Translations under genes and position numbers: made by a program | The notes under the pieces: generated by a model | Database searches by the model: none | Told to the model about the DNA's origin: nothing | Seen by the model: only the letters and a program-made list of their open reading frames with translations | DNA from: Naegleria gruberi | Lineage: Eukaryota | Direction: 5' to 3' (one strand) | Length of the DNA: 64,000 bases | Assembly: GCA_000004985.1 (NCBI GenBank) | Contig: GG738846.1 | Part shown: piece by piece, positions 1 through 64,000 of the stretch | Position numbering within the stretch: the first letter of the stretch is position 1 | How the letters are laid out: every line of letters starts with the position of its first letter

Positions 1-124
1 GAAGCTTCACATTTAAATGCGGAGAAGCTTTTACAACGACAAAAACTCCTTGGGGCTGCAAATAGAATGAACTATTCACAGTCATTTATCTTCACAGTTT
101 ACTTGAATAAAAAGTTATAGAACT

Positions 125-787
125 TTACAATTTGTGATCGTCACCCAAACCACCTTGTTTGCAACAATCAACGAAATAACTAACAGATCCCTTTCCACTT
201 CCAGTATTATAATAGGTCTTCCAGTATTGTGCTTGGTCTTGGAGAGATGTCGGAATTGCTGCTGGAATTGTGAATAAATTCAAACGAGCAGCCAATACAG
301 AATATAAGGCACGTACACATTGTGTCCACTTTACACTTTTCCATTCAATACCCATCTTGTTATCTAATTCTTCGAATTTTTTGGCAAGGAAGGGATGAGA
401 GGATGAATCTTGTGAGTTTTTAAATCCAATATCATCCACTGTTTTGTTTGTTGTTAACAGAGATTCCAATAATGAATCAAGTTCAATATGATCATTAAAA
501 AGTGTAAGTGTGTGATCAACCACAAATTGATGATATGAATACAACTAACCTTGCCAAATACCTCCATAATATCCACTTCTATATGTTCCTGGAGCTTGCC
601 CATAGTTTGATTCACACAAAGCAACTCTCTTCATAAAGAGATGAGTATTGCTATTCAACCAGCCCAAACCATCAAGCTCTCTCAATGCAGCATCAACCAC
701 AGCTTCTCCCATATCTTGTGCACTGATCAAAGCACCGACTATTGACAATAATAACAATGCAACAAGAACAACAAGTATTCCTTTCAT
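125..787 (-). CDS. Secreted lysozyme-like (SLT/goose-type lytic transglycosylase superfamily) protein. Proposed model: exon 787..550, intron 549..439, exon 438..125, giving about 183 aa.
   Basis: N-terminal signal peptide MKGILVVLVALLLLSIVGALISA. Motif LCESNYGQAPGTYRSGYYGGIWQ fits the SLT catalytic ES...GxxGxxQ pattern. The two track ORFs 545..787 and 125..544 are in the same frame, separated by a single TAG at 545-547 that lies inside a GTTAGT donor. The proposed 111-nt intron has no AG before its terminal CAG. The start has the cattttttt (AAAAAAATG) context. Confidence 0.55.
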
Positions 788-921
788 TTTTTTATTAATT
801 GTTGAATAATAATAATTAATACAGGATATTACAGTGAGTGGTCATAATCAATAGCAAGATTATATCTCTTTTAACAATAATATCAACAATTGTTGTCCTC
901 TAGAAAGATGAAAATAAAAAA

Positions 922-3900
922 ATGAAGAAAATTATTGCCAATGGAAATGAAAGAAAATTATTGTTGATACATCAAAAATTTGCATCATCAACACTCCGAA
1001 ATTATTCAAAATCATCATCATCACCATCAGCTATTTTTGAAAAACCAATACAATTATTTAATATTGATAAAAGTAATACTCAACTTGCACATTTATTAAT
1101 TAATGATAAGAATAATTTTGGATATAGTATTAATGTTAAATTAGATAAGAGTCCTATTAATTTTCTAACTTATCATCATTTCAATAATTTAATTGTTGAG
1201 AAATTAAATTCATGTTTTAATTATTCACCTTATATTTATCCGAGTATATTTTCTATTGATACTCATCAAGAGGTACAAACATTTCAATTCACAACAAATA
1301 ATCAAAGACAATACAAACAATTAATAGATATATTTAATAATCAATTATTCTTTCCTAATTGGAATTCTAGATATATTGAGGAATTAGTTCTAAATTCATT
1401 AGAAGGTTTGAATGTGTTGAATCATACAGATGGACAAGCAAGATTTTCTAAATCTCTCATCAGTCATCTCTATGACAACACAATACCAAGCTATGAGGAA
1501 TGTGTGAATATTTTGAAAAATACCAATTCGTACAATTTGAGACAAGATTTCGAGTCAAAATATAATCCTAGTAATTCTCTCTTTATTTCTTATGGAGATA
1601 GTGCAGAGATGGTTGTAAAATCTTTGGAAAGTCTTCCAAAACAAACTAATAGTAGCAGTAGAAATGAATTAATTGTGGAGTCATTGAAAGATACCAGTAC
1701 ATTTGAATTTGTAGAACATGTTCCATTCGAGAATAATCTCCCAGAGAATGCCCAATCAAGAATTGCAATTGCATACAAGCTTGATTGTGATATTACAGTA
1801 AGTATCATTGAAAAACTACTACTAGTTTTCACACAACACCAATTAATTATAGAACCAACATGACTATATTCTCTTATCTATTCTGGCAAGATGTCTCCAA
1901 GATACTTATCCATTCGAGTTGGGTAACTTCTCATTGTCTCCACTCCAAATCAGTGGTATTAATGCTTCACACAATCAATGCTCGTTCATAATTGGTGTTG
2001 AAGGTGTTACTAATAATGATTTACCAATTGTAAAGAACAAGTTATTGAGAATGATGGAGAATATCAATACTAGATCTGCATCTCACTACTTGAATCAAAT
2101 TGAAATGGAATATTCTACACTCTTCAATTCAACATTGCGTATTCATGAAATTTTACTTCACTCTTGGGTTTCTGAGCAGAATATTGGTGATTCCCTCTCC
2201 ACTGGTAGTTCAAACTCTCTCATTCAATTGGCGAATATTAGAAAGGAAATTGATGAATGTGGTGGAATTGAAAGGATACTTTCTCAACTTGTTCAAAAGT
2301 ATTTTTCCACTAATAAGAATTATGTACTTCTCACTCAGACAGGAAACAAGAATGTTCATCTCCCTACCATGTCCAAGATTAGTGTGAATCAAAACTTGAG
2401 TTTTGCCTCTAATATTAATGAGAGCTATGATATTGATACTGATAGCTGTATTTCTGAATCATTTATTAGTAATTCTGTAGAGTCATACTTGAATGGTAGA
2501 TTTTTATTCAATATTCAGGAATCGAATGGAGATCTTATTGATATTTCTCTTGTAAAGTATGACAATGTTTTCGTTACAAAGGATGAAAATAGACTCCACG
2601 ACATTATTTATTATTCATCAATAGCAAAACTCATAACTCAACTTGGAGCTCGTGATGCGTCTAGAGAAGAAATGGATGAATTCAAAGAAAAGTACTTCCC
2701 AAGAGGAATACAAACTAGTGTCAAGATTTTACACGACAAATTTGATCCAAATTCTGTAAAGTGTGGTATTGTGCTGAGAACGCAGGTTATTAGAAAGAAT
2801 TTATACAAGGCACTGGATGTAATGGACGCCATGTTATCTGACTCTGAATTGAAAGATATGCCACCTCATTTATTAAATGATGAGCTTATAAAGCATATCA
2901 TTGATGAGGTAAATCAAGAGATATCAGATCAAATTGATATTATTGGGTTGGCTAGATTTTCCTCAGAATCCAAAACTTCTCCAATATCGGTAAGTAGTAT
3001 TTATATTATATCTATTGCTAAAACAATTAAAGAAATTAGAGGATGTTGCTGGTGGAACAACCCATTTAGCATTTTTGGAAGAAGCCAAATTAAAATCCCT
3101 TAAATCATTTAAGAATTATATTTCTCAATTCTATAGACAATTGACAACACGTTTTGGATATAAATTAATGCTTACTGCAAGTTCGAAACATAGGGACATG
3201 GTTTGTCAAGTTGCAAAAGATTTTATGGAATCCAATTCAGACATGTTACAGGAAGAAATACCAGAAAATAACAAATTTGGAAAGGTAATAGAAGCCTCCA
3301 AAGAAAAGAACAGATACATTACCATTCCACCAAATACTATTTTAGAAGGTTCAAGAATAATATGTAGAGGTGGTAAAAGCGTTCCACTAACTGATGACAA
3401 AGCACCTCATTTCTTCCTACTCGCGCAAATATTTAATGAAAAGCTTTTCAAGAATTCAGAGAGTGATTGCCGAGCTCATCAGTCAATTAATGGTTCATTC
3501 TCAATTATTGGAATTACTCGTGAGGACATCAAAATGTTCCTTTATGATCTTGATGAGCAAGTGAGATCATTTGTTGATTTTGCCATTGATGAGATTTCCA
3601 TTGAAGAATTTAATCGTTTAAAGATGAATGTGATGAGAGAATTGGGAGATTCTGTTACAATACCAGCACACGAGAGAGCTACCAAGCTATTCAATTATGG
3701 AATATCCTATGATGACTATTCAAAGTTCAAATCAACACTCTTAAAGAGTACCATTGAGGAATTAAAATCAGCTGCAAATTCCCAATTTGGTTTCCAACAA
3801 GAACAAGGATTTGTGTTAACTGTGATGGGTACTGAGCTTGATACTCCAGATGAAGTTAAAGTCATGTCAAAGGATAGAAATGGTTCTTGGGAAATTGTTG

Positions 3901-4016
3901 GTAGTTCCAGTACTAAACGAGTTGGGTTGGAAGAATACATGTTGGGCTCTCCAGAAGATGGTGAGGCCAAACAGAAGAGTGAAATAGAAAATCTAGATTC
4001 GAAATGTAGTTTTTAA
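922..4016 (+). CDS. Hypothetical ~996-aa protein, 3 exons: 922..1797, 1853..2989, 3039..4016. Function unknown; it has a mitochondrial-presequence-like N-terminus.
   Basis: Three consecutive same-strand ORFs are joined by a GTAAGT...TATAG intron (1798..1852, 55 nt) and a GTAAGT...TTAG intron (2990..3038, 49 nt), both phase 0. ATG 922 is preceded by an A-run. I see no HxxEH or other diagnostic motif. Confidence 0.5.
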
Positions 4017-4027
4017 TTCTTAGAATA

Positions 4028-7000
4028 TTAATTTCCTAGAGTTTGAACTTTTCTTTGTGAAAACATAGCAAGGGATTGGAAGCAAGGAGGCAAATTTTTG
4101 AATTGTTCCAATAAACTTTCTTTTAAAACTCCATAACTATAATTAAGCTCTTTTTGGGATGAAAAAACAGCAAACTCAATTAAGAATCGTACTGCAAATC
4201 CATTCTTATGTACAAGTTCAATTTTTACAGGGTGTACGCTATGTACATTGAGGTTTTTCAATTGGTCAACATTCACATCACTTTCGTGGGTGGCTTTTGG
4301 AATTGAAATTGGAATGATTATCCAAGTTGCAGAGGATGCAGTTGGTGAAACAGGCTCACCATTCACATAGACTTCACAAAACTCATTTTCAAATGTGAAA
4401 ATTTCCATTCTGTAAGTTGTTCCCTCACCTACACAGAACCATCTTTGCTTAAAATTGAACATTGAGACTCCTATATCATCCTTTATGTAAATCTCCAAGT
4501 ATTGAGATGAAGAATTTACTTGAGAAGAAACAACCTCATAAAACTTGTCCAATGTTTCGAGTCTAGAGCAAACATAACTATCTAGTGATAGAAGAGGTTG
4601 AACAGATCTTTCCTTTGTTTCGAAAAGTTCCTCATCAGTTACATTATTACTGGAATTATTTAGAATTTTACCTAGGTTCCCAGTCAATGCTAATCCAGAG
4701 GACCACCGAATTCTGTCTGAAACACTTTGAATAATAGTGTCGACCTTATCGTTTACAGACTTTTTTGGAGACAAGGTTGCATTTTCAGCTAATAAAGATT
4801 TGATACTGGATTTTAAATGATAGGCAACAAAATCCGTAACAAATGCTTCATAATCTTTGATGATTTTTGGAATTGTGGAAGAATCATCGAGATCCTGTTG
4901 TTCATCCCTTTTGTTTTCGTCCAGACTGATGTCTCTCATAAAAGGAGATCTATTTTGAGCGCTCTTAAATGCTTGTTTTGGATTAAAATAAATTGGGCTA
5001 ACCTCTGGTTGTTCAATTGTATCATCAAGTGAGCTATTATTTCTCTTTTCCTCTTTTTGTGGAGTTTTTACTGTTGCCTTATCGTCACTCCATGAGACTT
5101 TTGGCGTATTGCTTTTAGGAGTAGGAGAGTTTGTTTTCTTTGGCGTACCAATAAGTCTAGAGTTATTGCTTCTTGGAGAAGGAGTCATGTTAGTGAGAGA
5201 AGACGATGATCCTCTTTTTGGAAGTCCTTGATATTCTTTTTCAAAGAGTGAAGAGGTAAATCTGGAAGAAAACTGAATTCCATAAATACTGGAATCATCA
5301 AATAAAATACCAGGTTTGAAAATATGGAACAAATCTTTCTCTTCTACGACAGGAAGAATCATTGATGTCAATTGAATGTCGAACACTTTTTTACTCTCAA
5401 AATCTTCCAATGAGAGCTTGTTTTTGAAAGAAAGTGCCAAATTTCCAGTTGCAATATATTTCCAAGAGGTTTCTTCTTCAGTCTTTGAGGCTACGTACAG
5501 AACAACATCTTTAGATGCACATTTGACATCTTTATGTTCTTGCTCTTCTGCTATTCTCTTAATAGAAATGTCTAATGAATCTCTTTCTTTTTGTTTTTGC
5601 TTAGCAAAAGAGTAGTCTGTATACTGAAGCTTAGATCTTTGAGGATTTCTACCCAAATAAGCTTGTTTCATCTGTTGAACTAATTGCTTTTTCATTGGGG
5701 ATTCTACGTTTGTTAGTAATCTGTTTCCTAGGCGTGTTGCAAAGAATTTTCTTCCCTCAGATAAGGACATGTGTTCGAGCAAGCCTTCTATCTTCTGTCT
5801 GGCAGTTTTGTAGATGTCACTCAGTGAAGTGTCACTAAACTTAGCCAATGCAATTCTTCCCAGGCAGTCCAAAAATTCCACAAAGTTCATTAATCTACCT
5901 TCTTTGGAGACATGATCAGCTGGCTCACTAAAACTTTGGTTAATTTTACAGCAAGAGTCAAACATTTTAGCTAATTGTATCTTGGAGAACCATTTTGGAA
6001 ATATTTCAAAATCTGTACAGAACATGAAGAATTCGTCAACATTGAGAGTACTTAAACCCTTATTATAACTCACCCATTGCATTGTATCCTTGTGAGTTCT
6101 CTTTTTTTGAGTATAAAAAGTGAAGATCTTGTATATTACATCTTGATGTGTTGCCCAAAGACTGGCAACAGAGGGATCTGTCAATTCTGAAGGGGTTGGA
6201 TCGCTTGAGGTTTTTCCTGAATTTGGAAGAACCAATTCGAACAATAACTTTCTGAATAAAACTTTTACGTCTTCATCAAATTTGGACATGTCAGCTATTG
6301 TGTAGACTGGTAGTTTAGTATACTTTTTAACTGACATGAAGGCTAAGCCATTCAAAAAATCATCAAAATTCATTTTGAACGTTGGAGAGAATTTTGTTGC
6401 CTCCTCAAAGACAAGGAAAACGTCGTTAGAATGGAAAGTTTTGTCTGTAATTTTGCAGTCCTTTGCGAACTTGGCAAATTGATTACTTGTCATTTCATTA
6501 ACATCTGAGAAGGTGTGAATAATATTTGTGCAGTAGTAATTGTAAATTTCCAACAAATCCTGTTCATAACAGTAGATCAACTCAAAGTAGGATGGTCTGA
6601 TTGGATTTTCTCCTTTCCAACTCTCTTGAATGTTTGAATTGATTGAGAAATTTTGGGAAGATCCAAGTTTTCTGGAAAATTGCCTGAGGTCCAATACTGA
6701 ATTGTTGCTGTTGTTTTGATTGACGATCTTATCTTCAATTTTAAACACTGAATTTGTACAGGCAGCCAAGTAAATGGATCTGGATGCACAAAGTATTTTT
6801 CTTATTGGCTCAGATGTTTCTCCCAATATTTGAGAAGATTCTTTTGTTTCGTGATTATATTTGTAAACAGTGTTGTGTGTGGCCAGTATCATTTCCCCAT
6901 CAGAATTCATAGCTGCACCGTATAGTTTCTCAGCACTCTCTACAACTGTCCTCACAACACTATAATTTGCAAAGACCTGCCTAATTCTAGAATTTCCAAA

Positions 7001-7782
7001 GTCATTAATGTACAATGTATTTTCATGAGAAAATAAATCGGTAGGGGAATTAAGAATTGAGTTTTGAACTTTTCCATCCATAAATCCTGCTGTTCTTGGG
7101 TTTCCTGCTGCATTGGTCACGAAACCATTATTGATCCTAACAACTCTGTGATTTCCAGTATCCGAAACAAAGACATTATCCCCAATGACACAAATACCAG
7201 TTGGAGTGTCAAACATTACATCAGTTACTCTTCCAGTACTGCACCCTCTGTTTCCATTTCCCGCAAAATTTGTAATTCTTCTTCCATCCAAAGAAATCAT
7301 TTTGATTTTATGCTGTTGGGAATCACAAACAAGAAGAAAATTCTTATAAATTGCCATTCCTTTTGGATTTTGCAGTTGCGCTGAAAAGAAGGTTGTTACT
7401 ACTTTGTCTTTCATATTTACCAATCTAATTTGATGCTGTTCTGAGAGGAGGAATGAAGAATCGCCATGAGTTGTGTCATCTTTTGGAAGCATTACTATTC
7501 CTTGAATATCACTAAACCTCGCATCAGAAAGATCTCCATTCCTTAATCCAGCAAAGGATGGTTTTCCGCAAATGCACAAAGAGGCTGTCCCATCAATGTC
7601 TTTTGAATTGTTGTTCTTTAAAACTTACTGTTTGTTTCTATACCAGCAATTGTTTTTGATTCTACTGAATTTTCTACAGGGCTATCATTGTCAGAGGAGT
7701 AGGAGGCATCCCTCAACACCTTAACATTTGGCGATGAGGGAATGACAAAGTGGGAGGGGCTGCTATCCTCAATAAAGCTCAT
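4028..7782 (-). CDS. NHL-repeat beta-propeller protein with two p25-alpha/TPPP-like helical modules, about 1236 aa. Exons 7782..7629 and 7584..4028, intron 7628..7585.
   Basis: NHL blades (GICVIGDNVFVSDTGNHRVVRI; LYINDFGNSRIRQV). The segment FAKFAKDCKITDKTFHSNDVFLVFEEATKF matches the TPPP/p25alpha core (F.KF.KDCK..D.....DVDIVF.K). The 44-nt GTAAGT...GACAG intron joins an ATG exon (MSFIEDSS...) in phase 1 to the long ORF. Confidence 0.6.
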
Positions 7783-8089
7783 TTTTTTTGAAAGAAAATT
7801 TAAAATGTAACGTTCTATTGTTACAGCATTTTGGCGGTTGAGTAGAAAATTGTTTGATTTTCAATTCAGTGTCAATTTTGATGTATTACAGGAACAATAC
7901 TCTGAATACTTAAGAAATCTTGTCATAATCTCATTATCCGTGTATATTTTAAATAATAAATAATAATAACACTCTGAATACTGAAGATATCTTCTCATTA
8001 TCATAATAAAGTATCCATGTTTCCTCTTCATGTATTTAGAAGATATCGAAGACATACGTGTTTTGTTAATAATAAATCAGATTCAAAAA

Positions 8090-8464
8090 ATGACTGAACA
8101 AACATCAACAACGTCATCGGAGATATCCTCAGAACAAAAACCAACCAATAATGAAACCAATAATGAGCAAGTTGTTAAATTGTCAACAACAGAATCTATT
8201 CCTACCAATACTGATCCATTGGCAAACATGCCAGAATTTTTAAAGAGGGGAACTATCGGAATGATTCTAACACCTGGTTCCTCTTTGTCTCCAAAGTTTA
8301 TTAGGATTTTATTTGTTTCCTTTATTGCATTGATTGCTTGTTTGGCCTTCATGTACTACGTTCCCGGAATTGAAAAATATCACTCTATTGTCATGTTTAT
8401 TATCACTGTTGCCCTGTCAGCGACTTTATTCATGTATGTTGTTTTAAAACTATGTACTAAATAA
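8090..8464 (+). CDS. Small membrane protein, 124 aa, with two predicted C-terminal TM helices.
   Basis: ATG 8090 in an AAAAAAATG context lies inside track ORF 8030..8464. The Ser/Thr/Glu-rich N-terminus is followed by hydrophobic helices ILFVSFIALIACLAF and IVMFIITVALSATLFMYVVL. Confidence 0.45.
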   Translation: MTEQTSTTSSEISSEQKPTNNETNNEQVVKLSTTESIPTNTDPLANMPEFLKRGTIGMILTPGSSLSPKFIRILFVSFIALIACLAFMYYVPGIEKYHSIVMFIITVALSATLFMYVVLKLCTK

Positions 8465-9024
8465 CCCGACAAGTGTCATTCCAACACTGAGACAAATGAA
8501 AGAGGAGGATAAGCAAGAGCTTAGAAAAAAATTAATTCTGAGGAAGAAGAGAAAAATTTTGGAAGAAAGAGAAAGAAAACAAAAAGAACTAGAAGAAAAA
8601 CAAGCTGAAGAGACAAAACAGAATGAAAATATTGAGGAAAGTGAAAATTCATCTGGAAAGGAAAAAACTGAATAAATTAATATCAATTTAATTAATTGAA
8701 GGTGCTTAGGTTGATTATTTACAAAATTAGAAATAATGTGAAGCTATGCCATTAATCTAAAATATACGTTGTTATTTCCTAATTTCAATAATTTCAAGGA
8801 AATGCTTTTTAAAACTCTTTTGACCTTTTGAGGTGATGACTTTGTAAGATAAATCCATTCTTTCCAAAGGGTAATCAGGTCTAATATTTCCTTAGAATTG
8901 GAGATTTACTTCCTTCCTCCTCCTCATCCTCCTCTTTTAACTCTTCAGTGAGAAAGGTTGATAATTGCATTTGAAAACTCGTATTTGGCTTTGTTATTTA
9001 ATATGATACAAGAGAGAAATTAGT

Positions 9025-10315
9025 TTAACTTACTTGTGAATAAGTGTGGAGTTCTTTTACATGGGTAAATGCCTTTGAGAAATCTAGGTTGAGTTCTTTC
9101 ATAACATATCCAATTACTATTGATACACTCCTTGATTGACCAGCTAGACAATGAACAAGAATAGGCACATTCTTTTCCTTTCTTGCCCTATCAATAAAAG
9201 GAAAACATTGGTCAAATATTGAGACTATATCTTGTTTGTTGTCATCTGTTACTTGTAAATTGAGAATCTCATCAAAGAACTCAGAATATTGCTTTCCTCT
9301 AAATCCACTTTCCTCTGCAACATCAAAACATGACACATTGAGTACATATTTAACTTTGAGTACATCCACTAATAATCTTACGTTTTTGGCCGCTTGCATA
9401 GATCCTAAATAAAGATTGGGCATAATTTCTGTGGGCTATATAGAAACATTTTGGAATAATTATAGTTTCAAAATTGAAGAAACCTACAATAGTGTTCTTA
9501 ATATCGCATAATATGGTGTGATTGATTGTTACAAATTTGCTAGCACTAGATTTGGATTTACATTCTGTGTGATATTCTGCATCGCTCAGGGCATCATCTG
9601 CCTCGTACATGAATTCATGTGGAAGAGAGGAAATGTAGTTGAATCTAATGTCGAAAATAGTTCCTCTTTTTTGGAGAAGCATGATGAGTTCAATAGATGG
9701 GAATTCTGTAAGGAAATTCCATGATAAATTAATCTTTTTCAAAGTTTTTGGAAACACCTGTTCTAATATATTGACCTTCTCCGGTTGTTGAAGAAAGTCG
9801 AAATGAATTATTTTGGTAATTTTGTTGTTGGAAAAATCAATTTCTTTGATAACTGGCAAGTTTTTGAAATAGAATAATAAATCTACACTCTCCAAGCAAC
9901 CATTTGAGAAATCAAGAATACGTAATTTTGACAAAGATGATTTCACAAATGGCTCGGAAAAAGGATCTAGTTTGATTGATTCACAGAACAACACATGAAG
10001 TTCCTGGATTGACTTGCCAGAATATGACTTTTCAATATTTTGAATATCATCAATACTATTTTCCTTTGTATTTTCCTTTATAGTCTCCATGTTTTCACTA
10101 TCATTTTCATCTTCTGCAAAATAATCTAGACTAGAAAGTGGAATAGCAGAAACCGGTCCAAACTTTCCTTCGCCTTCAACATCATCATCACTTGGATAGG
10201 GATCTTGTCCGAGACTACTTGTTGAAATATTCAACACAAATTGCTTGTTCTTGTTTCCCCTCTTTTTCTTTTCTGTCTTGTTGGGTGGGGAGTTGGGAAT
10301 ATCCTTTCTTTTCAT
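9025..10315 (-). CDS. Leucine-rich-repeat + dual-specificity phosphatase (MPL1-like MAP-kinase phosphatase), about 412 aa. Exons 10315..9488 and 9435..9025, intron 9487..9436.
   Basis: LRRs (LSWNFLTEFPSIELIML..., IDFSNNKITKIIHFDF). The DSP catalytic loop VHCLAGQSRS is present. The 52-nt GTAGGT...TATATAG intron restores a canonical DSP domain start: PTEIMPNLYLGS...YVLNVS. Confidence 0.7.
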
Positions 10316-10474
10316 TTTTTGATGATCTTTTCCGTTTAATAATTCTGTGATGAAGAGGAAAATGTAAACCAGATATTAAATTAAATTATTAGTATTTTAA
10401 TATTTAAATATTCCAACCTCAAGTATAAGTAAATTAACTAAAATGATTTGAAGATATTATTTGATGACTTGAAT

Positions 10475-10486
10475 TTCCCGCCAATA
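10475..10486. promoter_or_regulatory. E2F-like element TTTCCCGCCAAT in the 200-bp bidirectional spacer between the LRR-DUSP and AK9 genes.
   Basis: A GC-rich motif in an otherwise AT-rich spacer (under 25% GC). It lies about 30 bp upstream of the AK9 ATG. Confidence 0.5.
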
Positions 10487-10515
10487 TTATTTACATTTAT
10501 TCAAGTCTAAAAAAA

Positions 10516-13500
10516 ATGTCATCAACGGATGAAACAATTGAGAAAGAACAACCAATATCCAATAACAATGAAAATACAATTCATCAAACAATCGATGTTG
10601 ATGATTGGAACTATCAACTCATAGAAAGAAAACTAGATAAAATAATTGAGGTGGTAAGTCTTGATGTTAAGTTCCGATATGTTTAACCATCCTATGAAGT
10701 TTTGGAAAATTGCAAAAACAGACACTCCCATCACTGACCCAATATCAAAGAGTGAACTATCAAATTTAGAAAAGAGAATTTCTACATTATTAAATCATAA
10801 TGAACAATATGGTCATATTCTCTCAAACATTTTCAAGAATATCAAGACAAGAGTCTCAAAACATAGCACTTGTTTTCAATTTGACCAATTTTTTGGTTAT
10901 ATGGAGAGAGTAGCATTCCATTTCACTTTGGTTTGGAGGAAGGAGGAATGGTTGAATTTCTTAATGTGTTTGTTGGCTTCCATCACAAAAAAAACATCTA
11001 ATTTCAAAAGCTTGCGAACACAAAGAACAAACAATCTAATCGGAAAGCTGTTTGATGAGAAGAAAATTTATTTTAGAGAAATAGATGACAAGGATCTCGT
11101 TAAATTTCTCAACAACAATGACATTAATGATACACTTTCGGATGACATTTATTGTTTGAATGAAATACCTAGTTTCAATGATTTGACTGGAGAGGAGATT
11201 AAATTAAGAGAACTGGATGAAATCCATCCAATATTGACTTTTACCAGGTTGATGGATCTTGGCAAACACTTTAATGTAAAGGGGGAAACTAAATATCAGA
11301 TTGGATTAAAAATTAAAAAAGTGGACAAACATTTTGAAAATTTGCTTCGCCTCTCATTACCTGAATCTGAACAGTTGCAAAATGTAGAATTACAACAAGG
11401 ATACGACAGCGAGGAAGAAATGATAATAGATGTCAATAAGAGGCCTAAGAGCTTTCTAATTATTGGAGATTCGTGTATGTTCATTCTTTCATGTTATATT
11501 TTAATTTTTAATTTAAACCCTAGTCTCTGGAAAGGGTCATATTGGAAAACAAATTTCAAATCACTACAATAGTGTAAGATTGGACCTTGAGGAGATGGCC
11601 AGAGAAGAATTCAAATCAAAGAGCTCAATGGGATTACAGGTAAGTGAGGTTAAAAATAACATTAACACAATTTTACAATTAATAGATTGAAAAGTATCTC
11701 AAGGAGGAACGAGCCATTCCAAACTCTTTACAAATTGAATTGTTTCAGAAATGGATTTCCTCTGACTATATTATGGATAGAGGCTATATTTTGGAGTGGG
11801 GCACTATTGACTCTGAGATTAGAAGCAGCATTGTACAGGCTCTCCAAGACAACCCTGCTAAATATGTAGTTAGCCTTCAAATGAATCCTGAAGAATCAAA
11901 GAATAGAAAATCGGAAATTATTTCAAAAATTACATCAAGAATTAGTGAGATAGAGTCACTTATTGATCAGGAGGATAATAAAGAAAGGCAAGAGCAAGAG
12001 GAGGAAAGAAGGAAACAAGAATTAAGGGAGGAAAAGAAGAAATTGATGCAAACTCAAAAATTGGAAAAGAAAAAAAAGGAACCATCAGAAGATGATGATG
12101 GAGAGAATGCTGACGAGGAGGAAACAGAAGAAGAACCTGAGGAAGAACCTGAGGAAGACGAGGAGGAAGAAGAACCAGAAGAAGACGAAGACGAAGAAGT
12201 AAGAGAGGAGAAGGAGAAGCAAAAAGCACAAATGAGAGAAAATCAATTTCTTGAAAGGTTAGAATAGTAAGTGTGATTGAATTCTTTCTTTAACTGTTAT
12301 TAGTTTTTACTTGAAAAAGAAAGCTTACCAAGAACAAGCAGATTTGGAACCACTTTCTAACACTATCCAGATAGCCAAAGAGCATTGTAAATTTTTAACA
12401 ATAGATACCTCATCTCAAAGTTTTAGAGATGCCTTCTTAATAGTTTTGCAGAAAATTGGAAGATCTACCCCTAATATTGTTGCAATTAATCCTGTCATTA
12501 TTGAAACCCCAGAAGAGGAACCTGATTATGAAGGGATAATAACAGCTCAAATTGAAAAAGGATATAAATGGAGTCGATGGAAGAAGTATTGTCCTGTTAG
12601 ATTTCATATTGATAGAGCGATTGTGGAAGGAAATATTCCAGCATTGTACAGAGGAAGACTGTATTTACTCTCCACAAAAGAATATCAAAATGAGTTTATC
12701 AACAATCCTAGATATTACCTAAAGAAGTTACCTGAGAAAAAGCAAAGAGTTTTATTTGTTTGGAACGGTGAAATTGGAGAAGAAATAATAAGAGAAGGTA
12801 AGTTTTAATATTTCGCACATCATTCTAACCAAGGATATTAAGTGTCTAAGTTTTACAAATCAGAAATTGTTAGCCTAGATCAATATGCAAAATATGCAGC
12901 CAGCCTCCCTCCTCCACCTATAAAAGAAAAGAAACTCGCTAAAAAGGTTACTATTGAGGGAGATGATGAAGATGAAGCCCCTGAGGAAGAACCTGAGGAG
13001 CAAGAAATTATGGAAGAAAATGTATTACCAGAAACTTCAGAAGATCTTCAAATATCCATCTTTGTTAGTGGAGGTTCTTCATCTTATGAAAATAGCTCAG
13101 TAATGAAATCTATTCTAGATTCTCCTGCCGAATCTCCACTCACCTCTATTGTCATTCTCACAAAGGAAAAATCCGAGCAAGAGGAAGGAGAAGAAGAACA
13201 TGCTACCGAGGAAAGTGCTGCAGTCGATGATGAAGAAGATAACAATGAAAATGAGGAGCAGGGCGAATCTGATCCAAAAGCAATAGATCCACCAGTTGAA
13301 AAGAAGGAAGTGATAGACTTTGTAAAGCTAGTCAAAGAAAAAGAGGAGTATTTACAAGCCAAAAAAATCAAATTTATAGAGGTTTCCTTTACTAACATAT
13401 GGGAAGGTGTATTAAGCGTGAGAAAACAAGTTGATCCTTTTCTAGTTGAGGCTGCAGCAGCTTCTATTGAACTACCAAAGGAAGACACAGATCCTTTCGA

Positions 13501-16391
13501 AAGAGAACATGTTCTATTGGAACAAGAAGAGAAAACGGAAGAGCAAGAAGGAGGGGACGACCCACAAGATGATGAAGAGCCTTCAAAGAAGGAGATTAGA
13601 CATGAAATTCTTGGTTTATCTGGAATATTTTGTCCAGTTACCCTTAAAAACAGACGGTTACTCGTAAAAGGTGATAGTTCGTTGTGTGTTTCTTACAAAG
13701 GAAAACACTATGTGTTTGACACACAGGAGGCTATGGATGAGTTCATACTTAGACCACATATTTACACGTCTGAAATTAGGAATACAACAAGCAATATTTG
13801 GATGATTGGAGTGGATGAACAATCTTCATACTCAACTAAAATTAGTGAAACATTCTCCCTTCCAATTGTTAAACTTGATTTAGATTTTCTTGAAAAAATT
13901 GGTAGTGAAATAGACACTGTAATCGAGTATATTAAAGAACTGGAAAAACCTATTGAGCATCCTAAAAAAGAAAAATCTGATGATGAAGAGGAAGAAGAAG
14001 AGGAGGCTCCAGAAGAAGAAGACGACGAAACAGCTAAAGAAGAAAAAAGGTTAAGAAGGCTCTGTAATATCCTCAAGTTAGTTCTCAAAGATCAAAAATA
14101 TGTAAATGGCTACATTCTTACCTCGATTCCATTGGGAGAAGTCACAGAACCCATACTAAACATTTTGGATGAACTAGAAGTTTTCCCAACCTTGTTAATC
14201 AACTTTAAGGTAAACGAGGAACAGTACGTAAAGAAAAATTTTGACAAGAATTTCTCCCAATACAAACAACACCTCCTACAAAAGAAAATTGATAAGAGAA
14301 AGAAAAAGGAGCAAGCAAAAATAGATGTCAGATTGAAGAAGAAAAAAGAGGATGATGATAATGAAGAAACTCAACAAGAGGAAGAGGAAGAAGAACCAGT
14401 TAAAACTAAGGATGAAATATTAGAAGATGTACAAAAATCATACTCAGATGCTTTTGAAAAGACAGAAGAAATATCTAACAGATACCTAGGAAAACGATTT
14501 GTTGTAAGAGATTTTGATTCAGCAAAACCAGAGAGAGTGGTAATGAGACAAGTATTAGATTTCATTTATCTTATGAAAGACAAAAAGCAAATATTTGATT
14601 TTATCACAACATGTGACCACGATACGGCCATCAAACTAGTTTTCGAAGGTAGAAAAAAGCTAGGATTTGGATATTTTGATAAGGTAGACAAATTGCAACA
14701 GACCTCACAATACCCTAAAATGGAAGGTAATTTCTTAACAATATGCCAAGATGAGGACCCATTCCAATACGTAGAACCACCAAAACAAGAGGAAGTTGCT
14801 CCTCAACAACCTGAAGAAAAGTCAAACAATGAAGAAAACCAAGACGAGGAACAAACTGATGAAGAAAAACAAGATGATGACGAACAGAATGAAGAAGAAA
14901 AGAACGAAGAAGAGGGAGATGAGCAAGAGGAAAAGGATGGTGATGAAGAGAATGAAGATGTTTCGGTAAAAAAGACTGTCAAGCCCCCAAAACCTGAAAT
15001 AAGCTTCCCAGTAGTTGTGAATAATCTTGTATTTTTCTTCAAAACAGAAAAGAATAGAGAAATCTTCCTTAAAGAGAGAACTAGACTGATAGAAACTGAA
15101 ATTGATCAAAAAGAATTCCGACCAAAAATCTTACTGTATGGAGGAGATCCGGAAAAAAGAGAAATACTTGCTAGAAAAGTTGCTGCTAAACTTGGTTGCA
15201 CTTATGTGAGTTGTCTTGAAATAGTACAAACTTTCATGAAGTATCAGACAGCAATAGGCAACCAATTTAGAAGTGAAGAAAATCCATTCCCTGAAGGTGA
15301 TGATCTTCTTTCCTATTTGAAACGTAGACTCAACCACTTTGACTGTGTGGTAAATGGTTTTATTATAGATGGTATTTTCCCAACCTATGAAGATATTAAG
15401 GAGTTTGCCAAAAAAGGTGACATTATTGATAAGGTTTTCTTTTTGGATAACCGAGAGTAAGTTTTTACAATTTCCATTCACAATAACCTGTTCTCATAGT
15501 AGCACAACTGTATCAAACGATGAGAGACAAATTGAAACATTATTCGAAATGGAAAGACCTTTCACAACCATAAGATTGGGAATACTTCCTGATTGGAGCT
15601 TAGTCTCTAGCATTGAAAGAGCTGTCACCAATACTCTACACAGACAATACAACTTTTTTGTCAACTCTTCCAAGAAGGAAATACCTGCCCCAATATTTGA
15701 TATTGGTATGGATTCTGATTTTTTCAGTGACCACATTTCAAGATTTAAAACATACTGTCCAGTCAAGTTTGTGGATGAGGGAATTCTTTTTGATACCATT
15801 ACAGACAGAACCCACACGAACAGATGTTTCTATGAGGATAAGATTTATTGTTTTAGTGATTCAAATGTCATGCAGATGTTTGTTTCAAACTATCACAAAT
15901 ACACAGACAAGAACATCAAGTTCCCAGAAGAATTACCACACGAGGTTAATGATATGCACTTGAGACATGTTTCTGAACTTCAAGAAGAGGAATACGATGA
16001 TAAGATTGCAGGTCAATATGGTTATTTGGGATTCTGTCCAATATTATTATCCTTGGGAATGGTTGTGTGGGGGAAATCCAGATTTTCTATCAAATATAAG
16101 GGTAAACTCTATAGGACGTACTCTAGTGAGGGACGAATCAAGTTTATGCAAAAACCATGGGAGTTTGTTTCCTTACAACTTCCAACCAAGTTGCCAGTCA
16201 GACAAAGAGATTGGCCAAATCTAGGAGTAGTGGAATACCTTGAAGAAAGTGTTGAAAAACTTGTTTCTTCTTCAGTTCTTGAATTGGCCAAAGTAAGACC
16301 ACTGTATAAAGGGTTGACAGTTAAGGAATCTGCAATCAAACATTTGGCCATTCTGTTGAAAAAGAATAACAAAAAATTAGAGAGCAAATAA
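10516..16391 (+). CDS. AK9: Adenylate kinase 9 (AK9)-like multi-adenylate-kinase-domain protein, 1869 aa, 7 exons: 10516..10653, 10700..11474, 11524..11639, 11686..12266, 12304..12797, 12843..15456, 15500..16391.
   Basis: Five same-strand track ORFs are joined by six short introns (46, 49, 46, 37, 45 and 43 nt; GTAAGT or GTATGT donors) with consistent phases. The total is exactly 5610 nt (1870 codons). There are at least two AK-like cores: a P-loop GDSFSGKGHIGKQ plus GYILEWGT, and a second with GFIIDGIFP. Human AK9 is about 1.9 kb of protein. There are four YHS/TRASH-like CPV...YKGK.Y.F....F..NP..Y modules and long poly-acidic inserts. Confidence 0.7.
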
Positions 16392-16432
16392 AAGGAAAAT
16401 ATGATTTAATTCACCTTCAAGTTTTAAAAAAA

Positions 16433-17209
16433 ATGTTTCGTGATTTTGGCAGCAAGGCAGGCAGTGGTGGGCAACAAAGTGCCTCCTTGGCCAATGTTGA
16501 TCGGAGAGAAAGACAAACTCAACTAGCATTGGAAAATATTGATTTGGAAAAGGATCCATACATTATGAAAAATCACATTGGAAAATATGAATGTAAATTA
16601 TGTTTAACCCAACACAATACAATTGGAAACTATATGGCTCACACGCAAGGAAGAAGACACAAATATAACTTACACAAGAGAATTGCTGCGGATCAAAAGG
16701 ATACACCAATCAAGGGAATCCAAAAGCAAGAGAAAATGTTTAAAAAGACATTAAAAATTGGAAGACCTGGATATACAGTCTCCAAGAAAATTAATCCAGA
16801 AACTAAGCAAAAATCTCTCATCTTTGTGATACAATACCCTGAAATTGATAAAGAGTTACAACCTAGGTTTAGAATAATGAGTTCATATGAACAAAAACAG
16901 GAACCCCCAAATCCAAAATATCAATATTTATTATTTGCTGCGGATCCATACGAAACAATTGCTTTCAAAATTCCAAACAAACCAATCGATAGAGGTGAAG
17001 GTAAATTTATAACAGAGTGGGATAAAGATACCTATTCCATGACACTAAAGTTGCACTTCCAAAAAGAAGACCAAAAACAAATTCCAAAGATTCCTCCTCC
17101 TTCTGCAAAACTTCCTCCTCCACCTTCAAGTTTAGGTACAAGGAAACTAGCATTACCTGGCAAGGTTATTCCTCCACCTCCAATTAATGCACCACTCCGA
17201 AAGCAATAA
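16433..17209 (+). CDS. SF3A2: Splicing factor 3a subunit 2 (SF3A2/Prp11), 258 aa.
   Basis: Near-collinear match to SF3A2: DRRERQTQLALENIDLEKDPYIMKNHIGKYECKLCLTQHNTIGNYMAHTQGRRH (matrin-type C2H2), KIGRPGYTVSKK, SLIFVIQYPEI, YQYLLFAADPYETIAFKIP. The tail is proline-rich. Confidence 0.9.
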   Translation: MFRDFGSKAGSGGQQSASLANVDRRERQTQLALENIDLEKDPYIMKNHIGKYECKLCLTQHNTIGNYMAHTQGRRHKYNLHKRIAADQKDTPIKGIQKQEKMFKKTLKIGRPGYTVSKKINPETKQKSLIFVIQYPEIDKELQPRFRIMSSYEQKQEPPNPKYQYLLFAADPYETIAFKIPNKPIDRGEGKFITEWDKDTYSMTLKLHFQKEDQKQIPKIPPPSAKLPPPPSSLGTRKLALPGKVIPPPPINAPLRKQ

Positions 17210-17551
17210 TTAATCTCTAGTTTTTACTACATTTTGTTTGAATTGTTGGAAAGTTCTTGTTAATGATGTTAATTCCTTGTTGATGTTTTGTATTTCAGTT
17301 TCAATCTTTTCCTTGTCTGTCCTTTTTTCTAATTTCACTTCATCAGCCTTTCTCAGAAAATAAATATTACTTTTTTGTGTGTATAATGTTTTTGCTTTGT
17401 TTCCTTTCAATTCATAATCCAATAAAGTTTCTAGAGTGTACAATTTATTTTCCAAATCTTGTTGTTTTTGTTGTAAATCTGGCATTCTGATCCAAGCATC
17501 AACGTTTTTGAAAAAATCCTCTTCCGAAGATGATAATTGTCTGGTGGCCAT
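17210..17551 (-). CDS. Small coiled-coil protein, 113 aa, possibly a prefoldin beta-class subunit.
   Basis: Single ORF, ATG in a catttttttaa context. Two heptad helices flank an ...IYFLRKADE... hairpin-like segment, as in prefoldin beta subunits. Its stop codon directly abuts the convergent SF3A2 stop (17207-09 and 17210-12). Confidence 0.35.
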   Translation of the reverse strand: MATRQLSSSEEDFFKNVDAWIRMPDLQQKQQDLENKLYTLETLLDYELKGNKAKTLYTQKSNIYFLRKADEVKLEKRTDKEKIETEIQNINKELTSLTRTFQQFKQNVVKTRD

Positions 17552-17601
17552 TTTTTTAATTTAAAAATTTAATTTAAAAATAATAAAGTATTGAAAATAA
17601 T

Positions 17602-19602
17602 TTAATTGTCTTGCTCGTTCTTATTTTTCTTAGAATTGAGTTTTTGAATGACTCTGAATGGAACACCTCCCAATTCAAATTCATCTCTAATGGCATTAAT
17701 AATTTGTCTTTCAAAGTTGGTTGGGAACTTTTTGTTGGAGGTGTGAATGCAGAAAGTTGGAGGTCTAATGGCTACCTGTGAAATGTATCTCACTTTTGGA
17801 TAACTTTGAGGAATTGGTTTGGTTTCCAAGTATTGTCTGATAAATGTATTGAGTTGATGTGTAGAAATCTTTGAAGACCACTTTCTATAAGATTTCTCAC
17901 ATTCTTTGAGGAGGAGTGATAGGTTTTTACCAGTCTTTGCAGAACATACCACAACTGAAATGCCTTGCATTTGAGAGAGTGAGCTTTCAATTTGAGATTC
18001 AATTTGTTGAGCAACAACGTATGGATTTTTGACCATATCCCATTTGTTGCAAGCAATAACAAGAGATCTACCTTCCTTTTCAACCATTCTTGCAATGTCT
18101 AAATCTTGTTGGGTCAGCCCATAACCCTCACCACTGATATTATGTGTTGGATCAACAACGAGACAGCACACATTAGCATACTTGATAGTTCTGTAAGTAT
18201 CTTTTAGAGACATTTGTTCAATACGATCTGTGTCTGTATGTTTCTTTTTTCTGATACCAGCAGTGTCACAAATTAAGTAATGCTGACCGGTCTTTTCATT
18301 GATTGCTTCAACTTCAATTGTGTCACGTGTGGTTCCTGGTGTGCTTGAAGTACGAGTTCTTTCCTCACCAATTAAATGGTTCAAAAGAGTACTCTTTCCA
18401 ACATTGGATCTACCAATGATGGCCAATCTCATAATGTTATCCTCCTTCATACCACTGGAATTTACAAGTTCTTGCGGCTCTTCTGCTTCTTCCATTTCTT
18501 CTTCAACGTCTTCTTGTTCTTGTTGAACTACCTTTGGAGCTGGTGCAACATTTTCTTGTCTATAGTTTTGAGGTTTTGAACCCAAATTTTCAATATCTTT
18601 ATGGGTAATCTTGACTGTTTCAGTAAAATCACGTGAACTAGGTACGGTTGGTAAATTTTCCCATTCACCCTTAAAGTCTCTAGGTTGGAAGAAATTAGTT
18701 TCATTATTTTCGTCGGCTAGATCATATTCAGATTCACACATGACTCCATCATCGAGCGTAATGTAATCACCATCATTCTTAGACACCCTACTTTGATTAA
18801 TTGACTCAATGACAGATTGGTATAATTCATCTCTAGTTTTTTGTAATGTTTCCTCGTTTAAACTTTCAGTCAAAAAATGATAAGATTGAATTGCTGAAAC
18901 AATTTGATCCATTCCAATTTTCATTTCACTTGAAATTGGAATAGGCTTTCCTAGTGAAGGTATAGTATTTTTGGAAATAACTTCTTCCAATTCATCAGAA
19001 TCTCCTCTCATTAATGGGCCATCACACTTGTTCAAAATATGAAGGGCTGGAATTCCTTTCATTTCCAAATAATTGGCAACATGATAATCCCACTTTTGAA
19101 GTCCATCACGACAATCAGTTACCAATAAGGCAACATTTGAGCTAGCAATACTATCCTGAGTTTGTTGAATAATAGACTCCATAAAGTTTGCTCCAGGAGT
19201 ATCAATGAATGTACATGAAATCTTCTTGATGAGTCTCTTTCTTGCCTTTTTATCAAAAACAACTTCGGACACATTCATTGGATATTTCAATTTGATTTGT
19301 GTTTTTGCTTCTTGACAATCTCTTGTAACACCAGGAGAATTGTGAACAATAGAATGTTGTCTTCCCAATAGAGAATTAAATAATGTACTCTTTCCAACAT
19401 TTTCTCTTCCGATAATAGCAACCCTAAGATTCTTCTTACTTCTCACCATTTTCAATACTTTTCCTGCATAGCTACTTGTTGAATTGTCGTCAAAAGTTTT
19501 CATATTCCCTGAAGCTGATGATGATTTACTGGTCATTCTTCTTCCGAGTTGATGAACAACTTGACCAAGCATTGTCGAATTCCCTCCATTCAATAGTTTC
19601 AT
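17602..19602 (-). CDS. der: Der/EngA-type double GTPase (bacterial-type, probably organellar ribosome assembly), about 667 aa.
   Basis: Two tandem G domains with G1/G2 motifs AIIGRENVGKSTLFNSLLG...GVTRD and LAIIGRSNVGKSTLLNHLIG...GTTRD, plus a C-terminal KH-like region. The preferred start is ATG 19602 (MKLLNGG...; catttttttat context) rather than the track's TTG at 19656. The N-terminus is basic and Ser-rich, consistent with a presequence. Confidence 0.8.
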   Translation of the reverse strand: MKLLNGGNSTMLGQVVHQLGRRMTSKSSSASGNMKTFDDNSTSSYAGKVLKMVRSKKNLRVAIIGRENVGKSTLFNSLLGRQHSIVHNSPGVTRDCQEAKTQIKLKYPMNVSEVVFDKKARKRLIKKISCTFIDTPGANFMESIIQQTQDSIASSNVALLVTDCRDGLQKWDYHVANYLEMKGIPALHILNKCDGPLMRGDSDELEEVISKNTIPSLGKPIPISSEMKIGMDQIVSAIQSYHFLTESLNEETLQKTRDELYQSVIESINQSRVSKNDGDYITLDDGVMCESEYDLADENNETNFFQPRDFKGEWENLPTVPSSRDFTETVKITHKDIENLGSKPQNYRQENVAPAPKVVQQEQEDVEEEMEEAEEPQELVNSSGMKEDNIMRLAIIGRSNVGKSTLLNHLIGEERTRTSSTPGTTRDTIEVEAINEKTGQHYLICDTAGIRKKKHTDTDRIEQMSLKDTYRTIKYANVCCLVVDPTHNISGEGYGLTQQDLDIARMVEKEGRSLVIACNKWDMVKNPYVVAQQIESQIESSLSQMQGISVVVCSAKTGKNLSLLLKECEKSYRKWSSKISTHQLNTFIRQYLETKPIPQSYPKVRYISQVAIRPPTFCIHTSNKKFPTNFERQIINAIRDEFELGGVPFRVIQKLNSKKNKNEQDN

Positions 19603-19681
19603 TTTTTTATTCGAGGTTTTTTGATTGAATAATGATATTATTATCAAATAAAACAATGAAATACATCATAGTATTTATAAT

Positions 19682-21064
19682 ATGAATTTTAATCTATTTT
19701 TCTCATTAGCTATTATAAAAAGTTGTCTAATATTAATTAATGTAACAATTAAAAAAATGAATCTGAGAAGGATTTCATCTTCACTGTTATTGTTTAAAAA
19801 AACAAAGGAATCATCGTCATCATCATTGCGGTGTGGATATCATCAATGTAGTGCAAATAATAATATTGGAGTAAATTCCCAAATGATGAATAGTGTTACA
19901 ACATCAATATTTCCGAATAATAAGAAGTTTAAACAAAATAATAATAATAATAATACAGAGAGCATACGTAATTTAATTCTAAAACATGCTCGATTGGGTC
20001 AAGTGAAACAAGTATTGGAATTACTCTCTCGTATTACATTACCAAAAAATTCACCGAATGACAAGATTAAAGAAATTGAATTGGAAAAGGAAAATATAAT
20101 CCATACACTCATGTTGGCCTATGCTAAGAAGGGCTCACTTCACAAGACTGAAATTCTCTTTAGAAAATTACAAAATCCAACACTTAAATGTTATACAATA
20201 TTGTTGGGAGTATATGCAGAAAAGGGATTAATAGATAAGGTTAAACAATTGTTTTCCAAAATTGAAAAACCAGATCAAGCATGTTATGTTGTATTAATGA
20301 ATACTTACTCGAAATTGGGCATGTTTGACAAGATTCAAAACATTTATTCCAATATTTATTACAAGTTGTTGAATTCCAAATCCTTGGAAGGCAACAATGA
20401 AACCAAGAGTGGAAATGAATTACTAGTAGATTTGACCCAAGTTATCAAGAGTAATTATAAGGAAGAATGCAAGGAATTTAAATATTATAAGGATATATTT
20501 ATAGTTGTTTCGGGATTCAAAATGTATTACCACTTGAAAAAGAAGGAATATTTACTAGTTGAAGACACATTCGCTAAAGCTAGGGAATTTATTAATAACG
20601 ATAACATTAATATTCTGAATGTTTACCTACAATCACTAATTCATAGAAACACTAGTATAGAACAAATTGAACACTTTATTAAGAATTCTATTCGAAATCC
20701 TGACCATGTTACATATCATTTATTAATGGTTTACTATCACAAATTGAAAAATTATGACAAGGTAGAAAAGTTATACAAGGCAGTAACTCAACTCGACGAT
20801 ATTGATACACAAAAGAGAAATTATTTTGATGCCATGATTATGACAATGTTTTATGAAAGAGAAATGTTTGATAAGGTTGAAAAGATTTTCAGACAAATCA
20901 AATCTCCAGATTACAAATGTTATTTGATTTTGATGAGATGTTACCTCAAACAAATGGATTCAGATAAAATGATTCAACTCTTCAAGGAAATGCCAAACGA
21001 ATTGGTTAATGACAATCTGGTTACAGAGATGATGCAAATGACTCTCCATGCAAATAGGAAATAA
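19682..21064 (+). CDS. Pentatricopeptide/TPR-like repeat protein (likely organellar RNA metabolism), 460 aa.
   Basis: There are at least 6 degenerate ~35-aa helical-hairpin repeats (LMLAYAKKGSLHKTEILFRKL; YTILLGVYAEKGLIDKVKQLFSKI; YVVLMNTYSKLGMFDKIQNIYS; YLILMRCYLKQMDSDKMIQLFKEM). The N-terminus is basic and presequence-like. Confidence 0.55.
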   Translation: MNFNLFFSLAIIKSCLILINVTIKKMNLRRISSSLLLFKKTKESSSSSLRCGYHQCSANNNIGVNSQMMNSVTTSIFPNNKKFKQNNNNNNTESIRNLILKHARLGQVKQVLELLSRITLPKNSPNDKIKEIELEKENIIHTLMLAYAKKGSLHKTEILFRKLQNPTLKCYTILLGVYAEKGLIDKVKQLFSKIEKPDQACYVVLMNTYSKLGMFDKIQNIYSNIYYKLLNSKSLEGNNETKSGNELLVDLTQVIKSNYKEECKEFKYYKDIFIVVSGFKMYYHLKKKEYLLVEDTFAKAREFINNDNINILNVYLQSLIHRNTSIEQIEHFIKNSIRNPDHVTYHLLMVYYHKLKNYDKVEKLYKAVTQLDDIDTQKRNYFDAMIMTMFYEREMFDKVEKIFRQIKSPDYKCYLILMRCYLKQMDSDKMIQLFKEMPNELVNDNLVTEMMQMTLHANRK

Positions 21065-21183
21065 ATGATATTCAAGACTACAATTTTTTAAATAGTTAAT
21101 AAATTTATTGTGATTTTACAATATTAGTTATTAGTATTTTATTATTTATTATATTTATTATTTAAATTTTAATGCACACAAAG

Positions 21184-21195
21184 ATTGGCGCCAAG
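21184..21195. promoter_or_regulatory. E2F-like palindromic element ATTGGCGCCAAG immediately upstream of the preferred CenH3 ATG.
   Basis: GGCGCC core. It sits between the two candidate ATGs, 10-20 bp before the A-run ATG at 21205. Confidence 0.5.
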
Positions 21196-21204
21196 ATTAA
21201 AAAA

Positions 21205-21938
21205 ATGCCGCCAAGAAGAAGAGCATCATCAGACGAAGATGATAACATCAGGCTAAGTGGTTTTCCTCAGACTATGACTAGTTCGCAGAGAATGCAACAG
21301 ACTAGAATAACACCAACAGGTCAATTGACAACAGCATCTTCATCAAGAACAGGAGCTGCTTCCAGTAGTTCTACCACAAGGAGACCAACAACTGCTAGCA
21401 GAACAACACGATCATCCGAGAGTGATGATGAAAGATCTAGTGGTGATGATACACCACCACCAAGAACGACACCATCCCGACAAAAAGCCACAACAACAAC
21501 ACCAGCAAGAAATTCTGCAGGTGTGCAAAAACAGAAAAAGACAACAACATCAAAATCCACAGCTAGAAGACCACCTAGTGGACCAAAGAGAAGACCTGGA
21601 GAAAAGGCTTTGGCAGAAATTAGAAGATATCAAAAAACTACACATACACTTATTCCCAAATTAACATTTGCTCGTTTGGTGAAGGAAATTTCGGAAATGG
21701 TTGCTGTGAATAGTCGTCTGAGGTGGCAAGCCCATGCTATTGATGCTGTGCAAACAGCTGCTGAGGATTATTTGATACACTTGTTTGAAGATTCGTATGT
21801 ATTTCAATATCATTATTCTTAATTGACCTTTTCAGAAATTTATGTGCCTCTCACGCAAAACGAGTTACCATTATGGTAAAAGATATTCAACTTACGAGAA
21901 GAATTAGAGGTGTAGCCAGAGAAGCTGTCTACCATTAG
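21205..21938 (+). CDS. CENH3: Centromeric histone H3 variant (CenH3/CENP-A-like). Exons 21205 (or 21172)..21794 and 21836..21938, intron 21795..21835 (41 nt, GTATGT...TTTTCAG).
   Basis: The histone fold [69 protein letters not shown] joins across the intron to [25 protein letters not shown]. Loop 1 is 2 residues longer than in canonical H3. The ~150-aa S/T/R-rich divergent N-tail is typical of CenH3. The second ATG (MPPRRR) has the A-run context. Confidence 0.8.
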
Positions 21939-22277
21939 TTCAATCCTAGTGCTCTTAATACTTCACTTAGTATTAACACGAACATTTGTGAAAATTTTGT
22001 AAATTAAACACCAAAATAGAATGGGGCTGGCTGTGACATTAAAGTTAGGTAATCAAGCTATTCCACTAAGAAACTCAAAATAACAACTAGTTTAATAAAT
22101 TTCTTTTTTATTGTAAATTGTGTGAATGGTGATTGAAAATTAGTAGAAACAAAATCTTAACCTAAATGGGATACCTCCATAATGGATGAAAAGTATATGA
22201 GTAATATCAAATGTTGTATATTGTACTATAGTGATGTTCGTTTAAATACATCTCCTAAAATTGTTGTTGTAATAAAT

Positions 22278-22745
22278 TTAAATGTTTTCCTTTTCAGCAT
22301 AGACTGCATCGGTTCCGAGTAAATCCAATGGAATTGGTTGTTGGGCCTCATATGTATGGACATCTTCTGGGAAGATATGTACTCTGCTCATTTTCAGTTT
22401 TCTCGTAGTACTATTACTCTTTGGAAGCATTCTCTTGATGGCTGTTTCCAAGACATATGTTGGGAATCGTTCATGTCTTTGTTCAGCAGTGTATTCCTTT
22501 AATCCACCAGCATATCCAGTGTGCCATCTATACATTTTACGCTTCCATTTATCACCAGTGAGAGCAACATGTTTAGCATTAACAATAACAACGTGGTCTC
22601 CACATTCTTGTCCGAGATGAGGCGAATAAATTGGTTTATGTTTACCCATCAAAATAGGTACAATCTTTGAGGCCAATCTACCAGCAATTTGGTTCTTGGC
22701 ATCAATGAGATAAAAAAGTTTTTGTCCTGTAACAACAGTGTTCAT
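22278..22745 (-). CDS. MRPL13: Bacterial-type ribosomal protein L13 (uL13m, mitochondrial), 155 aa.
   Basis: FYLIDAKNQIAGRLASKIVPILMGKHKPIYSPHLGQECGDHVVIVNAKHVALTGDKWKRKMYRWHTGYAGGLK aligns with the bacterial L13 signature. Confidence 0.85.
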   Translation of the reverse strand: MNTVVTGQKLFYLIDAKNQIAGRLASKIVPILMGKHKPIYSPHLGQECGDHVVIVNAKHVALTGDKWKRKMYRWHTGYAGGLKEYTAEQRHERFPTYVLETAIKRMLPKSNSTTRKLKMSRVHIFPEDVHTYEAQQPIPLDLLGTDAVYAEKENI

Positions 22746-22862
22746 TTTTTTTGAATTATTTTTATTTTTAATTAATTAATCAATTTTCGTTTTTCATTTG
22801 AAAAATATTAACCATCCTGATTCTGCAGGATTCATATTGGAGCTAACTTTATTGAGACTTTA

Positions 22863-24353
22863 CTATTTGAGTGATGTATCAGATTGAGTCTTTTCCTTCT
22901 TTTTTGCAATTCCCTCCTGTACAGTTTCGAAAGAAACGAGAACTGTCACTATATCAATTGTAGAGTCTGCCTTAATATTGTTAGAAATGATTACTTTAGA
23001 ATGAACAGTGTCTTCCATTTTCATTTGATCCAATTTTAACAATTTCAAATCATCCAACACTCTGCACATTTCCTTAACTTCAGCATAGGGAATATTTTCA
23101 TTGGTAAAATCTTGCATATAGTCATTAAATGTTCGTATCACATGATCCAGGGAAACAGTCTCGTAAAATACCAATGATGAAATGTCTTCTCGATGTTTCA
23201 ATACAAGATCTTCACTATCAGAGCTCTCTAACAGCTTGTTAAACTGGATTTGTTGTTCAATATTTTGAACAATCGATTGTTTACGAGTCAATACTTCCAA
23301 TAATCGATGTTGGGAAAATGAAAGACTGCTAATAATTGATACTGGATTTCTTGTGGCCAGATCACTGGCAGCAATTTGGAAAAATGATGGAATATTGACT
23401 TGATTGGCATTCTTAAGCATACATAAAGAAATTACATTCTTTATCAATTTCAGAACGTGCCTCATGTCAAACTCTTCAAAGTGTTTTGATATAATCCCAA
23501 TTAAATTTCTATCAAACATTGGTTTTTCTGTTCTCTCAATAAAGGTTTTCAATTTCTCATTCAAAATTATGGTCAAATCAGTTGATGATAGTGGTCTGAA
23601 AATTAAAAGATTTTCATGACTCACAATCTGATTAGTTGTAATGCAAATAAATATACAATTGAAAGAATCAGCCCATTTCTTCAACTGTTCCCTCACTTTT
23701 GGTTTTTCAGTAATTAAACAATCTGCCGAATCCAAAACTATTAATCTCATCTTTTTGCACTTTGTAAATAGCTTGGATGGGGTAATTGATTTTAATTCTC
23801 TCTTATTAAATGACAAGTACAATATCTTACATAATTCTTTCAATGAATCAATTTGATTTGTTGAACAATCCAAAAATGGAATAGTTTCAAGTAAACTACC
23901 ATTTCCTTTCATTTGATTGATAATAAATTTCATCAAGTGAGTTTTTCCACATCCTTCCCTTCCAAATAAATGAATCACTAGGCCTCTTTGTTTTTTGATA
24001 CTATTTTCAATTTTTTGTTTAATATTCTCATACTCTTCCAGTCTTGCTTGGGGAAGAGAATTGAAATTTTCTTCATTAAAATCCTTCAACATTTGCTCAT
24101 AAATTTGTTGAATACACGAGACATTGTTTGTTGAATCGCCTTGTGAACTATCTTGGTTTGATGATTCCGATGATATCACTTTTTGGGAATTGATGACACG
24201 AACTTTCTTCCTAATTGATTGGTTTGATATTTTCCTCTTGTTTTTTTCTGTTACTATAGAATCACTATCACAGTCATCATCGGAAAAAGTTTCCTCACCA
24301 CTGCTACTATCAATGACACCTCGAGCTACAGAAGACCTTGTTCGTGGAGGCAT
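22863..24353 (-). CDS. Cdc6/Orc1-family AAA+ ATPase (replication licensing), 496 aa.
   Basis: Walker A GREGCGKT, Walker B LIVLDSAD, sensor region FICITTN, and a C-terminal helical/winged-helix-like part. The N-terminus is basic and Ser-rich (MPPRTRSS...). Confidence 0.55.
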   Translation of the reverse strand: MPPRTRSSVARGVIDSSSGEETFSDDDCDSDSIVTEKNKRKISNQSIRKKVRVINSQKVISSESSNQDSSQGDSTNNVSCIQQIYEQMLKDFNEENFNSLPQARLEEYENIKQKIENSIKKQRGLVIHLFGREGCGKTHLMKFIINQMKGNGSLLETIPFLDCSTNQIDSLKELCKILYLSFNKRELKSITPSKLFTKCKKMRLIVLDSADCLITEKPKVREQLKKWADSFNCIFICITTNQIVSHENLLIFRPLSSTDLTIILNEKLKTFIERTEKPMFDRNLIGIISKHFEEFDMRHVLKLIKNVISLCMLKNANQVNIPSFFQIAASDLATRNPVSIISSLSFSQHRLLEVLTRKQSIVQNIEQQIQFNKLLESSDSEDLVLKHREDISSLVFYETVSLDHVIRTFNDYMQDFTNENIPYAEVKEMCRVLDDLKLLKLDQMKMEDTVHSKVIISNNIKADSTIDIVTVLVSFETVQEGIAKKKEKTQSDTSLK

Positions 24354-24459
24354 TTTTTTGTTCTAATGTTTAGAGGAATTTATTGAAATGTTTTGTTGAA
24401 GGCCAACAAATTTGTTGTGAGAAGAATTATATCAATCACACATTATTAATATCAATGAA

Positions 24460-27400
24460 TTAATCATCTTCTTCAATGTCGGCATACTTGGATTTTGGAT
24501 GTTTTGATGGAGACCAACCAGAATCGTCAATCCAATCCTCCAAATCAGCAAAGGCATCACTGTAATTTGCATCATCCTCAACACACAAGGCGTAATCAAT
24601 GAATTTGTTCTTACTTCTCAGTGAACTGGTTTGAGATTTCTTTCTCTTTTTTGATTGGCTGGATGAGGACATATTTTTTCTCTTCTTCTTATTATCTGTT
24701 GATGATTCAGTGTTGAGTTTAAAATCAGCCAGTTCATCCAGCACTTCAAGAGTAGGGAATTCTTTTGTTTTTTTCATCTTTTTCTTATATATTTTGGACA
24801 AGTCTCTAATATCAAAACACATTTTCTCTATCAATTGTTCCAATTTTGTAAAGTTTTTGGTAAGGTTAAGTTCTGTATTGTTTTTGGCATTAATAGAACT
24901 TCTAATTGATGAAACCTTAGAAAGTGTATCATAAATACAACTATAATTTTCAGAGACAATCTCTAACCTTTCAATATTTTCCTTTTCGAGAGATTTTCTA
25001 ATCCTCTTTTTAAATGTTGATGAGCTATTCACTACATAGGTACATAAACCCATCATAATCTTCTCCAACTTGGATATTATTAAATCTCTATTCAAATGAA
25101 TATTATCAGATTCTGCAAATATTAAATCAACTGAATTGATAACACAATCTCTAATCTTGGAGAATAGAGCTAGTGGGCAATTTTCATCATTCAAAAGATT
25201 AGAGGAGAGGGAAAATGAAGATCCAAAACCTTTTGAAATGGTACTAGTTGTGAAACGTGTTTGCTTTTTGAATTGTTGATTGATTTTTGCAACAATGAGT
25301 TCAATGTAGGAAAGGGAAACCACAATTGTCTTGGTTGGAGAATCTTTAGACTTCATCAAGTTTGATATGTTTAACCGCGTAGGCAAATTAGTAGAGCTAT
25401 TTGGCAAGGCAGCCACCATACACGACTGAATAGAATCTGCACAATAGTCTAAAGATTTGGCAACTGTTGAAACATTCAACAGAAACATGAGTGTCTGATT
25501 AATGATAGGTGTTGTTACACTTGAAGATAAATCTTCATTGACAAGCATTTCCATCAATACACAAACAGTATCCAATCTTGCACTGCATAAAGATGAATCA
25601 GTCATTTCTTCATCTGAGTCACTATCTTCCTCCTCATCATCATTATCTTCCTCATCATCATTCATTACTCTCTTGCCATTAGAAATACCAATTGAAATTG
25701 TCAATGGATGAACACTTGATAATGTCTTGATCAACTTTAAAAAGGCACTACAAGATCTACTAGTCTTATAGGTATCTAAAAATAGTAGTTTTGTAAAGTA
25801 AAATGTTAAGGTTATAAAATCAAGTGGATTGATTGTGAAATCGTTCACAATTTGTCTTCTCCTGTTGGCTCCAGAAATATCAATTTCAAGTGGATGATCT
25901 CCATGTTCTAACATTGAAATGTTTGATGTTATAGTCTCTTGGATCTGTTTTACATTAAAGACATACTTGATAAACTTTTCCAATGATTTCATCTTACCAA
26001 ACGAATCACTAGTGCTCAGCTTGACACCCTCAAAATAAACTTGCATCAGATTGAGGATTTTAATTCTCAGTCTTTCGAGAATAGAAGTTTCTAATGAAAT
26101 ATTTTTGAGGTATATCGAATCTCTACCAATGCAGTCCTCAATTGACTGTAAGAAGGATGATTTGACAAGTCTAATTTTTGACCTCCTTGCCTGTTCTTGG
26201 TTGTATAAAGTTATAAAGAGCGTGAAAAGCGAACGAATAGTCCTAATAAGAGTAAGACTCTTTTGAGAGACTTTTCCCAATACTTGAACTTCCTCAATAC
26301 TTTTAACAGTTATCATTTTTAGGAAATTATCATTAAGTTTTTCTTTTAAAGATTCAGCATGAAAAGTTGTGTGGTCTATGAGATTAATAAGAGACATGAG
26401 CCATGACTTGTTCCATTCTACATGTTCTCCACGTATCTTGTCTGCCAAATCCACAGATAATAGAGTGCATGTATCGAATGTGAAAAGTGTATCCTTTTTC
26501 TTTTTGGATTCCTTTTCGATTTTTTGGATGAGTGAGGATATTTCTAAAAGTTCTAAAATTTCCCTTGTCATTTCTTGTTTCTCTTGGAAAATTTCCTCTA
26601 TCAATACCTGTATTAAAGGCAATATAATTGAGATTCTGTTGAATACTGACAGGTTACTATCAGAATTGTCCATATTTAATAGGCTACACAATTTAGGAGC
26701 ATCCCTAAAACTTTGCATTAGACTTTCATAAATTTTCTGAAATAATCCAATAGGACCTGATATTGCCTTTCTAGAGAGTTTGTCTAGAGTAGAAAAGCAT
26801 TTGAAAAGCTCATGTACACACTCAAGTTGTCTGTAGGAAGGCACTTTTGCATCTTCGTTCAATACTTCAAAGCAATTCATAAAATTAATCTCATATCCAG
26901 AAGATGTTAGCTGAAAAACATGTACAACTTTCGATTTCAATATTTGATATAGAATATTACTGGCCTCATCAGTGAGACAACATTTGCATTCTCCATTTAA
27001 CATTTTCTGCATTTGAAAAATAGTTGTTAGCAAATTGAAAATATCACACTAATACCTACCAAAAGGGAACTAGTCAAACACTTATACAAGTGAGATTTAA
27101 GCTCTAAATCATTGAATTTGAATGCATACTGCAGAGATACCAGAATACTCATCTGATCATCTTGGTAACTGGGTATAGATAAGAGCATCGATAACCCAAA
27201 TATTGCCAATTTCCTTCGCTCCATTATATTTTCTCTCTTTACTTCTGAGCACATCTTTTCCAACTTGGAAAGTAACTCTCCTCGTACATAATCTGATATT
27301 TCAGTCACTGGAAGCAGAGCTAAAAGTATTCTGCTACTTATTTGATATGAATATTGATCAAATGTTGACAAGTAATCGTAAAATCTTTCAATAATTGTGC

Positions 27401-29300
27401 AGAAAGCAAAGGCTCTTTCCTCTTCAAGTAATGCCTCCAATATGACAATGTTTGTATCTTTCGGGAATGGACCTTGACATTCTTCTGCGATGTTTCCAAT
27501 AACTTTTTGTAATATTGTACTCCTACTACTTTCGCAAGCTGTAAATAAGAGAATTGTACCACTCTTTCCAAGTGCAACAAGTGACTTGTTGTTCATCCTG
27601 CACCATTCCCCAAAAATGGATAGTAGTTCTTCAGATACTATTTCAACACTACATGCTGCTTTAATTATTGACTAAGAGACCGGTTATTAACAATACATTA
27701 ATAATAGAAGAAAACCTACCTCAACATATGAAATATCGCTCAATTCTAAAAGCTCTGTATCATCTTGTGGGTCTGAGGAAGAGCCACCAGATGTAGTTTT
27801 TGACTTGGGTGCAAAAAATGGTTGAATTTCTGATAATCTTTGCTCCTTAGGATCCACATTTTTCAGAAGAGACAATATATATTGATTAATATGAGAGAAG
27901 ACCTTTTCCTTAACCAATTCATTCTTATAGGCCAGTAAGAGCATCATAAAATCACAAAAATGCTCTGCAAAATTGCATTTTGAAATACTGTTAGGTTTTG
28001 TAACATAAAATTGCTCAACCGATTTGAGGAGTATAGTTAGTAAAGGTAGGGAATATTGAAAAGCTGATTGAATAATAAAATATAGATTAAGTTTAGCATC
28101 GCGATTACTATCACATTTTGAGTAGACTGTCTTGATTACTTGAATATATTCCAAATTAGTGAAATTTTGAATATTGTATAGCTCTGATAATTTCAATAAT
28201 ACTTGGACCATGCCAGAGAGTTCAACACTTTTAGGAATGGCTTGAATTTTTCTAATAATACAAACATGGAACTATTTCAATGTTTACAATTTTTCTAATA
28301 GTTCAAGAATACTTACATTTGAATCTTCCTCTATTTTCACATCTAGAAATACATTTAGTAAACTAATAAAATATTCTGCCTTCCATTGTTTTTCAAGTAT
28401 AAAGTTAATAACCTCCACATCTGTCTGTTCCTTAAATCCAGAGGATAGCCTTAGTTGACCAGAAAGACTTTGGCATGTTGAAATCATTATTGGTAGTAGT
28501 TCAATAAATGCTATTCCCCCGTTTACATTTATATTTTGACGTCTATTGTTACTATTCAAAATTATATTAATTTTTTCAATCACAAATTCCTTGATATCCT
28601 TTAGAATATGCAAAATAGAAGCATTTAATGACTCGGAAGAAATATTAGCATGTTGATAATCTTTTAACATGATAGCTAAAATATCATATCCATTAGTTGG
28701 TTTGGATTGACTAGAAATATTTGTCAGCTCTTCCTCCTCTTCATCATAAAGTAATAAAGTACTTTCTTTCCCATTGAAATCACTCCTCTCCAGTGTTAAT
28801 ATTGAAGTTGTGTTCCTAAAATGATACAAAGTAGAGTGCAGTTCACTGACTAGAGAAATAATAATTCTTCCTGAAATTTCAATATTGCTCGATTCATTGG
28901 TCGTCAATATATCGAATATAAAGTCCAAACAGCGCCTCCTGCTTTTTTCATACAGCAAAATGCACCTAATAATACTAGTGAATTGCTGTATTGTTGTGTC
29001 TTTTTCAAAATTTGTCAAATGTTCTCGGGATATGTACAGGGCTGAATTTGATAATTCTGTGAATATATTTTGTCTACTATTTACAGGGTGTTTTGAAGTG
29101 TGAAGTGATGAATCGAGAAGGAGAGTGATAGATTTTAAATCTGAACAATCCATTGCAAACAAAAGATCGGAGCAAGATTTTCCGAAAATTTGGTCATTCA
29201 CATTATTTACAAATCGATGAGATGATGCACTAGAAACATCATCATCAAAGATTATAAAAGAGGTCCCCTCATCATGTGAATCACGAAAGTTATTTATCAT
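24460..29300 (-). CDS. Large (1564 aa) leucine-rich alpha-helical (ARM/HEAT-like) protein, 4 exons: 29300..28317, 28271..27720, 27671..27060, 27006..24460. Function unknown.
   Basis: Four consecutive minus-strand ORFs are joined by a GTAAGT...AAATAG intron (28316..28272, 45 nt), a GTAGGT...CTCTTAG intron (27719..27672, 48 nt) and a GTAGGT...ATGCAG intron (27059..27007, 53 nt), all phase 0. The total of 4695 nt is divisible by 3. Internal DEEEDSDSDEE and C-terminal KKRKK...DIEEDD tails are present. Confidence 0.55.
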
Positions 29301-29351
29301 GAATTTTTTTTTTAATAATTTAAAATTTGGATCTGAAAAACAAACTAAACT

Positions 29352-30698
29352 TTATCGACTTTCTTTTGGATTTAAATACTTATCTCCTTGGATTTCTAAC
29401 ATTTCCTGTCTCACTCTCCATCTATGATTCTTTTGTTGGGATTGCTGATTTTTAAGGAATGGATCATTTTTCCACATGGCATTCATTTCTCTCCACCTAT
29501 TGACTGGATCATTCACCTTCTTTCGGTAGGTTACTGGCTTTTTAACATTTGATTTGAAAGGAAGTGGTTTTGCTGACTGACAGGAAATACTCGAAGACGT
29601 TGATGATCTTACCATACTAGAATTTTTACCTGTTTGTGAAGAGTCTTTTGGTGATTCTGATTTACTGGGTGTCTTGATAACAGGTTCCTTAATAGGTGTT
29701 TTTACAAGTGGAGCTGATTTAGGTCTACTAACAGGAAGAGAAGGTGGTGTATAATTACTTTCCTCAAGTGGTTTGAATTTCACTTTTGATGTTGGTGTTT
29801 GGAGATCATGGTGTGTGACATCTCTTGAAGTTATTGGTCTATGGTAATCATCATGATCTTGACTCTTTCTATTCGGTGAAGAGAATGGATAGCTAACTGT
29901 TTCAACCTTTTTCGGTGTTGAGAGATGATTCCTAGTTGGTGAAGTAAACATGTTGTTTGTTGATGTTCTTGCTGGTGAATTATATACATTTGGGGAAGGG
30001 ATATTATTAATTGTTTGAGGAGGTGCTTGAGGTTTGGTACTGAAACTAGAATTAAAACTTGTATCTCTCGCCATGTCAACCTCTTTCATAGAGGACGAGT
30101 AGTGTTTTCCATAGTATGTTGCTGTGTCATAACCTTCATCATCACTATGATTATAGTCTTCCTCATTGATATGATTGAAACTTTCATTAACTGCTGTTCT
30201 CTTAATTATTTGAACCCTTCCATCCTCATCTTCATCATCCACAGTGTTGTTATTGTTTAAGATTGGAGTATATTCTGGGAGATAGGTATTAAGTTCATCT
30301 TCTTCATAGTCATGTTCGCTTTCTGTCACTGGCACGCTTTCCTCTTCCTCCTCTTCCTGATCTTCTTCGGCTTGTTCGTCATCTTCGTCTTCATCATCTT
30401 CAGGAAGAACAGATGAAGAGAGTTGAGTTGTATTTTCAGGGTCTTCATCTTCAACCTCAATATTTTCAGTTTTAAGTTCTGCAATGAATTCCTGAACAAC
30501 GTCTTCAGGAACATCCTCATATCCAAGCCTCTCTAATTGTGCAATTAAATCACATCTCTTCATCTTTATACTTGTTGTTGATACTCTATCGTTTTGTTCT
30601 TCATGATGACTTATGTCATATTCACCTTCATCATCCTCCTCGGTTAAGGAATAGCGACTGATATGAGAGGAATTGCCACCATAGGATGATACACTCAT
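29352..30698 (-). CDS. HYLS1-box-containing Ser/Pro-rich protein (centriole/ciliogenesis HYLS1-like), 448 aa.
   Basis: C-terminal DPVNRWREMNAMWKNDPFL...HRWRVRQEMLEIQG resembles the conserved HYLS1 box (DPV..Y......W........RW.IREQML). The rest is low complexity, acidic and Ser/Pro-rich. Confidence 0.45.
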   Translation of the reverse strand: MSVSSYGGNSSHISRYSLTEEDDEGEYDISHHEEQNDRVSTTSIKMKRCDLIAQLERLGYEDVPEDVVQEFIAELKTENIEVEDEDPENTTQLSSSVLPEDDEDEDDEQAEEDQEEEEEESVPVTESEHDYEEDELNTYLPEYTPILNNNNTVDDEDEDGRVQIIKRTAVNESFNHINEEDYNHSDDEGYDTATYYGKHYSSSMKEVDMARDTSFNSSFSTKPQAPPQTINNIPSPNVYNSPARTSTNNMFTSPTRNHLSTPKKVETVSYPFSSPNRKSQDHDDYHRPITSRDVTHHDLQTPTSKVKFKPLEESNYTPPSLPVSRPKSAPLVKTPIKEPVIKTPSKSESPKDSSQTGKNSSMVRSSTSSSISCQSAKPLPFKSNVKKPVTYRKKVNDPVNRWREMNAMWKNDPFLKNQQSQQKNHRWRVRQEMLEIQGDKYLNPKESR

Positions 30699-30734
30699 TT
30701 TTTTTGTTTTTGAAAAATTGCAGATTGTATCTCA

Positions 30735-30757
30735 AAGGCGCCAAATTTTGGCGCCAT
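30735..30757. promoter_or_regulatory. Tandem pair of E2F-like elements (AAGGCGCCAAA, TTTGGCGCCAT), 30-55 bp upstream of the HYLS1-like ATG. A degenerate third copy ATTGGCGCTAAA is at 30817..30828.
   Basis: Two GGCGCC cores 14 bp apart in an AT-rich spacer. Confidence 0.5.
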
Positions 30758-30901
30758 CCCCTTTATTTTTGTAAGGGAGCTAATATTGGTTTCAAGGTAA
30801 TTGCTCAATGTCATATATTGGCGCTAAATCATCTAATTGTATCTAACCTTCTCGTTGACATCACTAACTTTTGTTATTGATAGAAAACCATTTCACTATA
30901 A

Positions 30902-31342
30902 TTATCTTCTAAAATCCTTCTCCACTCTAGGTCTTAAATGATCTTGGAAATAATAGGAATCAATAGAGGTTCTGGTCATATTGGCAGAACCTTCAATTGA
31001 CCTTTTCGCCTTGTTTACTGCCAATCTTTCTTCCAATCTGGAATTTTCCACAGTTACAGCAACAAGAGTTATGATACCAACAATTAGCATTACAATAAAG
31101 GTGTAGCTTCCTTGTTTTGATGGAGTCAAATATGTTCTTCCCTTCAGTTTATCCATCACGGAATTAATTTCATCCTGGTTAAAGTTTGGATGTTCTAATC
31201 TCTCGTAAACATTCTTATCATTAACTTTAACTCTTCCAAATAATTTAAATTTTCTCCAGTAATTATTTTGACTCAATTCCGATTGATGACGACGAAGAAG
31301 TGATGGCTGTGCAGCTTTAAATACCGATTTTGCATTTCCCAT
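30902..31342 (-). CDS. Small N-myristoylation-motif membrane protein, 146 aa.
   Basis: Start chosen at MGNAKS (ATG 31342, AAAAAAATGGG context, MGxxxS myristoylation consensus), not at the upstream in-frame M, which would overlap the neighbouring gene. One TM helix FIVMLIVGIITLVAVTV. Confidence 0.4.
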   Translation of the reverse strand: MGNAKSVFKAAQPSLLRRHQSELSQNNYWRKFKLFGRVKVNDKNVYERLEHPNFNQDEINSVMDKLKGRTYLTPSKQGSYTFIVMLIVGIITLVAVTVENSRLEERLAVNKAKRSIEGSANMTRTSIDSYYFQDHLRPRVEKDFRR

Positions 31343-31367
31343 TTTTTTGATATTTTTATTAAATAAT

Positions 31368-33377
31368 TTAATCTGAAAGATTTTCATAATCTTGATAATC
31401 TTCTTCTAAAATTGCACTGTAATCATGATCTGTATTATCAATCATATTATCTATCAGTTCTTGTGTATCTATGGTAGGTTTGTATTGAGGTTTCACAAAT
31501 ATTGCACTTCCTTTGCTGGTATGGTTGTTGGGTGGTAATGCAAGGGCTTGTTTGGTAAGAAGGAGGGGTTTCTTGGCAGTTGCCTTAATGCTTTTTTGAT
31601 TTGGAGAAGAAATTTGTGAAGATTCAATATCATCAGCTGATAGTATCAAGGTTGCATCATTATCTACAGTTCTGGTGCCACTAGTTGTTGTTGGTTGACT
31701 CTTTTTCATGGTTTCTGAAACTAGTTTTGTAATGGCTTCAAAATTTTCCCAAAATGATTTCGTCTCGTTCTTTTGTAATAAGTCCTTCAAGCTCTCATAG
31801 AGAAAACTATTCTTTCTTAAAAGACTCAATTGTGATCTCATACTGTCCGAGCTAAGTTTTAAAATTCTGTTTTCCTCAAGAGTTGTTTCAATAAGACGAC
31901 TCTTTTCTTCAAGCTTTCCCTCCATATCCTTTAGTTTGAACTTTTGTTTTTCATTTTCCTTCTTCAAATTATCACCTTTTTCTGCACGTTGCACAGCCTT
32001 CTCAAGTGATCTCTTAAACTCATCAATATCTTCGTCCTTGTCAGCTAATTGCTTTTCCAATAGTTGAATCTTCTTGTTTGCCTCTTCCAATTTCTTGGAC
32101 TTGTTCGACTCTTCTTCTAGTTTAGCTTGCAAAATCTTAATATTTTCCTTGTGCTCCTGTTCATTCTTCTCTTGTGAACTCAATTTTTTTTCTAATTCTT
32201 CAATTTTAGCAGATGCTTCACCATTTAACTTTTCAATAATCTCTTCTAAGAACTCTTGGTCAATTACAATATTATCCTCATCTATTTGACTTTCCTCTGG
32301 TTGGATAAATAGATTTGTTTTCAAATCGCGCAATTGAGGTGTTTGAGGGGATTGTGAGAAAAACTTAGGAACATGTTCATCAACAGTTATTTCTCCTTCT
32401 AATCCACCAAGTTCTGCTTCTTCATGGTTATTTTCTTGTGCCTCCTCTTCATCCTCGTTGTATTCAGAAAGGGTGTTATTAATCTCCTCAGAGTCTATCA
32501 TTTCTTGATCGATTGAGTCCTCCTCATCCTCATAATCTTCTAGACCTTCAAAATCTTCATCCTCATTGTCATCATCTTGTTCAACTTTTGCTTTCTTGTT
32601 TTTTTCTTCTTCTTCATCTCTCTTCCTCTTGTTTCTTTCTCGAATGTATTCATCAAACTTTTCCTGATATCCTTGTAAATAGGATGGATTGTTGTACTTT
32701 GAATAAATCAAAAGTCTTCCATCTAGATCAATAATATCGCCATTTGATATGCTGACTCTATTTGTGTTAATAATATCATTCTCGTCGGTGTCACAATTTT
32801 TGTAAGCAACTCCATTCACCACTACCAAGGCTCCTTCCTCTAAAATTAATACTGTACTATTGTCCAAATAGGTTAAATGACAATGATTTTCCAATATTGG
32901 CCAATCCTTATTGACTGCTCTCTTAATTTGTACATTGTTTGACTTTTCATCAGTTCCGAATCTAATTTCTGAAAGATAATTTTGTTCACTGGCTGAATAA
33001 TCCTCAGAGTTTGGATCTAACTTCCACAGTGTCATTAGATCTTGTCTAACAGCTTTTTTTGCATTCGAGTATACAACTAGATATCCCACTGGCTCGGGTG
33101 GTGATATTATAAGTTTTCCTACATCCCTTAACTTTCTTTTTGGTTCAATACTATTCTTTTCAATATTACTGCTACTACTGGTAGGGTTTGCTTCCTCTAC
33201 AGAGGAAGAAAATGAAACTTTCTTCTTTTCACTTGTATTGATTTGTTTACTTTCTAACTTGTTTGATTTTGATGTTTGTGAGTCTTTCTTGTTGTTTCGG
33301 GTCTTGTCGTTTGAAGATGATGATTGTTTACTCTTCCGATTTTTATCAGCTGTATTCTTTGATGAGTTTCTATTCAT
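31368..33377 (-). CDS. FHA-domain + coiled-coil protein, about 669 aa.
   Basis: FHA core: GYLVVYSNAKKAVRQ...IRFGTDEKSNNVQI...HCHLTYLD...VNGVAYK...GDIIDLDGRLLIY. An acidic tract and a long E/K-rich coiled coil follow. ATG 33377 (MNRNSS, cattttttct context) is preferred over the track's TTG. Confidence 0.6.
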   Translation of the reverse strand: MNRNSSKNTADKNRKSKQSSSSNDKTRNNKKDSQTSKSNKLESKQINTSEKKKVSFSSSVEEANPTSSSSNIEKNSIEPKRKLRDVGKLIISPPEPVGYLVVYSNAKKAVRQDLMTLWKLDPNSEDYSASEQNYLSEIRFGTDEKSNNVQIKRAVNKDWPILENHCHLTYLDNSTVLILEEGALVVVNGVAYKNCDTDENDIINTNRVSISNGDIIDLDGRLLIYSKYNNPSYLQGYQEKFDEYIRERNKRKRDEEEEKNKKAKVEQDDDNEDEDFEGLEDYEDEEDSIDQEMIDSEEINNTLSEYNEDEEEAQENNHEEAELGGLEGEITVDEHVPKFFSQSPQTPQLRDLKTNLFIQPEESQIDEDNIVIDQEFLEEIIEKLNGEASAKIEELEKKLSSQEKNEQEHKENIKILQAKLEEESNKSKKLEEANKKIQLLEKQLADKDEDIDEFKRSLEKAVQRAEKGDNLKKENEKQKFKLKDMEGKLEEKSRLIETTLEENRILKLSSDSMRSQLSLLRKNSFLYESLKDLLQKNETKSFWENFEAITKLVSETMKKSQPTTTSGTRTVDNDATLILSADDIESSQISSPNQKSIKATAKKPLLLTKQALALPPNNHTSKGSAIFVKPQYKPTIDTQELIDNMIDNTDHDYSAILEEDYQDYENLSD

Positions 33378-33553
33378 TTTTTCTAAATTTTTTATTCTTT
33401 CACCTCCAGCAAAAACTCGATTTCGTTTATTTACAAGAAGTTTGACCAAAACTTAATTTTTAATTTTAAAATTAAATAAAAATCAAAAAAATCAGAATTA
33501 AACTTAATTTACTTGTTTAAAAAGGTAATTCACAAAGAAAAATCTGAGAAAAA

Positions 33554-34255
33554 ATGTGCCAACATCATCAAATGATACACTCAATGATGCATTCATCATC
33601 GTCGGGAATGGACCATATGATGCAAAATTCCAAACCAATGATGATGGATATGGGTGGTAACTCTACTCATCACATGTTAATGTATTTCTCACCACAATCA
33701 TTCGAACCATTTGTTAAATATATTCTTTTTCAAAATTGGAATGCGGATAATGAATGGAAATATGCCCTCTCAGTAATTGGAATCTTTTTAATTGCCTTCT
33801 TTAATCAATTTATTTTCTTTGCTCTCCATGTTCAAGTCGACCGAAAGAAGAGAAGAATTTTGCACTATGTAATTTCATATATTTGTAAACCACTCGGATT
33901 CTTTTTGGAAATGTCTATAGGGTATCTACTCATGTTAGTTTCAATGACCTATAATTTTGGACTCTTTATGGCAATTGTGATGGGCAACTTTGTTGGCTAT
34001 ATCATCTTTAACATGATTTGTACAAGCATGTTGGAAGGACATTATCATCAAGATCAAGTTGAAGAAGAGGAAAAGGAAGAGGAAGTTGAGCATGAATGTT
34101 GTAAGAAGAGAAAGGAATATGAAAAGATCAATGATACTGATGTGAAACGTTATGATGGATTTACATCAACTTCTATGAATATTCAACGTAATAATTTTGA
34201 TGATTTTGTAGAAGGTGCTAGTCCTTCTGTTAGACATCTTCACGATGAATATTAA
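33554..34255 (+). CDS. CTR: Ctr-family high-affinity copper transporter, 233 aa.
   Basis: Met-rich N-terminus (MMHSSSSGMDHMM...MMMDMGG) and three TM helices with the signatures MxxxM (MLVSM) and GxxxG (GNFVG). Confidence 0.75.
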   Translation: MCQHHQMIHSMMHSSSSGMDHMMQNSKPMMMDMGGNSTHHMLMYFSPQSFEPFVKYILFQNWNADNEWKYALSVIGIFLIAFFNQFIFFALHVQVDRKKRRILHYVISYICKPLGFFLEMSIGYLLMLVSMTYNFGLFMAIVMGNFVGYIIFNMICTSMLEGHYHQDQVEEEEKEEEVEHECCKKRKEYEKINDTDVKRYDGFTSTSMNIQRNNFDDFVEGASPSVRHLHDEY

Positions 34256-34295
34256 ATCATAATTTTAGTATTATTAAAAATCATTCTTATTTATT

Positions 34296-34697
34296 CTACC
34301 TATTAATTTCTATTTTGTGATGAATTGGATTTAATTTTAAATTATCAAATAAAATCTTGTAACGAATCAACCAAATCAGATTGGCCATTTGCTTGACAAT
34401 GAATGGACTCACTCTATCCTTCAAGGTGACAGTGAAAAAATTGGTCACATAGGATATAACTTGATAAGTCATTGAAGGTTTTGTGGAGAGAAGAACAGAG
34501 GAATGTTTGGCATTGGAGTGCATTGTCAAATCACAAAGTAACATGTTGGAAAAATACAATTCCGTATTGAAGAGTGCATAATGTGCTGGAAAAGTTTCTT
34601 TAATAGTATTGATAAAACTAAAGTCTTTCCGAACCTCTATTGTGTTCAAAGAAGAAGAAGGTACTATTGATGTATTATTATTATCCTTCACATTCAT
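34296..34697 (-). CDS. Hypothetical 133-aa protein, possibly with a roadblock/longin-like fold.
   Basis: Single ORF with a compact alpha/beta-type hydrophobic pattern. No diagnostic motif recognised. Confidence 0.3.
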   Translation of the reverse strand: MNVKDNNNTSIVPSSSLNTIEVRKDFSFINTIKETFPAHYALFNTELYFSNMLLCDLTMHSNAKHSSVLLSTKPSMTYQVISYVTNFFTVTLKDRVSPFIVKQMANLIWLIRYKILFDNLKLNPIHHKIEINR

Positions 34698-34799
34698 CTA
34701 TTTTTTTTAAGTCAATAAATGCAGCTCACTTTACAAAATCGTAGAATTCTAAACACTTTACATTAGTATCACAATTTGCATGTTATAAAAGTAATAATA

Positions 34800-36944
34800 T
34801 TATTCCAAGAAAGATGGCTTTGGCATTTGTTTGCTCTTTTTAAAATTGCCAATTAAATCAGAAAATCTAGAAAGAGAGGCCTTATCAGAACCTTTTGGTG
34901 GATTGGCCAGTAAATGAACTTCAATAAATTCTAGAATCTTGGCAAATTGAGCCTTATAGATTTGATGCATCTTGTAACCAGCAATTCTCAAGAATGAATC
35001 TAAAATTTCCAATGTAAACATTGTTGGACGTGAGTTCAAGAAGGCAGCTAGCCATTCCCAACCCTTCTCAATACCATACTTGTGACCTGGTGGATTATTT
35101 TGAATAATCATGGCATATATTGTAATAATATCATTCATTCTATTCATGTATTGAGATTGACTTTCCATTTCGCCATCCTCTTCCTTGAAGCCAAGTTTTT
35201 TCTTCAAATCAGAAGCATCAGTAACTTCATAAGGGAAGTATGGAATTGTAAAGATGCAATTGGTATGAATGTATCCAATCACAGCATCCAAAATTTCAGG
35301 AGAATCATTCATCAATTCAGATGTTACCTCAATGAATGGTAACACCTTCTTCAAATCACTAGTTTGACTTGCTGCTTGATCCACAATGGTTCTAGCATAA
35401 AAGTACAAACAAAAGTAGAATACATCCTTCTTGACCTTTTGCTTGGACATTATTTGATTGATTTCCTTTACAATTTCTCTCTGGTTAGTTTCTGTTATTC
35501 TGTTAATGGTCTTGTTAATGAGCTTTTTGGCAGCATCCATTTCTGGTTTTAGTTGGGGATCCATTCTCTTTTGGAACGATGCATACATTTCCTCCATTCT
35601 GTCAACATAAATTTTGGCAATAACGTAGGTTTTTGGTCTGGTAAAGTTTGGAACGGTAAGGGTTTTCTTAGGTCCAGAATATGGATTAACAATGGAAATG
35701 TCACTCTTTTCGGCTGGAGTTTCTTCTGCAGTACCGATACTATTTGGTTGTTGAGGTTTGATAGGAGAAACGTTAATTTCAGCTGGGGCAGTGGCAGCGA
35801 TGGCAGCTTGTCTTTTCTTTTCTTCTTCTTCGGCAGCTTTTCTCCTTTCTTCTTCGAGTTTTTCACGAGCAATTCTCTCTTGTTCTGCTTTTATCTTGGC
35901 GATACGTTCTTGCTCTGCCTTAATTTTAACAAGTCGTTCTTGTTCTACCTTTCTAATTTCTTCATTTTCACATTCGACAAGTTTGAGAATTTCTGCAAGT
36001 TCCTTTTCGATGTTTTGTCTAGAATTTTGCTTTCTAATATGGAGTTCTTCAAGTGCTTTCTTAGTGTCCTGTTGATGAATAATTGGTGTCTGGGTTGTTT
36101 GAATTTTGATTGATGTAGGTATAGATTTTTTGGAGTAAATTTCAGAGAATTCTTCAAGAGTCGATTCTACTGGAATAATTCTTCTCTCTGGTCTGGAAAT
36201 ATCAATAGGGATAGGTGGAATGTTGTCATCTTCGTCTTCCAAATCAAGGCCATACCGTCCTGAAGAGTAGATATTGGTAGGAGTGACTGCTACTGGTTCA
36301 TAAAATTTTACATTCATATTAATATTATCACAGTCTTTTAGTGATTCTGATAGATTGGCTACCAAGTCCACTTTTCTCTTCTGTTCTTCAGAAATTAAAT
36401 CTAATGGAGCGGATCCAAGTTTCCTCTTTTCCACATGATTGATAGATTTTACCAATATTGGTTTAATAACTCGGGATGGTGTGATGTGTTCTAAATCCTC
36501 ATCCGATTGCTGATTTTTCCTAATATTTTCTCCATCTTGATTCAATTTTTCTATTGTATTATTATTATTTTCTGAAGTATTGGTATTTATATTTACTCGC
36601 TTTTTTGGTCTATCCTTGTTGATTTCCTTTCGTGATAATAAATAATTATTTACTAGATTACTAATTTCCGTTCCTTTAGTAAGTAGTGAAGTTGTTCCAA
36701 CAACAATAAATATCATTAAAATGGAGACCCAACCATTTGTTGTTCCAAAAAGCAGAGAGGAAAATAAGTCATTCTCCGTGTTGTTTTTTTCTTCATCACC
36801 CGAGTTGGTTTTTAAAATTTCTTCTTGGTCATCCATGAGAACAGACGAACATTCAGCCATTTCCGACAATAAGAAACCTCCTAAACACGATGCTATAACA
36901 AATATTAAACCAATGACGAAGGATATTCTAACATGTTGTTTCAT
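34800..36944 (-). CDS. GLE1: GLE1-like mRNA export factor, with an unusual N-terminal two-TM segment and a long coiled coil, 714 aa.
   Basis: The C-terminal Gle1 domain (DVFYFCLYFYARTIVDQA...NCIFTIPYF...GHKYGIEKGWEWLAAFLNSRP...FLRIAGYKMHQIYKAQFAKILEFI) is collinear with human GLE1 (CPYSVPFY...GWRWLAQILNM). The N-terminal hydrophobic helices FVIGLIFVIASCLGGFLL and VSILMIFIVVGTTSLL are in the same uninterrupted ORF. Confidence 0.7.
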   Translation of the reverse strand: MKQHVRISFVIGLIFVIASCLGGFLLSEMAECSSVLMDDQEEILKTNSGDEEKNNTENDLFSSLLFGTTNGWVSILMIFIVVGTTSLLTKGTEISNLVNNYLLSRKEINKDRPKKRVNINTNTSENNNNTIEKLNQDGENIRKNQQSDEDLEHITPSRVIKPILVKSINHVEKRKLGSAPLDLISEEQKRKVDLVANLSESLKDCDNINMNVKFYEPVAVTPTNIYSSGRYGLDLEDEDDNIPPIPIDISRPERRIIPVESTLEEFSEIYSKKSIPTSIKIQTTQTPIIHQQDTKKALEELHIRKQNSRQNIEKELAEILKLVECENEEIRKVEQERLVKIKAEQERIAKIKAEQERIAREKLEEERRKAAEEEEKKRQAAIAATAPAEINVSPIKPQQPNSIGTAEETPAEKSDISIVNPYSGPKKTLTVPNFTRPKTYVIAKIYVDRMEEMYASFQKRMDPQLKPEMDAAKKLINKTINRITETNQREIVKEINQIMSKQKVKKDVFYFCLYFYARTIVDQAASQTSDLKKVLPFIEVTSELMNDSPEILDAVIGYIHTNCIFTIPYFPYEVTDASDLKKKLGFKEEDGEMESQSQYMNRMNDIITIYAMIIQNNPPGHKYGIEKGWEWLAAFLNSRPTMFTLEILDSFLRIAGYKMHQIYKAQFAKILEFIEVHLLANPPKGSDKASLSRFSDLIGNFKKSKQMPKPSFLE

Positions 36945-38633
36945 TTTTTCAAAAAATTTGTAAATAATAATTTAATTTCTTGCCCTTTAATTTTGTTGAA
37001 ATAATGTTAGATTGAGTAATTTTCATCATTTTGCTCCAATTGAACATGCACCATTAAAAATCAACAATATATATGAAGCCATTGTTAGGCTCATTTGGAC
37101 GGTGTTACTTTACACTTTTATAATAACGTAACACTCAAGATATCAAAAACCTCAATAACAAATGAACCACCCTCCTCACTCGATACTCACTCAACAATAC
37201 TGTTTGAAGCAGCAGAAGATGTTAATGAATGGGAGATATAGTGTAATTCTCATGGTAGTATTAGTCATTGTAATGTGTAACGTGTGTATGAAATCAATTT
37301 AATTGGTGCTTTACATAATCACCATCCCACCAATGTTATTGAGTGGAGTGGAGTTGTGTTTATCAATCAAAACATGACCATACATTTTAATACTGCATTG
37401 GCAATTAGGGATGATGCAACTATTGTGTTCTATGTGGATAAAGAGGAAAAACTAAATCTTGATTATTACATTCGAAAGAGGTGATCTAAAGATTGGATCA
37501 AGAGTTCAGTTTCTTAGTTTGAGTATGTTTAGAGGGACACAAAAAACTCCAGCTCAAACAGCTTTCAATACTGAAGATTGGGGATTCTTTTTCAGATACT
37601 ATTGATGAGAATCATGCAGTTAATACACTCAACCTTAACTCTGTAACAGTAATGGAAAGTAGAAGATTTCAAAGTGGATCCCCAACTTTGGCCATTTCCA
37701 ATCTCAATTCGCAGAGATTGTCATTTTGAAGGAGGGAATTCAATTTCTGCAACTGTTATTGACTAAACCTTTGAGTTGGTGTCCTGTCTCCCCTTGTATC
37801 CATTTCAAATACATCATTTGATAATTCAATGGCAACAAAGTCTGGTATTGCAGTACTCAACAATTTACAAAGGAAAGTTGTAATGGATATAACAGATTCT
37901 AGGTTTACTAATATATTTGGAGTTTTAATTGCGTCAGATAATATCGTTGAAAGGTGCTATGGCTCTCCAGATTTGACTTTCTCCCTTATTCACATGTCAC
38001 ACACAGTGTATCGGCTCTCTTTTGATAAACAAAGTATTCCTGACAATTCCAATATATATACAAAATTGAGTCTTTTTCATTTTGGAAGCTTGAACGAAAC
38101 TGTTTCATTCTCCAACATCAGACTTCTGTTATAGAGGAATAACAAAGTCTAACTATATGTTCAACACAACTTTTAACTATTGGGGATCAAATGTTGACAA
38201 GTCAAAGAATTTGGAACCTTGGACAACTTATTCGCTTATATCTGAAAAACTTTCTCCAACCACTGCATTTTTATTTGTCCCTTACTACTTGGAGTCCAAA
38301 TGTACATGATATATTGGAATATATATTCCACCCCTCAAGTCAACTCATCCTGTTCATTCTTCGGCAGAATTGGAAAATCAGTATGTGTGGATGGATTGTT
38401 GTTGTGTCTTTCTGTTGCAGTTTTTGTTGTGATTATTTCAGTTGTATTGGTTTTGCTTTCTATAATGTTGGAGAAGAAAGAGAAGTAGTTATTTGGCTAT
38501 TAACTAACCGTATGCACATAAATAATCAGTGATATCAATATTAGCAATTCATAACAATTTAATGGATTTAGCACTTGCTTGGTACTTTTTGGAGTAAAAA
38601 GTAGTGATTAATTACAATACATTTTTTTGTGTC

Positions 38634-41600
38634 TTAATCCTCTTCATCAGATGGAATAAATTCGTCACCATCATCTTCGCCATCCTCTGGTTCACTGGCT
38701 TCACTATCAGAAAGTTCAATTATTTCCTCCTCCTCTTCTTCTTCATCCTCAGATTCCACCTTCTTATTGGCTCTGGTTGTCCTAACAGGTCTACCTCTGG
38801 CTTTAGGCTCTTCTTTATCTTCTTCAGCATCAGAAACAACAACTTCTTCAGCTTTCTTCTTCAATTCAAAAAAGTCTGTAATACTGGTTTTCCTCTTTTT
38901 GGTTGGTGGTTTTGTTTCCCTGGTCTTTATAGGGGCAGTGATAAGTTCCTCATCCTCTTGTTTTTCGTCACTCTGACTGCTACTGGCAGCTGGTTGGGCA
39001 GGAGTTGTTGCAGCAGAAGTTTTCCTCTTGACTCTCTCTGCAAATGAAAGTTCTTCCTCAGGTTCTTCATCTTTTTTTTCCTCCGCAAGTTCTTCATTCT
39101 TTGTGAAGGATAATTTGGTTTGCTTGGCAGCACTTCTATTCGATTTCACTGCTTTTGGTTTTGCTTCTTCTTCTTCTTCTTCATCATCGTCTTCATCGTC
39201 TTCATCGTCTTCCTCAACTTGTTTTTTGGTAGCTGGTTTTCTGCCACGTTTTGGTTTTTCATCGTCTTTGTCATCTTTCTTTTTAGCTGCAGGCTTTCTT
39301 CCTCGTTTTGGCTTCTCTTCCTTTTCTTCATCTTCCTCTTCGTCAGATTCTTCCTTTACTACCTTTTTGGCAGCTGGTTTTCTGCCACGTTTTGGCTTTT
39401 CTTCCTTTTCTTCTGCATCGTCTTCATCCTCTTCTTTCTTTACAGCTGGTTTTCTACCACGTTTTGGCTTTTCATCATCGTCAGCTTGTTCTTCTTTCTT
39501 TACAGATGTAGCCCTCTTTCTGGTGGTCTTGACCTTGGCTGTTGACTCATTTACGACAATGTCAGGTCTTAGTTTGGAAGTGGCACGATAACCCTTAGGT
39601 CTTGGAATTTTACCATGTTTTCCTCTTTCCTTTTCAATTTTCTTAAGGTAAAAGTCAAACTCCTTTTGTTCCTTTTGCTCATATGAATCTAACTTTTCCA
39701 AAAATTCGTCCAACTCAGAAAGCCACATTGTTTCAGGTTTAGTATTTTCCAACTGTTCAACTTCCTTTACCTTTTCCTCTTTTTCTTTTTCTAATTTCTT
39801 TACTTTCTCAACAGTTAATGACCACAAAGGCATGGACAAAAGATAATTGTATCCGTCAGTAAGATCTGCAACATCCTTTTCTTCATCCTCTTCTTCCTCT
39901 TCTTCCTCGTTTTGGATATCTCCTGCTGCTGCAATCTTCTTTTCCTTTGGGAATGAAGAATACTTCTTTGTTTTGAGTTCTTTTAACAGGTCTGCCTTCT
40001 TTCTCTTTTTCACTTGGATGGTTTCGTTAATAACTTCCATTATAAATCTGACCTTGTTGGAAAGGATTTCTAATTCCTTCTTCATCTTTTCTAGCATGTA
40101 TTCTTTTCTTTTGCCATAGAATTTCAATCTAATTGGATAAAACTCCTTCAAAATGTCCAAAACAGTTTCATATTCTTTGATACCACCCTCTTCAGAAAAT
40201 AAAACCATATTACTAGTAGAGAATTTCTTAAACAATTTAAAGTAGTCATATAGCCCAGCGTCTTCAGCATCTTTCATTTGCTTATCAGTCATTTTAACTG
40301 TGAAAGAGACAGTTACATCAGTGTGATTTTCTCTGAAATCGTCTACTTGTTGAGCTTCCATCATTTTTTCCAGACGTTCTTTGAATGATTCTGTCCATAT
40401 CCTAATTGGTAACTCACTGATATCAAGTGTATTATCATCGATTTTCTCAATGACACCCTTGGTTTGCCATTTGGTTGGAGCTAATCTTTCAATAATACCA
40501 TCAAAGCCTTTATACCATGGATGGAACTCCTTAGCTTCTTCTCCCTTAATCAGTGCCTTGAGTCCTTCGACAATATCAACTGGATTATAGGTTTCAATGT
40601 TTGTAGACCAGGCAGTACCAATACCTTCGGATCCATTTACTAACACCATTGGGAGAATTGGAACGTAAAATCTTGGTTCTATTGATTGACCGTCATCATC
40701 CAAATATTCAAGTACTGGATCATCAGCCTTAGGGAAAATGTATCTGGTAATTTCTGATAATTTTGTAAAGATATATCTGGGACTGGCAGAATCCTTTCCT
40801 CCTTGAAGACGAGTACCAAACATACCACCTGGATAAAGCAAGTTGATATTGTTGCTACCAACAAAATTTTGAGCCATATTTACAACTGTACCATTCAAGC
40901 TGTCTTCACCATGATGGTAGGCTGATTGTTCTGAAACGTAACCGGCAAGCTGAGCAACCTTGATTTCCTTTTTGAGGTTTCTCTTGAAACAACTGAATAA
41001 GATTTTTCTTTGACCAGGTTTTAAACCATCAACAATACTAGGAATAGATCTCTTACAGTCAGCCTTAGAGAAGAGAATCAATTCCTTATCAATAAAGTCT
41101 GTATATGAAATTTCCTTCTTGGAGTGATCAATGTAGGTACCTTCTTGATGATTATTTAGCCATTCCTTTCTTTCATCTGTGGCAGCCTTGGAAAATACAG
41201 AGGTGATCTTTTTATCACAATCAGTATCATACTTGAATCTCTTTTGGTGGAGAGACATATTTGAAAAGTATTCCTTTGCTTCTGGTGCTGTTGAAGTACC
41301 CAAACCCTTGTAGTATTTAATAGTCCAACCTTTTGTATCTGAAAGTCCTTCTTTCCATGTTTCATATTCAGGAATACTGAAAAAGGTTACAGCTTTCTTG
41401 GTACGATTGTTAGTTGCTTTTACGATTGGTGTTATGAATTCTTTCAAAAATCCAGGTATTTTGAGTAAGCTTGGCCAGAATTTGTGAATAAAATTAATGA
41501 GTAAACCTTTGATGTGTGAACCGTCGTGATCTTGATCAGCCATGATCATAATACTACCATATCTGAGGGATTTGATATCCTCCTTTGTGTATGTCTTATC

Positions 41601-43190
41601 AAATTTCAACCCTAAAATTTTAGCAAGAGTACTAATTTCTTCATTCTTTACAACCTTATCCAGTTTACAATCTCTTACATTGAGAGGTTTTCCCTTTAGT
41701 GGGAATACTCCGTAGTAATCTCTACCAACTACACTCAAACCACCAACAGCAAGAGCTTTAGCAGAGTCTCCTTCTGTTAAAATCAAGGTACACTTTTCAG
41801 AATTTTTACTACCAGCATCGTTAGCATCATCCAATTTAGAAATACCAGTCAATCTTGATTTTTTAGTTCCTGATTTCTTATTGAGGGCTTTTTCTGACTT
41901 GAAATCAGCATACTTCAATACTGCTTCTGAAGCCATTTTAGTGACCTTCTTTAAGAATGCTTCATCTAATTTACATTTAGAACCAAAATCTTTCATAGAT
42001 GTGGTAAGAGTTTCCTTAGATTGAGAATCAAAAGATGGGTTAATAATTAGAGAACTGACAAATACCCATAATTGATTCTTAATGTAGGCAGGTTTGATAG
42101 TGTTATTTTTTTTAACCAGTGCCTTTTTGATATTATCTGAAACTTGATTTACGATATGATCAACATGTTTACCGCCTTTGGTTGTGCAAATACTATTGAC
42201 AAAACTGACTTGTTGCATGGAACCTTCACTCAATGTTATACCAACTTTCCATCTCTTACCATCTTCAAAGTAATGAATTTCCTTATCTATTGTGTAAAGT
42301 TTGACATAATCTTTAAATGTTTTCATTCCTGTAATCTTTTTTCCATTCAAATAAATACCAATACCAGTTTTAAGAGTACCTGCCAAATCATAAACTCTCT
42401 TTTTTAATAGGGAAACAATATCATCATCTAGTTTATCCATTCCAAATTTAGAAAGATCAGGATAAAAAGTAATTTCTGTATAACTTTCAGCTTTTGAACA
42501 TGTTGTAATTTTAGGTTCTTCCTCTTTTTCCATATTTTGAGTCCAAGTTTGTCTAAACTTTTTCTTTTCCTCAGAGTCTACTGTTTCAACAATAAACTTT
42601 TCGGAAAATATGTTTGTAAGTTTTGCACCATAACCATTTCTACCACCTGTAACTCTTTTTTGTGTATCATCAAAATTACTACTAGTTAACAAGTGACCAA
42701 AAATCATTGTTGGCACATAAATTTTGTGTTCGGCATGGATCTTGACAGGAATGCCTGCACCATTATTGTAGACTGATATTTCGTTTTGTTCGGGATTGAT
42801 TGTAACTTTAATCTTGTTGCAAGTTTCATCTCTAACAGAGTGATCGGCAGCATTGACTAGAATTTCATCAAAGATTTTATACAAGGCTGGAACAAATTTG
42901 ATAGTTTTCATCTTCATTCTTTTGTCTTCATCATCCCAAATCCACATATCCTCACCTTCTTGCATATTGACTGACCCAACATAGGTATCAGGTCTCAAAA
43001 GGATTTGTTCACGAAGACTTTTCTTTTGATAAATTTCTTCGACAGTCTTGTTCTTGTTGTTGTTAGATTCATCATGATCAATGAATTCAACCTCATCGTC
43101 TGATTCTTCGGCAGCAGAAGCTTCATCATCCGATTCTTCTTTTCTCTTTCTTTTTGGTGCAGCAGCTGGTGCTTTCTTCTTTGGTGGCAT
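38634..43190 (-). CDS. TOP2: DNA topoisomerase II, 1518 aa, intronless.
   Basis: GHKL ATPase (EILVNAADH, GRNGYGAKL), TOPRIM (LILTEGDSAKALA, MIMADQDHDGSHIKGLLINF) and the WHD/catalytic Tyr region. Start at MPPKKK (ATG 43190) rather than the track's upstream extension. The basic/acidic C-terminal tail has four PKRGRKPAxKK repeats. Confidence 0.92.
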   Translation of the reverse strand: MPPKKKAPAAAPKRKRKEESDDEASAAEESDDEVEFIDHDESNNNKNKTVEEIYQKKSLREQILLRPDTYVGSVNMQEGEDMWIWDDEDKRMKMKTIKFVPALYKIFDEILVNAADHSVRDETCNKIKVTINPEQNEISVYNNGAGIPVKIHAEHKIYVPTMIFGHLLTSSNFDDTQKRVTGGRNGYGAKLTNIFSEKFIVETVDSEEKKKFRQTWTQNMEKEEEPKITTCSKAESYTEITFYPDLSKFGMDKLDDDIVSLLKKRVYDLAGTLKTGIGIYLNGKKITGMKTFKDYVKLYTIDKEIHYFEDGKRWKVGITLSEGSMQQVSFVNSICTTKGGKHVDHIVNQVSDNIKKALVKKNNTIKPAYIKNQLWVFVSSLIINPSFDSQSKETLTTSMKDFGSKCKLDEAFLKKVTKMASEAVLKYADFKSEKALNKKSGTKKSRLTGISKLDDANDAGSKNSEKCTLILTEGDSAKALAVGGLSVVGRDYYGVFPLKGKPLNVRDCKLDKVVKNEEISTLAKILGLKFDKTYTKEDIKSLRYGSIMIMADQDHDGSHIKGLLINFIHKFWPSLLKIPGFLKEFITPIVKATNNRTKKAVTFFSIPEYETWKEGLSDTKGWTIKYYKGLGTSTAPEAKEYFSNMSLHQKRFKYDTDCDKKITSVFSKAATDERKEWLNNHQEGTYIDHSKKEISYTDFIDKELILFSKADCKRSIPSIVDGLKPGQRKILFSCFKRNLKKEIKVAQLAGYVSEQSAYHHGEDSLNGTVVNMAQNFVGSNNINLLYPGGMFGTRLQGGKDSASPRYIFTKLSEITRYIFPKADDPVLEYLDDDGQSIEPRFYVPILPMVLVNGSEGIGTAWSTNIETYNPVDIVEGLKALIKGEEAKEFHPWYKGFDGIIERLAPTKWQTKGVIEKIDDNTLDISELPIRIWTESFKERLEKMMEAQQVDDFRENHTDVTVSFTVKMTDKQMKDAEDAGLYDYFKLFKKFSTSNMVLFSEEGGIKEYETVLDILKEFYPIRLKFYGKRKEYMLEKMKKELEILSNKVRFIMEVINETIQVKKRKKADLLKELKTKKYSSFPKEKKIAAAGDIQNEEEEEEEDEEKDVADLTDGYNYLLSMPLWSLTVEKVKKLEKEKEEKVKEVEQLENTKPETMWLSELDEFLEKLDSYEQKEQKEFDFYLKKIEKERGKHGKIPRPKGYRATSKLRPDIVVNESTAKVKTTRKRATSVKKEEQADDDEKPKRGRKPAVKKEEDEDDAEEKEEKPKRGRKPAAKKVVKEESDEEEDEEKEEKPKRGRKPAAKKKDDKDDEKPKRGRKPATKKQVEEDDEDDEDDDEEEEEEAKPKAVKSNRSAAKQTKLSFTKNEELAEEKKDEEPEEELSFAERVKRKTSAATTPAQPAASSSQSDEKQEDEELITAPIKTRETKPPTKKRKTSITDFFELKKKAEEVVVSDAEEDKEEPKARGRPVRTTRANKKVESEDEEEEEEEIIELSDSEASEPEDGEDDGDEFIPSDEED
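39220..39500. repeat. Four imperfect ~72-84-bp tandem repeats inside the TOP2 C-terminal coding region.
   Basis: Each encodes EEKPKRGRKPAAKK (AT-hook-like GRKP core) flanked by acidic runs. They show as the repeated AAGFLPRFGF peptide in the antisense track ORF 39028..39591. Confidence 0.6.
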
Positions 43191-43234
43191 CTTTAATGGT
43201 ATTTTTTTTCTTTTTGTTAACAGAAAATTATTTG

Positions 43235-43246
43235 TTTGGCGCCAAA
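43235..43246. promoter_or_regulatory. Perfect palindrome TTTGGCGCCAAA (canonical overlapping E2F sites), about 45 bp upstream of the TOP2 ATG.
   Basis: Exact 12-bp palindrome. TOP2 is a classical E2F target in animals and plants. Confidence 0.55.
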
Positions 43247-43315
43247 CAAATGCTAGGCTTTTCAAAACATTGTTAGAGATATCTTCTTTCAATGGTTACA
43301 ACAACTCAAATTTTT

Positions 43316-46300
43316 TTATTGAATTGATCTGTACATGTAATTATTTGTACTATTCAGAGAATAGGTACTACCATCGTGTGACTCGTGCAATGTGTTTCCA
43401 GGATTTAAACGACCTGTAATTGGGGCGGGCATTGACTTTACCTCATGCACCAATTTTTCTCGTTCTTCTGTAGGGTTAACTCTCAATTTTCTAAAAGGGC
43501 TTCCAAGTGGTTGCCACTGATGAATAATGTTAACATTCACCAGAGTTCCATGCACAGGAACGTGTGTTTGTTTGGAAAAACTTTCAAGAAGTCTTGAATA
43601 GGATTTCTTTGGATGTTTTTCTTTGGTTGTTCTCGATTTATCCAGAACAACTTCTCTCTGATTTACTTTCACATTCTTTCCAATTGTTGAATTATATTGT
43701 TGCTCGGCAATAAATTTTGCTGCATTAATTACGCCCCATTTCTTTAGGGATTCTTTTGATATCTGTACATATTGTCCAGTTTTTTCGTCGAGAATAATAA
43801 TAGTTTTCTTTGGATCTTTAGAATTTTCCTTATAGGGAACAGAAGGAATATCTTCGACAACATTTTGACTAGCATCATCCAAAAAAGTTTCCCAATTCAA
43901 ATTCTTTGATTCGTTTGACATTCCAATAGCTTCCTGGATGGCATCTCTAAGAATGGATGTAATTTCAGCAATTGACGATGGAACAGGGCTTGAATTCATA
44001 GGGTCCATAGACCTGTAAGCGTCATGTCTAACTGTTTCATACGGTAAGTATTTTCTATTAGGAAGAGAGGCTGAGGATACTATTGGCTTAATGCTAGGTT
44101 CTATTCTGCTGTTGTAGCTTCTTACTGAAGACATTGTTTCAGAGACATTGGCAGGAGATGTGAGTTTGGCTTTGATGAGCGTTTTCATCTTATTAGCAGT
44201 AAGATCTGGTTTCACTTTTGGAATATCTACTTCAACCTTCTTTTGAGGAGATTTCTTGTTTTTAACAATTGCCTTTATGGCTTCATGACCATCAAGCTCT
44301 TCCACATTTGATTTATCATTTCTCTTTTTTGATTTTTCAATCCTGTTCTTTGAAAGATATTTCAAGTCCTCATATCTCTTTTTCAATGGAGATTTGTGTC
44401 TTCTATTACCGTCAAATATTCTTTTTGCAGCATTAAAGTTAGCTCTCAAATCTCTAATTCTCTTGTCCTTTGACTTGATAAGCTTTTCCATATATTCAAG
44501 TTGATTCTCGTACTTGTTACGTTCTCTCTCAAAAATATCTTCACCATCGTGGGATGCTCTCAATAATTCTTCATTCTCTCCAAAAACTTCTTCGGCGTCA
44601 TCGAAACTATATTCATCTTCTTGAAAGGACTGGTAAACCTTATTGAAAGAGCCCATTAGATCCACATGCTCATTTTTCAGTTCCTCATACCTCTTGAAAA
44701 CATTTTTAATCTCTTCCTCATCAGCTTCATCAAGGGGAGAATTTTCAAGACTAAGCTTTAAGAACTCGATAATCTGATCCTTTTCTTTCAAAGTATTCTC
44801 CAAAGCATCCATTTTAAGTTTAAATTCAATCTGTGCTTTGATCTTTTCCTTGCTCCGTTTAATTTGACTTCTCTTCTGACTAATGTCTTTAAGTTGTGAC
44901 TGGAACATGGTGCTAGAACTATCTCTATCCTTTTCTTGTATTTGCTTAATTCCCGTTGTAGGGTCCACTACCATAGTTGGTTCTGGGAATACTCTATTCC
45001 TCAATTGATATGGTAAAATGGTTCTTATTACCTCTGGATCATCCATGCCCTTTAGAACAACAGGACCCATATACTTGCACCAAACCTTTTCAGAAAATGT
45101 ATCAAGTTTGTCTTTGATGGCATCCCACACAGAGTTTGAAATGACTATTTGACCACCTGCAGCCTGACCTTCAACTCTGGCTGACCTATTCACCACTGGT
45201 CCGAAATAGTCATATCTTCCTGTAACTGGATCCTTTTCAACAATTGGTTTACCTACATGGATACCCATTCTCACTCGCAGTCCTCTAAATATCATAGCAT
45301 TTGCATCTTCTGTGTCGTATTCAATTCTACCAGGTTTCAGACTCATCAATTCATTTGGCCAATCACCATACACCAAAGAAATTTGAGTCTTGATCGCAAA
45401 CTCAACAGCATCTTCAACACGATGAAAAGCACACATAAACTTTGTTAAATCATTGCTAGTGGTTGAAGAACATTTTTAAAAAAACTTACTGCATCACCTT
45501 CTGTTTTTACTTCGAACCCATCAGTTTCTGCTAAAATACTTCTTATTATTGAATTGTGAAGTTTTAGTGACTTTTCCATTGTTAAAGGATCAAGTTCCCA
45601 TAATCTTGTAGAATCTTGAACGTCTGTAAAAACAAGAGCCACCTCTCCTCTTGGACCTTCTTTAGGAACATTTTCGTCTTTCTTGTCTTCCTTATAAAAC
45701 TGCAGTCTTCTTTTCAAAATATCCATTTGTGTTTTGTAATCCGATAATTGGTTAGCCAAATCATTTGCTTCAAGAGAGACCTCTTTCAATTGTTTTTGGT
45801 CTTTTTCTTTCTTTTGTTCTTGGCTACTAAGAATGAGGGGTATTATTTGAGATTTTCTCATAATTGCTTCCTCATTTCTAGGTTTTGGAGGTGGTAATTT
45901 GATTTCTTGAATGGGTATTGGTACAAACTGTTGTTGAGATGGTTTTTTCTCAACAGGTGGTGGGAGTAATTCAATTTTTGAATTAGTTTTTGACAATGGT
46001 TGTGGAGTTTGTCTTCTACTCGTAGGCTTTTGAGGTATTTCTTCCATAACAACCAATTCCTTATCAGTTGTAATTTCCTCTTCGCTGTCACTCAAAACAA
46101 GGATCTCTGGAGTTGGTTTAACAGGAGATGCTCGTTCTACTACCAATTCTGGTTTTTTGTCTTCATGTTTTTCTTCTTTTGAGGGTTCTTCTGGAATGAG
46201 AAGCACCAGATCATCATCCTTTTTTTCCTCAATGGCAGGTTTGGGTTCAAAATCCTCCTCCAGCTCGTCCAACATAGTGGGCGATGACCCGTCCACTATT

Positions 46301-47247
46301 GGAATAGTTTTTAGAGTGGCTTGTTTTTTTAGTTTTTCAGCCTTTCTAATAAGCTTTTTCTTTAGTTTTTCAGCATCTTCTCTCTCCTTCTGCAGTCTAT
46401 CAAGTTCTGATTTTCTTTTCAGTTCCAAATTTTTGAGATTGGCGAGTGTCTCCTGTACCTTTTTTGATTGCTCTTTCAAAGCAAAATATGAAGCTGTATC
46501 AATTGTTGTGGTGTTATTTTCAGAATCGAGAATATCATCAGATTGATAGGTATCATTGGCCATTTCATCCTCATATCTATTCTTTTTAGACCAATTAAAT
46601 AAAGAATAATCCGTTGGTTGATAAGCTATTGAAGCTCCTTTCTTAAATAATTCCTCTCTCAGTAGTATTAATTCTTTGAAAAATGCTTCTCTTTGATGAT
46701 CGAGAAGTTCATTTCTTCTTTTGAGTTGACCTTTCATTAATTCCACTTCCACTTCATGCCTTCTGAGTTTTTCAGATAAATCTCTATTGTTAGTTAATAA
46801 TTCTTCCTCTTTCTTATTTCTTGCAATTCTTTCCCTTTCTATTTGTTGTTCTCTAATGATTGATTGAATTTTTAAGTCATCAAAGGCACTTCCGTGGTCA
46901 GGAGTTGCTGAAATTGATTTAATGGGAGTTTTAGTGCCACCATGATCATCCTCTGAAGAGGTTGGCCTCTGACTTGACTTTGGGCGAGATCTTCTACTGC
47001 TTACTCTTCTCCTCGATGAAGAGGTTCCAACTCTATCCTGTGGTGTTGAAGGATCGATTGGAGATTGGGCTTCCATTCTACCTTCCGAAGCTTCTGAAAC
47101 TCGTGATTGAGGTCTTTCCTTAGGATTAATAATACCCAATTCGAGAGGTGAGTCATCACTGTCCTCCTCATTTTGTTGTTGAGAAGAATTTTCGTTTTGT
47201 TTTACATCGAGGTAAGGAAGTTTTTTAAAGGATGCACTCGAGTCCAT
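43316..47247 (-). CDS. Class III nucleotidyl (adenylyl/guanylyl) cyclase with a long N-terminal coiled-coil region, about 1293 aa. Exons 47247..45490 and 45439..43316, intron 45489..45440 (50 nt).
   Basis: The intron GTAAGT...AACAAAG joins ...ALVFTDVQDSTRLWE...KTEGDA to FMCAFHRVEDAVEFA..., recreating the cyclase (K/T)xGDA(F/Y)M motif. Downstream are RVRMGIHVGKPIV, YFGPVVNRSARVE and a C-terminal extension. The start ATG 47247 is uncertain because there is no A-run. Confidence 0.65.
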
Positions 47248-47417
47248 ACTAAAATATATCCAAGCTGATGATATTATTTTCTTCTTTTGCAATTCCTCAG
47301 AGATATTGTCTTCCTCCTAAAATCAATATAGAATAACTACCTCAAATAACCTATTTGTCTTATACTACTAGTACCTGTTGAGTTCTTTTTTTAAACTTTG
47401 AAAAACCGTAATTTTAA

Positions 47418-47430
47418 AATGGCGCCAACC
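47418..47430. promoter_or_regulatory. E2F-like element AATGGCGCCAACC upstream of the cyclase gene.
   Basis: GGCGCC core in the spacer between the cyclase 5' end and the 3' end of the thioredoxin-like gene. Confidence 0.4.
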
Positions 47431-47487
47431 GACATTAACTTTTTGATTTATTCGATTTTTTCAATCACTACCATTAACAAGTTCATT

Positions 47488-48360
47488 TTAAAAATCCAAA
47501 CTCGAGTCGTCCAAATGAGAATCGATATTCACTCTGTCTGATAACAAACTGTTATCATTGAGTGGTTGATCATATTCATCCCCTTCTTCTGTCTTTTCCT
47601 TATTATACAAATCAATTAGTCTTTTCAATATACTATTAATCCTGGAAATATTGACACCTGATACATCTTCCATTAATTTTCCGCCCTTATAAAAGAGAAA
47701 TCTTGGACAAGATTTCCCTCTTACTGAAGCTATGAGAGGTACCCATGATTGCCTGTCAATATCTGAAAACGGATGTTGATTCGACGAGTCAATCACAAGA
47801 GATGACCTCATTGAACGATCTTGCATGCTTTCATCCATACTCTTGGAAAGATTTTCAATGTTTGAAATGTTGAGATTCGAAATATTTGAATCCGATTTTT
47901 CTATTGGGCTGATTGAGGCCATTGGTGTCTCATTTGTTTGCCCCTCCTGTAACACCATTGAATTATTTACAGAGCTTGAAGGAGAAAGAAGGTCAGCAAA
48001 TAGGCTGTCATTTAAATTATTATTTTGCTTTTTTGGAGGTGTTTGTGGAGCTTGTTGTGGAGATGGTTGAGGTGATTTCAAGTTTTTTGTTTTGTATAAC
48101 GAGAGAGGAAAACCAGCATTTTCAAGTGAAGCAATTACTTGATCTGAATTGACACACACGAAAGAAATTGGACAAAATTCATTAGCCTCCAAATATAATT
48201 TTTGAAAGTAAGGAACAACAACCTTACACGATCCAACCCAATCCGTATAAATATCTAGAACGATGATGGAACCGGAATGCAAAGACTTGGTAAATTCCTT
48301 CTCCAATTCTTTAAAGTTGGTTGTTTGAGTTTGAAAATCAATTCTGTGTCCTTTTTGCAT
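47488..48360 (-). CDS. Thioredoxin-fold (TXNDC/phosducin-like) protein, 290 aa.
   Basis: IVLDIYTDWVGSCKVVVPYFQKL (degenerate WCxxC) and C-terminal CPRFLFYKGGKL are typical of thioredoxin-like domains. It lies in tandem with the PDI gene. Confidence 0.45.
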   Translation of the reverse strand: MQKGHRIDFQTQTTNFKELEKEFTKSLHSGSIIVLDIYTDWVGSCKVVVPYFQKLYLEANEFCPISFVCVNSDQVIASLENAGFPLSLYKTKNLKSPQPSPQQAPQTPPKKQNNNLNDSLFADLLSPSSSVNNSMVLQEGQTNETPMASISPIEKSDSNISNLNISNIENLSKSMDESMQDRSMRSSLVIDSSNQHPFSDIDRQSWVPLIASVRGKSCPRFLFYKGGKLMEDVSGVNISRINSILKRLIDLYNKEKTEEGDEYDQPLNDNSLLSDRVNIDSHLDDSSLDF

Positions 48361-48461
48361 TTTTTTCTAGAGTTTGTATTTTCATTCTTGAAAAATACAA
48401 AGCCATGTGTTTCTAATGGCATTAATTGAACTTAATAAATTTTTTGTTTTATCTAGTTGAC

Positions 48462-49571
48462 TTAATTGAAGGTCTTCAAAACGTTCATTCTAATCTTCAT
48501 GGCATCAGCTCTATCACCAGAAACTGAACCACCAGCCAAAATCTTTTCCAATCTGGCAACTTCAGTAGCAACGTATTCAGCACCCTTTTCAACAATACGA
48601 GCCATAGCCTTAGCATAGACATCAGCATTAGCCTTAGCAGCACCAACCAAGGAACTGACTGTAGCTTCAACTTCAGCAATAACCTTCTTCTTATCTTCAA
48701 CAGTAGAAGCGGCAAGGAACTTCTTGACTGGACCAACCATACTGGCGAGAACACCAGCCTTTTCAGACAAGGCTCCTTCAATATTACGTGAAGTACCAGC
48801 CTTATTGTTCAAAAATTCGAGGAAAGCTGGAGCTTCTCTACCAGAGTTATATTCTTCAGCTTCCTTATTTTCCTTAGCTGGGAAGAACTTCAAAGTTGGA
48901 TAACCTTGAACGCCATACTTGGAACAGAGATCTCTATACTTGTCGCAATCAACATGAGCAACAACAACACTCTTTTCATTGAGGAAAGCCTTGGCAACCT
49001 TTTCATAGTCTGGAGCCATCTTCTTACAATGTCCACACCATGGAGCATAGAATTTAACCAAAACATTCTTTTCACTATCCAAGACAATCTTGTCAAAGGT
49101 TTGTGGGCTAAGATCTTCAACAAAGGTTGGTTCCTTGGCAATTCTCAATCTGGAGCTTGGTTCCTTTTGATTAATGAAATCAACCATAGCTTCAACAGTT
49201 CTTCCGCTATTGTATTCAATTGGTTCGGATGATCCACGTGGGAAGTACTTCAAAGTTGGATAACCTTGAACACCATACTTGGAACAAACATCTCTTTCGT
49301 TATCACAGTTAATTTTAGCAACAGCAACAATGGTTGGCTTGGCTTTGATCAAAGCTTGACCGAGTTTGACCATTTCTGGGGCAAGATTCTTACAATGTCC
49401 ACACCATGGAGCATAGAATTCAACAAGGACACCCTTGGATCCATCAAGAACAGAAGCAGCATTGGCATTAGTAAGATCAATGATACCTTCCATGCTAGAT
49501 TCTGGTGTATCGGCCATAACGAGGGCAGCGAACAAGACTGCCAAGATTGTAGCGATGATGAGTTTTCTCAT
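48462..49571 (-). CDS. PDI: Protein disulfide isomerase (two a-type thioredoxin domains + helical D domain; P5/ERp38-like), 369 aa.
   Basis: Signal peptide MRKLIIATILAVLFAALVMA, then two copies of APWCGHCK. The internal duplication also shows as paired antisense track ORFs. Confidence 0.88.
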   Translation of the reverse strand: MRKLIIATILAVLFAALVMADTPESSMEGIIDLTNANAASVLDGSKGVLVEFYAPWCGHCKNLAPEMVKLGQALIKAKPTIVAVAKINCDNERDVCSKYGVQGYPTLKYFPRGSSEPIEYNSGRTVEAMVDFINQKEPSSRLRIAKEPTFVEDLSPQTFDKIVLDSEKNVLVKFYAPWCGHCKKMAPDYEKVAKAFLNEKSVVVAHVDCDKYRDLCSKYGVQGYPTLKFFPAKENKEAEEYNSGREAPAFLEFLNNKAGTSRNIEGALSEKAGVLASMVGPVKKFLAASTVEDKKKVIAEVEATVSSLVGAAKANADVYAKAMARIVEKGAEYVATEVARLEKILAGGSVSGDRADAMKIRMNVLKTFN

Positions 49572-49655
49572 TTTTTTAATTTGTCATTTTAAAAATTAAT
49601 TATTTTTTCAATTCATTGTTCCGAGATGAGGCTTCAGTCTGTTTGCTGCACAAGG

Positions 49656-49670
49656 CGAACACGTGTCTCG
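49656..49670. promoter_or_regulatory. GC-rich block GGCGAACACGTGTCTCG containing a CACGTG palindrome in the PDI / GPI-transferase divergent promoter.
   Basis: It is the only GC-rich island in the 239-bp spacer shared by two ER-resident genes. CACGTG-type boxes are bound by bHLH/bZIP factors, including unfolded-protein-response regulators. Confidence 0.3.
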
Positions 49671-49809
49671 AGTAAGGATAACATAAAGGATTCACTCTCT
49701 TAGTTTGAAATAACCAAAGATGAGAGTGGTAACGTTTGGTTCAAAGTTTAAAAATATTAATTGCTAAATGTTCCCTCTTTTTATTGTTGATAAATCAACT
49801 CTTTAAAAA

Positions 49810-52362
49810 ATGCAGAGAAGGGAAACTTCTCCGAAGAAGAAGAATATCATCATATTACACATCACGATCATTCTGTTAACTGCTATTTATTTATTTACAT
49901 TTAAAGGATATTTACTGAGTAGAAAAATATTAAAACATGATAAATACTATTCGACATTTAATACTACTCAACAATCATATATTCAAAGAACTAATCAAAA
50001 TGAGGATCAGAATAATCCTCCTAGGATTAATATAATTATTATGATTATTGATGCATTGAGATTTGATTTTTATTCAGAATTACCTCGTCTGAAAGAATTG
50101 AAAAGGCTTTATCCTAATAGGACGAGATTATTTAAATTTATTGCTGATGCTCCAACCACCACAAGCCAAAGATTGAAAGGATTAACAACAGGATCATTAC
50201 CAACATTTTTAGAAGCCATGTATAACTTCAATTCTGAGGAAATTAATGAGGATTCAATTATTCATCAATTAAAAAGATCCAATGCTAATGTAATCATGCT
50301 GGGAGATGATACATGGAAGAGTTTATTTAATTCGACACATTATTTTAGTAATCATCATTTGTTTCCATCATTTAATGTTTGGGATTTACATTCTGTAGAT
50401 AATGGAATTTTAAATCATTTATATCCATATTTGGAGAAGTTAAATAATGTTAATGAAAATGAAAGGAATTTGTTAGTAGCTCATTTTCTTGGAGTTGACC
50501 ATTGCGGACACAGACATGGGGTTCATCATCCAGAAATGAAACTAAAATTAAATCAAATGAATGAGGTCATTAACAATATGACCAACATGATTTCACATGA
50601 AAACTCTATATTTCTCTTATTTGGAGATCATGGAATGAATGATAATGGAGATCATGGTGGAAATTCAGATTTGGAAGTAGATTCTCTCTTATTTGCCTAT
50701 TCACCATTCATGGATTTAATTGAGAAGAATTATAGAGAGAGTGTACCACAAATAGATTTGGTACCTACTCTAAGTTTTCTATTGAACATTCCATCGCCAT
50801 ATGGAAATTTGGGGAAACTCATTCCATCCATGATTCCAACAAAATATAAGGAGGCTTTGAATGAAATTATCAAAGAGAATGCGCTCCAGATTTATAACTA
50901 TATTGAAAAATATTCAAGCATCGATTCGAGTTTTATTTCATCAAATGAATGGGCTAAATTGCAATCCATCTACCAGCAAGCACAATCTGGAAATAACTAT
51001 CAAGAATACGAAAAGTTTATAGATGAAATAGTTTTGATATGTAGAAAAAGTTGGGCATCATTTAACGAGTTTTACCTTTGGTTGGGAATGATCTTATTCG
51101 CATTGATCACACTTGTTTTGGTGATCGACATATTGTTTGATATTAATTTAGAGGTAGACATGGCAACAAGCTTCCTTTTCAAATTACTAAGAATATTCAT
51201 CCTCTTATCCACACTGATATTTATCGCCACTAATGTAGGGCCATTCTTTGATACTGATCTGGTCAATTATGTTCATTGTGGAGTGTGTATTGCGACTGCG
51301 CTATATTTTCTCACTGTTAGAATTGTCAAATTATATCAAGGAAAATTCACATTTATACACAGGAGAACAAGTAATTTTATTCTAATCATTGATTTTACCT
51401 GTTTGATAGCCTATTTCTTGAGTTTATTCTCTAACAGTTTTATAATATTTGAGGATAGAATGGTTAATTATATGATAATGTTTAGATTGGTCGTATACTA
51501 CCTGATGCAAGAAAATTTTAGCAAACAAATCAAATCAGTATCCTTCATCTATTTGGCCTTATTGCTACTTTCTGTCAATCAATCCTACAGTATGATAAGG
51601 TACAGATATCATGCAACAAATTTTATAGAGGATAATTTTCTTAATGTTTATACGAATGAGGTTTTAATGATTATTTATCTTATAGTTATTGGATATTTAA
51701 TGTATCTGGAATGTGGTATAATGTATTTCCCAATATTCTCATTGATTTTGGTCTACTTGTTTTATATTTCCACACTGTATCATTTTGGGCACACTAATTT
51801 AATAGCTCAAATTGTTTATTTTTCTTCCTTTCTGTATTTCATCAGAGAAGGTAAATTCCAAGCATTTATTCCTGTATTCTTGATACTTTATGACCATAGG
51901 TATTTGTTTTCATTTGTTGTTCTCCTCACTCAGTACTATACGTATAGTTTACTTTGTAAGGATTTTTCTCAATTTAAGACTAGTCAAATTATTGATATAT
52001 TCTTATTTGGAGTGCAATCATATTTTGGGTTGGGTCATCAAAATTCAATGACTACCATACATTGGAATAGCGCCTTTGTTGGTATTGCCGAAGCTCATTT
52101 GGTATTGAGTGGGTTGTTGGTCATACTCAATCAGTATTCATTTAGAATATACACCTTTTTAAACATGGTACAGAGAAACGATCGTTGGAAATATTTGACA
52201 CTGTGTGTGTGGATTTCACTCTCAAGTATGATATGTTGCTATATTCAGAAAAGGCATTTGATGACCTGGGATATTTTTGCTCCAAAGTTTTTGTTTGAAA
52301 TACTGTTTACCATTATTGCATGCATTCTTACACTTGTTTCTTCATGCCTTTTAAATGAATAA
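49810..52362 (+). CDS. PIGO: GPI ethanolamine-phosphate transferase (PIG-O/Gpi13-like; alkaline-phosphatase-fold N-domain + polytopic membrane domain), 850 aa.
   Basis: IIMIIDALRFDF, LVAHFLGVDHCGHRHGVHHPEM, LFGDHGMNDNGDHGGNS, followed by about 12 TM helices. Confidence 0.75.
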   Translation: MQRRETSPKKKNIIILHITIILLTAIYLFTFKGYLLSRKILKHDKYYSTFNTTQQSYIQRTNQNEDQNNPPRINIIIMIIDALRFDFYSELPRLKELKRLYPNRTRLFKFIADAPTTTSQRLKGLTTGSLPTFLEAMYNFNSEEINEDSIIHQLKRSNANVIMLGDDTWKSLFNSTHYFSNHHLFPSFNVWDLHSVDNGILNHLYPYLEKLNNVNENERNLLVAHFLGVDHCGHRHGVHHPEMKLKLNQMNEVINNMTNMISHENSIFLLFGDHGMNDNGDHGGNSDLEVDSLLFAYSPFMDLIEKNYRESVPQIDLVPTLSFLLNIPSPYGNLGKLIPSMIPTKYKEALNEIIKENALQIYNYIEKYSSIDSSFISSNEWAKLQSIYQQAQSGNNYQEYEKFIDEIVLICRKSWASFNEFYLWLGMILFALITLVLVIDILFDINLEVDMATSFLFKLLRIFILLSTLIFIATNVGPFFDTDLVNYVHCGVCIATALYFLTVRIVKLYQGKFTFIHRRTSNFILIIDFTCLIAYFLSLFSNSFIIFEDRMVNYMIMFRLVVYYLMQENFSKQIKSVSFIYLALLLLSVNQSYSMIRYRYHATNFIEDNFLNVYTNEVLMIIYLIVIGYLMYLECGIMYFPIFSLILVYLFYISTLYHFGHTNLIAQIVYFSSFLYFIREGKFQAFIPVFLILYDHRYLFSFVVLLTQYYTYSLLCKDFSQFKTSQIIDIFLFGVQSYFGLGHQNSMTTIHWNSAFVGIAEAHLVLSGLLVILNQYSFRIYTFLNMVQRNDRWKYLTLCVWISLSSMICCYIQKRHLMTWDIFAPKFLFEILFTIIACILTLVSSCLLNE

Positions 52363-52493
52363 GCATTTGCTAAAGATAAAATCAAAGTTTTGACTTTCTA
52401 ACAGATCTTTTTGTTCAGGTATTGAATAAATAACAATATATTTGGATTAGAATATTCATCGTTACTAAATTTAATAAAAACTGTACATTAAAT

Positions 52494-54627
52494 TTATTCT
52501 AATAATCTCAAACACATTTTCTTTAGTAATCTTGCTTCTTGTGTTACTGTTCGGTCATCTACAGACTTGCCATCAATATCAAGAATGGAAGTATTTACAT
52601 TGGTTGCATCACTGGCACCATCTGCATCTGGACTCAGGGCTGTCTTGATTTCCTTACCATATGTTGCAGCAGCATCTAAAAAGTTCAATATATCAATATA
52701 CGTCTGATCCTTAATGACAATCATGTGTTTGGCAATCGTTTCAAATAATGAGAGGAAGCATCTCTTTGCATAGAACCATGTATCTGTCATAATCTTCTTA
52801 TTGTATGGGATTAAACTCTTCATTACTCTTGAAATACCAAACTCATAGTGACCCTTGGAACAGTAAAGTGTACCAATTACAAGATTAACAATACACAAAT
52901 GAAGAGATTGTTTTTGAGGATTTTGTCTGTGCAATCTTTGCTCTTCATTTTCAATGTTTTTCATCCATTCTTCTGCTTCTTCGTTCATACTCTTCATAAT
53001 ATACGAAACACACAAATTGGCCAAAACCATTGCGTGAACATCTAACAAATTATCCTTTTGTTTGGTTACAATTGGGAGATAGAATTTGATAGCTTCCTTA
53101 AATTTGTTCTCTTGCATAAAGTAAGTGTTGGCCATATTGAGTTTCCAAACGTCGTGGTCAGAACAAAATTCTGCACTTTGGAGGAGAATCTTTTCAACCT
53201 TTGGGTAATTTTCAATATCCCAATAAATCTTTGACATTGCCATTAAAACGGGTACGTATCCCTCCAATGCCTCGTCATAGTCACGAAGAGACTTTTTCAT
53301 TTGATCGCCATCCTTCTTAATTCTGGCGTCTTGTATAATTTTAGTGAGTTTTCTAAGGTTGTCGATATGTTTTGTTGCAAGAATATCCAAGCTTCTGAAA
53401 GCCTCTTCTGGACTCGTTTGAGCCATAATAAGTGCCTCCAAAAAGTCATACAAATCTTGACTCAAATAGCTAAACGACAAGTGACTATTTTCTGCTAAAA
53501 TATCAGCTGCCAAAAGGTAATGTTGATGTTTACAATATAAAAGCAACAAATTTCCAAAAGTTTCAGGAGGGAATGGTGGGTGTTGAATAAGATGTTTGAG
53601 TTTTTTAAACCCTGAATTAGGATCAGATTCCATTTGCAACAATCCTTGGTTGTGTAATGTTACTGGATCCAATTCTTCTTCTGATCTTGGTGGCATCTCT
53701 CTGAGGGCCTCATTACCTTCAACGTAATTCTTCAATTGATATTCAATGGAGAATTTCAAGTTGAAAGATTCAATGAGAGCTGTATTTCTCAATGTTTGAC
53801 TGTTTCCAACACTTCTCACCTCAAATCCGTCCGTGTTACTACCAACACTTAACTCTGGATGTTCCTTTGATCCTCTATCAATAATATCCTGATTATATTT
53901 ACCGGCAATATTATATTGTTTCAATCTATAGTAACACAATGCAATGTTATAAGCAATGTGTGGTTGATATTCCAAAATACTAAGCGCATCTTGGAACTTT
54001 TTCCTTGCCTCTTCATATTTTTCTTCCTTATATAAAATACAACCTTGGAGAACCAAAGTATCTGGGTCATCTTGAATACACTTTTCGGCATGTGATTTTG
54101 TTGTTGCCAAATCTTCCAATTCGTAATGACAAGCCGAGAGTAATTTTTGAACCTTTTAAATTATCTCAATTTTACAAGCTCAAAACAAATCCACTTACTT
54201 TTTGCATTAATTCTTCCGATTCAATCGGAGCACAGGCCTTGATTGCTTCAGGATACATTCCTGCCTTAAAAAGAGATTGAGCCTGATAAAATTTGTATTG
54301 ATCGACAGAAGGATATAGCTTGACTAATTTTTCATAGGTTTGTGCAGATTCAACAAAATTCTGAAGCAAATAGTCGCAATAAGCAAGTAATGAAAGAGCA
54401 GCTCTGCTCTCTGTAAAGAATTCTAATTGATTTTGAAGAATTTGTTTAGCATCCTCATACTTTTTTTCCGTAATAAGGGTGTAGATCACTTTTGTATATT
54501 CACCTTCCTGAACCCGAACACTTGGTCTGCCTCCATTAACAGATGTTCCAGGTCTATTATTCCCCCAAAAACCGGTTGGAAGAGCAGTCATAAGTCTTCC
54601 ACCGGCAGCTGTTGATATTCTATTCAT
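52494..54627 (-). CDS. IFT70: Intraflagellar transport protein 70 (IFT70/TTC30/DYF-1), about 695 aa. Exons 54627..54199 and 54152..52494, intron 54198..54153 (46 nt).
   Basis: Collinear with human TTC30A along the whole length: SRAALSLLAYCDYLLQNFVESAQTYEKLVKLYPSVDQYKFYQAQSLFKAGMYPEA; MPPRSEEELDPVTLHNQGLLQM; FPPETFGNLLLLYCKHQ; HLCIVNLVIGTLYCSKGHYEFGISRVMKSLIPYNKK. The GTAAGT...TTTAAAAG intron joins the two track ORFs in phase 0. Confidence 0.88.
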
Positions 54628-54686
54628 TTTTTACGATATTGTTTTTTCGTTGTTATTTTCCGCCATGTAGAATTTTGTAGTTGTTA

Positions 54687-54699
54687 TTGGCGCCAACCA
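54687..54699. promoter_or_regulatory. E2F-like element ATTGGCGCCAACC, 60 bp upstream of the IFT70 ATG. A second, weaker TTTTCCGCCATG is at 54657..54668.
   Basis: GGCGCC core, same CCAACC flank as the 47418 site. Confidence 0.45.
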
Positions 54700-54769
54700 C
54701 CTACAACCGTCAAATAAAGTTTATGCTGTTTACATTTTAAAAACTCAAATTTATTTACAAAGTTAAAAA

Positions 54770-56528
54770 TTATTGAGAAATAGAACCCTTTTCAAATTGA
54801 TAGAGTGATTCTCTTTCGTGTGGCAAGAGGGTTGGGACAGTGGAGAAGTAATAATTGAATGGATAGTACAAGAGCAAAACAACGTCACTACAATATAAAT
54901 CGGCAAATCTTTGAATTTGAGTACTAAAGTATGATTCTCTTGTACCTGATCTGAATGTGCTTCCAAAGTATGAATTAAAGTGGGCATTGAGTTCTTCTTG
55001 GGCATTGGCAATTTGTTGCTTGATTGGGAATTCTTCAACATCTTTGTGACCATTGATAGGATAGGATGAATCAAGATTCTTAAAGCTTTCAGCTCTGATA
55101 TATTCCAATGTATGAACAGTGTTCCACATTTCACTTGATCTCTTTGTCATCCAATTTTTAGTTTCTTCTTCAACTTCTCTGACAATGAGGAGGGTTCTCC
55201 ATAGACATCTATTTTGTTTGGTAACAATGATATCGTGGAAAATATTGTCTCCCACGTATAAAACCTCAGAACCTTTAGTCTTGGTGAATTTCTTGAATAA
55301 ACCAAAAGAACCTCCACAATAAACGCTTCCTTTTTTGAACCCCTTAACTGCTGACAATTTCAAACTTCCAGTCGATTGATCCACTTCTCTCAAAGTTGAA
55401 CCTTCCTTAAAGAATTTTGGTTTTTGACCATTAGTAATAATGATATCAAAGAAATCAGTCCATCTTTCATAACCTTCAATAGATTTATCCAACAAGAAGG
55501 CCATAACTGCATTAGTATAAAAATATTCTGAATTGGTTAAGAGGAAAATCTTCTTTCCAGCCTTTCTCATTCTATCAAACAAGAGTGGAAGCCTATCATC
55601 CTTCTTGATATATTTAGCTAAATCAGACATGACTTCATTCTTTAAGCTATTATCACTATGAACACCATGGAAACATTCTCTGATATCATCAAAGAGAGAC
55701 CAATAAGAAAGTCTAGCTTCTTCACTACTGGTTTGTTCAGTACTATCAGAATCATTGCTGGTAGGACTTCCAGTTTCACTCTTAGCAAGGAAATTGGTTT
55801 GTTCAAAGTAATCAACAAGAGATGCATAGAGAGAGGCTTCTGGAATTCCGAAAAGGGTATCATAACAGAAATATCTCTTACCCATTTCTTCTTCATTGTG
55901 AATCAAGTGATCTGGATAGAATCGTTCATATTCGGATTTTTTAACAATCTTTTTACCATGAACACATTGCAAGATGAATCCATAGTGGTCAACCTTTAAA
56001 ATGTTGCCATATCTTTTATCTAGGAATGTACCTCTGACTGCAAATGATGGATCATAGGTAATATTGAGAACTTCGGATGGGTAACCTTTAGAATCAACAA
56101 GTCTTTGAAGGATCATTTTAGTACACATTGATTCAAAGACTGGAGAAATGTAATTCTATTATTGTTATTATTATTATTATATTAATATTGTAGATCAATT
56201 TTTGTTGATTAATTTGTTGTTATTTTGGTGGTGATGAATTTAGTGTGAAATTTATGAAAATGCATTCCCATTTAAATACTTACAGCACTTTAAAATGTTT
56301 AAATTGTTGTGTGAGATAAAATAATAATACTTACATTGTATAATCCATATCAAAGCCATAATATTCAATATTATCCAAATTAACAGTACGATTTACAAAA
56401 ATACGATGTTCAACTGGTCTTCTGTACTTTTCTGGGAGTTCATAATCTATGGAGGAATCTAACTTCTTCAACTCGGAACTAGAGACTGGAAAAGAGATTG
56501 GCAATGGTGTTTTTGGTGTCTTTGGCAT
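54770..56528 (-). CDS. NT5C2: Cytosolic purine 5'-nucleotidase II (NT5C2-type HAD hydrolase), about 527 aa. Exons 56528..56335, micro-exon 56287..56284 (4 nt), 56155..54770. Introns 56334..56288 (47 nt) and 56283..56156 (128 nt).
   Basis: Exon 1 gives [32 protein letters not shown] (human: KYRREAYHRVFVNRSL...CFGFDMDYTLA). Direct splicing of the flanking exons is impossible in any phase. A 4-nt exon TGCT bounded by AAAG| and |GTAAGT yields [16 protein letters not shown]...QRLV (human DMDYTLAVYKSPEYES...ERLV). Later motifs [12 protein letters not shown] and [31 protein letters not shown] follow. Confidence 0.75.
56284..56287 (-). other. 4-nt micro-exon (TGCT on the coding strand) of the 5'-nucleotidase gene.
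   Basis: It is flanked by a 47-nt GTAAGT...TTTTAAAG intron upstream and a 128-nt GTAAGT intron downstream. The downstream intron is AG-free until its terminal AATAG. The micro-exon is required to keep the frame and restores the conserved I-A dipeptide. Confidence 0.6.
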
Positions 56529-56729
56529 GTTGTTAAAGAGAGAAAGTTGTTGAGTTATTTTTTTTTGATTGGAAAAACGATATTGGTAACCACAGTAATA
56601 ATAAGGCAAGGTTGTTGATGAGATGCTATAAATAAACTGTTAAAAAATTGTAATGATCATGTACATCTAAGATGTTGAACAAAAAAATTTCAAGATATTT
56701 GCTGGCGGAATGAAGCTTTTATTCTCAAC

Positions 56730-59450
56730 TCAATTAACAGTATTACCCTCCTTTTGTTGTTTGTCAATGAATAATAATTCACAAACACTCATCAATTTTA
56801 AGAAATCAATTAATTGTTTTTGTGAAAAACACTTGTACAAACCACGTGTATCATCAGCAATAATGTCGGCCAATTGCATACAAGCATCATATTCCTCTGC
56901 AAATGAAAGTAATTGGTAGAGGCAAAAAACAATATCTGGAATGCATTTTTGTTTGAGTTTGGCAAATTCTTGTTTCGTAGAATCATCCACATTTTCAATA
57001 GTGAGCCAAGGTGATTGAACAATAGCCAGGTGGTTATCCTTAGCTTGTTTGAGGAAAATCTCATTTTCTTGTGTCCATTTCTTGAGAATGGTATTGTTAA
57101 ATTGGCTCAAATCGCTTTGATACTTAATCTTATCAGCTTGAGTACGGAAAGGACCTTCTTGAGTGGTAAATGTAGGTCTTTCTTTGATATGGGTATTCCA
57201 TGACACATAGGTAGTTATTGCCTTCTCATAGAGTGTCCAAAACATGTATTCTTTAAATATTGTTTCTTGTCTACTGTCAAGACCAACATCATCCAATTTC
57301 GAATCAAGTTGCTCGTGGAGCTTTTTCATTAATAATTCAAATGCTCCTAGTTTACCTTGGTCAATAAATTCTCTTATCAATAAATTTGTTTGGAGCAGAC
57401 AATTGAATGGGTTAATATCTTCAATACAGAGCCAATCGATTGAGTTTATCTTCTTAATGTCCAATTCGGTGGTTTGTCTTTCTCTTAGATTCTTGAGTGG
57501 ATTATTTTTTGGATCTAAAAAGAAGGCAGCATCAAACATGTTGGTAACTTCATCTTGGGAAGCTTTTTGTTCAAGAGTTTTTTGAGCAACTATGGTGGCA
57601 ATTTCTTGAATGTTTAAGCCTTGCTCCTTTGCTTTAGCGATGAGCATGGATCGGAGATTCTTTGAATTCTCCTTCTCACTTTTTTCTATTGCAATAATCG
57701 ATTTTGCATATACATCCGATCTATAGTCATAGGTAACATTTGTATCGTTTCTATTATGTATAAATTTGGTGTAGAAGGCAATAGATTCGAATTGCTTAGA
57801 GGCAATCAAGTAGTGGATATATTTGACAATGATAGCGTCCTTACACTCATCTTTTTCGAATGAGCCATTAAGACTTATCCAAGTTAAAATAAAGTGAGCG
57901 CTAAATCTTGACAGGTTGGCTAAATATGACATGGTGTACTCTGCTGGATTGTTCACAGAGTCTAATAAATATTGAACTAGATTTGGAATTTGGCTGCAAA
58001 TAATGTATGACTGAATAACGTGATGGTACTGCACAGCATCAATTTTGATCTTCTCATTTGAAGAAGTATTAACAGATTGGACAATCTCCAGTAATGACCT
58101 GCTATTACTCTTGAGTGAATCGAGAACAGAGCCAACATATAACTTGTCTTCAGAATCATTTGGTACGTATTTGGCGAGCTCTTGATTAATTAGATAGAGC
58201 ATTGTTGATTTGCAATAAGCCCATAGATAGTCTTCCCATGAAATACAACATGGTAGGATTGAATTCAAGTCTCCTGCAATACTGCCATAAATAGCCCTTT
58301 CGTATTGATGAATTTCATCGTCATTTACAGTATCTGATTTCAAAATTGATAGAATGGTATTAAGGTAAACAAATCTGTTTTGATTGCCAACAGTTTCCTC
58401 ATTTTCACAGGCACCTGGCATTAATCTAGGGTTATGGTAGAGCTCAGACCCAGATAAGGTTGATGCTCTCCAAAATTGGTTGTGCATACGACAGAATTTT
58501 TGGGCTTCTTCAATCTGTCCAGATCTGACTAGTGCCCAAGTCTTTTTAATGATTATTCTTTCCTGTCTCAAATCATTCTCATCCAAGTTATTATTCTTAT
58601 AGATAGAATCAGGATCAACATATTCTCCACCTCTGGATGTAAAGAGCCATGCTCCTTCATTTTCCACATCAACTTTTTCCTTGGCATTTTCTTCCAACCA
58701 ATTGACGATAATCTTTAGAAAGGTAAACGAAAATGTGCTTAAAGAAAAAACATACTTGTAATTTACGGAACTCGCTACCAGTTTTCATCATTTGGTTGAC
58801 AACCTCTTTGTGACTGACTCGCCACACGAATTTCTTTAATTCTTGTTGATTAAGATGGTCACTAATATTATCAAGTGATTTCTTTTCATCCTCAAATAAT
58901 AAATACAACAATTCCCAAGTAAATTTTTCCAATTTGAGTGTTGTGTACTCTTTTCCGACTTTTAAATGTTGTTCATCAGGAAGAAAATACGTCTTTTGAT
59001 AAATTTCTTGTAATTCTTGAACTCTGTCATTCCATTAGTACCATAATCTCTATTAACTTACTTTCTTTCACAAATCTTTTCAAATCTTTTTGCTAACACA
59101 ACATGAGAATCGGAAAATGATTGATCCAAAACTTCCATAAACTTGGAATCTAATAGAGTATTACTATTTTTAATTTCTTCCATTCTATAATTTCTCTCGT
59201 AAATATCAATAACATTATCTAAATTATCTTCATGTTGTTGTTTTAAATTCTCTTCGTCATCATCAGAAACTAATCGTAATGGTTGTGTATCGTCATCAGA
59301 AATCATTTGATCATCATTAGGAGATACATCCATCATTAAATTGTTATTTCCAGAAATCATTTGATAATCATCATCAAGATGTTGTTTTCTTGTATTGTTG
59401 TTTCCGCCACCAAAATTGAAGGACATGGGATAAAACTTGTTTCCTTCCAT
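56730..59450 (-). CDS. NUP107: Nucleoporin Nup107 (yeast Nup84), about 879 aa. Exons 59450..59062, 59023..58756, 58712..56730. Introns 59061..59024 (38 nt) and 58755..58713 (43 nt).
   Basis: KTWALVRSGQIEEAQKFCRMHNQFWRASTLSGSELYHNP and HQYERAIYGSIAGDLNSILPCCISWEDYLWAYCK are collinear with the human NUP107 core (RAIWAMLCAGRLDEARQLC...[41 protein letters not shown]). Only one acceptor in the first intron is compatible with a phase-2 GTAAGT donor. The second intron is GTATGT...CTAAAG, phase 0. Confidence 0.8.
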
Positions 59451-59660
59451 TTTTTTAAATTTTTTCCTTCACTTTTTTCGTATCATGGAAGCCATTCATT
59501 GCTGGTATTCTAGAATGTTTGTTAGTTTTATTAGAAAAATAGCTTAACATTAGTTTTACTTTAAGAAAATTTAAGTTATTCACACAATTTTCTTCACTAA
59601 TCACCCACACCATGATGATTAATATCATTCATCACTTTCAGAAAATATTTGAACAAAAAA

Positions 59661-61619
59661 ATGAAGAAACGCATCAGCAACGTTCTCTCACAGAAGACTT
59701 CTACCACAACAACAACAGTGAAGAAGGACTCCTCGGCGGAAGTGGTAGCAACTGGAAGTAAACCAACTACAAAGAAATCAACAACACCTTCCAAGAGTGT
59801 TGTTACAAAGAATACAAGTTCTGAAAAACCATCTGTTGTGGAAGAAAAAAGAACAATCATGCCAACAATGAATGAATTTGATATGGATGAACAATATTTT
59901 GATGATGCTGAACAACCATCAACAAGTCAACTTGCTCCATCATTGGATTTTTCTGATAGTGATGATGATTTGAGTGATTCCGATAATGATGAACAAATTG
60001 TGAAAGGATCCAATGGTGCTGCTTCCAAAAAGAGTGGAACTAAAAAAGCTACTACAGAAAATTCACCATCTTTTACTGATTTGGGTATTTCATCATGGTT
60101 AGAAGAACACTTAAGCAAACTTCAAATTAACATGCCAACAGTAATTCAAGAAAAGTGCATTCCACCAACACTTGCAGGAAAGAATGTTATTGGTATGTCT
60201 CAAACTGGTAGTGGTAAAACAGCTGCATTTGCACTTCCAATTATTCAAAATTTAGCAAAGGATATGTATGGAATTTATGCTCTTATCATTACACCTGCAA
60301 GAGAATTGGCCATTCAAATTAAGCAACATTTTGAAATTTTAGCAGGTGATTTACCAATTAGAGTTGCATTACTTGTAGGTGGTATGGATTATCTTAAACA
60401 AGCCCACTTATTAGATAGCTCTCCACATATTGTAGTTGGTACACCTGGTAGAATTGAAGATGCCATTAGAACGTTTAATAATGATGGATATTTCAAAAAG
60501 ATTAAATATTTGGTATTCGACGAAGCAGATAGAATATTTTCAATGGATTATTCATTAGATTTAGATAGAATTTTGAGTGTTTCAAATCCAAAAAGACAAA
60601 CATTATTATATTCTGCTACAATGAATAATCAGGTTAAAAAACTTGCTAAAATGGCAATGAGTAATAGTGGAAAAACGAAGGAAGAAAGGGAACAGAGTCT
60701 CTATATTTATGATGCTTGTAAATTGTTCCAATTGGCTGATAATTTATCTCAATATTACTTGTTCATGCCTGAACATGTTAAAGATGCCTACTTTGTTCAA
60801 TTAATCAATTCATTACCAGATAATTCGATATCTATTGTATTTTTCTCAGATATTACTCAATGTGAATTAATGAATCAAACTTGCAGATTGTTGGGAATTA
60901 GTTGTGATTCTCTTCATGCATCTAAATCACAAAAAGAAAGATTTGCCGTATTGAAATATTTCAGAAAGAGAAGACTCAAGTTTTTATTCTGTACAGATGT
61001 TGCTAATAGAGGTTTAGATATTCCAGCAGTTGGTTATGTTATTAATTATGATTTACCAGACACCACTGATAAGTATGTTCACAGAGTTGGTAGAACAGCT
61101 AGAGCTGGAAGACTTGGTGTGTGTATTTCACTCATTTCACAATTTGAAGTTAAACGTATTAAAGCCATTGAATCTGATACTGATGTTCAAATGGCTAAAT
61201 ACGAACCTTTTGATGAAGAACAAGCTGAATCTGAAGAACATCTCTTAAGTGTTGCTGAACAGAAATGTAAGGCAAAGATTACACTCTTAGATTCTGGATT
61301 TTATGATAGATTCGAGAAGGTTAAATCCAAACAACAACTCACAGCAGATTTGAGAAAACAAGCTCAAATTTTCTTTGAAAAGAGATCGATGGATCAACTT
61401 AAACAAAATTCTGGAAGGTGGAAGGATAGATTCAATGATATTACATCATCAACAACTGATAATAATAGTGAAAATATTAATACAACCAGAAGTTTTGAAG
61501 CTACTGATACTACTACTAATAATAATAACTCAACAAGAAGCAATGAAAATAGTTTAAAGAGAAAGGAAACACAAGATGTTAATCTATTCGGAGGTATGAA
61601 AAAGAAACGAAAACAATAA
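59661..61619 (+). CDS. DEAD-box ATP-dependent RNA helicase (DDX49/Dbp8-like), 652 aa.
   Basis: Q motif (FTDLGISSWL...PTVIQ), motif I GMSQTGSGKTAAFALP, Ia ITPARELA, II VFDEADR (DEAD box), III SAT, VI HRVGRTARAG. N- and C-terminal extensions are low complexity. ATG 59661 has the A-run context. Confidence 0.85.
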   Translation: MKKRISNVLSQKTSTTTTTVKKDSSAEVVATGSKPTTKKSTTPSKSVVTKNTSSEKPSVVEEKRTIMPTMNEFDMDEQYFDDAEQPSTSQLAPSLDFSDSDDDLSDSDNDEQIVKGSNGAASKKSGTKKATTENSPSFTDLGISSWLEEHLSKLQINMPTVIQEKCIPPTLAGKNVIGMSQTGSGKTAAFALPIIQNLAKDMYGIYALIITPARELAIQIKQHFEILAGDLPIRVALLVGGMDYLKQAHLLDSSPHIVVGTPGRIEDAIRTFNNDGYFKKIKYLVFDEADRIFSMDYSLDLDRILSVSNPKRQTLLYSATMNNQVKKLAKMAMSNSGKTKEEREQSLYIYDACKLFQLADNLSQYYLFMPEHVKDAYFVQLINSLPDNSISIVFFSDITQCELMNQTCRLLGISCDSLHASKSQKERFAVLKYFRKRRLKFLFCTDVANRGLDIPAVGYVINYDLPDTTDKYVHRVGRTARAGRLGVCISLISQFEVKRIKAIESDTDVQMAKYEPFDEEQAESEEHLLSVAEQKCKAKITLLDSGFYDRFEKVKSKQQLTADLRKQAQIFFEKRSMDQLKQNSGRWKDRFNDITSSTTDNNSENINTTRSFEATDTTTNNNNSTRSNENSLKRKETQDVNLFGGMKKKRKQ

Positions 61620-61672
61620 AGTTTATTGTTATCTTCCAACTGCCAGATGTCATCAGGCAAGGATAAAAAAAA

Positions 61673-62704
61673 ATGCAAAAACGAGTAATTTCTGTTGTTG
61701 TGGTTTCAATTTTAATAATAGGAGCAATTTTTCTCTATTATTCTAATCTTTCTCGGAATCATAAACAAGCCAATAATAACGTTGTCATTTCAACTAAGGT
61801 CAGAGAACAAACATCTTCACAACAAGAACCAAAAGTCATTGAAAAGATTATTGAAAAGACAATAGAAATACCAGTAGAAAAGATAGTTGAAAAGATAATA
61901 GAAAAACCGTGTGCAACAAGTCAATCCAACGATAATAACTTGTCCAAATTTTCAGAATTTTTAAAAAATGATCAATTAAAAGCAATTGAATTGACTAAAC
62001 AAATTGCTAGTGGAAATGTTAAAAATCCAGCAGTTCATTTAGTAACTCAATTATTTGGAAATATGGAAAATGATCATTATGTGGATATGTTGGCAGCAAT
62101 TCAATTAAATCTTTTCAATCCATTTGTTGAAAAAGTTCACCTCCTTCAAGAGAATGATGCAAACGATCAAGATTTAAAGAAATTAATTGGACAAGAAAAA
62201 CTTGTCATTCACATGCTAGGTCATCGTATTACAGTTGGTGATTTTATGAGATATTGTAATGAAAAATTACCACAAAAAATTGTAGGACTCATTAATACTG
62301 ATGTTTATTTTGATAATACCCTGGTTGAGTTACATAGAATGCCACATCAAACTGCATATGTTATTTCAAGAAAGGAAACTCTAGTTGGTAATAAGCCAGA
62401 TCCAATTAATAATAGAGATCAATGTGGTGGTTATCAAGGTTCACATGATGCTTTCATTTTCAGGAATAAGGATAAATTTGGAGATTCAATCATTGACAAG
62501 TTGAATAATATTAATTTGGGATATATGGGTACTGAAAATGTTATTTTATATTATTTGAAACGTGATTCTAATAGATTTAGAATTTCAAATCCATGTTATG
62601 CTGTTAATTTATTCCACTTGCATAGAAATAGATCAGAGAAGGAGGTTAAAAGAATTAATGGTGGAGGTATTTCTGATACACAGGACCCATCAGGAAATTT
62701 TTAA
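61673..62704 (+). CDS. Type II membrane (signal-anchor) protein, 343 aa, possibly a Golgi glycosyltransferase-like enzyme.
   Basis: Single N-terminal TM helix VISVVVVSILIIGAIFLYY, then a repeated EKIIEK stalk and a globular domain with a D-x-D-like DVYFDN. No family assignment is possible by eye. Confidence 0.35.
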   Translation: MQKRVISVVVVSILIIGAIFLYYSNLSRNHKQANNNVVISTKVREQTSSQQEPKVIEKIIEKTIEIPVEKIVEKIIEKPCATSQSNDNNLSKFSEFLKNDQLKAIELTKQIASGNVKNPAVHLVTQLFGNMENDHYVDMLAAIQLNLFNPFVEKVHLLQENDANDQDLKKLIGQEKLVIHMLGHRITVGDFMRYCNEKLPQKIVGLINTDVYFDNTLVELHRMPHQTAYVISRKETLVGNKPDPINNRDQCGGYQGSHDAFIFRNKDKFGDSIIDKLNNINLGYMGTENVILYYLKRDSNRFRISNPCYAVNLFHLHRNRSEKEVKRINGGGISDTQDPSGNF

Positions 62705-62788
62705 ATTGACAATGTTCAATTAATTATTAAATAGCTTTTAAATGTGTTTATTTGTAATTTTCTCAATTGAGTTTCTTTGAAATAATTG

Positions 62789-64000
62789 TTAAAGTAAGTC
62801 ATGGTTTGGAAGGATTCTCCTCATCAATTCGAAAACATTGGTATTGGAACGTATGGAAAAGAGTCTATACATAAAGTTTCTCACTTGTCTATCAGAAAGT
62901 GGATCTTCCACAGAGGAAATAAATTGTTGCAACAATAAATTTGCAAATTGTTTGTACTTGAACTCATTGATAACATTTCTCCTTCCCAGACTAGCTTGGT
63001 TTTCACATAAACTGGTGGTCACTGCAAAGAATTTGTGTAGGGGAGTCTTGTTGTAAATTGGTAGTAAATTATTAGATTCTGAATTCAACATGTCGAAATA
63101 TGATAATGTTGGTTCCTCATTTGAAGATTGGATCTTGATATTTACCATATCTTGAATTACTTTTTCTTGATTGTGAAAATTTTCAACAGTATTTAAATAA
63201 TGTTCCCTTGATTTCATGTAGTGGTACAAAATTTCTTTCGAATTGTCCTGTTTGGATAAAAGTGGTCTAAATATACCAAATATAATTCTTGGATCTCTAA
63301 TAAGCAGATCCAAAAAGTGATCAATTATTAGAGACCACTCATTATTCAAATAAATTTCACCAAAATATGTAATCCCATTGTTTTCCTCCTTAATAATTAA
63401 ATGCCTTACCGCTTTACAAACATGTTGGAACAGTTGAGATAAATCCTGAATACTCAATTGGTCAATTTCAAAACTTTCAATAATTGAAAAATTTAAACAA
63501 TCGTGCTCCTCTGAACAACCATGATACAAGTAGGTATTCAATCGATAGGGTTTTGAATTTTTAACGAGATCTAAAATACCCACTGCAGCAATCCTTTCAT
63601 TTCTCAGAATGGTGACATGTTGTAGATCATCATCAAATTTCACAATGTAACCAAATAGTTTTTCAATAATTTTGCAAATTCCAGTAATACCCTCCTCTGT
63701 GGAAATTTTGAAATTCTCAGAAATAGAATTACTTGCCAATTCTTGCATCTCCAAATTCCAATCCCAGAGTTGAGTTGGTGTTAATTGTAAATTAGCATTG
63801 GGGTCAATGAATTTTTCTTGTAAACTTTTGAGACTTTTCTCCAATTCTTCTAATTCCTTTTCTGGAGAAATCTTGTTATAGAGGTGGAAGAAACTATTTG
63901 AATGAGAAGCTTTCACAATTTCAATTTGTTTCTTTACAATTTCATCAGTAAAGTTTTGAGTTTGGGAAATGTACCTTCTCAGAGCTAGAAATCCAATCAT
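62789..64000 (-). CDS. Hypothetical protein, 3' portion only; the ORF runs off the window edge.
   Basis: Uninterrupted 403-codon minus-strand ORF ending at the TAA at 62789-62791. Its 5' end lies beyond position 64000. No recognisable domain. Confidence 0.4.
   Translation of the reverse strand: MIGFLALRRYISQTQNFTDEIVKKQIEIVKASHSNSFFHLYNKISPEKELEELEKSLKSLQEKFIDPNANLQLTPTQLWDWNLEMQELASNSISENFKISTEEGITGICKIIEKLFGYIVKFDDDLQHVTILRNERIAAVGILDLVKNSKPYRLNTYLYHGCSEEHDCLNFSIIESFEIDQLSIQDLSQLFQHVCKAVRHLIIKEENNGITYFGEIYLNNEWSLIIDHFLDLLIRDPRIIFGIFRPLLSKQDNSKEILYHYMKSREHYLNTVENFHNQEKVIQDMVNIKIQSSNEEPTLSYFDMLNSESNNLLPIYNKTPLHKFFAVTTSLCENQASLGRRNVINEFKYKQFANLLLQQFISSVEDPLSDRQVRNFMYRLFSIRSNTNVFELMRRILPNHDLL

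Follow-up and report, generated by a model that had tools for sequence, protein, structure and literature searches.

A GC-rich element in the promoters of the window

Which protein might read the GC-rich element that recurs in front of genes in this AT-rich locus, and what do these genes have in common? The window, i.e. the whole stretch of DNA analyzed, comprises 64,000 nucleotides from Naegleria gruberi, a heterolobosean amoeboflagellate. A sequence-only reading of this stretch had noticed the hexamer GGCGCC in 5' intergenic DNA and had likened its core to the E2F/DP consensus TTTSSCGC. The sites found are listed below; where no strand is assigned, coordinates only are given.

7831..7839, minus strand: weak candidate CCGCCAAAA (TTTTGGCGG on the plus strand), matching 7 of the 8 positions of TTTSSCGC, 49 bp upstream of ATG 7782 of a p25-alpha/NHL-repeat gene
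10474..10485, plus strand: TTTCCCGCCAAT, non-palindromic E2F-type site (CCCGCC class) in the intergenic DNA between two divergent genes; it precedes ATG 10516 of a large multi-exon plus-strand gene by 30 bp, and ATG 10315 of a minus-strand LRR gene is about 160 bp away
21185..21194: TTGGCGCCAA, perfect 10-bp palindrome, 12 bp before the CenH3-like ATG 21205
30734..30757: tandem site AAAGGCGCCAAATTTTGGCGCCAT, 38 and 51 bp upstream of the HYLS1-like ATG 30698
30816..30827: ATTGGCGCTAAA, third and more distal site (TTGGCGC half-site), preceding the HYLS1-like ATG by about 120 bp (extra copy TTGGCGCT at 30818)
43235..43246: TTTGGCGCCAAA, perfect double E2F site, preceding the TOP2 ATG 43190 by 47 bp
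47419..47428: ATGGCGCCAA, preceding the first in-frame ATG (47247) of a coiled-coil/cyclase gene by about 173 bp and following the stop codon of a thioredoxin-like gene at about 60 bp
54687..54696: TTGGCGCCAA, perfect palindrome, 61 bp upstream of the IFT70 ATG 54627

The core common to the copies is TTGGCGC(C), that is, the E2F consensus, and TT(T)SSCGC is found on at least one strand of every copy. As had been claimed, the TOP2 copy is the exact double site, positions 43235-43246 reading exactly TTTGGCGCCAAA; the copy at 10474-10485 also fits TTTSSCGC. The copies lie 12-61 bp from the start codon, which corrects the 15-70 bp first proposed; the cyclase copy is an outlier, and the target assignment of this site is the least certain. 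For the CenH3-like gene, use of the in-frame ATG at 21172 would make the motif copy coding; the A-rich context appears to favour ATG 21205 as the start.

The main genes with a motif-bearing promoter are as follows.

21205..21822, plus strand: CenH3-like divergent histone H3, with a tail of about 100 residues and a histone fold; its best solved-structure matches are H3/CENP-A chimeras
29352..30698, minus strand: HYLS1-like gene, with a C-terminal DPVxR[WY]...W...RWxVRQEML box; Pfam HYLS1_C match at E=0.006, below the curated cut-off
38634..43190, minus strand: TOP2, identity confirmed
52494..54627, minus strand: IFT70/TTC30, two exons, identity confirmed

Of the names given earlier, TOP2, the histone H3 variant, the cyclase and IFT70 were confirmed, the HYLS1 identity is weakly supported by the Pfam match above and the label "AK9" was not confirmed.

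Enrichment and position of the motif

Counts in the window were compared with those in dinucleotide-preserving shuffles of it. GGCGCC occurs exactly six times, as had been counted (21187, 30737, 30750, 43238, 47421 and 54689), always in intergenic DNA, whereas the shuffles averaged 0.39 copies and never exceeded 2. TTGGCGC gave 10 strand-hits for 0.84 expected, and TTGGCGCCAA with at most one mismatch was found 6 times for 0.6 expected, again always in intergenic DNA; no shuffle reached any of these three counts. GC-only hexamers are very rare (18 in the whole window) and GGCGCC is the commonest of them, while 7 of the 17 occurrences of GCGC fall within the E2F-type sites. All six promoter clusters are intergenic in a window whose intergenic share, computed with our own gene models, is 4,300 of 64,000 bases (6.7%), which by our own arithmetic corresponds to 0.067^6, or about 9e-8.

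The sequence-only reading had also emphasized that no copy lies in coding sequence. This holds for GGCGCC, but such an absence is what chance predicts (about 0.4 expected), and related matches do occur in coding DNA, namely GGGCGGG at 43424, in the cyclase coding sequence, and TTTCCCGC at 7257. Likewise, the single CCCGCC that had been reported is indeed the intergenic copy at 10474, but it is not unique when both strands are read, in view of the match at 43424. The significant fact is the intergenic excess of GGCGCC, not its absence from coding DNA.

The same bias was seen in a 239-kb set made of the window and eight heterolobosean loci, a small and partly ascertained sample, the loci having been chosen for their orthology to genes that carry the motif. 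In this set, 26 start positions of TTSSCGCS were intergenic and 2 genic, whereas column-permuted control patterns showed the opposite bias (means of 1.6 intergenic and 6.3 genic). In an unbiased search for enriched 7-mers in 125 upstream regions, GCGCCAA came first after A-runs (18 upstream versus 8 elsewhere, p=7e-15), and CGCCAAA, GGCGCCA and CCCGCCA were also among the top words. When the window and the promoters fetched on purpose were left out, the density was still 0.35 per kb upstream versus 0.07 per kb elsewhere (p=0.008). In the window and the related loci, most sites lie about 10-90 bp from the ATG.

Conservation at orthologous promoters

The TOP2 site is present in four species, with the cores GGCGCC in N. 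gruberi, GGCGCC in N. lovaniensis (TGTTGGCGCCAATC at -84), CGCGCC in N. fowleri (AAACGCGCCATTC at -55) and CCCGCC plus CGCGCC in Willaertia magna (TTTCCCGCCAAAT at -81 and TTTCGCGCC at -42). The variation is confined to the S-S-C-G-C-S degeneracy, which would be expected of E2F sites and not of a strict palindrome. The tandem site of the HYLS1-like gene is kept in three Naegleria species (N. gruberi, N. fowleri and N. lovaniensis), where GCGCCAA-N3/4-TTT(G/A)GCGCC is, besides an A-rich leader, the main invariant island of the upstream alignment. The IFT70 promoter carries the site in three of four heteroloboseans; the N. fowleri promoter is without it, the aligned sequence GGTTGGTCGTCC being a decayed copy. 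In the orthologous promoters, the flanks diverge while the element persists.

Other copies in related loci precede separase in N. lovaniensis (at -42), histone and kinesin genes in N. fowleri, Rad1 in Acrasis and INO80 in Willaertia. Several of these genes are classic targets of E2F: TOP2, a centromeric histone, separase, histone, Rad1 and a kinesin. In the window, FANCI (24460-29300), typically under E2F control in other organisms, lacks a site of its own. On these data, the motif is a real feature, with strong enrichment, a positional bias, gene specificity and, at orthologous promoters, conservation with an E2F-type degeneracy.

Candidate binding proteins

E2F, DP, DEL and RB proteins of N. 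gruberi have been listed by Medina et al. 2016 (supplementary file 4, PMC4862756). Pfam confirmed E2F_TDP domains in the N. gruberi proteins (E values of 1e-28, 2e-18 and 1e-30) and also detected CC-MB and DP domains. The winged-helix domains of E2F, DP and the DEL/E2F7-8-type protein are intact, and the RRIYD/RRVYD DNA-contact motifs are present. None of the three outcomes that the sequence-only reading had set against itself, i.e. equal frequency in other DNA, lack of positional bias and lack of E2F/DP homologues, was observed. The optimal sites reported in vitro are TTTGGCGCCAAA for E2F1-3 and TTTCCCGCCAAA for E2F7/8.

Consensus, position, conservation and the presence of E2F, DP, DEL and RB agree well with the E2F/DP assignment proposed earlier, and the sites are probably promoter-proximal E2F/DP-family sites of N. 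gruberi. The predicted binders would be heterodimers of E2F and DP, the two-domain DEL protein of the E2F7/8 type, or both; in its full form the site is the overlapping double TTTGGCGCCAAA, and TTTCCCGCCAA makes up a second class. We infer that E2F/DP/DEL proteins bind these sites and that their binding controls transcription; present on a minority of genes, the sites may couple transcription of their targets to the RB-E2F state of the cell. The factor is identified by the likeness of the motif and by the presence of the proteins, and the three perfect 10-bp palindromes, together with the frequent CCAAT overlap, leave room for another factor.

Alternative explanations

Such a factor could be a different dimeric protein, possibly lineage-specific, that reads the palindrome TTGGCGCCAA, its likeness to an E2F site being a coincidence. 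The perfect palindromes at 21185, 43236 and 54687 and the WTTGGCGCCAW copies in Willaertia and Acrasis speak for it. However, the TOP2 orthologues have non-palindromic sites (CGCGCCATT in N. fowleri, TTTCCCGCCAAAT and TTTCGCGCCTG in Willaertia), as does the window at 10474, all copies share only the asymmetric half, and the target genes fit an E2F regulon; we therefore regard this explanation as improbable. An NF-Y-type CCAAT box is much less likely still. GCGCCAAT does contain CCAAT, which is read on one strand at 10474, 21185, 30818, 54687 and in N. lovaniensis TOP2, but CCAAT occurs in a minority of copies (those at 30737, 30750 and 47421 lack it) and is not conserved at the orthologous TOP2 sites: CCAAA is found in N. 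gruberi TOP2, CCATT in N. fowleri and, at IFT70, CCTAA in Acrasis. The invariant part is the SSCGC core.

The tight position near the ATG would also suit an element serving Naegleria promoters in general, at the core promoter or the transcription start, an alternative that had been raised from the start. This is contradicted by the share of promoters concerned. The element is found at 6-7 of about 30 promoters of the window, and 5 sites were counted among the non-ascertained promoters of the related loci, which number about 95 by our approximate count, so that only about 5-20% of promoters carry it and it is not a general core-promoter element; moreover, the ATG offset lies anywhere between 12 and about 173 bp, and two or three copies are present in some promoters. 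We consider a core-promoter function very unlikely. An RFX-type X-box controlling cilium genes can hardly be entertained: the palindrome does stand upstream of IFT70 and of a centriole gene, and GTTGGCGCCAAC loosely resembles GTTGCC..GGCAAC, but in our comparison with GTNRCC(N0-3)RGYAAC each half mismatches (GTNRCC and RGYAAC), the motif is equally found at TOP2, CenH3 and separase, and Naegleria is reported to lack both RFX and FOXJ1 (PMC12183034). Equally implausible is a compositional artefact or a hairpin in the 5' UTR RNA. The motif is short, the region AT-rich, and the palindrome could in principle fold, but the shuffles, none of which matched the counts, together with the cross-species conservation, effectively refute chance, the permuted controls are biased the other way, and the non-palindromic orthologous variants speak against a hairpin requirement.

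Cell-cycle and centriole/cilium genes

With E2F/DP/DEL as the preferred reading, the cell-cycle part of the regulon is ordinary. That the regulon also covers some centriole/cilium genes (HYLS1-like, IFT70, possibly others) is a more tentative proposal. The shared cell-cycle and ciliogenesis code suggested earlier is plausible in the light of the HYLS1-like and IFT70 promoters of related species, but the link, resting on two or three genes, is suggestive. In Naegleria, the products of centriole/cilium genes appear only once the amoeba has left the cell cycle and assembles basal bodies de novo. Expression of S-phase genes should not coincide with that of cilium genes confined to differentiation (PMC10802493), and one shared site alone cannot explain both patterns. 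RNA-seq data on Naegleria mitotic synchrony and differentiation exist (PMC10802493).

A 2025 review points out that Naegleria has neither RFX nor FOXJ1 nor XAP5, so that what drives its cilia genes is unknown (PMC12183034). RB-E2F/DP/DEL, acting through TTGGCGCC-type sites, might be the direct switch for the de novo basal-body and flagellum genes at cell-cycle exit in Naegleria and other heteroloboseans, an idea that we hold to be rather unlikely. If true, the connection of E2F with centriole biogenesis known from vertebrate multiciliated cells and Stentor would be ancestral to eukaryotes, and RB-E2F/DP/DEL would be the missing cilia-gene regulator in lineages devoid of RFX, FOXJ1 and XAP5. 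Naegleria is the classic model of de novo centriole and flagellum assembly, and the site is a well-defined, conserved cis-element for which a candidate factor is at hand, upstream of one centriole gene and one IFT gene as well as of S-phase genes. On the conservative reading, it would be the first defined promoter motif, with a predicted E2F regulon, for a heterolobosean, and would extend to a deeply branching lineage the evidence for a specificity of E2F for its sites that has remained stable since the last eukaryotic common ancestor.

Comparison with known systems

The element had been presented as undescribed in a genome of this kind. Our literature search found no published description of E2F-type promoter sites in Naegleria or other Heterolobosea, but E2F sites are of a known kind and Stentor provides a precedent (PMC9371601). 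The RB-E2F regulon of animals, plants, Dictyostelium and Chlamydomonas has the same TTTSSCGC consensus, including the double TTTGGCGCCAAA and the TTTCCCGCC class, is likewise promoter-proximal, and has like targets (TOP2, centromeric histone, separase, histone and checkpoint genes); E2F, DP, DEL and RB are all encoded in N. gruberi too. In contrast, the Naegleria sites are predicted ones, in a very compact genome where mere tens of bp separate them from the ATG.

To our knowledge, the geminin-family co-factors are animal-specific. In vertebrate multiciliated cells, Multicilin/GEMC1-E2F4/5-DP1 likewise involves E2F-type sites upstream of centriole/cilium genes, in a cell making basal bodies outside the normal duplication cycle (PMC4083089), and E2F-DP1 controls centriole duplication in C. 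elegans (PMC4777132). Naegleria differs from both in that its basal bodies arise de novo from a centriole-less amoeba, and the putative link is documented there only at the HYLS1-like gene, IFT70 and weaker candidates.

In regenerating Stentor coeruleus, E2F targets predicted with the TTT[GC][GC]CGC regex share the expression pattern of centriole genes; induction of E2F, DP and Rb occurs early, and the late stages of regeneration suffer under RNAi against E2F (Sood et al. 2022, PMC9371601). As in Naegleria, the organism is a protist and the motif lies in non-coding DNA. Stentor, however, is a ciliate, from another supergroup, whose motif was imposed as a regex, with site conservation across species not shown. 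It has expression evidence, whereas in Naegleria the motif, known from sequence alone, emerges de novo and is conserved.

Gene content of the window

The window, which is Naegleria gruberi DNA, has a GC content of about 33%, uses the standard genetic code and carries long ORFs. In our own gene models (30 genes), the intergenic share amounts to 4,300 bases, that is 6.7% of the sequence. Pfam and homology searches confirmed the identities that the sequence-only reading had proposed for TOP2, the divergent H3 variant (CenH3-like, with a long N-terminal tail), the coiled-coil/cyclase gene and IFT70/TTC30. The TOP2 ORF (38634-43190, minus strand) was 95% identical over its full length to the NCBI N. 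gruberi topoisomerase II, its next best matches being those of N. fowleri, N. lovaniensis and Willaertia magna. The HYLS1-like label was sustained by a C-terminal HYLS1-type box, but the Pfam match is weak (E=0.006). For the large gene at 10516-16391, the name AK9 was not confirmed: weak FAP206 and YHS-type matches were the only ones in Pfam, and no P-loop was found in this gene. Neither tRNA genes nor Rfam matches were detected in the window.

The continuous TOP2 ORF encodes 1518 aa, compared with 1457 aa in the NCBI N. gruberi model (P0001), at an identity of just 95%; probably a segment is spliced out in the public model, or the window represents another strain or haplotype. Similarly, the HYLS1-like ORF is 99%, not 100%, identical to a 448-aa ENA protein, which hints at strain or allele differences here too. 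A stretch of about 1.66 kb (36972-38633), bounded by the start of GLE1 and the 3' end of TOP2, is devoid of any ORF above ~130 aa, tRNA or Rfam match. With genes filling 93% of the window, such a gap is unusual; it may be a decayed gene, a many-intron gene or a non-coding locus.

Sequence and position of the element

A GC-rich palindrome had been noticed in 5' intergenic DNA and likened to E2F sites. Alignment of the copies bore out this likeness, as the part common to all of them, on at least one strand, is TT(T)SSCGC, the E2F consensus (E2F-type forms named in this work are TTGGCGCC, beside TTSSCGC, TTTGGCGCCAAA and TTTCCCGCCAAT). TT(T)SSCGC is frequently doubled, which gives the palindrome TTGGCGCCAA. 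GGCGCC occurs six times in the window, whereas shuffles predicted 0.39; TTGGCGC gave 10 strand-hits (0.84 expected), and TTGGCGCCAA with at most one mismatch was found six times (0.6 expected). GC-only hexamers are very rare in the window (n=18), GGCGCC being the commonest, and 7 of the 17 GCGC tetramers in the 64 kb lie within element sites. CGCG occurs four times in the 64 kb, CpG in a GC context being extremely scarce across the window. A Tet-like dioxygenase is known in N. gruberi, and the methylation state of the CpG inside element sites could matter for binding.

Element sites in the window and their distance to the ATG
10474: 30 bp, large plus-strand gene
21187: 12 bp, CenH3-like gene
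30737-30824: cluster, 38 and 51 bp, with a third site at ~120 bp, HYLS1-like gene
43238: 47 bp, TOP2
47421: ~173 bp, cyclase gene
54689: 61 bp, IFT70

The intergenic placement upstream of genes, as first described, was true of all six promoter clusters; by our own arithmetic, the chance that six independent clusters all fall inside 6.7% of the sequence is ~9e-8. Other details of that description required correction. At the cyclase gene, the copy and the ATG are widely separated rather than close together, and the tally of seven copies omitted one at 30818 and a weak one at 7831. CCCGCC, said to be single and non-coding, has a second copy (GGGCGGG, 43424) in coding DNA, as is TTTCCCGC at 7257. 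GGCGCC is indeed absent from coding DNA, but chance alone predicts as much.

A GC-box-like word, GGGGCGGGC, is located at 43420-43428, towards the 3' end of the cyclase coding sequence, and is the only SSCGCS word of the window inside a gene body; GCCGCC at 21207 overlaps the start codon of the CenH3-like gene. The latter start (21205) is putative, since an in-frame ATG lies upstream at 21172 which, if used, would make the CenH3-like TTGGCGCCAA site encode Ile-Gly-Ala-Lys. The A-rich context favours 21205.

Enrichment in upstream regions

The window was combined with eight loci (239 kb). There, TTSSCGCS started at 26 intergenic and 2 genic positions, against means of 1.6 intergenic and 6.3 genic for column-permuted control patterns. 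Furthermore, in an unbiased comparison of 125 upstream regions with the rest, GCGCCAA (p=7e-15), CGCCAAA, GGCGCCA and CCCGCCA were the top 7-mers after the A-run words. When the window and the deliberately fetched promoters were left out, the motif density was still 0.35 per kb within 200 bp upstream and 0.07 elsewhere, a fivefold difference (p=0.008); the copies in this subset lie upstream of kinesin, INO80 and unannotated genes. Further SSCGCS-type sites were found upstream of separase, a histone gene, Rad1 and Ctf8.

A run of A stands directly 5' of the ATG in nearly every gene (AAAAAAATG), in the ~10 bp before most start codons (for example 10507-10515, 21198-21204, 30699-30706 and 54628-54633), and appears to be a Kozak-like leader characteristic of these amoebae. 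The A-run words stem from this A-rich leader before the start codons, and AAAAAAA and CAAAAAA far exceed every other upstream 7-mer in enrichment, in the window and related loci.

Nature of the element and candidate cognate factors

The alternative of a TSS-proximal core element, also put forward in the sequence-only reading, was not borne out: just 6-7 of the ~30 window promoters bear the element and, by our own approximate count, only 5 sites were present in ~95 non-ascertained promoters elsewhere. The element is therefore gene-specific and not part of the core promoter. An RFX X-box, an NF-Y CCAAT box, an RNA hairpin and chance were each considered and rejected, as was the core-promoter element. 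The best-supported reading is that of putative E2F/DP-family sites.

According to Medina et al. 2016 (PMC4862756), N. gruberi possesses one E2F, one DP, one RB and one DEL, the last being of the E2F7/8 type with two DNA-binding domains. In the listed sequences, Pfam detected E2F_TDP domains together with E2F CC-MB and DP domains, and the RRxYD DNA-contact motifs are visible. E2F/DP homologues are thus present, and none of the three points set in advance as able to overturn the E2F-like reading (frequency, positional bias, homologues) spoke against it.

Conservation at orthologous promoters

Orthologous regions were taken from N. fowleri, N. lovaniensis, Willaertia magna, Acrasis kona and one metagenome contig. 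In the TOP2 loci of three relatives, a site is located 40-85 bp upstream of the ATG, with differing cores: GGCGCC in N. gruberi and N. lovaniensis, CGCGCC in N. fowleri, and TTTCCCGCCAAAT and TTTCGCGCC in Willaertia. This variation is within the tolerance of E2F sites but outside that of a strict palindrome binder. In the N. lovaniensis TOP2 locus (L001, 9064-10000), the promoter block, TGTTGGCGCCAATC included, is present twice, at 9300 and 9917. An N run separates the second block copy from the TOP2 ATG, and the first is covered by an annotated 'gene' of 153 aa; probably the assembly is duplicated here and the gene call spurious.

In the HYLS1-like orthologues of N. fowleri and N. lovaniensis, the same tandem GCGCCAA-N3/4-TTT(G/A)GCGCC recurs 31-45 bp upstream of the ATG. 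The A-rich leader aside, this tandem forms the main invariant block of the upstream alignment. For IFT70, the site is present in N. gruberi, Acrasis kona (TTTTTTGGCGCCTAAA, -25) and a metagenomic heterolobosean (GTTGGCGCTATTTT, ~-46); no intact site was found in the N. fowleri promoter, which holds only a decayed GGTTGGTCGTCC. As the IFT70 promoters cannot be aligned between species, support comes from recurrence of the site and not from an aligned footprint, three out of four having a chance of ~1e-3 by our own rough estimate (general promoter rate ~0.07 per 200 bp). In the N. fowleri locus (L004, 9850-10000), GGTTGGTCGTCC and TTTTTTCCCTCC stand where N. gruberi (54628-54772) reads GGTTGGCGCCAA and TTTTCCGCC, apparently as decayed versions of the two N. 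gruberi elements. When metagenomes were searched for relatives of IFT70, the contigs recovered were mostly transcript-like, 1-2 kb long and devoid of promoters.

Possible relation to centriole and cilium genes

From these sequence comparisons, we infer that E2F/DP would bind the element and regulate through it, and a subset of promoters would thereby follow the RB-E2F state. The mixture of chromosome-cycle, centriole and cilium genes proved real for the few genes examined, and the proposed shared cell-cycle and ciliogenesis code is a plausible but tentative reading of it. In Naegleria, the dividing amoeba has no centrioles, and basal-body and flagellar proteins are made only once it differentiates (PMC4819266); mitotic and flagellar microtubule genes follow mostly separate expression programmes (PMC10802493). 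One shared site by itself cannot specify both; discrimination would require activating E2F-DP as opposed to repressive RB-bound E2F or DEL, or extra elements.

A FANCI-like multi-exon gene (24460-29300, minus strand; weak FANCI_S1 and S2 solenoid matches, below Pfam cut-offs) starts ~50 bp downstream of the HYLS1-like stop. No E2F-like site belongs to this gene itself, the nearest being the HYLS1-like triple site, 1.4 kb off. Elsewhere, FANCI is a typical E2F target. The cilium link is not to be over-read, given the missing N. fowleri IFT70 site, the siteless FANCI-like gene and a small, partly ascertained sample.

Comparison with known E2F systems

To our knowledge, every lineage that has E2F also has E2F sites upstream of its S-phase genes, so that the S-phase part of the targets is ordinary. 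E2F has been linked to centriole biogenesis in vertebrate multiciliated cells (PMC4083089) and C. elegans (PMC4777132); for Stentor, the link is a predicted one (PMC9371601). No published promoter motif or E2F regulon for Naegleria came up in our literature search, and according to a 2025 review it is not known what regulates its cilia genes, RFX, FOXJ1 and XAP5 being absent (PMC12183034). The element would extend E2F-type sites, in a testable and potentially important way, to de novo basal-body assembly.

What the first reader, a model, noticed from the sequence alone, without database searches (positions are those of the whole stretch)
34800..36944. The Gle1 homologue carries two N-terminal transmembrane helices in the same ORF
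The C-terminal about 300 aa are unmistakably Gle1, which is a soluble nuclear-pore-associated mRNA export factor. Yet the continuous 714-codon ORF begins with two strongly hydrophobic 18-20-residue helices before the coiled coil. If real, this would be a membrane-tethered Gle1, possibly anchored in the pore membrane, which is not the textbook architecture. It may instead be a mis-joined 5' exon.
Basis: partly seen in the sequence, partly recalled or inferred. Interest (0 to 1): 0.5.

Follow-up and report, generated by a model that had tools for sequence, protein, structure and literature searches.

The report
Naegleria Gle1 with membrane-hairpin N-terminus
A single-exon gene of the amoeba Naegleria gruberi joins a genuine Gle1 mRNA-export factor to a species-specific N-terminal extension containing two membrane-grade helices, so this normally soluble nuclear-pore factor may be membrane-tethered here, although its nearest relatives lack the extension and no transcript or protein evidence could be obtained.

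Summary
Window 34800-36944 (- strand) is one uninterrupted 714-codon ORF, identical to the public Naegleria gruberi model XP_002682922 / NAEGRDRAFT_61988. Residues 437-704 are a bona fide Gle1 C-terminal domain (Pfam E=1e-42; TM-score about 0.8 to human and yeast Gle1), preceded by a 105-residue coiled coil. Residues 7-27 and 64/71-89 are membrane-grade hydrophobic helices, far outside the range of 149 other Gle1 relatives. A mis-joined exon is ruled out: there is no splice-site motif, frame 0 scores as coding from codon 1, and ATG1 has the genome's typical A-run start context below a very AT-rich stretch. Flanking charges predict an N-in/C-in hairpin that leaves the Gle1 module on the cytosolic or nucleoplasmic side. 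However, residues 1-227 have no homologue anywhere. The nearest orthologues (N. lovaniensis, Willaertia magna) lack the extension, with stop codons just upstream of their starts. Met210 would give an ancestral-like soluble protein. Best reading (about 0.55): a young, lineage-specific membrane-tethered Gle1. Main rival (about 0.25): a soluble product from Met210, with a neutral or minor 5' extension. Pore-membrane location is untested. It is a new variant of a known kind, of moderate interest.

The parts
34800..36944 (-). Complete single-exon ORF, 714 codons plus stop (stop codon 34800-34802); N. gruberi NAEGRDRAFT_61988
36942..36944 (-). ATG1 in the context gaaaaaATGa, preceded by 90 nt of GC 0.19; the in-frame TAA at 36972-36974 stops any 5' extension of the ORF
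36864..36926 (-). Hydrophobic helix 1, aa 7-27 ISFVIGLIFVIASCLGGFLLS (KD 2.51; dGapp -1.75). A signal-anchor, or possibly a cleavable signal peptide
36756..36863 (-). Acidic loop, aa 28-63 (2 K/R, 11 D/E; contains an N-N-T sequon). Predicted lumenal; disordered in AF2
36678..36755 (-). Hydrophobic helix 2, aa 64-89, core WVSILMIFIVVGTTSLL (KD 1.98; dGapp +0.22 for the 19-mer, -1.04 for the 17-mer)
36318..36677 (-). Basic juxtamembrane stretch (aa 90-120: 8 K/R, 3 D/E; includes the NLS-like DRPKKRV), then a low-complexity, mostly disordered linker up to aa 209
36315..36317 (-). Met210, the first Met after helix 2. Candidate internal start that would give a 505-aa soluble Gle1 with ancestral-like layout. 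Its context attaatATGa has no A-run
36222..36263 (-). SGRYGLDLEDEDDN, aa 228-241: a short R[YF]G[ILV]+acidic motif shared with Gle1 of Willaertia, an environmental heterolobosean-like sequence, Stenamoeba, chytrids and a plant. It marks the start of the ancestral part of the protein
35802..36116 (-). Long coiled-coil helix, aa 277-381 (pLDDT about 86-90)
34833..35636 (-). Gle1 C-terminal domain, aa 437-704 (PF07817; fold match to 6B4F and 3PEU)

Best explanation
This is a real, intron-less N. gruberi gene. A complete ancestral Gle1 (RYG motif, coiled coil, C-terminal Dbp5-activating domain) has acquired a lineage-specific N-terminal extension of about 210-227 residues. The extension opens with a two-helix membrane hairpin: a short basic N-tail, TM1 (aa 7-27), an acidic 36-residue lumenal loop, TM2 (aa 64/71-89) and a basic juxtamembrane stretch. 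Translated from ATG1, the hairpin would insert into the ER and nuclear envelope with both ends on the cytosolic or nucleoplasmic side. A largely disordered spacer of about 190 residues would then let the coiled coil and Gle1 domain reach Dbp5 at the cytoplasmic face of the pore, or at ER-bound ribosomes. Shown here: ORF continuity, Gle1 identity and fold, TM-grade hydrophobicity, charge asymmetry, start-codon context, absence of the extension in relatives, and a duplication within the N. gruberi lineage. Inferred only: use of ATG1, membrane insertion, location, and function as a tether.
For: The ORF is continuous and identical to the public model. The chance of 209 stop-free codons is 1e-8. 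The frame-0 coding score turns positive exactly at codon 1 and stays positive only in frame 0: 0.117 per codon for aa 1-100 and 0.157 for aa 101-209, against a coding mean of 0.217 +/- 0.147 and an off-frame mean of -0.108. ATG1 has the A-run context seen in 11 of 24 long ORFs of the window and follows the most AT-rich 90 nt nearby; ATG210 has neither feature. There are no donor-like splice motifs. Both helices are TM-grade and are outliers among 149 Gle1 relatives. AF2 predicts both as helices separated by a disordered loop. The charge pattern obeys the positive-inside rule for an N-in/C-in hairpin, the only two-helix topology that keeps Gle1 functional. Two such segments arise by chance in only 0.1-1.7% of cases. 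P0001 is the only full-length Gle1 found in N. gruberi and is the slower-evolving of the two paralogues: 43% versus 37% identity to N. lovaniensis, and the two paralogues are sisters with bootstrap 1.0.
Against: Residues 1-227 have no detectable homologue, so purifying selection cannot be shown. The N. lovaniensis (620 aa) and Willaertia (647 aa) Gle1s have no hydrophobic N-terminus. They have stops 2-5 codons upstream of their ATGs and only 438 and 203 bp of upstream intergenic DNA. The coding score for aa 1-100 (0.117) lies below the 95th percentile of the off-frame null (0.163), so it does not discriminate on its own. TM2 is only marginal on the Hessa scale, at +0.22. If TM2 does not span the membrane, the charge pattern would put Gle1 in the lumen. 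Met210 would yield an ancestral-like soluble protein. No transcript, proteomic or localisation data could be reached.
Confidence: 0.55

Rival explanations
1. The working Gle1 of N. gruberi is a soluble protein of about 505 aa made from Met210, using an internal transcription start or leaky scanning. The upstream 209 codons would be a young 5' extension that is neutral, rarely translated or only a minor isoform. Its hydrophobic segments would be by-products of T-rich sequence rather than a selected anchor.
For: Orthologues lack the extension. Met210 sits 20 residues before the conserved RYG motif, matching the orthologues, where the motif lies 2-116 residues from the N-terminus. There are no homologues of aa 1-227. 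One TM-grade segment appears by chance in 6-13% of stop-free stretches in this genome. The coding score is weakest over aa 1-100.
Against: 209 in-frame stop-free codons have p of about 1e-8. Frame-0 coding score is positive throughout, including 0.372 per codon in the aa 28-63 loop and 0.157 in aa 101-209. ATG1, not ATG210, has the typical start context and the AT-rich upstream region. Two TM-grade segments with a correct positive-inside pattern are unlikely by chance, at 0.1-1.7%.
Confidence: 0.25
2. Same gene and same start, but helix 1 is a cleavable signal peptide (n-region MKQHVR, h-region ISFVIGLIFVIA, small residues A-S-C before a possible cleavage site). The mature protein would be a type I single-pass membrane protein, with a short acidic lumenal N-terminus, helix 2 as the only anchor, and Gle1 in the cytosol.
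For: The sequence has a basic n-region, a hydrophobic core and an ASC/LGG small-residue stretch. Basic residues follow helix 2.
Against: The uncharged hydrophobic run is 21 residues long. From general knowledge of signal sequences, that is long for a signal-peptide h-region and typical of a signal anchor. No dedicated predictor (SignalP, DeepTMHMM) was available.
Confidence: 0.1
3. Artefact: an assembly or annotation chimera, or a mis-joined or unspliced 5' exon, fuses an unrelated small membrane-protein gene to Gle1.
For: The architecture is unique among 150 Gle1 representatives. The window locus shares no neighbours with the N. lovaniensis or Willaertia Gle1 loci.
Against: There is no stop, frame shift or non-coding spacer anywhere between helix 2 and the Gle1 part. 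Codons 90-330 score as coding in frame 0. There are no splice-donor motifs.
Confidence: 0.05

Closest known systems
Canonical Gle1 (S. cerevisiae Gle1, human GLE1; PDB 3PEU, 6B4F)
   Same: Homologous C-terminal domain by sequence and fold. A long coiled coil lies N-terminal to it. The expected role is as activator of the DEAD-box ATPase Dbp5/DDX19 (established knowledge, summarised in PMC5170558).
   Different: Canonical Gle1 is soluble and is held at the pore by protein-protein contacts. This protein has an extra 210-227 residues with two TM-grade helices. The yeast IP6-contacting pair K377/K378 aligns to T-N here.
Gle1 of Naegleria lovaniensis (XP_044544449, 620 aa) and Willaertia magna (KAL9653037, 647 aa)
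   Same: Nearest relatives, with 39-43% and 36-39% identity over the C-terminal domain. Willaertia also shares the RYG motif.
   Different: Neither has a hydrophobic N-terminal segment, and there is no room or ORF for one upstream. The genomic neighbourhood differs.
MtgA/Bqt4 tether for Gle1 in Aspergillus nidulans (PMC5170558)
   Same: Gle1 is held at a nuclear-envelope membrane through a transmembrane anchor, which is precedent that membrane tethering of Gle1 is biologically tolerated.
   Different: There the anchor is a separate tail-anchored inner-nuclear-membrane protein, acting in trans and only during mitosis. Here the anchor would be in cis, N-terminal, two-helix and constitutive. There is no sequence relation.
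Integral pore-membrane nucleoporins (e.g. yeast Pom34, a two-TM protein with both ends on the pore or cytosolic side; trypanosome Nup65 with a C-terminal TM helix).
   Same: Short membrane anchors attached to otherwise soluble-type nucleoporin modules; lineage-specific and poorly conserved; hairpin topology as in Pom34.
   Different: The Pfam scan of the full protein matched no known family over the N-terminal region. Pore localisation is untested. No known Pom carries a Gle1 domain.

Membership tests
Gle1 family (PF07817) | Sequence match to the GLE1 C-terminal domain above the curated threshold | tested here: met
   E=1.2e-42, 146.4 bits against a cutoff of 24, aa 449-674 covering profile positions 2-249 of 250; PDB GLE1 chains at E=6e-20
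Gle1 family (PF07817) | All-helical Gle1 CTD fold (MIF4G-like) | tested here: met
   AF2 pLDDT above 90 over aa 437-704; Foldseek top 13 hits are all Gle1 CTD structures, with TM-score 0.67-0.81 (target-normalised) and E down to 2e-13
Gle1 family (PF07817) | Coiled-coil region N-terminal to the CTD | tested here: met
   Continuous helix aa 277-381 with pLDDT about 86-90; homologues align across this region
Gle1 family (PF07817) | Stimulates Dbp5/DDX19 ATPase; located at the cytoplasmic face of the pore | not testable with these tools
   Needs biochemistry and imaging
Yeast-type IP6-dependent Gle1 mechanism (a feature of the mechanism, not a criterion for family membership) | Basic IP6-contacting residues equivalent to yeast K377/K378 (and H337) | tested here: not met
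   Yeast lvKKcp aligns to ihTNci, and yeast vvHqa aligns to ivDqa. The K377/K378 equivalents are FN in P0002, SK in N. lovaniensis and KR in Willaertia. The residue numbers and their role are recalled from the 3PEU literature. The H337 position was anchored by the H337R difference between chains 3pev_B and 3peu_B; K377/K378 were placed only by recognising the 'lvKKcp' motif and are not independently anchored
Integral pore-membrane nucleoporins (Poms) | One or more transmembrane segments | tested here: met
   By prediction only: KD 2.51 and 1.98; dGapp -1.75 and +0.22; helices in AF2
Integral pore-membrane nucleoporins (Poms) | Homology to a known Pom family (Ndc1, Pom152/gp210, Pom33/TMEM33, Pom34, Pom121, TMEM209) | tested here: not met
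   The Pfam scan at E<=1 finds nothing meaningful in aa 1-330. No homologues of aa 1-307 were found, though that word-based search has low sensitivity
Integral pore-membrane nucleoporins (Poms) | Residence in the pore membrane | not testable with these tools
   Needs localisation or fractionation

The most novel reading that the evidence does not exclude
[quoted passage not shown] That would be the first case of the Dbp5-activating mRNA-export factor being anchored in cis by a transmembrane hairpin. It would have arisen recently, after a lineage-specific gene duplication, by capture or de novo birth of a 5' coding extension. It would imply that attachment of the export platform to the pore can be rewired from protein-protein contacts to a lipid anchor within a single genus.
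Probability: 0.3. Interest if true: 0.6.

Novelty: new variant of a known kind. Interest (0 to 1): 0.42.

Why it matters
Gle1 is treated as a soluble, shuttling factor that is held at the pore by other nucleoporins. A Gle1 anchored in cis to the membrane would show that shuttling is dispensable in at least one eukaryote. It would also add a natural experiment on how the cytoplasmic mRNA-export platform is fixed to the pore. The extension appears confined to N. gruberi, so it would also be a datable case of a membrane anchor being added to an essential housekeeping protein. If the extension proves unused, the result is a caution about trusting first-ATG gene models in AT-rich protist genomes.

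Tried and rejected
1. Word-index protein searches with the full protein, the Gle1 domain and the N-terminal 307 aa. These returned only the self hit, or only paralogue P0002, or nothing. Searches did not recover the window protein itself, so their negative results carry little weight.
2. Exact-sequence lookups for contigs encoding P0001 and P0002. Neither is on record, so no Logan or RNA-seq contigs and no view of the paralogue's locus were obtained.
3. Two metagenome scans, one with the N-terminal 300 aa and one with a Naegleria/Willaertia Gle1-domain profile. Neither gave a confirmed relative.
4. tblastn of aa 1-330 against the N. lovaniensis and Willaertia loci, and against the rest of the window. 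Nothing was found.
5. Literature searches for gene and protein identifiers, for Naegleria nucleoporins and for membrane-anchored Gle1. There is no description of this architecture; only comparative-genomics tables list Gle1 presence.
6. Other hydrophobic Gle1 hits were rejected. P0131 is a multi-TM protein that matches only the coiled coil. P0103 (a Tetraselmis transcriptome ORF) has a Pro/Phe/Leu/Cys-rich stretch that looks like a translated retained intron. The remaining hits are buried helices inside the Gle1 domain.
7. A mis-joined exon or intron was rejected.
8. An upstream exon was rejected on the basis of the in-frame stop, the typical start context, and negative coding scores in all three frames upstream.
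9. Rfam and Pfam scans of the 1.7 kb ORF-poor stretch upstream found nothing.
Full report
**What is there.** The window comes from Naegleria gruberi. The ORF at 34800-36944 (- strand, 714 codons) is 100% identical over its whole length to EFC50178.1 / XP_002682922.1 / UniProt D2UZL9, locus tag NAEGRDRAFT_61988. The public gene model is therefore simply this uninterrupted ORF. An in-frame TAA sits 10 codons upstream of the ATG. On the same strand the neighbours are a topoisomerase II-like ORF upstream (38634-43190, named from reading its translation) and a 133-aa ORF downstream. A Ctr copper-transporter gene lies on the other strand.

**The Gle1 part.**
- Pfam GLE1 (PF07817) matches aa 449-674 at E=1.2e-42.
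- Human and yeast Gle1 chains in the PDB match at 6e-20 and 1e-10.
- An AlphaFold2 model built on 50 homologues gives pLDDT above 90 for aa 437-704 and a single long helix at aa 277-381, the coiled coil.
- Foldseek places the model on human, yeast, Debaryomyces and Chaetomium Gle1 CTD structures, with target-normalised TM-scores of 0.67-0.81.
- Membership of the Gle1 family is not in doubt.
- One difference from the yeast mechanism: the IP6-contacting pair in the yeast motif "lvKKcp" aligns to "ihTNci" here. The equivalents are FN in the paralogue, SK in N. lovaniensis and KR in Willaertia.

**The hydrophobic N-terminus.**
- Kyte-Doolittle 19-residue averages peak at 2.51 (aa 7-25) and 1.98 (aa 64-82).
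- On the Hessa biological scale (values recalled from the 2005 paper), the best 19-mers score -1.75 kcal/mol for helix 1 and +0.22 for helix 2. The 17-mer WVSILMIFIVVGTTSLL in helix 2 scores -1.04.
- The best 19-mer of 149 other Gle1 relatives has a median of +6.15, and only two reach 0.6 or lower. One of those is a multi-TM protein that matches only the coiled coil. The other is a Tetraselmis transcriptome ORF with what looks like a translated intron.
- AF2 predicts helices at 4-35 and 71-105, separated by a disordered loop.
- Charges are asymmetric: N-tail +2/0, loop aa 28-63 +2/-11, and the 31 residues after helix 2 +8/-3, including DRPKKRV.
- By the positive-inside rule this is an N-in/C-in hairpin. 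It leaves the Gle1 module on the cytosolic or nucleoplasmic side, the only arrangement in which it could meet Dbp5.

**Is it more than chance, and is it coding?**
- From the local base composition, 209 codons stay stop-free with probability about 1e-8, and the first 100 codons with probability 1.5e-4.
- A codon-usage score trained on 25 long ORFs of the window turns positive in frame 0 exactly at codon 1. It is negative in all frames upstream and in the two other frames throughout.
- The per-codon score is 0.117 for aa 1-100, 0.157 for aa 101-209 and 0.267 for the Gle1 domain. Genuine coding windows average 0.217 +/- 0.147. Stop-free off-frame stretches average -0.108, with a 95th percentile of 0.163.
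- The first 100 codons are therefore compatible with coding but are not proven coding by this score alone.
- Because AT-rich genomes readily encode hydrophobic runs, I measured the background. One TM-grade segment per 100 residues occurs in 6-7% of composition-matched stop-free simulations and in 22 of 172 real off-frame stretches. Two or more occur in 0.1% of simulations and in 3 of 172 stretches.

**Start codon and introns.**
- ATG1 lies in "gaaaaaATGa". An A-run before the ATG is seen in 11 of 24 long ORFs of this window.
- The 90 nt upstream of ATG1 have the lowest GC of the neighbourhood, 0.19.
- Met210 ("attaatATGa") has neither feature.
- The sense strand of the ORF contains no GTAAG, GTATGT or GTGAGT.

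**Relatives.**
- An exhaustive HMMER scan of 1.84 billion representatives found 808 relatives, and the best 150 were inspected.
- The nearest are a second N. gruberi protein (P0002, 245 aa, domain only, 61% identical), N. lovaniensis (620 aa), an environmental sequence (602 aa), another environmental sequence (649 aa) and Willaertia magna (647 aa).
- None of these has an N-terminal hydrophobic segment.
- I fetched the N. lovaniensis and Willaertia loci. Their ATGs are preceded by in-frame stops 2-5 codons away. The upstream intergenic spaces are 438 and 203 bp, and tblastn with aa 1-330 finds nothing there.
- Pairwise BLAST shows significant similarity only from aa 407-435 onward. The one N-terminal trace is SGRYGLDLEDEDDN (aa 228-241) against SNRYGIDLNDLSDS in Willaertia.
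- That R[YF]G[ILV]+acidic motif also occurs 2-116 residues from the N-terminus in Gle1 of an environmental heterolobosean-like sequence, Stenamoeba and two chytrids, and further in (residue 301) in a plant. It marks the start of the ancestral protein.
- Everything before about aa 210-227 is therefore an addition with no known homologue.
- A neighbour-joining tree on the domain puts the two N. gruberi copies together (bootstrap 1.0) and N. lovaniensis next (0.82). The window copy is the slower-evolving one, at 43% versus 37% identity to N. lovaniensis.
- The duplication thus happened in the N. gruberi lineage, and the window gene is the only full-length Gle1 seen in this species.
- The 64-kb window shares no gene other than Gle1 with the 22-kb orthologue loci. 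Those two loci both have cytochrome c near Gle1. The window copy may therefore sit at a derived position.

**Most likely mechanism (confidence about 0.55).** Translation from ATG1 produces a hairpin-anchored Gle1 in the ER and nuclear-envelope membrane system. A largely disordered spacer of about 190 residues carries the RYG motif, coiled coil and CTD to Dbp5. The basic, NLS-like stretch after helix 2 might bias the protein toward the nuclear envelope, but that is speculation.
- Shown here: sequence architecture, hydrophobicity, topology logic, start context and lineage restriction.
- Inferred only: expression of the long form, membrane insertion and location.
- Precedent that Gle1 can work from a membrane tether exists in trans. 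In Aspergillus nidulans the tail-anchored inner-membrane protein MtgA/Bqt4 holds Gle1 at the envelope during mitosis (PMC5170558).

**Rivals.**
- Soluble product from Met210, with a neutral or minor extension (0.25). This fits the lack of the extension in orthologues and the position of the RYG motif. It fits poorly with the 1e-8 open frame, the frame-0 coding score and the start contexts.
- Cleaved signal peptide plus a single TM helix (0.10). The functional outcome would be the same.
- Assembly or annotation artefact (0.05). There is no spacer, stop or splice signal to support it.

**What could not be done.**
- No transcript or peptide evidence was reachable: the N. gruberi genome is absent from the contig index.
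- No paper mentions the gene.
- No paper describes Naegleria pore proteins beyond presence/absence tables.
- Both metagenome scans were empty.
- The paralogue's locus could not be read.
- No dedicated TM or signal-peptide predictor was available.

**Verdict.** The membrane-tethered reading is the best-supported one but rests on sequence logic alone. It is weakened by the extension being confined to one species. It is a new variant of a known kind and of moderate interest.

Noticed in passing
Not in the window: N. gruberi protein EFC42215.1 / NAEGRDRAFT_69924 (P0002), on another contig of 379,849 bp: A second, faster-evolving Gle1 paralogue annotated as only 245 aa. It starts at a Met that aligns to Met469 of the window protein, so it lacks the first CTD helix, the coiled coil and any N-terminus. 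It may be a truncated model or a decaying duplicate. Its locus could not be fetched.
   Followed up: partly
window 35256-35261 (-), aa 562-563 (T-N in IHTNC): The positions equivalent to the yeast Gle1 IP6-binding residues K377/K378 are T-N here, F-N in the paralogue, S-K in N. lovaniensis and K-R in Willaertia. Yeast H337 aligns to Asp. This suggests progressive loss of the IP6 pocket within Naegleria.
   Followed up: partly
window 36222-36263 (-), aa 228-241: A short motif, R[YF]G[ILV] followed by an acidic run, recurs in the N-terminal region of Gle1 in Heterolobosea, Amoebozoa (Stenamoeba), chytrids (Batrachochytrium, Synchytrium) and a plant (Primulina). It is probably an ancient docking motif; I found no name for it.
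   Followed up: partly
window 36945-38633: A 1.7-kb stretch between Gle1 and the topoisomerase II-like gene with no ORF above 113 aa in any frame, no Pfam hit for its three largest + strand ORFs, no Rfam hit, and negative coding scores on the - strand. This seems unusually long for a non-coding gap compared with the rest of the window.
   Followed up: partly
L001 (N. lovaniensis) 1706-2522 and L002 (Willaertia) 12235-12567: A cytochrome c gene lies near Gle1 in both N. lovaniensis (about 7.5 kb away) and Willaertia (adjacent). Nothing from either 22-kb locus except Gle1 matches the 64-kb window, so the window copy may have moved.
   Followed up: partly
window 33554-34255 (+) and 34296-34697 (-): A Ctr-family copper transporter (Pfam E=1.5e-14) with a Met/His-rich N-terminus, and an adjacent 133-aa ORF with no family match, lying only about 100 bp downstream of the Gle1 stop.
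   Followed up: no
P0103 (Tetraselmis astigmatica MMETSP transcript), aa about 170-230: Apart from a false hit, this is the only other Gle1 relative with a TM-grade segment. The segment is a Pro/Phe/Leu/Cys-rich stretch that looks like a translated retained intron rather than a real anchor.
   Followed up: partly
tool behaviour: Word-index searches with sub-fragments of the window protein did not return the window protein itself, although it is in the database. Negative results from that tool for the N-terminal region therefore carry little weight.
   Followed up: no

Follow-up and report, generated by a model that had tools for sequence, protein, structure and literature searches.

A probable decayed gene for a membrane protein between GLE1 and TOP2 in Naegleria gruberi

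The DNA analyzed here (the window) is a stretch of 64,000 nucleotides from contig GG738846.1 of the Naegleria gruberi genome, and is nuclear DNA of this species. Between positions 36945 and 38633 it contains a gap of 1689 bp (hereafter the island), bounded by the start of the Gle1 gene (36944) and the stop of the TOP2 gene (38634). Pfam confirms both flanking genes, and the separation is as the earlier note on this sequence had reported. An N. gruberi protein at NCBI, which UniRef lists as mRNA export factor GLE1, matches the Gle1 ORF at 100% identity. The same note had stated that all other spacers in the window are 300 bp or shorter, which is not the case: with a gap defined as a stretch without an open frame of at least 110 aa, I found others of 359, 360, 461, 566 and 577 bp. 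At 577 bp, the longest of these is about one third as long as the island. The other long gaps, at 8462–9027, 21820–22280 and 56156–56732, span 461–577 bp, all without an open frame of at least 110 aa.

A separate observation concerns the Gle1 protein itself. Its annotated N-terminus (36876–36944, minus strand) starts with MKQHVRISFVIGLIFVIASCLGG, and a second hydrophobic stretch, WVSILMIFIVVGTT, is found near residue 70; the Pfam GLE1 domain is limited to residues 449–674. Signal- or transmembrane-like segments such as these are unusual in a nucleoporin-associated export factor.

Direct, inverted or tandem repeats of note are absent from the island, and neither blastn nor tblastx relates it to any other part of the window, so that it is not a copy of a repeat or transposon in this stretch. 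The features of the region, including those identified in the analyses described below, are listed in Table 1.

Table 1. Features of the Gle1–TOP2 region and of the proposed gene remnant (37219–38488, plus strand). Coordinates are positions in the window; one intron from elsewhere in the window is included for reference.
Feature	Position	Strand	Frame	Remarks
Gle1 ORF	34800–36944	-		714 aa; Pfam GLE1
Divergent spacer	36945–37218			GC 0.299, spacer-like; between Gle1 start (-) and former start of the presumed dead gene (+)
Start codon and signal-peptide remnant, MLMNGRYSVILMVVLVIVMCN	37219–37281	+	1	aligns to N-terminal hydrophobic segments of P0005 and P0006
Ectodomain start, ...NVIEWSGVVFINQNMTIHFNTALAIRDDATIVFYVDKEEKLN	37282–37457	+	0	tblastn 35–37% identity to P0004, P0005, P0006
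Coding remnant, LIITFERGDLKIGSRVQFLSLSMFRGTQKTPAQTAFNTEDWGFFF	37458–37596	+	1	50% over 36 aa; P0004 residues 78–113, P0005 residues 87–119
Coding remnant, DTIDENHAVNTLNLNSVTVMESRRFQSGSPTLAISN	37597–37702	+	2	34% identical; P0004 119–147, P0005 128–159
Short remnant, SIRRDCHFEGGNSISATVID	37704–37763	+	0	left over from ~110 ectodomain residues (P0004 148–260)
Coding remnant, VGVLSPLVSISNTSFDNSMATKSGIAVLNN...SLFHFGS	37766–38079	+	2	in-frame TGA at 37772; holds 101-aa ORF
Short remnant, FWKLERNCF...	38080–38139	+	1	7/9 identical to P0004 403–411, FWKIERNIF
Most conserved family motif, FNTTFNYWGSNVDKSKNLEPWTTYSLISEKLSPTTAFLFVPYYLES	38157–38297	+	0	58%/49%/42% identity to P0004/P0005/P0006
Stalk, transmembrane segment, tail, stop	38298–38488	+	2	aligns to P0005 residues 498–542
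Convergent 3' spacer	38489–38633			GC 0.269; from stop of the presumed dead gene to TOP2 stop
TOP2 ORF	38634–43292	-		1552 aa; complete type II topoisomerase (Pfam)
ORF, 66 aa	37284–37484	+		from list of ORFs of at least 66 aa
ORF, 101 aa (ATG)	37829–38134	+		from list of ORFs of at least 66 aa
ORF, 113 aa	38191–38532	+		from list of ORFs of at least 66 aa
tblastn, P0004 4–66	37257–37448	+	0	37% identity
tblastn, P0004 78–113	37480–37587	+	1	50% identity
tblastn, P0004 119–147	37610–37696	+	2	34% identity
tblastn, P0004 261–381	37781–38101	+	2	26% identity
tblastn, P0004 403–411	38080–38106	+	1	78% (7/9)
tblastn, P0004 433–477	38163–38297	+	0	58% identity
P0005 transmembrane region	38324–38479	+	2	weak alignment
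Intron of cyclase gene	45440–45489	-		50 nt, GTAAGT...AG; splits GDA|FMCAF motif

Both the short plus-strand ORFs and the coding-like base composition described in the earlier note were borne out. Three such ORFs (66–113 aa) are present on the plus strand, and nothing comparable on the minus strand, where the longest ORF in the gap is 40 aa. On the plus strand, the six longest open stretches total 534 codons, a value that none of 1000 dinucleotide shuffles attains (331±41); the same test on the minus strand gives an ordinary result (288 codons, against 315±38 in shuffles). The GC content of positions 37219–38488 is 0.344, identical to that of the pooled coding DNA (0.344), compared to 0.296 for the other spacers, and runs of at least eight A/T occur there at 5.5 per kb, compared to 17.3 in the spacers and 7.4 in the coding DNA.

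A sliding codon-usage score, trained on the genes of the window itself, identifies 0, 0, 1, 2, 0, 2, 0, 2 as the best plus-strand frames along the island, with values of 0.1–0.3 per codon in these frames, compared to 0.29±0.18 for real genes and -0.09±0.15 for shadow frames. Global 3-periodicity is absent in the island (1.3, versus 2–30 for coding DNA); since several frame changes would blur this signal, its lack is no evidence against a coding origin. The island's best codon-usage score, a coding-like 0.23 per codon, belongs to a 50-codon open frame at 37089–37238 (plus strand), upstream of the start codon at 37219. This frame has no similarity to the protein family described below, and lies almost entirely inside a 177-nt segment that is absent from a second copy of the locus; it may be a chance product.

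In order to search for homologues, the plus-strand fragments were concatenated and compared by index-free phmmer (HMMER) to 1.84 billion protein representatives. Five proteins were matched (P0002–P0006). Two of them, P0002 and P0003, are short ORFs of 104 and 90 aa that match parts of the island with ∼90% identity. The only long matches are P0004 (553 aa, 39% identity, E-value 4.7e-24), found in Logan assembly SRR15442457, P0005 (551 aa, 37% identity, E-value 4.1e-19) and P0006 (570 aa, 32% identity, E-value 2.5e-9). P0005 is an N. gruberi protein (XP_002674643.1, NAEGRDRAFT_50876, UniProt D2VMX5), annotated as "predicted protein" and located on a different scaffold, a contig of 371 kb; a literature search gave no mention of NAEGRDRAFT_50876. 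A word-indexed protein search with the concatenated fragments gave no matches, and the same type of search with the family alignment gave P0005 as its sole match. Neither the island fragments nor the intact homologues match any Pfam family. None of the annotated N. gruberi proteins contains the island fragments, and the segment 37219–38488 is unannotated in the N. gruberi reference.

P0004, P0005 and P0006 share a common architecture, consisting of a signal peptide, a long beta-rich ectodomain, a motif with the consensus NYWGxNVDKS...ISxKLxPSxxFxFVPYYL, a stalk, a transmembrane (TM) helix and a short tail. In the island, the signal peptide, the beta-rich ectodomain, the NYWGxNVDKS...VPYYL motif and the C-terminal TM segment are all recognizable, in order, between 37219 and 38488, but in different frames. 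An AF2 model of P0005, of modest confidence (pLDDT 66 and pTM 0.66, from a three-sequence alignment), shows a beta-solenoid for residues ∼38–436 and a TM helix for residues 516–549. The stalk and TM layout of 38298–38488 fits this helix, with the TM segment GLLLCLSVAVFVVIISVVLVLLSIML at ∼38393–38470, a basic tail (EKKEK) and a TAG stop codon at 38486–38488.

The tblastn matches are colinear, and follow the frame order 0, 1, 2, 1, 0, 2. A frameshift-aware protein-to-DNA alignment is also colinear, running from the signal peptide through the TM helix to the stop codon, and its frame path agrees with that of the codon-usage score. This dynamic programme uses six frameshifts and three stops for P0004, eight and one for P0005, and four and three for P0006, and covers residues 1–477 of P0004 and residues 1–536 of P0005. 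The score obtained with P0004 is 284, compared to 23±4 for dinucleotide-shuffled DNA (maximum 36, n = 344) and 26 for the reverse strand. The phmmer E-values, the order of the HSPs and the score relative to shuffled DNA all indicate that the colinear homology is significant.

Breakpoints recur at ∼37280, 37458, 37594–37603, 37703 and 37764, 38054–38155 and 38298–38317. The first of these separates the signal-peptide remnant, whose ATG is at 37219, from the ectodomain start, and a frameshift is required at 37279–37282; the codon-usage score of 37282–37457 is positive in frame 0 only. Downstream of the remnant at 37597–37702, frame 2 is closed by a TGA stop codon at 37727. The short segment 37704–37763 is used by the frameshift-aware alignments of P0004 and P0005, which shift frame on either side of it, at 37703 and 37764, and leave long gaps in the DNA. 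The remnant at 37766–38079 shows 26–34% identity over 53–130 aa to the intact proteins (P0004 261–381, P0005 266–318, P0006 270–397), and is 91% identical to P0002. Compared with each of the intact homologues, the island lacks approximately 100–140 residues, or roughly a quarter of the length, and residues 148–260 of P0004 are compressed into 37697–37780.

P0002 and P0003 are both carried by a single ENA metagenome contig of 1493 nt (L001), which aligns to 37000–38683 of the window. The alignment starts in the spacer next to Gle1, where 37000–37097 are 99% identical, and reaches into the 3' part of TOP2, so that L001 is the corresponding locus of a different strain or allele. A number of lesions are common to both copies, namely the frameshift at ∼37600 (37594–37603), the stops at 37727, 37764 and 37772, and the large internal deletion. 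Others are found in only one copy. A 5-nt deletion at 37458 breaks the frame in the window, while L001 retains ...KLNEHLIITFERGD... in one frame; conversely, a 5-nt deletion at 37341 in L001 abolishes the conserved IEWSG, and a 177-nt deletion (37098–37274) has removed its start codon and signal peptide. Further L001 indels are located at 38027 (-1), 38052 (-2), 38121 (+4), 38244 (-14), 38297 (-10) and 38498 (-9). Since some lesions are common to both copies and others are private, the gene was already dead in their common ancestor, and decay has continued since.

In the well-aligned parts of the remnant, 9 of the 12 substitutions between the window and L001 are non-synonymous and 3 synonymous, a ratio close to the neutral expectation, albeit from small numbers. 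Together with the indels of non-triplet length and the loss of the start region, this points to an absence of purifying selection, again with the small numbers in mind. Over 37712–38683, the two copies differ by one substitution and six indels (1, 2, 4, 14, 10 and 9 nt), and over the whole remnant by eight small indels and ∼13 substitutions, L001 being ∼190 nt shorter overall. For neutral DNA this is an unusually high ratio of indels to substitutions, with a bias towards deletion.

I propose that the island is a non-functional pseudogene, on the plus strand, of a ∼550-residue membrane protein gene located between Gle1 and TOP2, and consider the probability of this reading to be roughly 0.93. 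A decayed pseudogene was one of three possibilities raised in the earlier note, and is the one that the data uphold, with colinear homology that requires frameshifts, stops and deletions, and a second copy that has both common and private lesions. A frame-broken gene remnant also explains why a coding-like composition is found together with an absence of long ORFs.

Such a relic could conceivably have acquired another role, if it were transcribed from the head-to-head spacer of Gle1, either as a long non-coding RNA or as the source of a short membrane peptide. An example of the latter would be the 62-aa ATG ORF at 38300–38488, which retains the TM helix and tail. However, the scattered strain-specific indels, some of which lie in the region upstream of this ORF, speak against constraint, and I regard this scenario as unlikely. 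The exact ORFs at 37829–38134 and 38191–38532, as well as other ORFs of the window, have no record in the public-assembly index, a result that carries no information on this point. Were the relic to act in either of these ways, it would represent a pseudogene in transition to another kind of element.

It is very unlikely that the island is instead a non-coding RNA gene, as the earlier note had also envisaged, whether for a long non-coding RNA or for a structured one (telomerase RNA, RNase P/MRP or a snoRNA cluster). A long ORF-poor gap within a compact genome does suggest one, and pseudogenes may still be transcribed; nonetheless, neither Rfam, nor a tRNA scan, nor folding lends support to this reading. 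A search of the whole window, covering snRNA, snoRNA, telomerase RNA, RNase P/MRP and SRP RNA, gave no Rfam 15 matches at gathering score, and relaxing the threshold to E-values of up to 10 for 36700–38900 only revealed sub-threshold noise (at most 21 bits, E-values of at least 0.8), although heterolobosean non-coding RNAs are sparse in Rfam, making a negative search weak evidence. A SNORD19B-like match at 36990–37070 (minus strand) was rejected, as it scores 20.9 bits where the gathering score is 50, and has no D box. The tRNA/tmRNA scan found none. Minimum free energy z-scores in 150-nt windows average +0.34 on the plus strand and -0.13 on the minus strand, and the lowest value in the 42 windows is -2.05; these scores are the same as those of TOP2 coding controls, and indicate no stability beyond that of shuffled sequences. 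In addition, the protein homology accounts for the sequence fully, and the strain-to-strain indels are spread throughout.

A third possibility is that the island corresponds to a functional gene with many small exons, where the frame changes would be introns and the mRNA would encode an intact member of the family. Short introns do occur in the N. gruberi genes of the window: approximately 11 are readable at ORF junctions outside the island, with lengths of 38–55 nt and GTAAGT, GTAGGT or GTATGT donors. The adenylate/guanylate cyclase gene at 43316–47292 (minus strand), which consists of two ORFs separated by the intron listed in Table 1, was used as a reference for local introns. Within the island, one candidate, at 37523–37595 (GTATGT...TTTTTCAG, 73 nt), cleanly connects frame 1 to frame 2. 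However, its removal would also excise MFRGTQKTPAQTAFNTEDWGF, which is 50% identical to P0004 and P0005, and it is therefore not an intron. Other candidates, at 37282–37343 (GTGTGT), 37241–37348 and 37720–37775, were discarded for poor donors or wrong phase. At least six frame changes would be required, but introns of the GT-AG type with the local consensus are not found at these positions. Five plus-strand sites match GTAAGT at five or more of its six positions, compared to ∼4.3 expected by chance (2.5 per kb per strand), and most of them are not at frame changes; the plus strand of the island has no exact GTAAGT and two GTATGT, one in conserved coding sequence and one in the TM segment. Splicing would moreover not remove the disabling lesions, as in-frame stops fall within segments that align to the homologues, roughly a quarter of the protein is absent, and the non-triplet indels of L001 differ and fall inside the would-be exons. 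With donors at chance level and the best candidate intron within homologous residues, the many-tiny-exons gene suggested in the earlier note is scarcely credible.

Finally, the probability that the gene is intact, and that the apparent breaks stem from errors made when the reference was sequenced or assembled, is negligible: some lesions do occur at slippage-prone sequence (a GTGGA duplication, a (TA)n run and an A run), but the adjoining frames of TOP2 and Gle1 are uninterrupted, the missing residues are absent relative to all intact homologues, and L001, assembled independently from a metagenome, repeats the ∼37600 frameshift, the three stops and the large internal deletion, which rules out assembly error as the cause.

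Under the favored pseudogene reading, the original gene order would have been Gle1 (minus strand), a divergent spacer of ∼274 bp, the membrane-protein gene (plus strand, ∼1.65 kb), a convergent spacer of ∼145 bp, and TOP2 (minus strand). Spacings of ∼274 and ∼145 bp are normal for this genome, and the divergent spacer presumably contains the promoter and 5' UTR of Gle1. The product of the parent gene would have been a type I membrane glycoprotein, with a signal peptide, a predicted right-handed beta-helix ectodomain, the NYWGxNVDKS...VPYYL motif, a stalk, a single TM helix and a basic tail. Its frame has since been broken at least six times by frameshifts, and also by several in-frame stops, and ∼380 bp have gone through internal deletions, leaving a frame-broken remnant of ∼1.27 kb. 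From these lesions I infer that the locus makes no functional protein, and that it now evolves neutrally, whittled down by deletions.

This is an ordinary kind of feature, whose practical value is small, as it explains a gap in the annotation and adds one pseudogene. Pseudogenes are not discussed in the Naegleria pangenome paper (PMC9928731). The locus provides an example of gene loss in progress, and of deletion-biased decay, in a compact protist genome, and the island is no longer a hopeful site for a missing Naegleria non-coding RNA such as telomerase RNA. It also draws attention to a tiny, uncharacterized family of surface proteins with a predicted beta-helix, which has so far been encountered only in N. 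gruberi and a few other assemblies.

Among the intact members of this family, P0004 is the closest relative of the island copy (39% identity overall, and 58% in the NYWG motif). P0006 and P0007 (570 aa, on ENA and JGI metagenome contigs) have the same architecture as P0004 and P0005. I found no intact family member beside Gle1 or TOP2, as the contigs that encode P0004, P0006 and P0007 either have other neighbors or are too short; the ORF upstream of P0004 is not recognizable as Gle1, and the neighbor of P0006 is an RNA ligase. In the JGI metagenome contig (L004, from 3300002220), P0007 (1199–2911) is followed in tandem by a 564-aa paralogue (3124–4818). The two are 29% identical (E-value 2e-69), and neither has a Pfam match; this tandem pair indicates that the family grows by local duplication in some relative.

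Comparison with P0005, the intact N. gruberi protein, shows the same order of parts as in the island: a signal peptide, an ectodomain that starts with IEWxG, the GxLxIG...WGF segment, the FDN...GIA repeats, the NYWGxxVDKS...ISxKLSPSxxFxFVPYYL motif, the stalk and the TM helix, with 37% identity over the matched stretches. However, P0005 is intact and encoded on a different scaffold, whereas the island copy is frameshifted, contains stops and is ∼100–140 residues short. As the identity is only 37%, P0005 is an old paralogue and not a recent duplicate. With regard to fold, a Foldseek search of the PDB with the P0005 model returned right-handed parallel beta-helix proteins as all of its best matches, which are weak, with E-values of at least 1.5e-3, TM-scores of 0.2–0.34 and 8–14% identity. 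The intact P0005 model thus resembles proteins such as the Streptococcus pneumoniae adhesin PfbA, polysaccharide lyases and phage tailspikes, a likeness that would concern the predicted fold class of the parent family, not membership, and that says nothing on the dead copy.

A pseudogene is called unitary when the gene has decayed where it stood and no functional duplicate of recent date exists. This implies that a function was lost from the genome; the comparison made here covers the copies in the window and in L001. The island resembles such pseudogenes in several respects: it occupies an ordinary gene slot, flanked by spacers that are normal too, shows no sign of retroposition and has no close paralogue, and it has accumulated multiple independent disabling lesions, some of which are common to the two copies of the locus.

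Follow-up and report, generated by a model that had tools for sequence, protein, structure and literature searches.

The junction behind the catalytic motif of a cN-II-type 5'-nucleotidase gene raises the question of whether an exon of only four nucleotides is required for its translation. The gene lies in a stretch of 64,000 nucleotides of Naegleria DNA (hereafter, the window; all positions refer to its full length). An earlier note had proposed that a micro-exon with the sequence TGCT is located in the gap at positions 56156-56334; these coordinates are exact to the base, and the strand, which the note did not give, is the minus strand.

Gene structure and predicted protein

The three coding exons of the gene fall within positions 56528-54770 of the minus strand (Table 1). 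The last bases of exon 1 (up to 56335) are GAT ATG GAT TAT ACA AT. The note had exon 1 ending with DMDYT in phase 2 at a perfect GTAAGT donor, followed by a 47-nt intron, the four nucleotides, a second perfect GTAAGT, and an intron free of AG until AATAG. The sequence agrees with this description in full; the only internal AG of the second intron is the one inside its GTAAGT donor. The 3' half of this intron consists of AAT-rich low-complexity sequence. Exon 3 cannot reach further upstream because the in-frame triplet before its first codon is TAG. When the three exons are joined, the junction reads ACA ATT GCT AAT TAC (T-I-A-N-Y), and the product comprises 527 aa. The mRNA of the window is predicted to contain TATACAAT-TGCT-AATTACATT (diagnostic string GATTATACAATTGCTAATTACATTTC; as read in transcripts, TTGCTAATTAC); the string predicted for the included junction of N. 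fowleri is GACTACACCATTGCTAATTACATTTCTCC.

Table 1. Features of the cN-II gene and its surroundings in the window
Feature	Position	Strand	Description
Exon 1	56528-56335	-	ATG at 56528-56526; translation ends in ...GFDMDYT, followed by AT at the 3' end (phase 2)
Intron 1	56334-56288	-	47 nt; GTAAGT (56334-56329)...TTTTAAAG
Micro-exon TGCT	56287-56284	-	4 nt; completes the Ile codon (AT+T) and encodes Ala (GCT) in DMDYT-IA
Intron 2	56283-56156	-	128 nt; GTAAGT (56283-56278)...AATAG
9-mer GGAATGCAT	56268-56260	-	In intron 2, 15 nt after the donor; candidate intronic splicing enhancer
Exon 3	56155-54770	-	AAT TAC ATT TCT CCA (NYISPVFES...) to the stop codon; remainder of the PF05761 domain
Decoy in-frame acceptor AG	56104-56103	-	Inside exon 3, outside the gap
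Intron of a neighbouring gene	54198-54153		46 nt; GTAAGT...TTTAAAAG; same type as intron 1

The assignment of the gene to the cN-II 5'-nucleotidases, which the note had made from the letters of the sequence, is borne out by both profile and structure comparisons. The predicted product matches the Pfam profile PF05761 with an E value of 3.4e-152 and a score of 508 bits (gathering cutoff 28.5), residues 43-514 covering profile positions 1-459 of 460, which places it in this family. It also aligns over residues 23-514 of 527 with structures of human cytosolic purine 5'-nucleotidase (cN-II; PDB 5opl, 2j2c, and others; E about 2e-107), without any gap across the DMDYT-IA-NY junction, where the human protein reads gfdmdytLAvYksPeyES. 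The claim that the micro-exon reproduces the conserved DMDYT-LA motif residue for residue therefore holds for the ungapped restoration of the motif but not for its first restored residue, which is Ile in the window and Leu in the human protein. In HAD enzymes, the nucleophilic Asp and the acid/base Asp of the DxDxT motif and residues of motifs II-IV are catalytic. Motif I (DMDYT) forms the end of exon 1, and the ltNS, KPkFF, and GDniFhD of the window protein correspond to atNS, KPlFF, and GDhiFgD of human cN-II. These comparisons confirm that the predicted gene product is a full-length cN-II-type 5'-nucleotidase of the HAD superfamily.

Human NT5C2 belongs to the same Pfam family (PF05761) and its HAD motifs align with those of the window protein, but the alignment is far from identical, and the identity of the window protein to related animal cN-II proteins is 39-42%. 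Moreover, the window protein lacks the acidic C-terminal tail of human cN-II and carries an extra insert rich in Ser, Asp, and Thr at about residues 185-205. Closer relatives are found in N. lovaniensis (78% identity over the full length), N. gruberi (83% over exon 3), Willaertia magna (69%), and Acrasis kona (52%); an unannotated protein fragment without context (P0129) is 95% identical to the window protein over exon 3. Among the annotated proteins of the collection searched, none matches the window protein at 100% identity. Downstream of the cN-II gene, the window contains a TPR-repeat-like gene (ORFs 54627-54172 and 54119-52494). A TPR protein is encoded downstream of cN-II also in N. lovaniensis, and local synteny looks conserved there.

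Four AG dinucleotides occur in the 179-nt gap, and two of these belong to GTAAGT donors. All single-intron joins with GT-AG or GC-AG borders were enumerated, as were all two-intron models inside the gap, and the 4-nt exon TGCT emerged as the sole GT-AG arrangement in which both conserved blocks remain in frame. Every in-frame, stop-free join by a single intron loses either the DMDYT motif or 18 conserved codons of exon 3. This agrees with the statement in the note that no acceptor in the gap is phase-compatible with the downstream exon; the in-frame decoy acceptor lies outside the gap. Only two of the two-intron models restore the frame, one with the 4-nt exon and a GT donor and the other with a 1-nt exon (T) and a GC donor.

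Conservation of the junction in Naegleria

Orthologous cN-II loci were retrieved from N. lovaniensis, N. gruberi, N. fowleri, and metagenomes of Naegleria sp., and their junctions were read (Table 2). The protein of the N. gruberi locus is 100% identical to that of strain NEG-M over the aligned residues. The comparison with orthologous gene structures that the note had recommended as a check supports its model: AG/TGCY/GTAAGT (slashes mark splice sites) is present at the identical codon position in all five Naegleria lineages (the window and the four others). The donor of intron 2 is GTAAGT in each of them, and the only variation within the micro-exon is the synonymous change from GCT to GCC. 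The final dinucleotide of exon 1 varies among AT, CT, and GT, which changes the residue encoded across the splice junction to Ile, Leu, or Val.

Table 2. Exon-intron junctions of orthologous cN-II genes in Naegleria
Lineage	Locus	End of exon 1	Intron 1	Micro-exon	Intron 2	Start of exon 3
Window		ACA AT	47 nt, gtaagt...aaag	TGCT	128 nt, gtaagt...atag	AAT TAC
N. gruberi	L002	ACA CT	46 nt, gtaagt	TGCT	42 nt, gtaagt	AAT TAC
Naegleria sp. (metagenomes)	L003/L004	ACC AT	41 nt, gtaggt	TGCC	45 nt, gtaagt	AAT TAC
N. lovaniensis	L001	ACA GT	82 nt, gtaggt	TGCT	101 nt, gtaagt	AAT TAT
N. fowleri	L006	ACC AT	51 nt, gtaggt	TGCT	116 nt, gtaagt	AAT TAC

The introns themselves have diverged. Their lengths vary up to threefold among the five lineages (41-82 nt for intron 1 and 42-128 nt for intron 2), and their sequences cannot be aligned, except for a 9-mer in intron 2. 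The last 35 codons of exon 1 differ from those of N. lovaniensis by 12 synonymous and 2 nonsynonymous changes and from those of N. fowleri by 17 and 3, respectively; judged by this excess, exon 1 is under purifying selection. Conserved TGCY and splice sites, diverged introns, and an excess of synonymous changes are the pattern expected of a translated, spliced 4-nt exon; misassembly, a pseudogene, or coincidence would not produce it. Assembly or sequencing errors are ruled out also by the presence of the same structure in five independent assemblies. On the two strands of the 64-kb window together, AG-N4-GTARGT is found only three times, and the four other Naegleria lineages have the arrangement at the identical codon; by this measure, its presence at the cN-II junction is beyond chance.

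TGCT thus has the properties of an ultra-short micro-exon (≤15 nt): it is bounded by AG and GT and flanked by viable introns, its inclusion restores the frame and yields a peptide that is conserved, and the exon and its splice sites are kept in the five Naegleria lineages while the introns diverge. Taken together, the genomic comparisons identify it as a genuine, genus-wide, and presumably constitutive 4-nt coding micro-exon.

The 9-mer GGAATGCAT is identical in the window, the metagenomic locus L003, N. lovaniensis, and N. fowleri, where it follows the donor of intron 2 at a distance of 6-17 nt; N. gruberi has a version with two mismatches (tGAATGaAT). In a composition-preserving shuffle test, a 9-mer common to three lineages arose in only 1 of 20,000 trials, and the words shared among the lineages in intron 1 do not exceed 5 nt. 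The single intron of Willaertia lacks the 9-mer. The position of GGAATGCAT suggests that it may act as an intronic splicing enhancer for the micro-exon. A scan of positions 55900-56700 against Rfam yielded no match at E values up to 1, i.e., no known RNA in the introns.

Alternative readings and splicing of the junction

The conserved element could also be the target of regulation. Skipping of the micro-exon (donor 56334 to acceptor 56156; predicted string in the window, GATTATACAATAATTACATTTC) is computed to cause a frameshift with a stop at codon 79, and regulated skipping might serve to tune the level of the enzyme, with GGAAUGCAU as the regulatory site. Such a function would be in line with the premature stop in the skipped form and with the conserved intronic element directly downstream of the micro-exon. 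UGCAUG, the RBFOX motif of metazoans, occurs downstream of regulated micro-exons, and it is present at the intron 2 element of N. lovaniensis and N. fowleri; however, it does not occur at the element in the window, L003, or N. gruberi. Although regulated skipping appears unlikely, it is compatible with the three-exon structure and not opposed to it.

Very improbable is a single intron that extends from donor 56334 to the decoy acceptor at 56104-56103 and yields a protein with DMDYT-I-LVDSKG that lacks 18 residues as the major or only isoform. The join is canonical (GT-AG), in frame, and stop-free, and it would be recognizable by exon 1 joined to 56102 (TATACAAT-ACTTGTTG; also ACAATACTTGTTG and GATTATACAATACTTGTTGATTC). 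Exactly this structure is shown by the deposited protein of N. fowleri (XP_044561878), whose sequence continues as DMDYTM-LVESKG because one 224-nt intron engulfs the micro-exon together with 53 nt of exon 3, so that 20 residues beside the catalytic motif are replaced by one Met. The 18-residue block, however, is conserved in all homologs, including human cN-II (YksPeyESlgfeltveRLV), and its reading frame has stayed open in each of the five Naegleria lineages. The 232-nt intron postulated for the window would hold 53 nt of conserved, protein-like sequence. Moreover, a single intron provides no explanation for the conservation of AG/TGCY/GTAAGT and of the 5' end of exon 3 while the introns diverge.

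The public gene models of N. lovaniensis and N. gruberi agree with the inclusion of the 4-nt exon. The N. lovaniensis model XP_044551303 (deposited C9374 set; DMDYTVANY) has a span of 1800 nt and a coding sequence of 1617 nt; it includes the micro-exon because the difference of 183 nt equals the sum of 82 and 101 nt, which are exactly introns 1 and 2. The published annotation of this genome was produced by BRAKER1 with RNA-seq hints (PMC6125883), which would lend the exon indirect backing from transcripts. The exon is included also in the N. gruberi model XP_002674779 (DMDYTLANY), which has other defects. The prediction that gene finders miss an exon this short therefore applies to the N. fowleri model but not to those of N. 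lovaniensis and N. gruberi.

Apart from TGCT, the frame is restored by just one two-intron solution of canonical type, the 1-nt exon T followed by a GC-AG intron (T/GCTGTAAGT..., i.e., T/GCTGTA), but it would drop the Ala residue (DMDYT-I-NYISP) that follows DMDYT-x in every homolog examined. GCTGTA is a poor GC donor, and each of the five Naegleria lineages has a perfect GTAAGT 3 nt further downstream. The change from TGCT to TGCC counts as synonymous only when GCY serves as a codon. This solution is highly improbable; in cDNA, the 4-nt exon would be read as ACAATTGCTAAT and the 1-nt exon as ACAATTAATTAC or GATTATACAATTAATTACATTTC. It is just as improbable that exon 1 represents a gene of its own or a dead remnant and that the protein starts at the Met in exon 3 (MCTKMILQ..., ORF 56128-54770), as in the prokaryote-style gene calls on metagenomic contigs, which begin at this Met (P0002, P0004, P0123, and P0129), because such a protein would be devoid of DMDYT, the motif that carries the nucleophile in the HAD fold, whereas exon 1 aligns with the N-terminal region of human cN-II, accumulates far more synonymous than nonsynonymous changes between species, and has its 3' end exactly at the conserved donor.

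JGI metagenome contigs were scanned for the spliced junction and gave no match, and the protein collection searched contains no Naegleria protein derived from a transcript. With the N-terminal 130 aa as query, a protein search gave only four matches, none of which extends across the junction, and a scan for the end of exon 1 together with its donor returned only three bacterial chance matches.

Two related types of splicing do not apply to this locus. In a recursive splice site (zero-nt ratchet), no nucleotides remain between the splice sites, whereas AG and GT are separated here by 4 nt that are required for the reading frame. In a stwintron (nested spliceosomal twin intron), an internal intron interrupts a splice signal of the external intron, and its removal regenerates that signal. 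Both introns of the cN-II gene possess their own complete donor and acceptor, and removal of all 179 nt shifts the frame.

The flanking introns look like ordinary introns of the host genome, in which the neighbouring gene has an intron of 46 nt; the median intron length in N. lovaniensis is 80 bp (PMC6125883). Introns of 47 and 128 nt would each be recognized by intron definition, and a 4-nt exon would be too short for exon definition. The acceptor of intron 1 and the donor of intron 2 lie just 4 nt apart, which would leave no room for two spliceosomes at the same time, and the introns would have to be removed one after the other. Such stepwise removal would resemble recursive splicing, as has been proposed, together with intron definition, for plant exons of 1-9 nt (PMC4674806). 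In the case of the 9-nt exon of potato invertase, the downstream intron is removed first (PMC4674806); for the micro-exon in the window, partly spliced RNA is predicted to contain ACAATTGCTGTAAGT if intron 1 is removed first and TTTTAAAGTGCTAATTAC if intron 2 is removed first. Skipping may be prevented by the strong, invariant GTAAGT of intron 2, which fits the conserved GTRAGT donors that adjoin 1-nt exons in plants (PMC8831610), and possibly by GGAAUGCAU just downstream. The included TGCT would complete the Ile codon begun in exon 1 and add an Ala directly after the DMDYT-containing catalytic motif.

We are highly confident in the joint explanation of these observations, namely, a cN-II gene of three exons with a constitutive TGCT that is presumably spliced stepwise with the aid of GTAAGT and possibly GGAAUGCAU, and that most likely arose by the gain of an intron in the Naegleria stem.

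Origin of the micro-exon and comparison with known systems

The presumed precursor state of the junction is found in Willaertia, the sister genus of Naegleria (PMC11702301). The locus of Willaertia magna was reached through isoform P0125; exact protein look-ups with P0127 of N. gruberi and P0003 of Willaertia found no locus. Its junction reads ACC ATT GCT/gtaagt...atatag/GTA TAT, i.e., TGCT forms the end of an exon, and only the downstream intron is present. Acrasis kona has neither intron, its sequence ACT CTT GCC GAC TAT being uninterrupted. In the amoebozoans Cavenderia and Planoprotostelium and in one Logan contig, there is no intron after DMDYTxA (0 of 3); instead, an intron is located just 5' of the GAT ATG GAT codons.

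The most parsimonious interpretation of these gene structures is that intron 2 is the older of the two and dates back to the ancestor shared by Naegleria and Willaertia, or even further, with a subsequent loss in Acrasis. The stem lineage of Naegleria then most likely acquired intron 1 at a site 4 nt upstream of the donor of intron 2, which would have cut off TGCT as an exon of its own. A precise loss of intron 1 alone in Willaertia, instead of a gain in Naegleria, is less parsimonious: it requires one extra event, in which one intron would be removed while another only 4 nt away stays in place. An origin of either intron from an introner or transposon was considered and rejected; the gap sequence has no further copies in the window except AAT-type low-complexity matches. 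In a more specific scenario, which is possible but less likely than not, intron 1 was gained de novo in the Naegleria stem, and a dedicated GGAAUGCAU element, by enforcing or regulating inclusion of the exon in an obligate sequential splicing process, has maintained the exon while the sampled Naegleria lineages diverged. If it were true, the locus would offer a tractable natural model for the birth and recognition of micro-exons in a deep-branching eukaryotic lineage that belongs neither to the animals nor to the plants or fungi. With no intron in Acrasis, one in Willaertia, and two in Naegleria, the side-by-side states provide an unusually clean view of the birth of a micro-exon.

Correct translation of the cN-II gene in the window requires the 4-nt exon, which as a constitutive exon would be among the shortest known. 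Its omission has left the deposited protein of the human pathogen N. fowleri (XP_044561878) wrong beside the catalytic motif. The occurrence of TGCT in Discoba would indicate that the machinery for the recognition of micro-exons is not confined to plants and animals; a full-text search of the literature for micro-exons in Naegleria or Discoba found no paper. The value added here lies in the conservation of the exon, the precursor state in Willaertia, the conserved downstream intronic element, and the annotation error in N. fowleri. The case is neat and well supported, but it does not overturn current understanding or establish a new principle.

Micro-exons of vertebrates include the 6-nt exon of cardiac troponin T and neuronal exons of 3-27 nt with downstream intronic enhancers. 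They are recognized by exon definition across long introns and are mostly alternative and regulated by tissue. TGCT shares with them strong flanking signals and an element just downstream of the 5' splice site, GGAAUGCAU occupying the analogous place; however, the introns of the cN-II gene are short, inclusion of the exon is presumably constitutive, and GGAAUGCAU is only a candidate for such a role. Recursive ratchet points (AG/GTAAGT with a zero-length exon), as far as they are presented in the account that cites them for Drosophila Ubx and long vertebrate genes (PMC4674806), have a 3' splice site that almost abuts a 5' splice site and a stepwise intermediate in common with TGCT. By contrast, the 4 nt of TGCT would be kept in the mRNA and are essential for the frame, and there is no long intron to subdivide.

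The closest counterparts are the micro-exons of 1-15 nt in land plants, e.g., the 1-nt exons of APC11 and VPS55 (PMC4674806, PMC8831610), which are likewise internal and coding and have canonical splice sites. They are constitutive, as is presumed for TGCT, and like it they possess a strongly conserved GTRAGT donor and are conserved throughout a clade; sequential intron removal has been proposed for them, and they are often lost in automatic annotation, which results in a truncated or altered protein. Unlike the plant cases, TGCT occurs in a heterolobosean protist (Discoba) with a gene-dense genome (in N. lovaniensis, 77% of the genome is coding and 47% of the genes contain an intron; PMC6125883). 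Other differences are that both flanking introns are very short (41-128 nt), that TGCT is known here from genomic sequence, and that the one-intron precursor state is kept in the sister genus. TGCT belongs to the ultra-short micro-exons, a kind best documented in plants, and, since two public gene models already contain it implicitly, is not categorically new.

Public gene models at the micro-exon

The TGCT micro-exon of the cN-II-type 5'-nucleotidase gene, which supplies the Ala codon shortly behind the catalytic DMDYT motif, is present in the public N. gruberi model XP_002674779 (P0127, NAEGRDRAFT_70078). The same protein lacks 20 residues that the identical metagenomic contig (L002, ORF P0002) encodes as a continuous ORF, and its N-terminus is unrelated (MYSEAMKQNPIDTSTVINNGK...) at the place where the conserved MP.TPKTP...ELPEK would stand; both the gap and the odd N-terminus look like errors of the model.

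The single 224-nt intron in the N. fowleri model FDP41_003818 takes in the micro-exon together with 53 nt of exon 3, and because of this absorption the encoded protein (XP_044561878 / KAF0977165) carries one Met in place of the 20 conserved residues IANYISPVYESMCTKLILQR beside the catalytic motif, with the junction DMDYTM-LVESKG. It also bears an N-terminal extension of 96 aa, which is absent from the other Naegleria models.

Intron 2 and the downstream gene

Intron 2 retains the 9-mer GGAATGCAT in four of the five Naegleria lineages, 6-17 nt downstream of the donor of the micro-exon; N. gruberi has a version with two mismatches, and the intron of Willaertia does not have the 9-mer. In N. lovaniensis and N. 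fowleri, the motif TGCATG lies within it. Intron 2 measures 128 nt in the window, compared with 42-45 nt in N. gruberi and metagenomic Naegleria, and an AAT-rich repeat in its 3' part may explain some of the additional length. Comparable AAT runs occur at other sites of the window, e.g., near 19940, 34675, and 36560.

On its downstream side, the nucleotidase gene adjoins a TPR-repeat-like gene, whose two ORFs (54627-54172 and 54119-52494) are connected by a 46-nt intron. The order of the two genes is the same in N. lovaniensis (L001 4974-7126).

Coordinates of sequence features in the window and at cN-II loci of other organisms
Feature	Location	Strand	Details
9-mer GGAATGCAT	window 56260-56268	(-)	also in intron 2 of L001 (N. 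lovaniensis), L003/L004 (metagenomic Naegleria), L006 (N. fowleri)
AAT-rich simple repeat aatataataataataataacaataatag	window 56156-56185	(-)	3' part of intron 2
46-nt intron, TPR-repeat-like gene	window 54153-54198	(-)	GTAAGT...TTTAAAAG, phase 0
Site within the single-intron gene model, N. fowleri	L006 about 3486-3709		VFQX01000035.1, gene FDP41_003818
Two cN-II genes, Willaertia magna	L007 1-405 and 3001-4897	opposite	JBEGDK010000089.1
cN-II intron end near catalytic motif	L011 about 970, L012 about 845, L013 about 70		

cN-II genes of other lineages

Willaertia magna possesses a pair of cN-II genes (ABK040_009674 and ABK040_009672) separated by about 2.6 kb, with one unrelated gene in the interval. 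The copy compared here has an additional intron within the equivalent of Naegleria exon 1, directly before FVNRSVNL. In the cN-II genes of Cavenderia fasciculata (L011), Planoprotostelium fungivorum (L012), and Logan contig SRR23962323 (L013), an intron ends 2 nt before GAT ATG GAT (...ag|tc/tt GAT ATG GAT); this position near the catalytic motif is common to all three but differs from those of the Naegleria introns.
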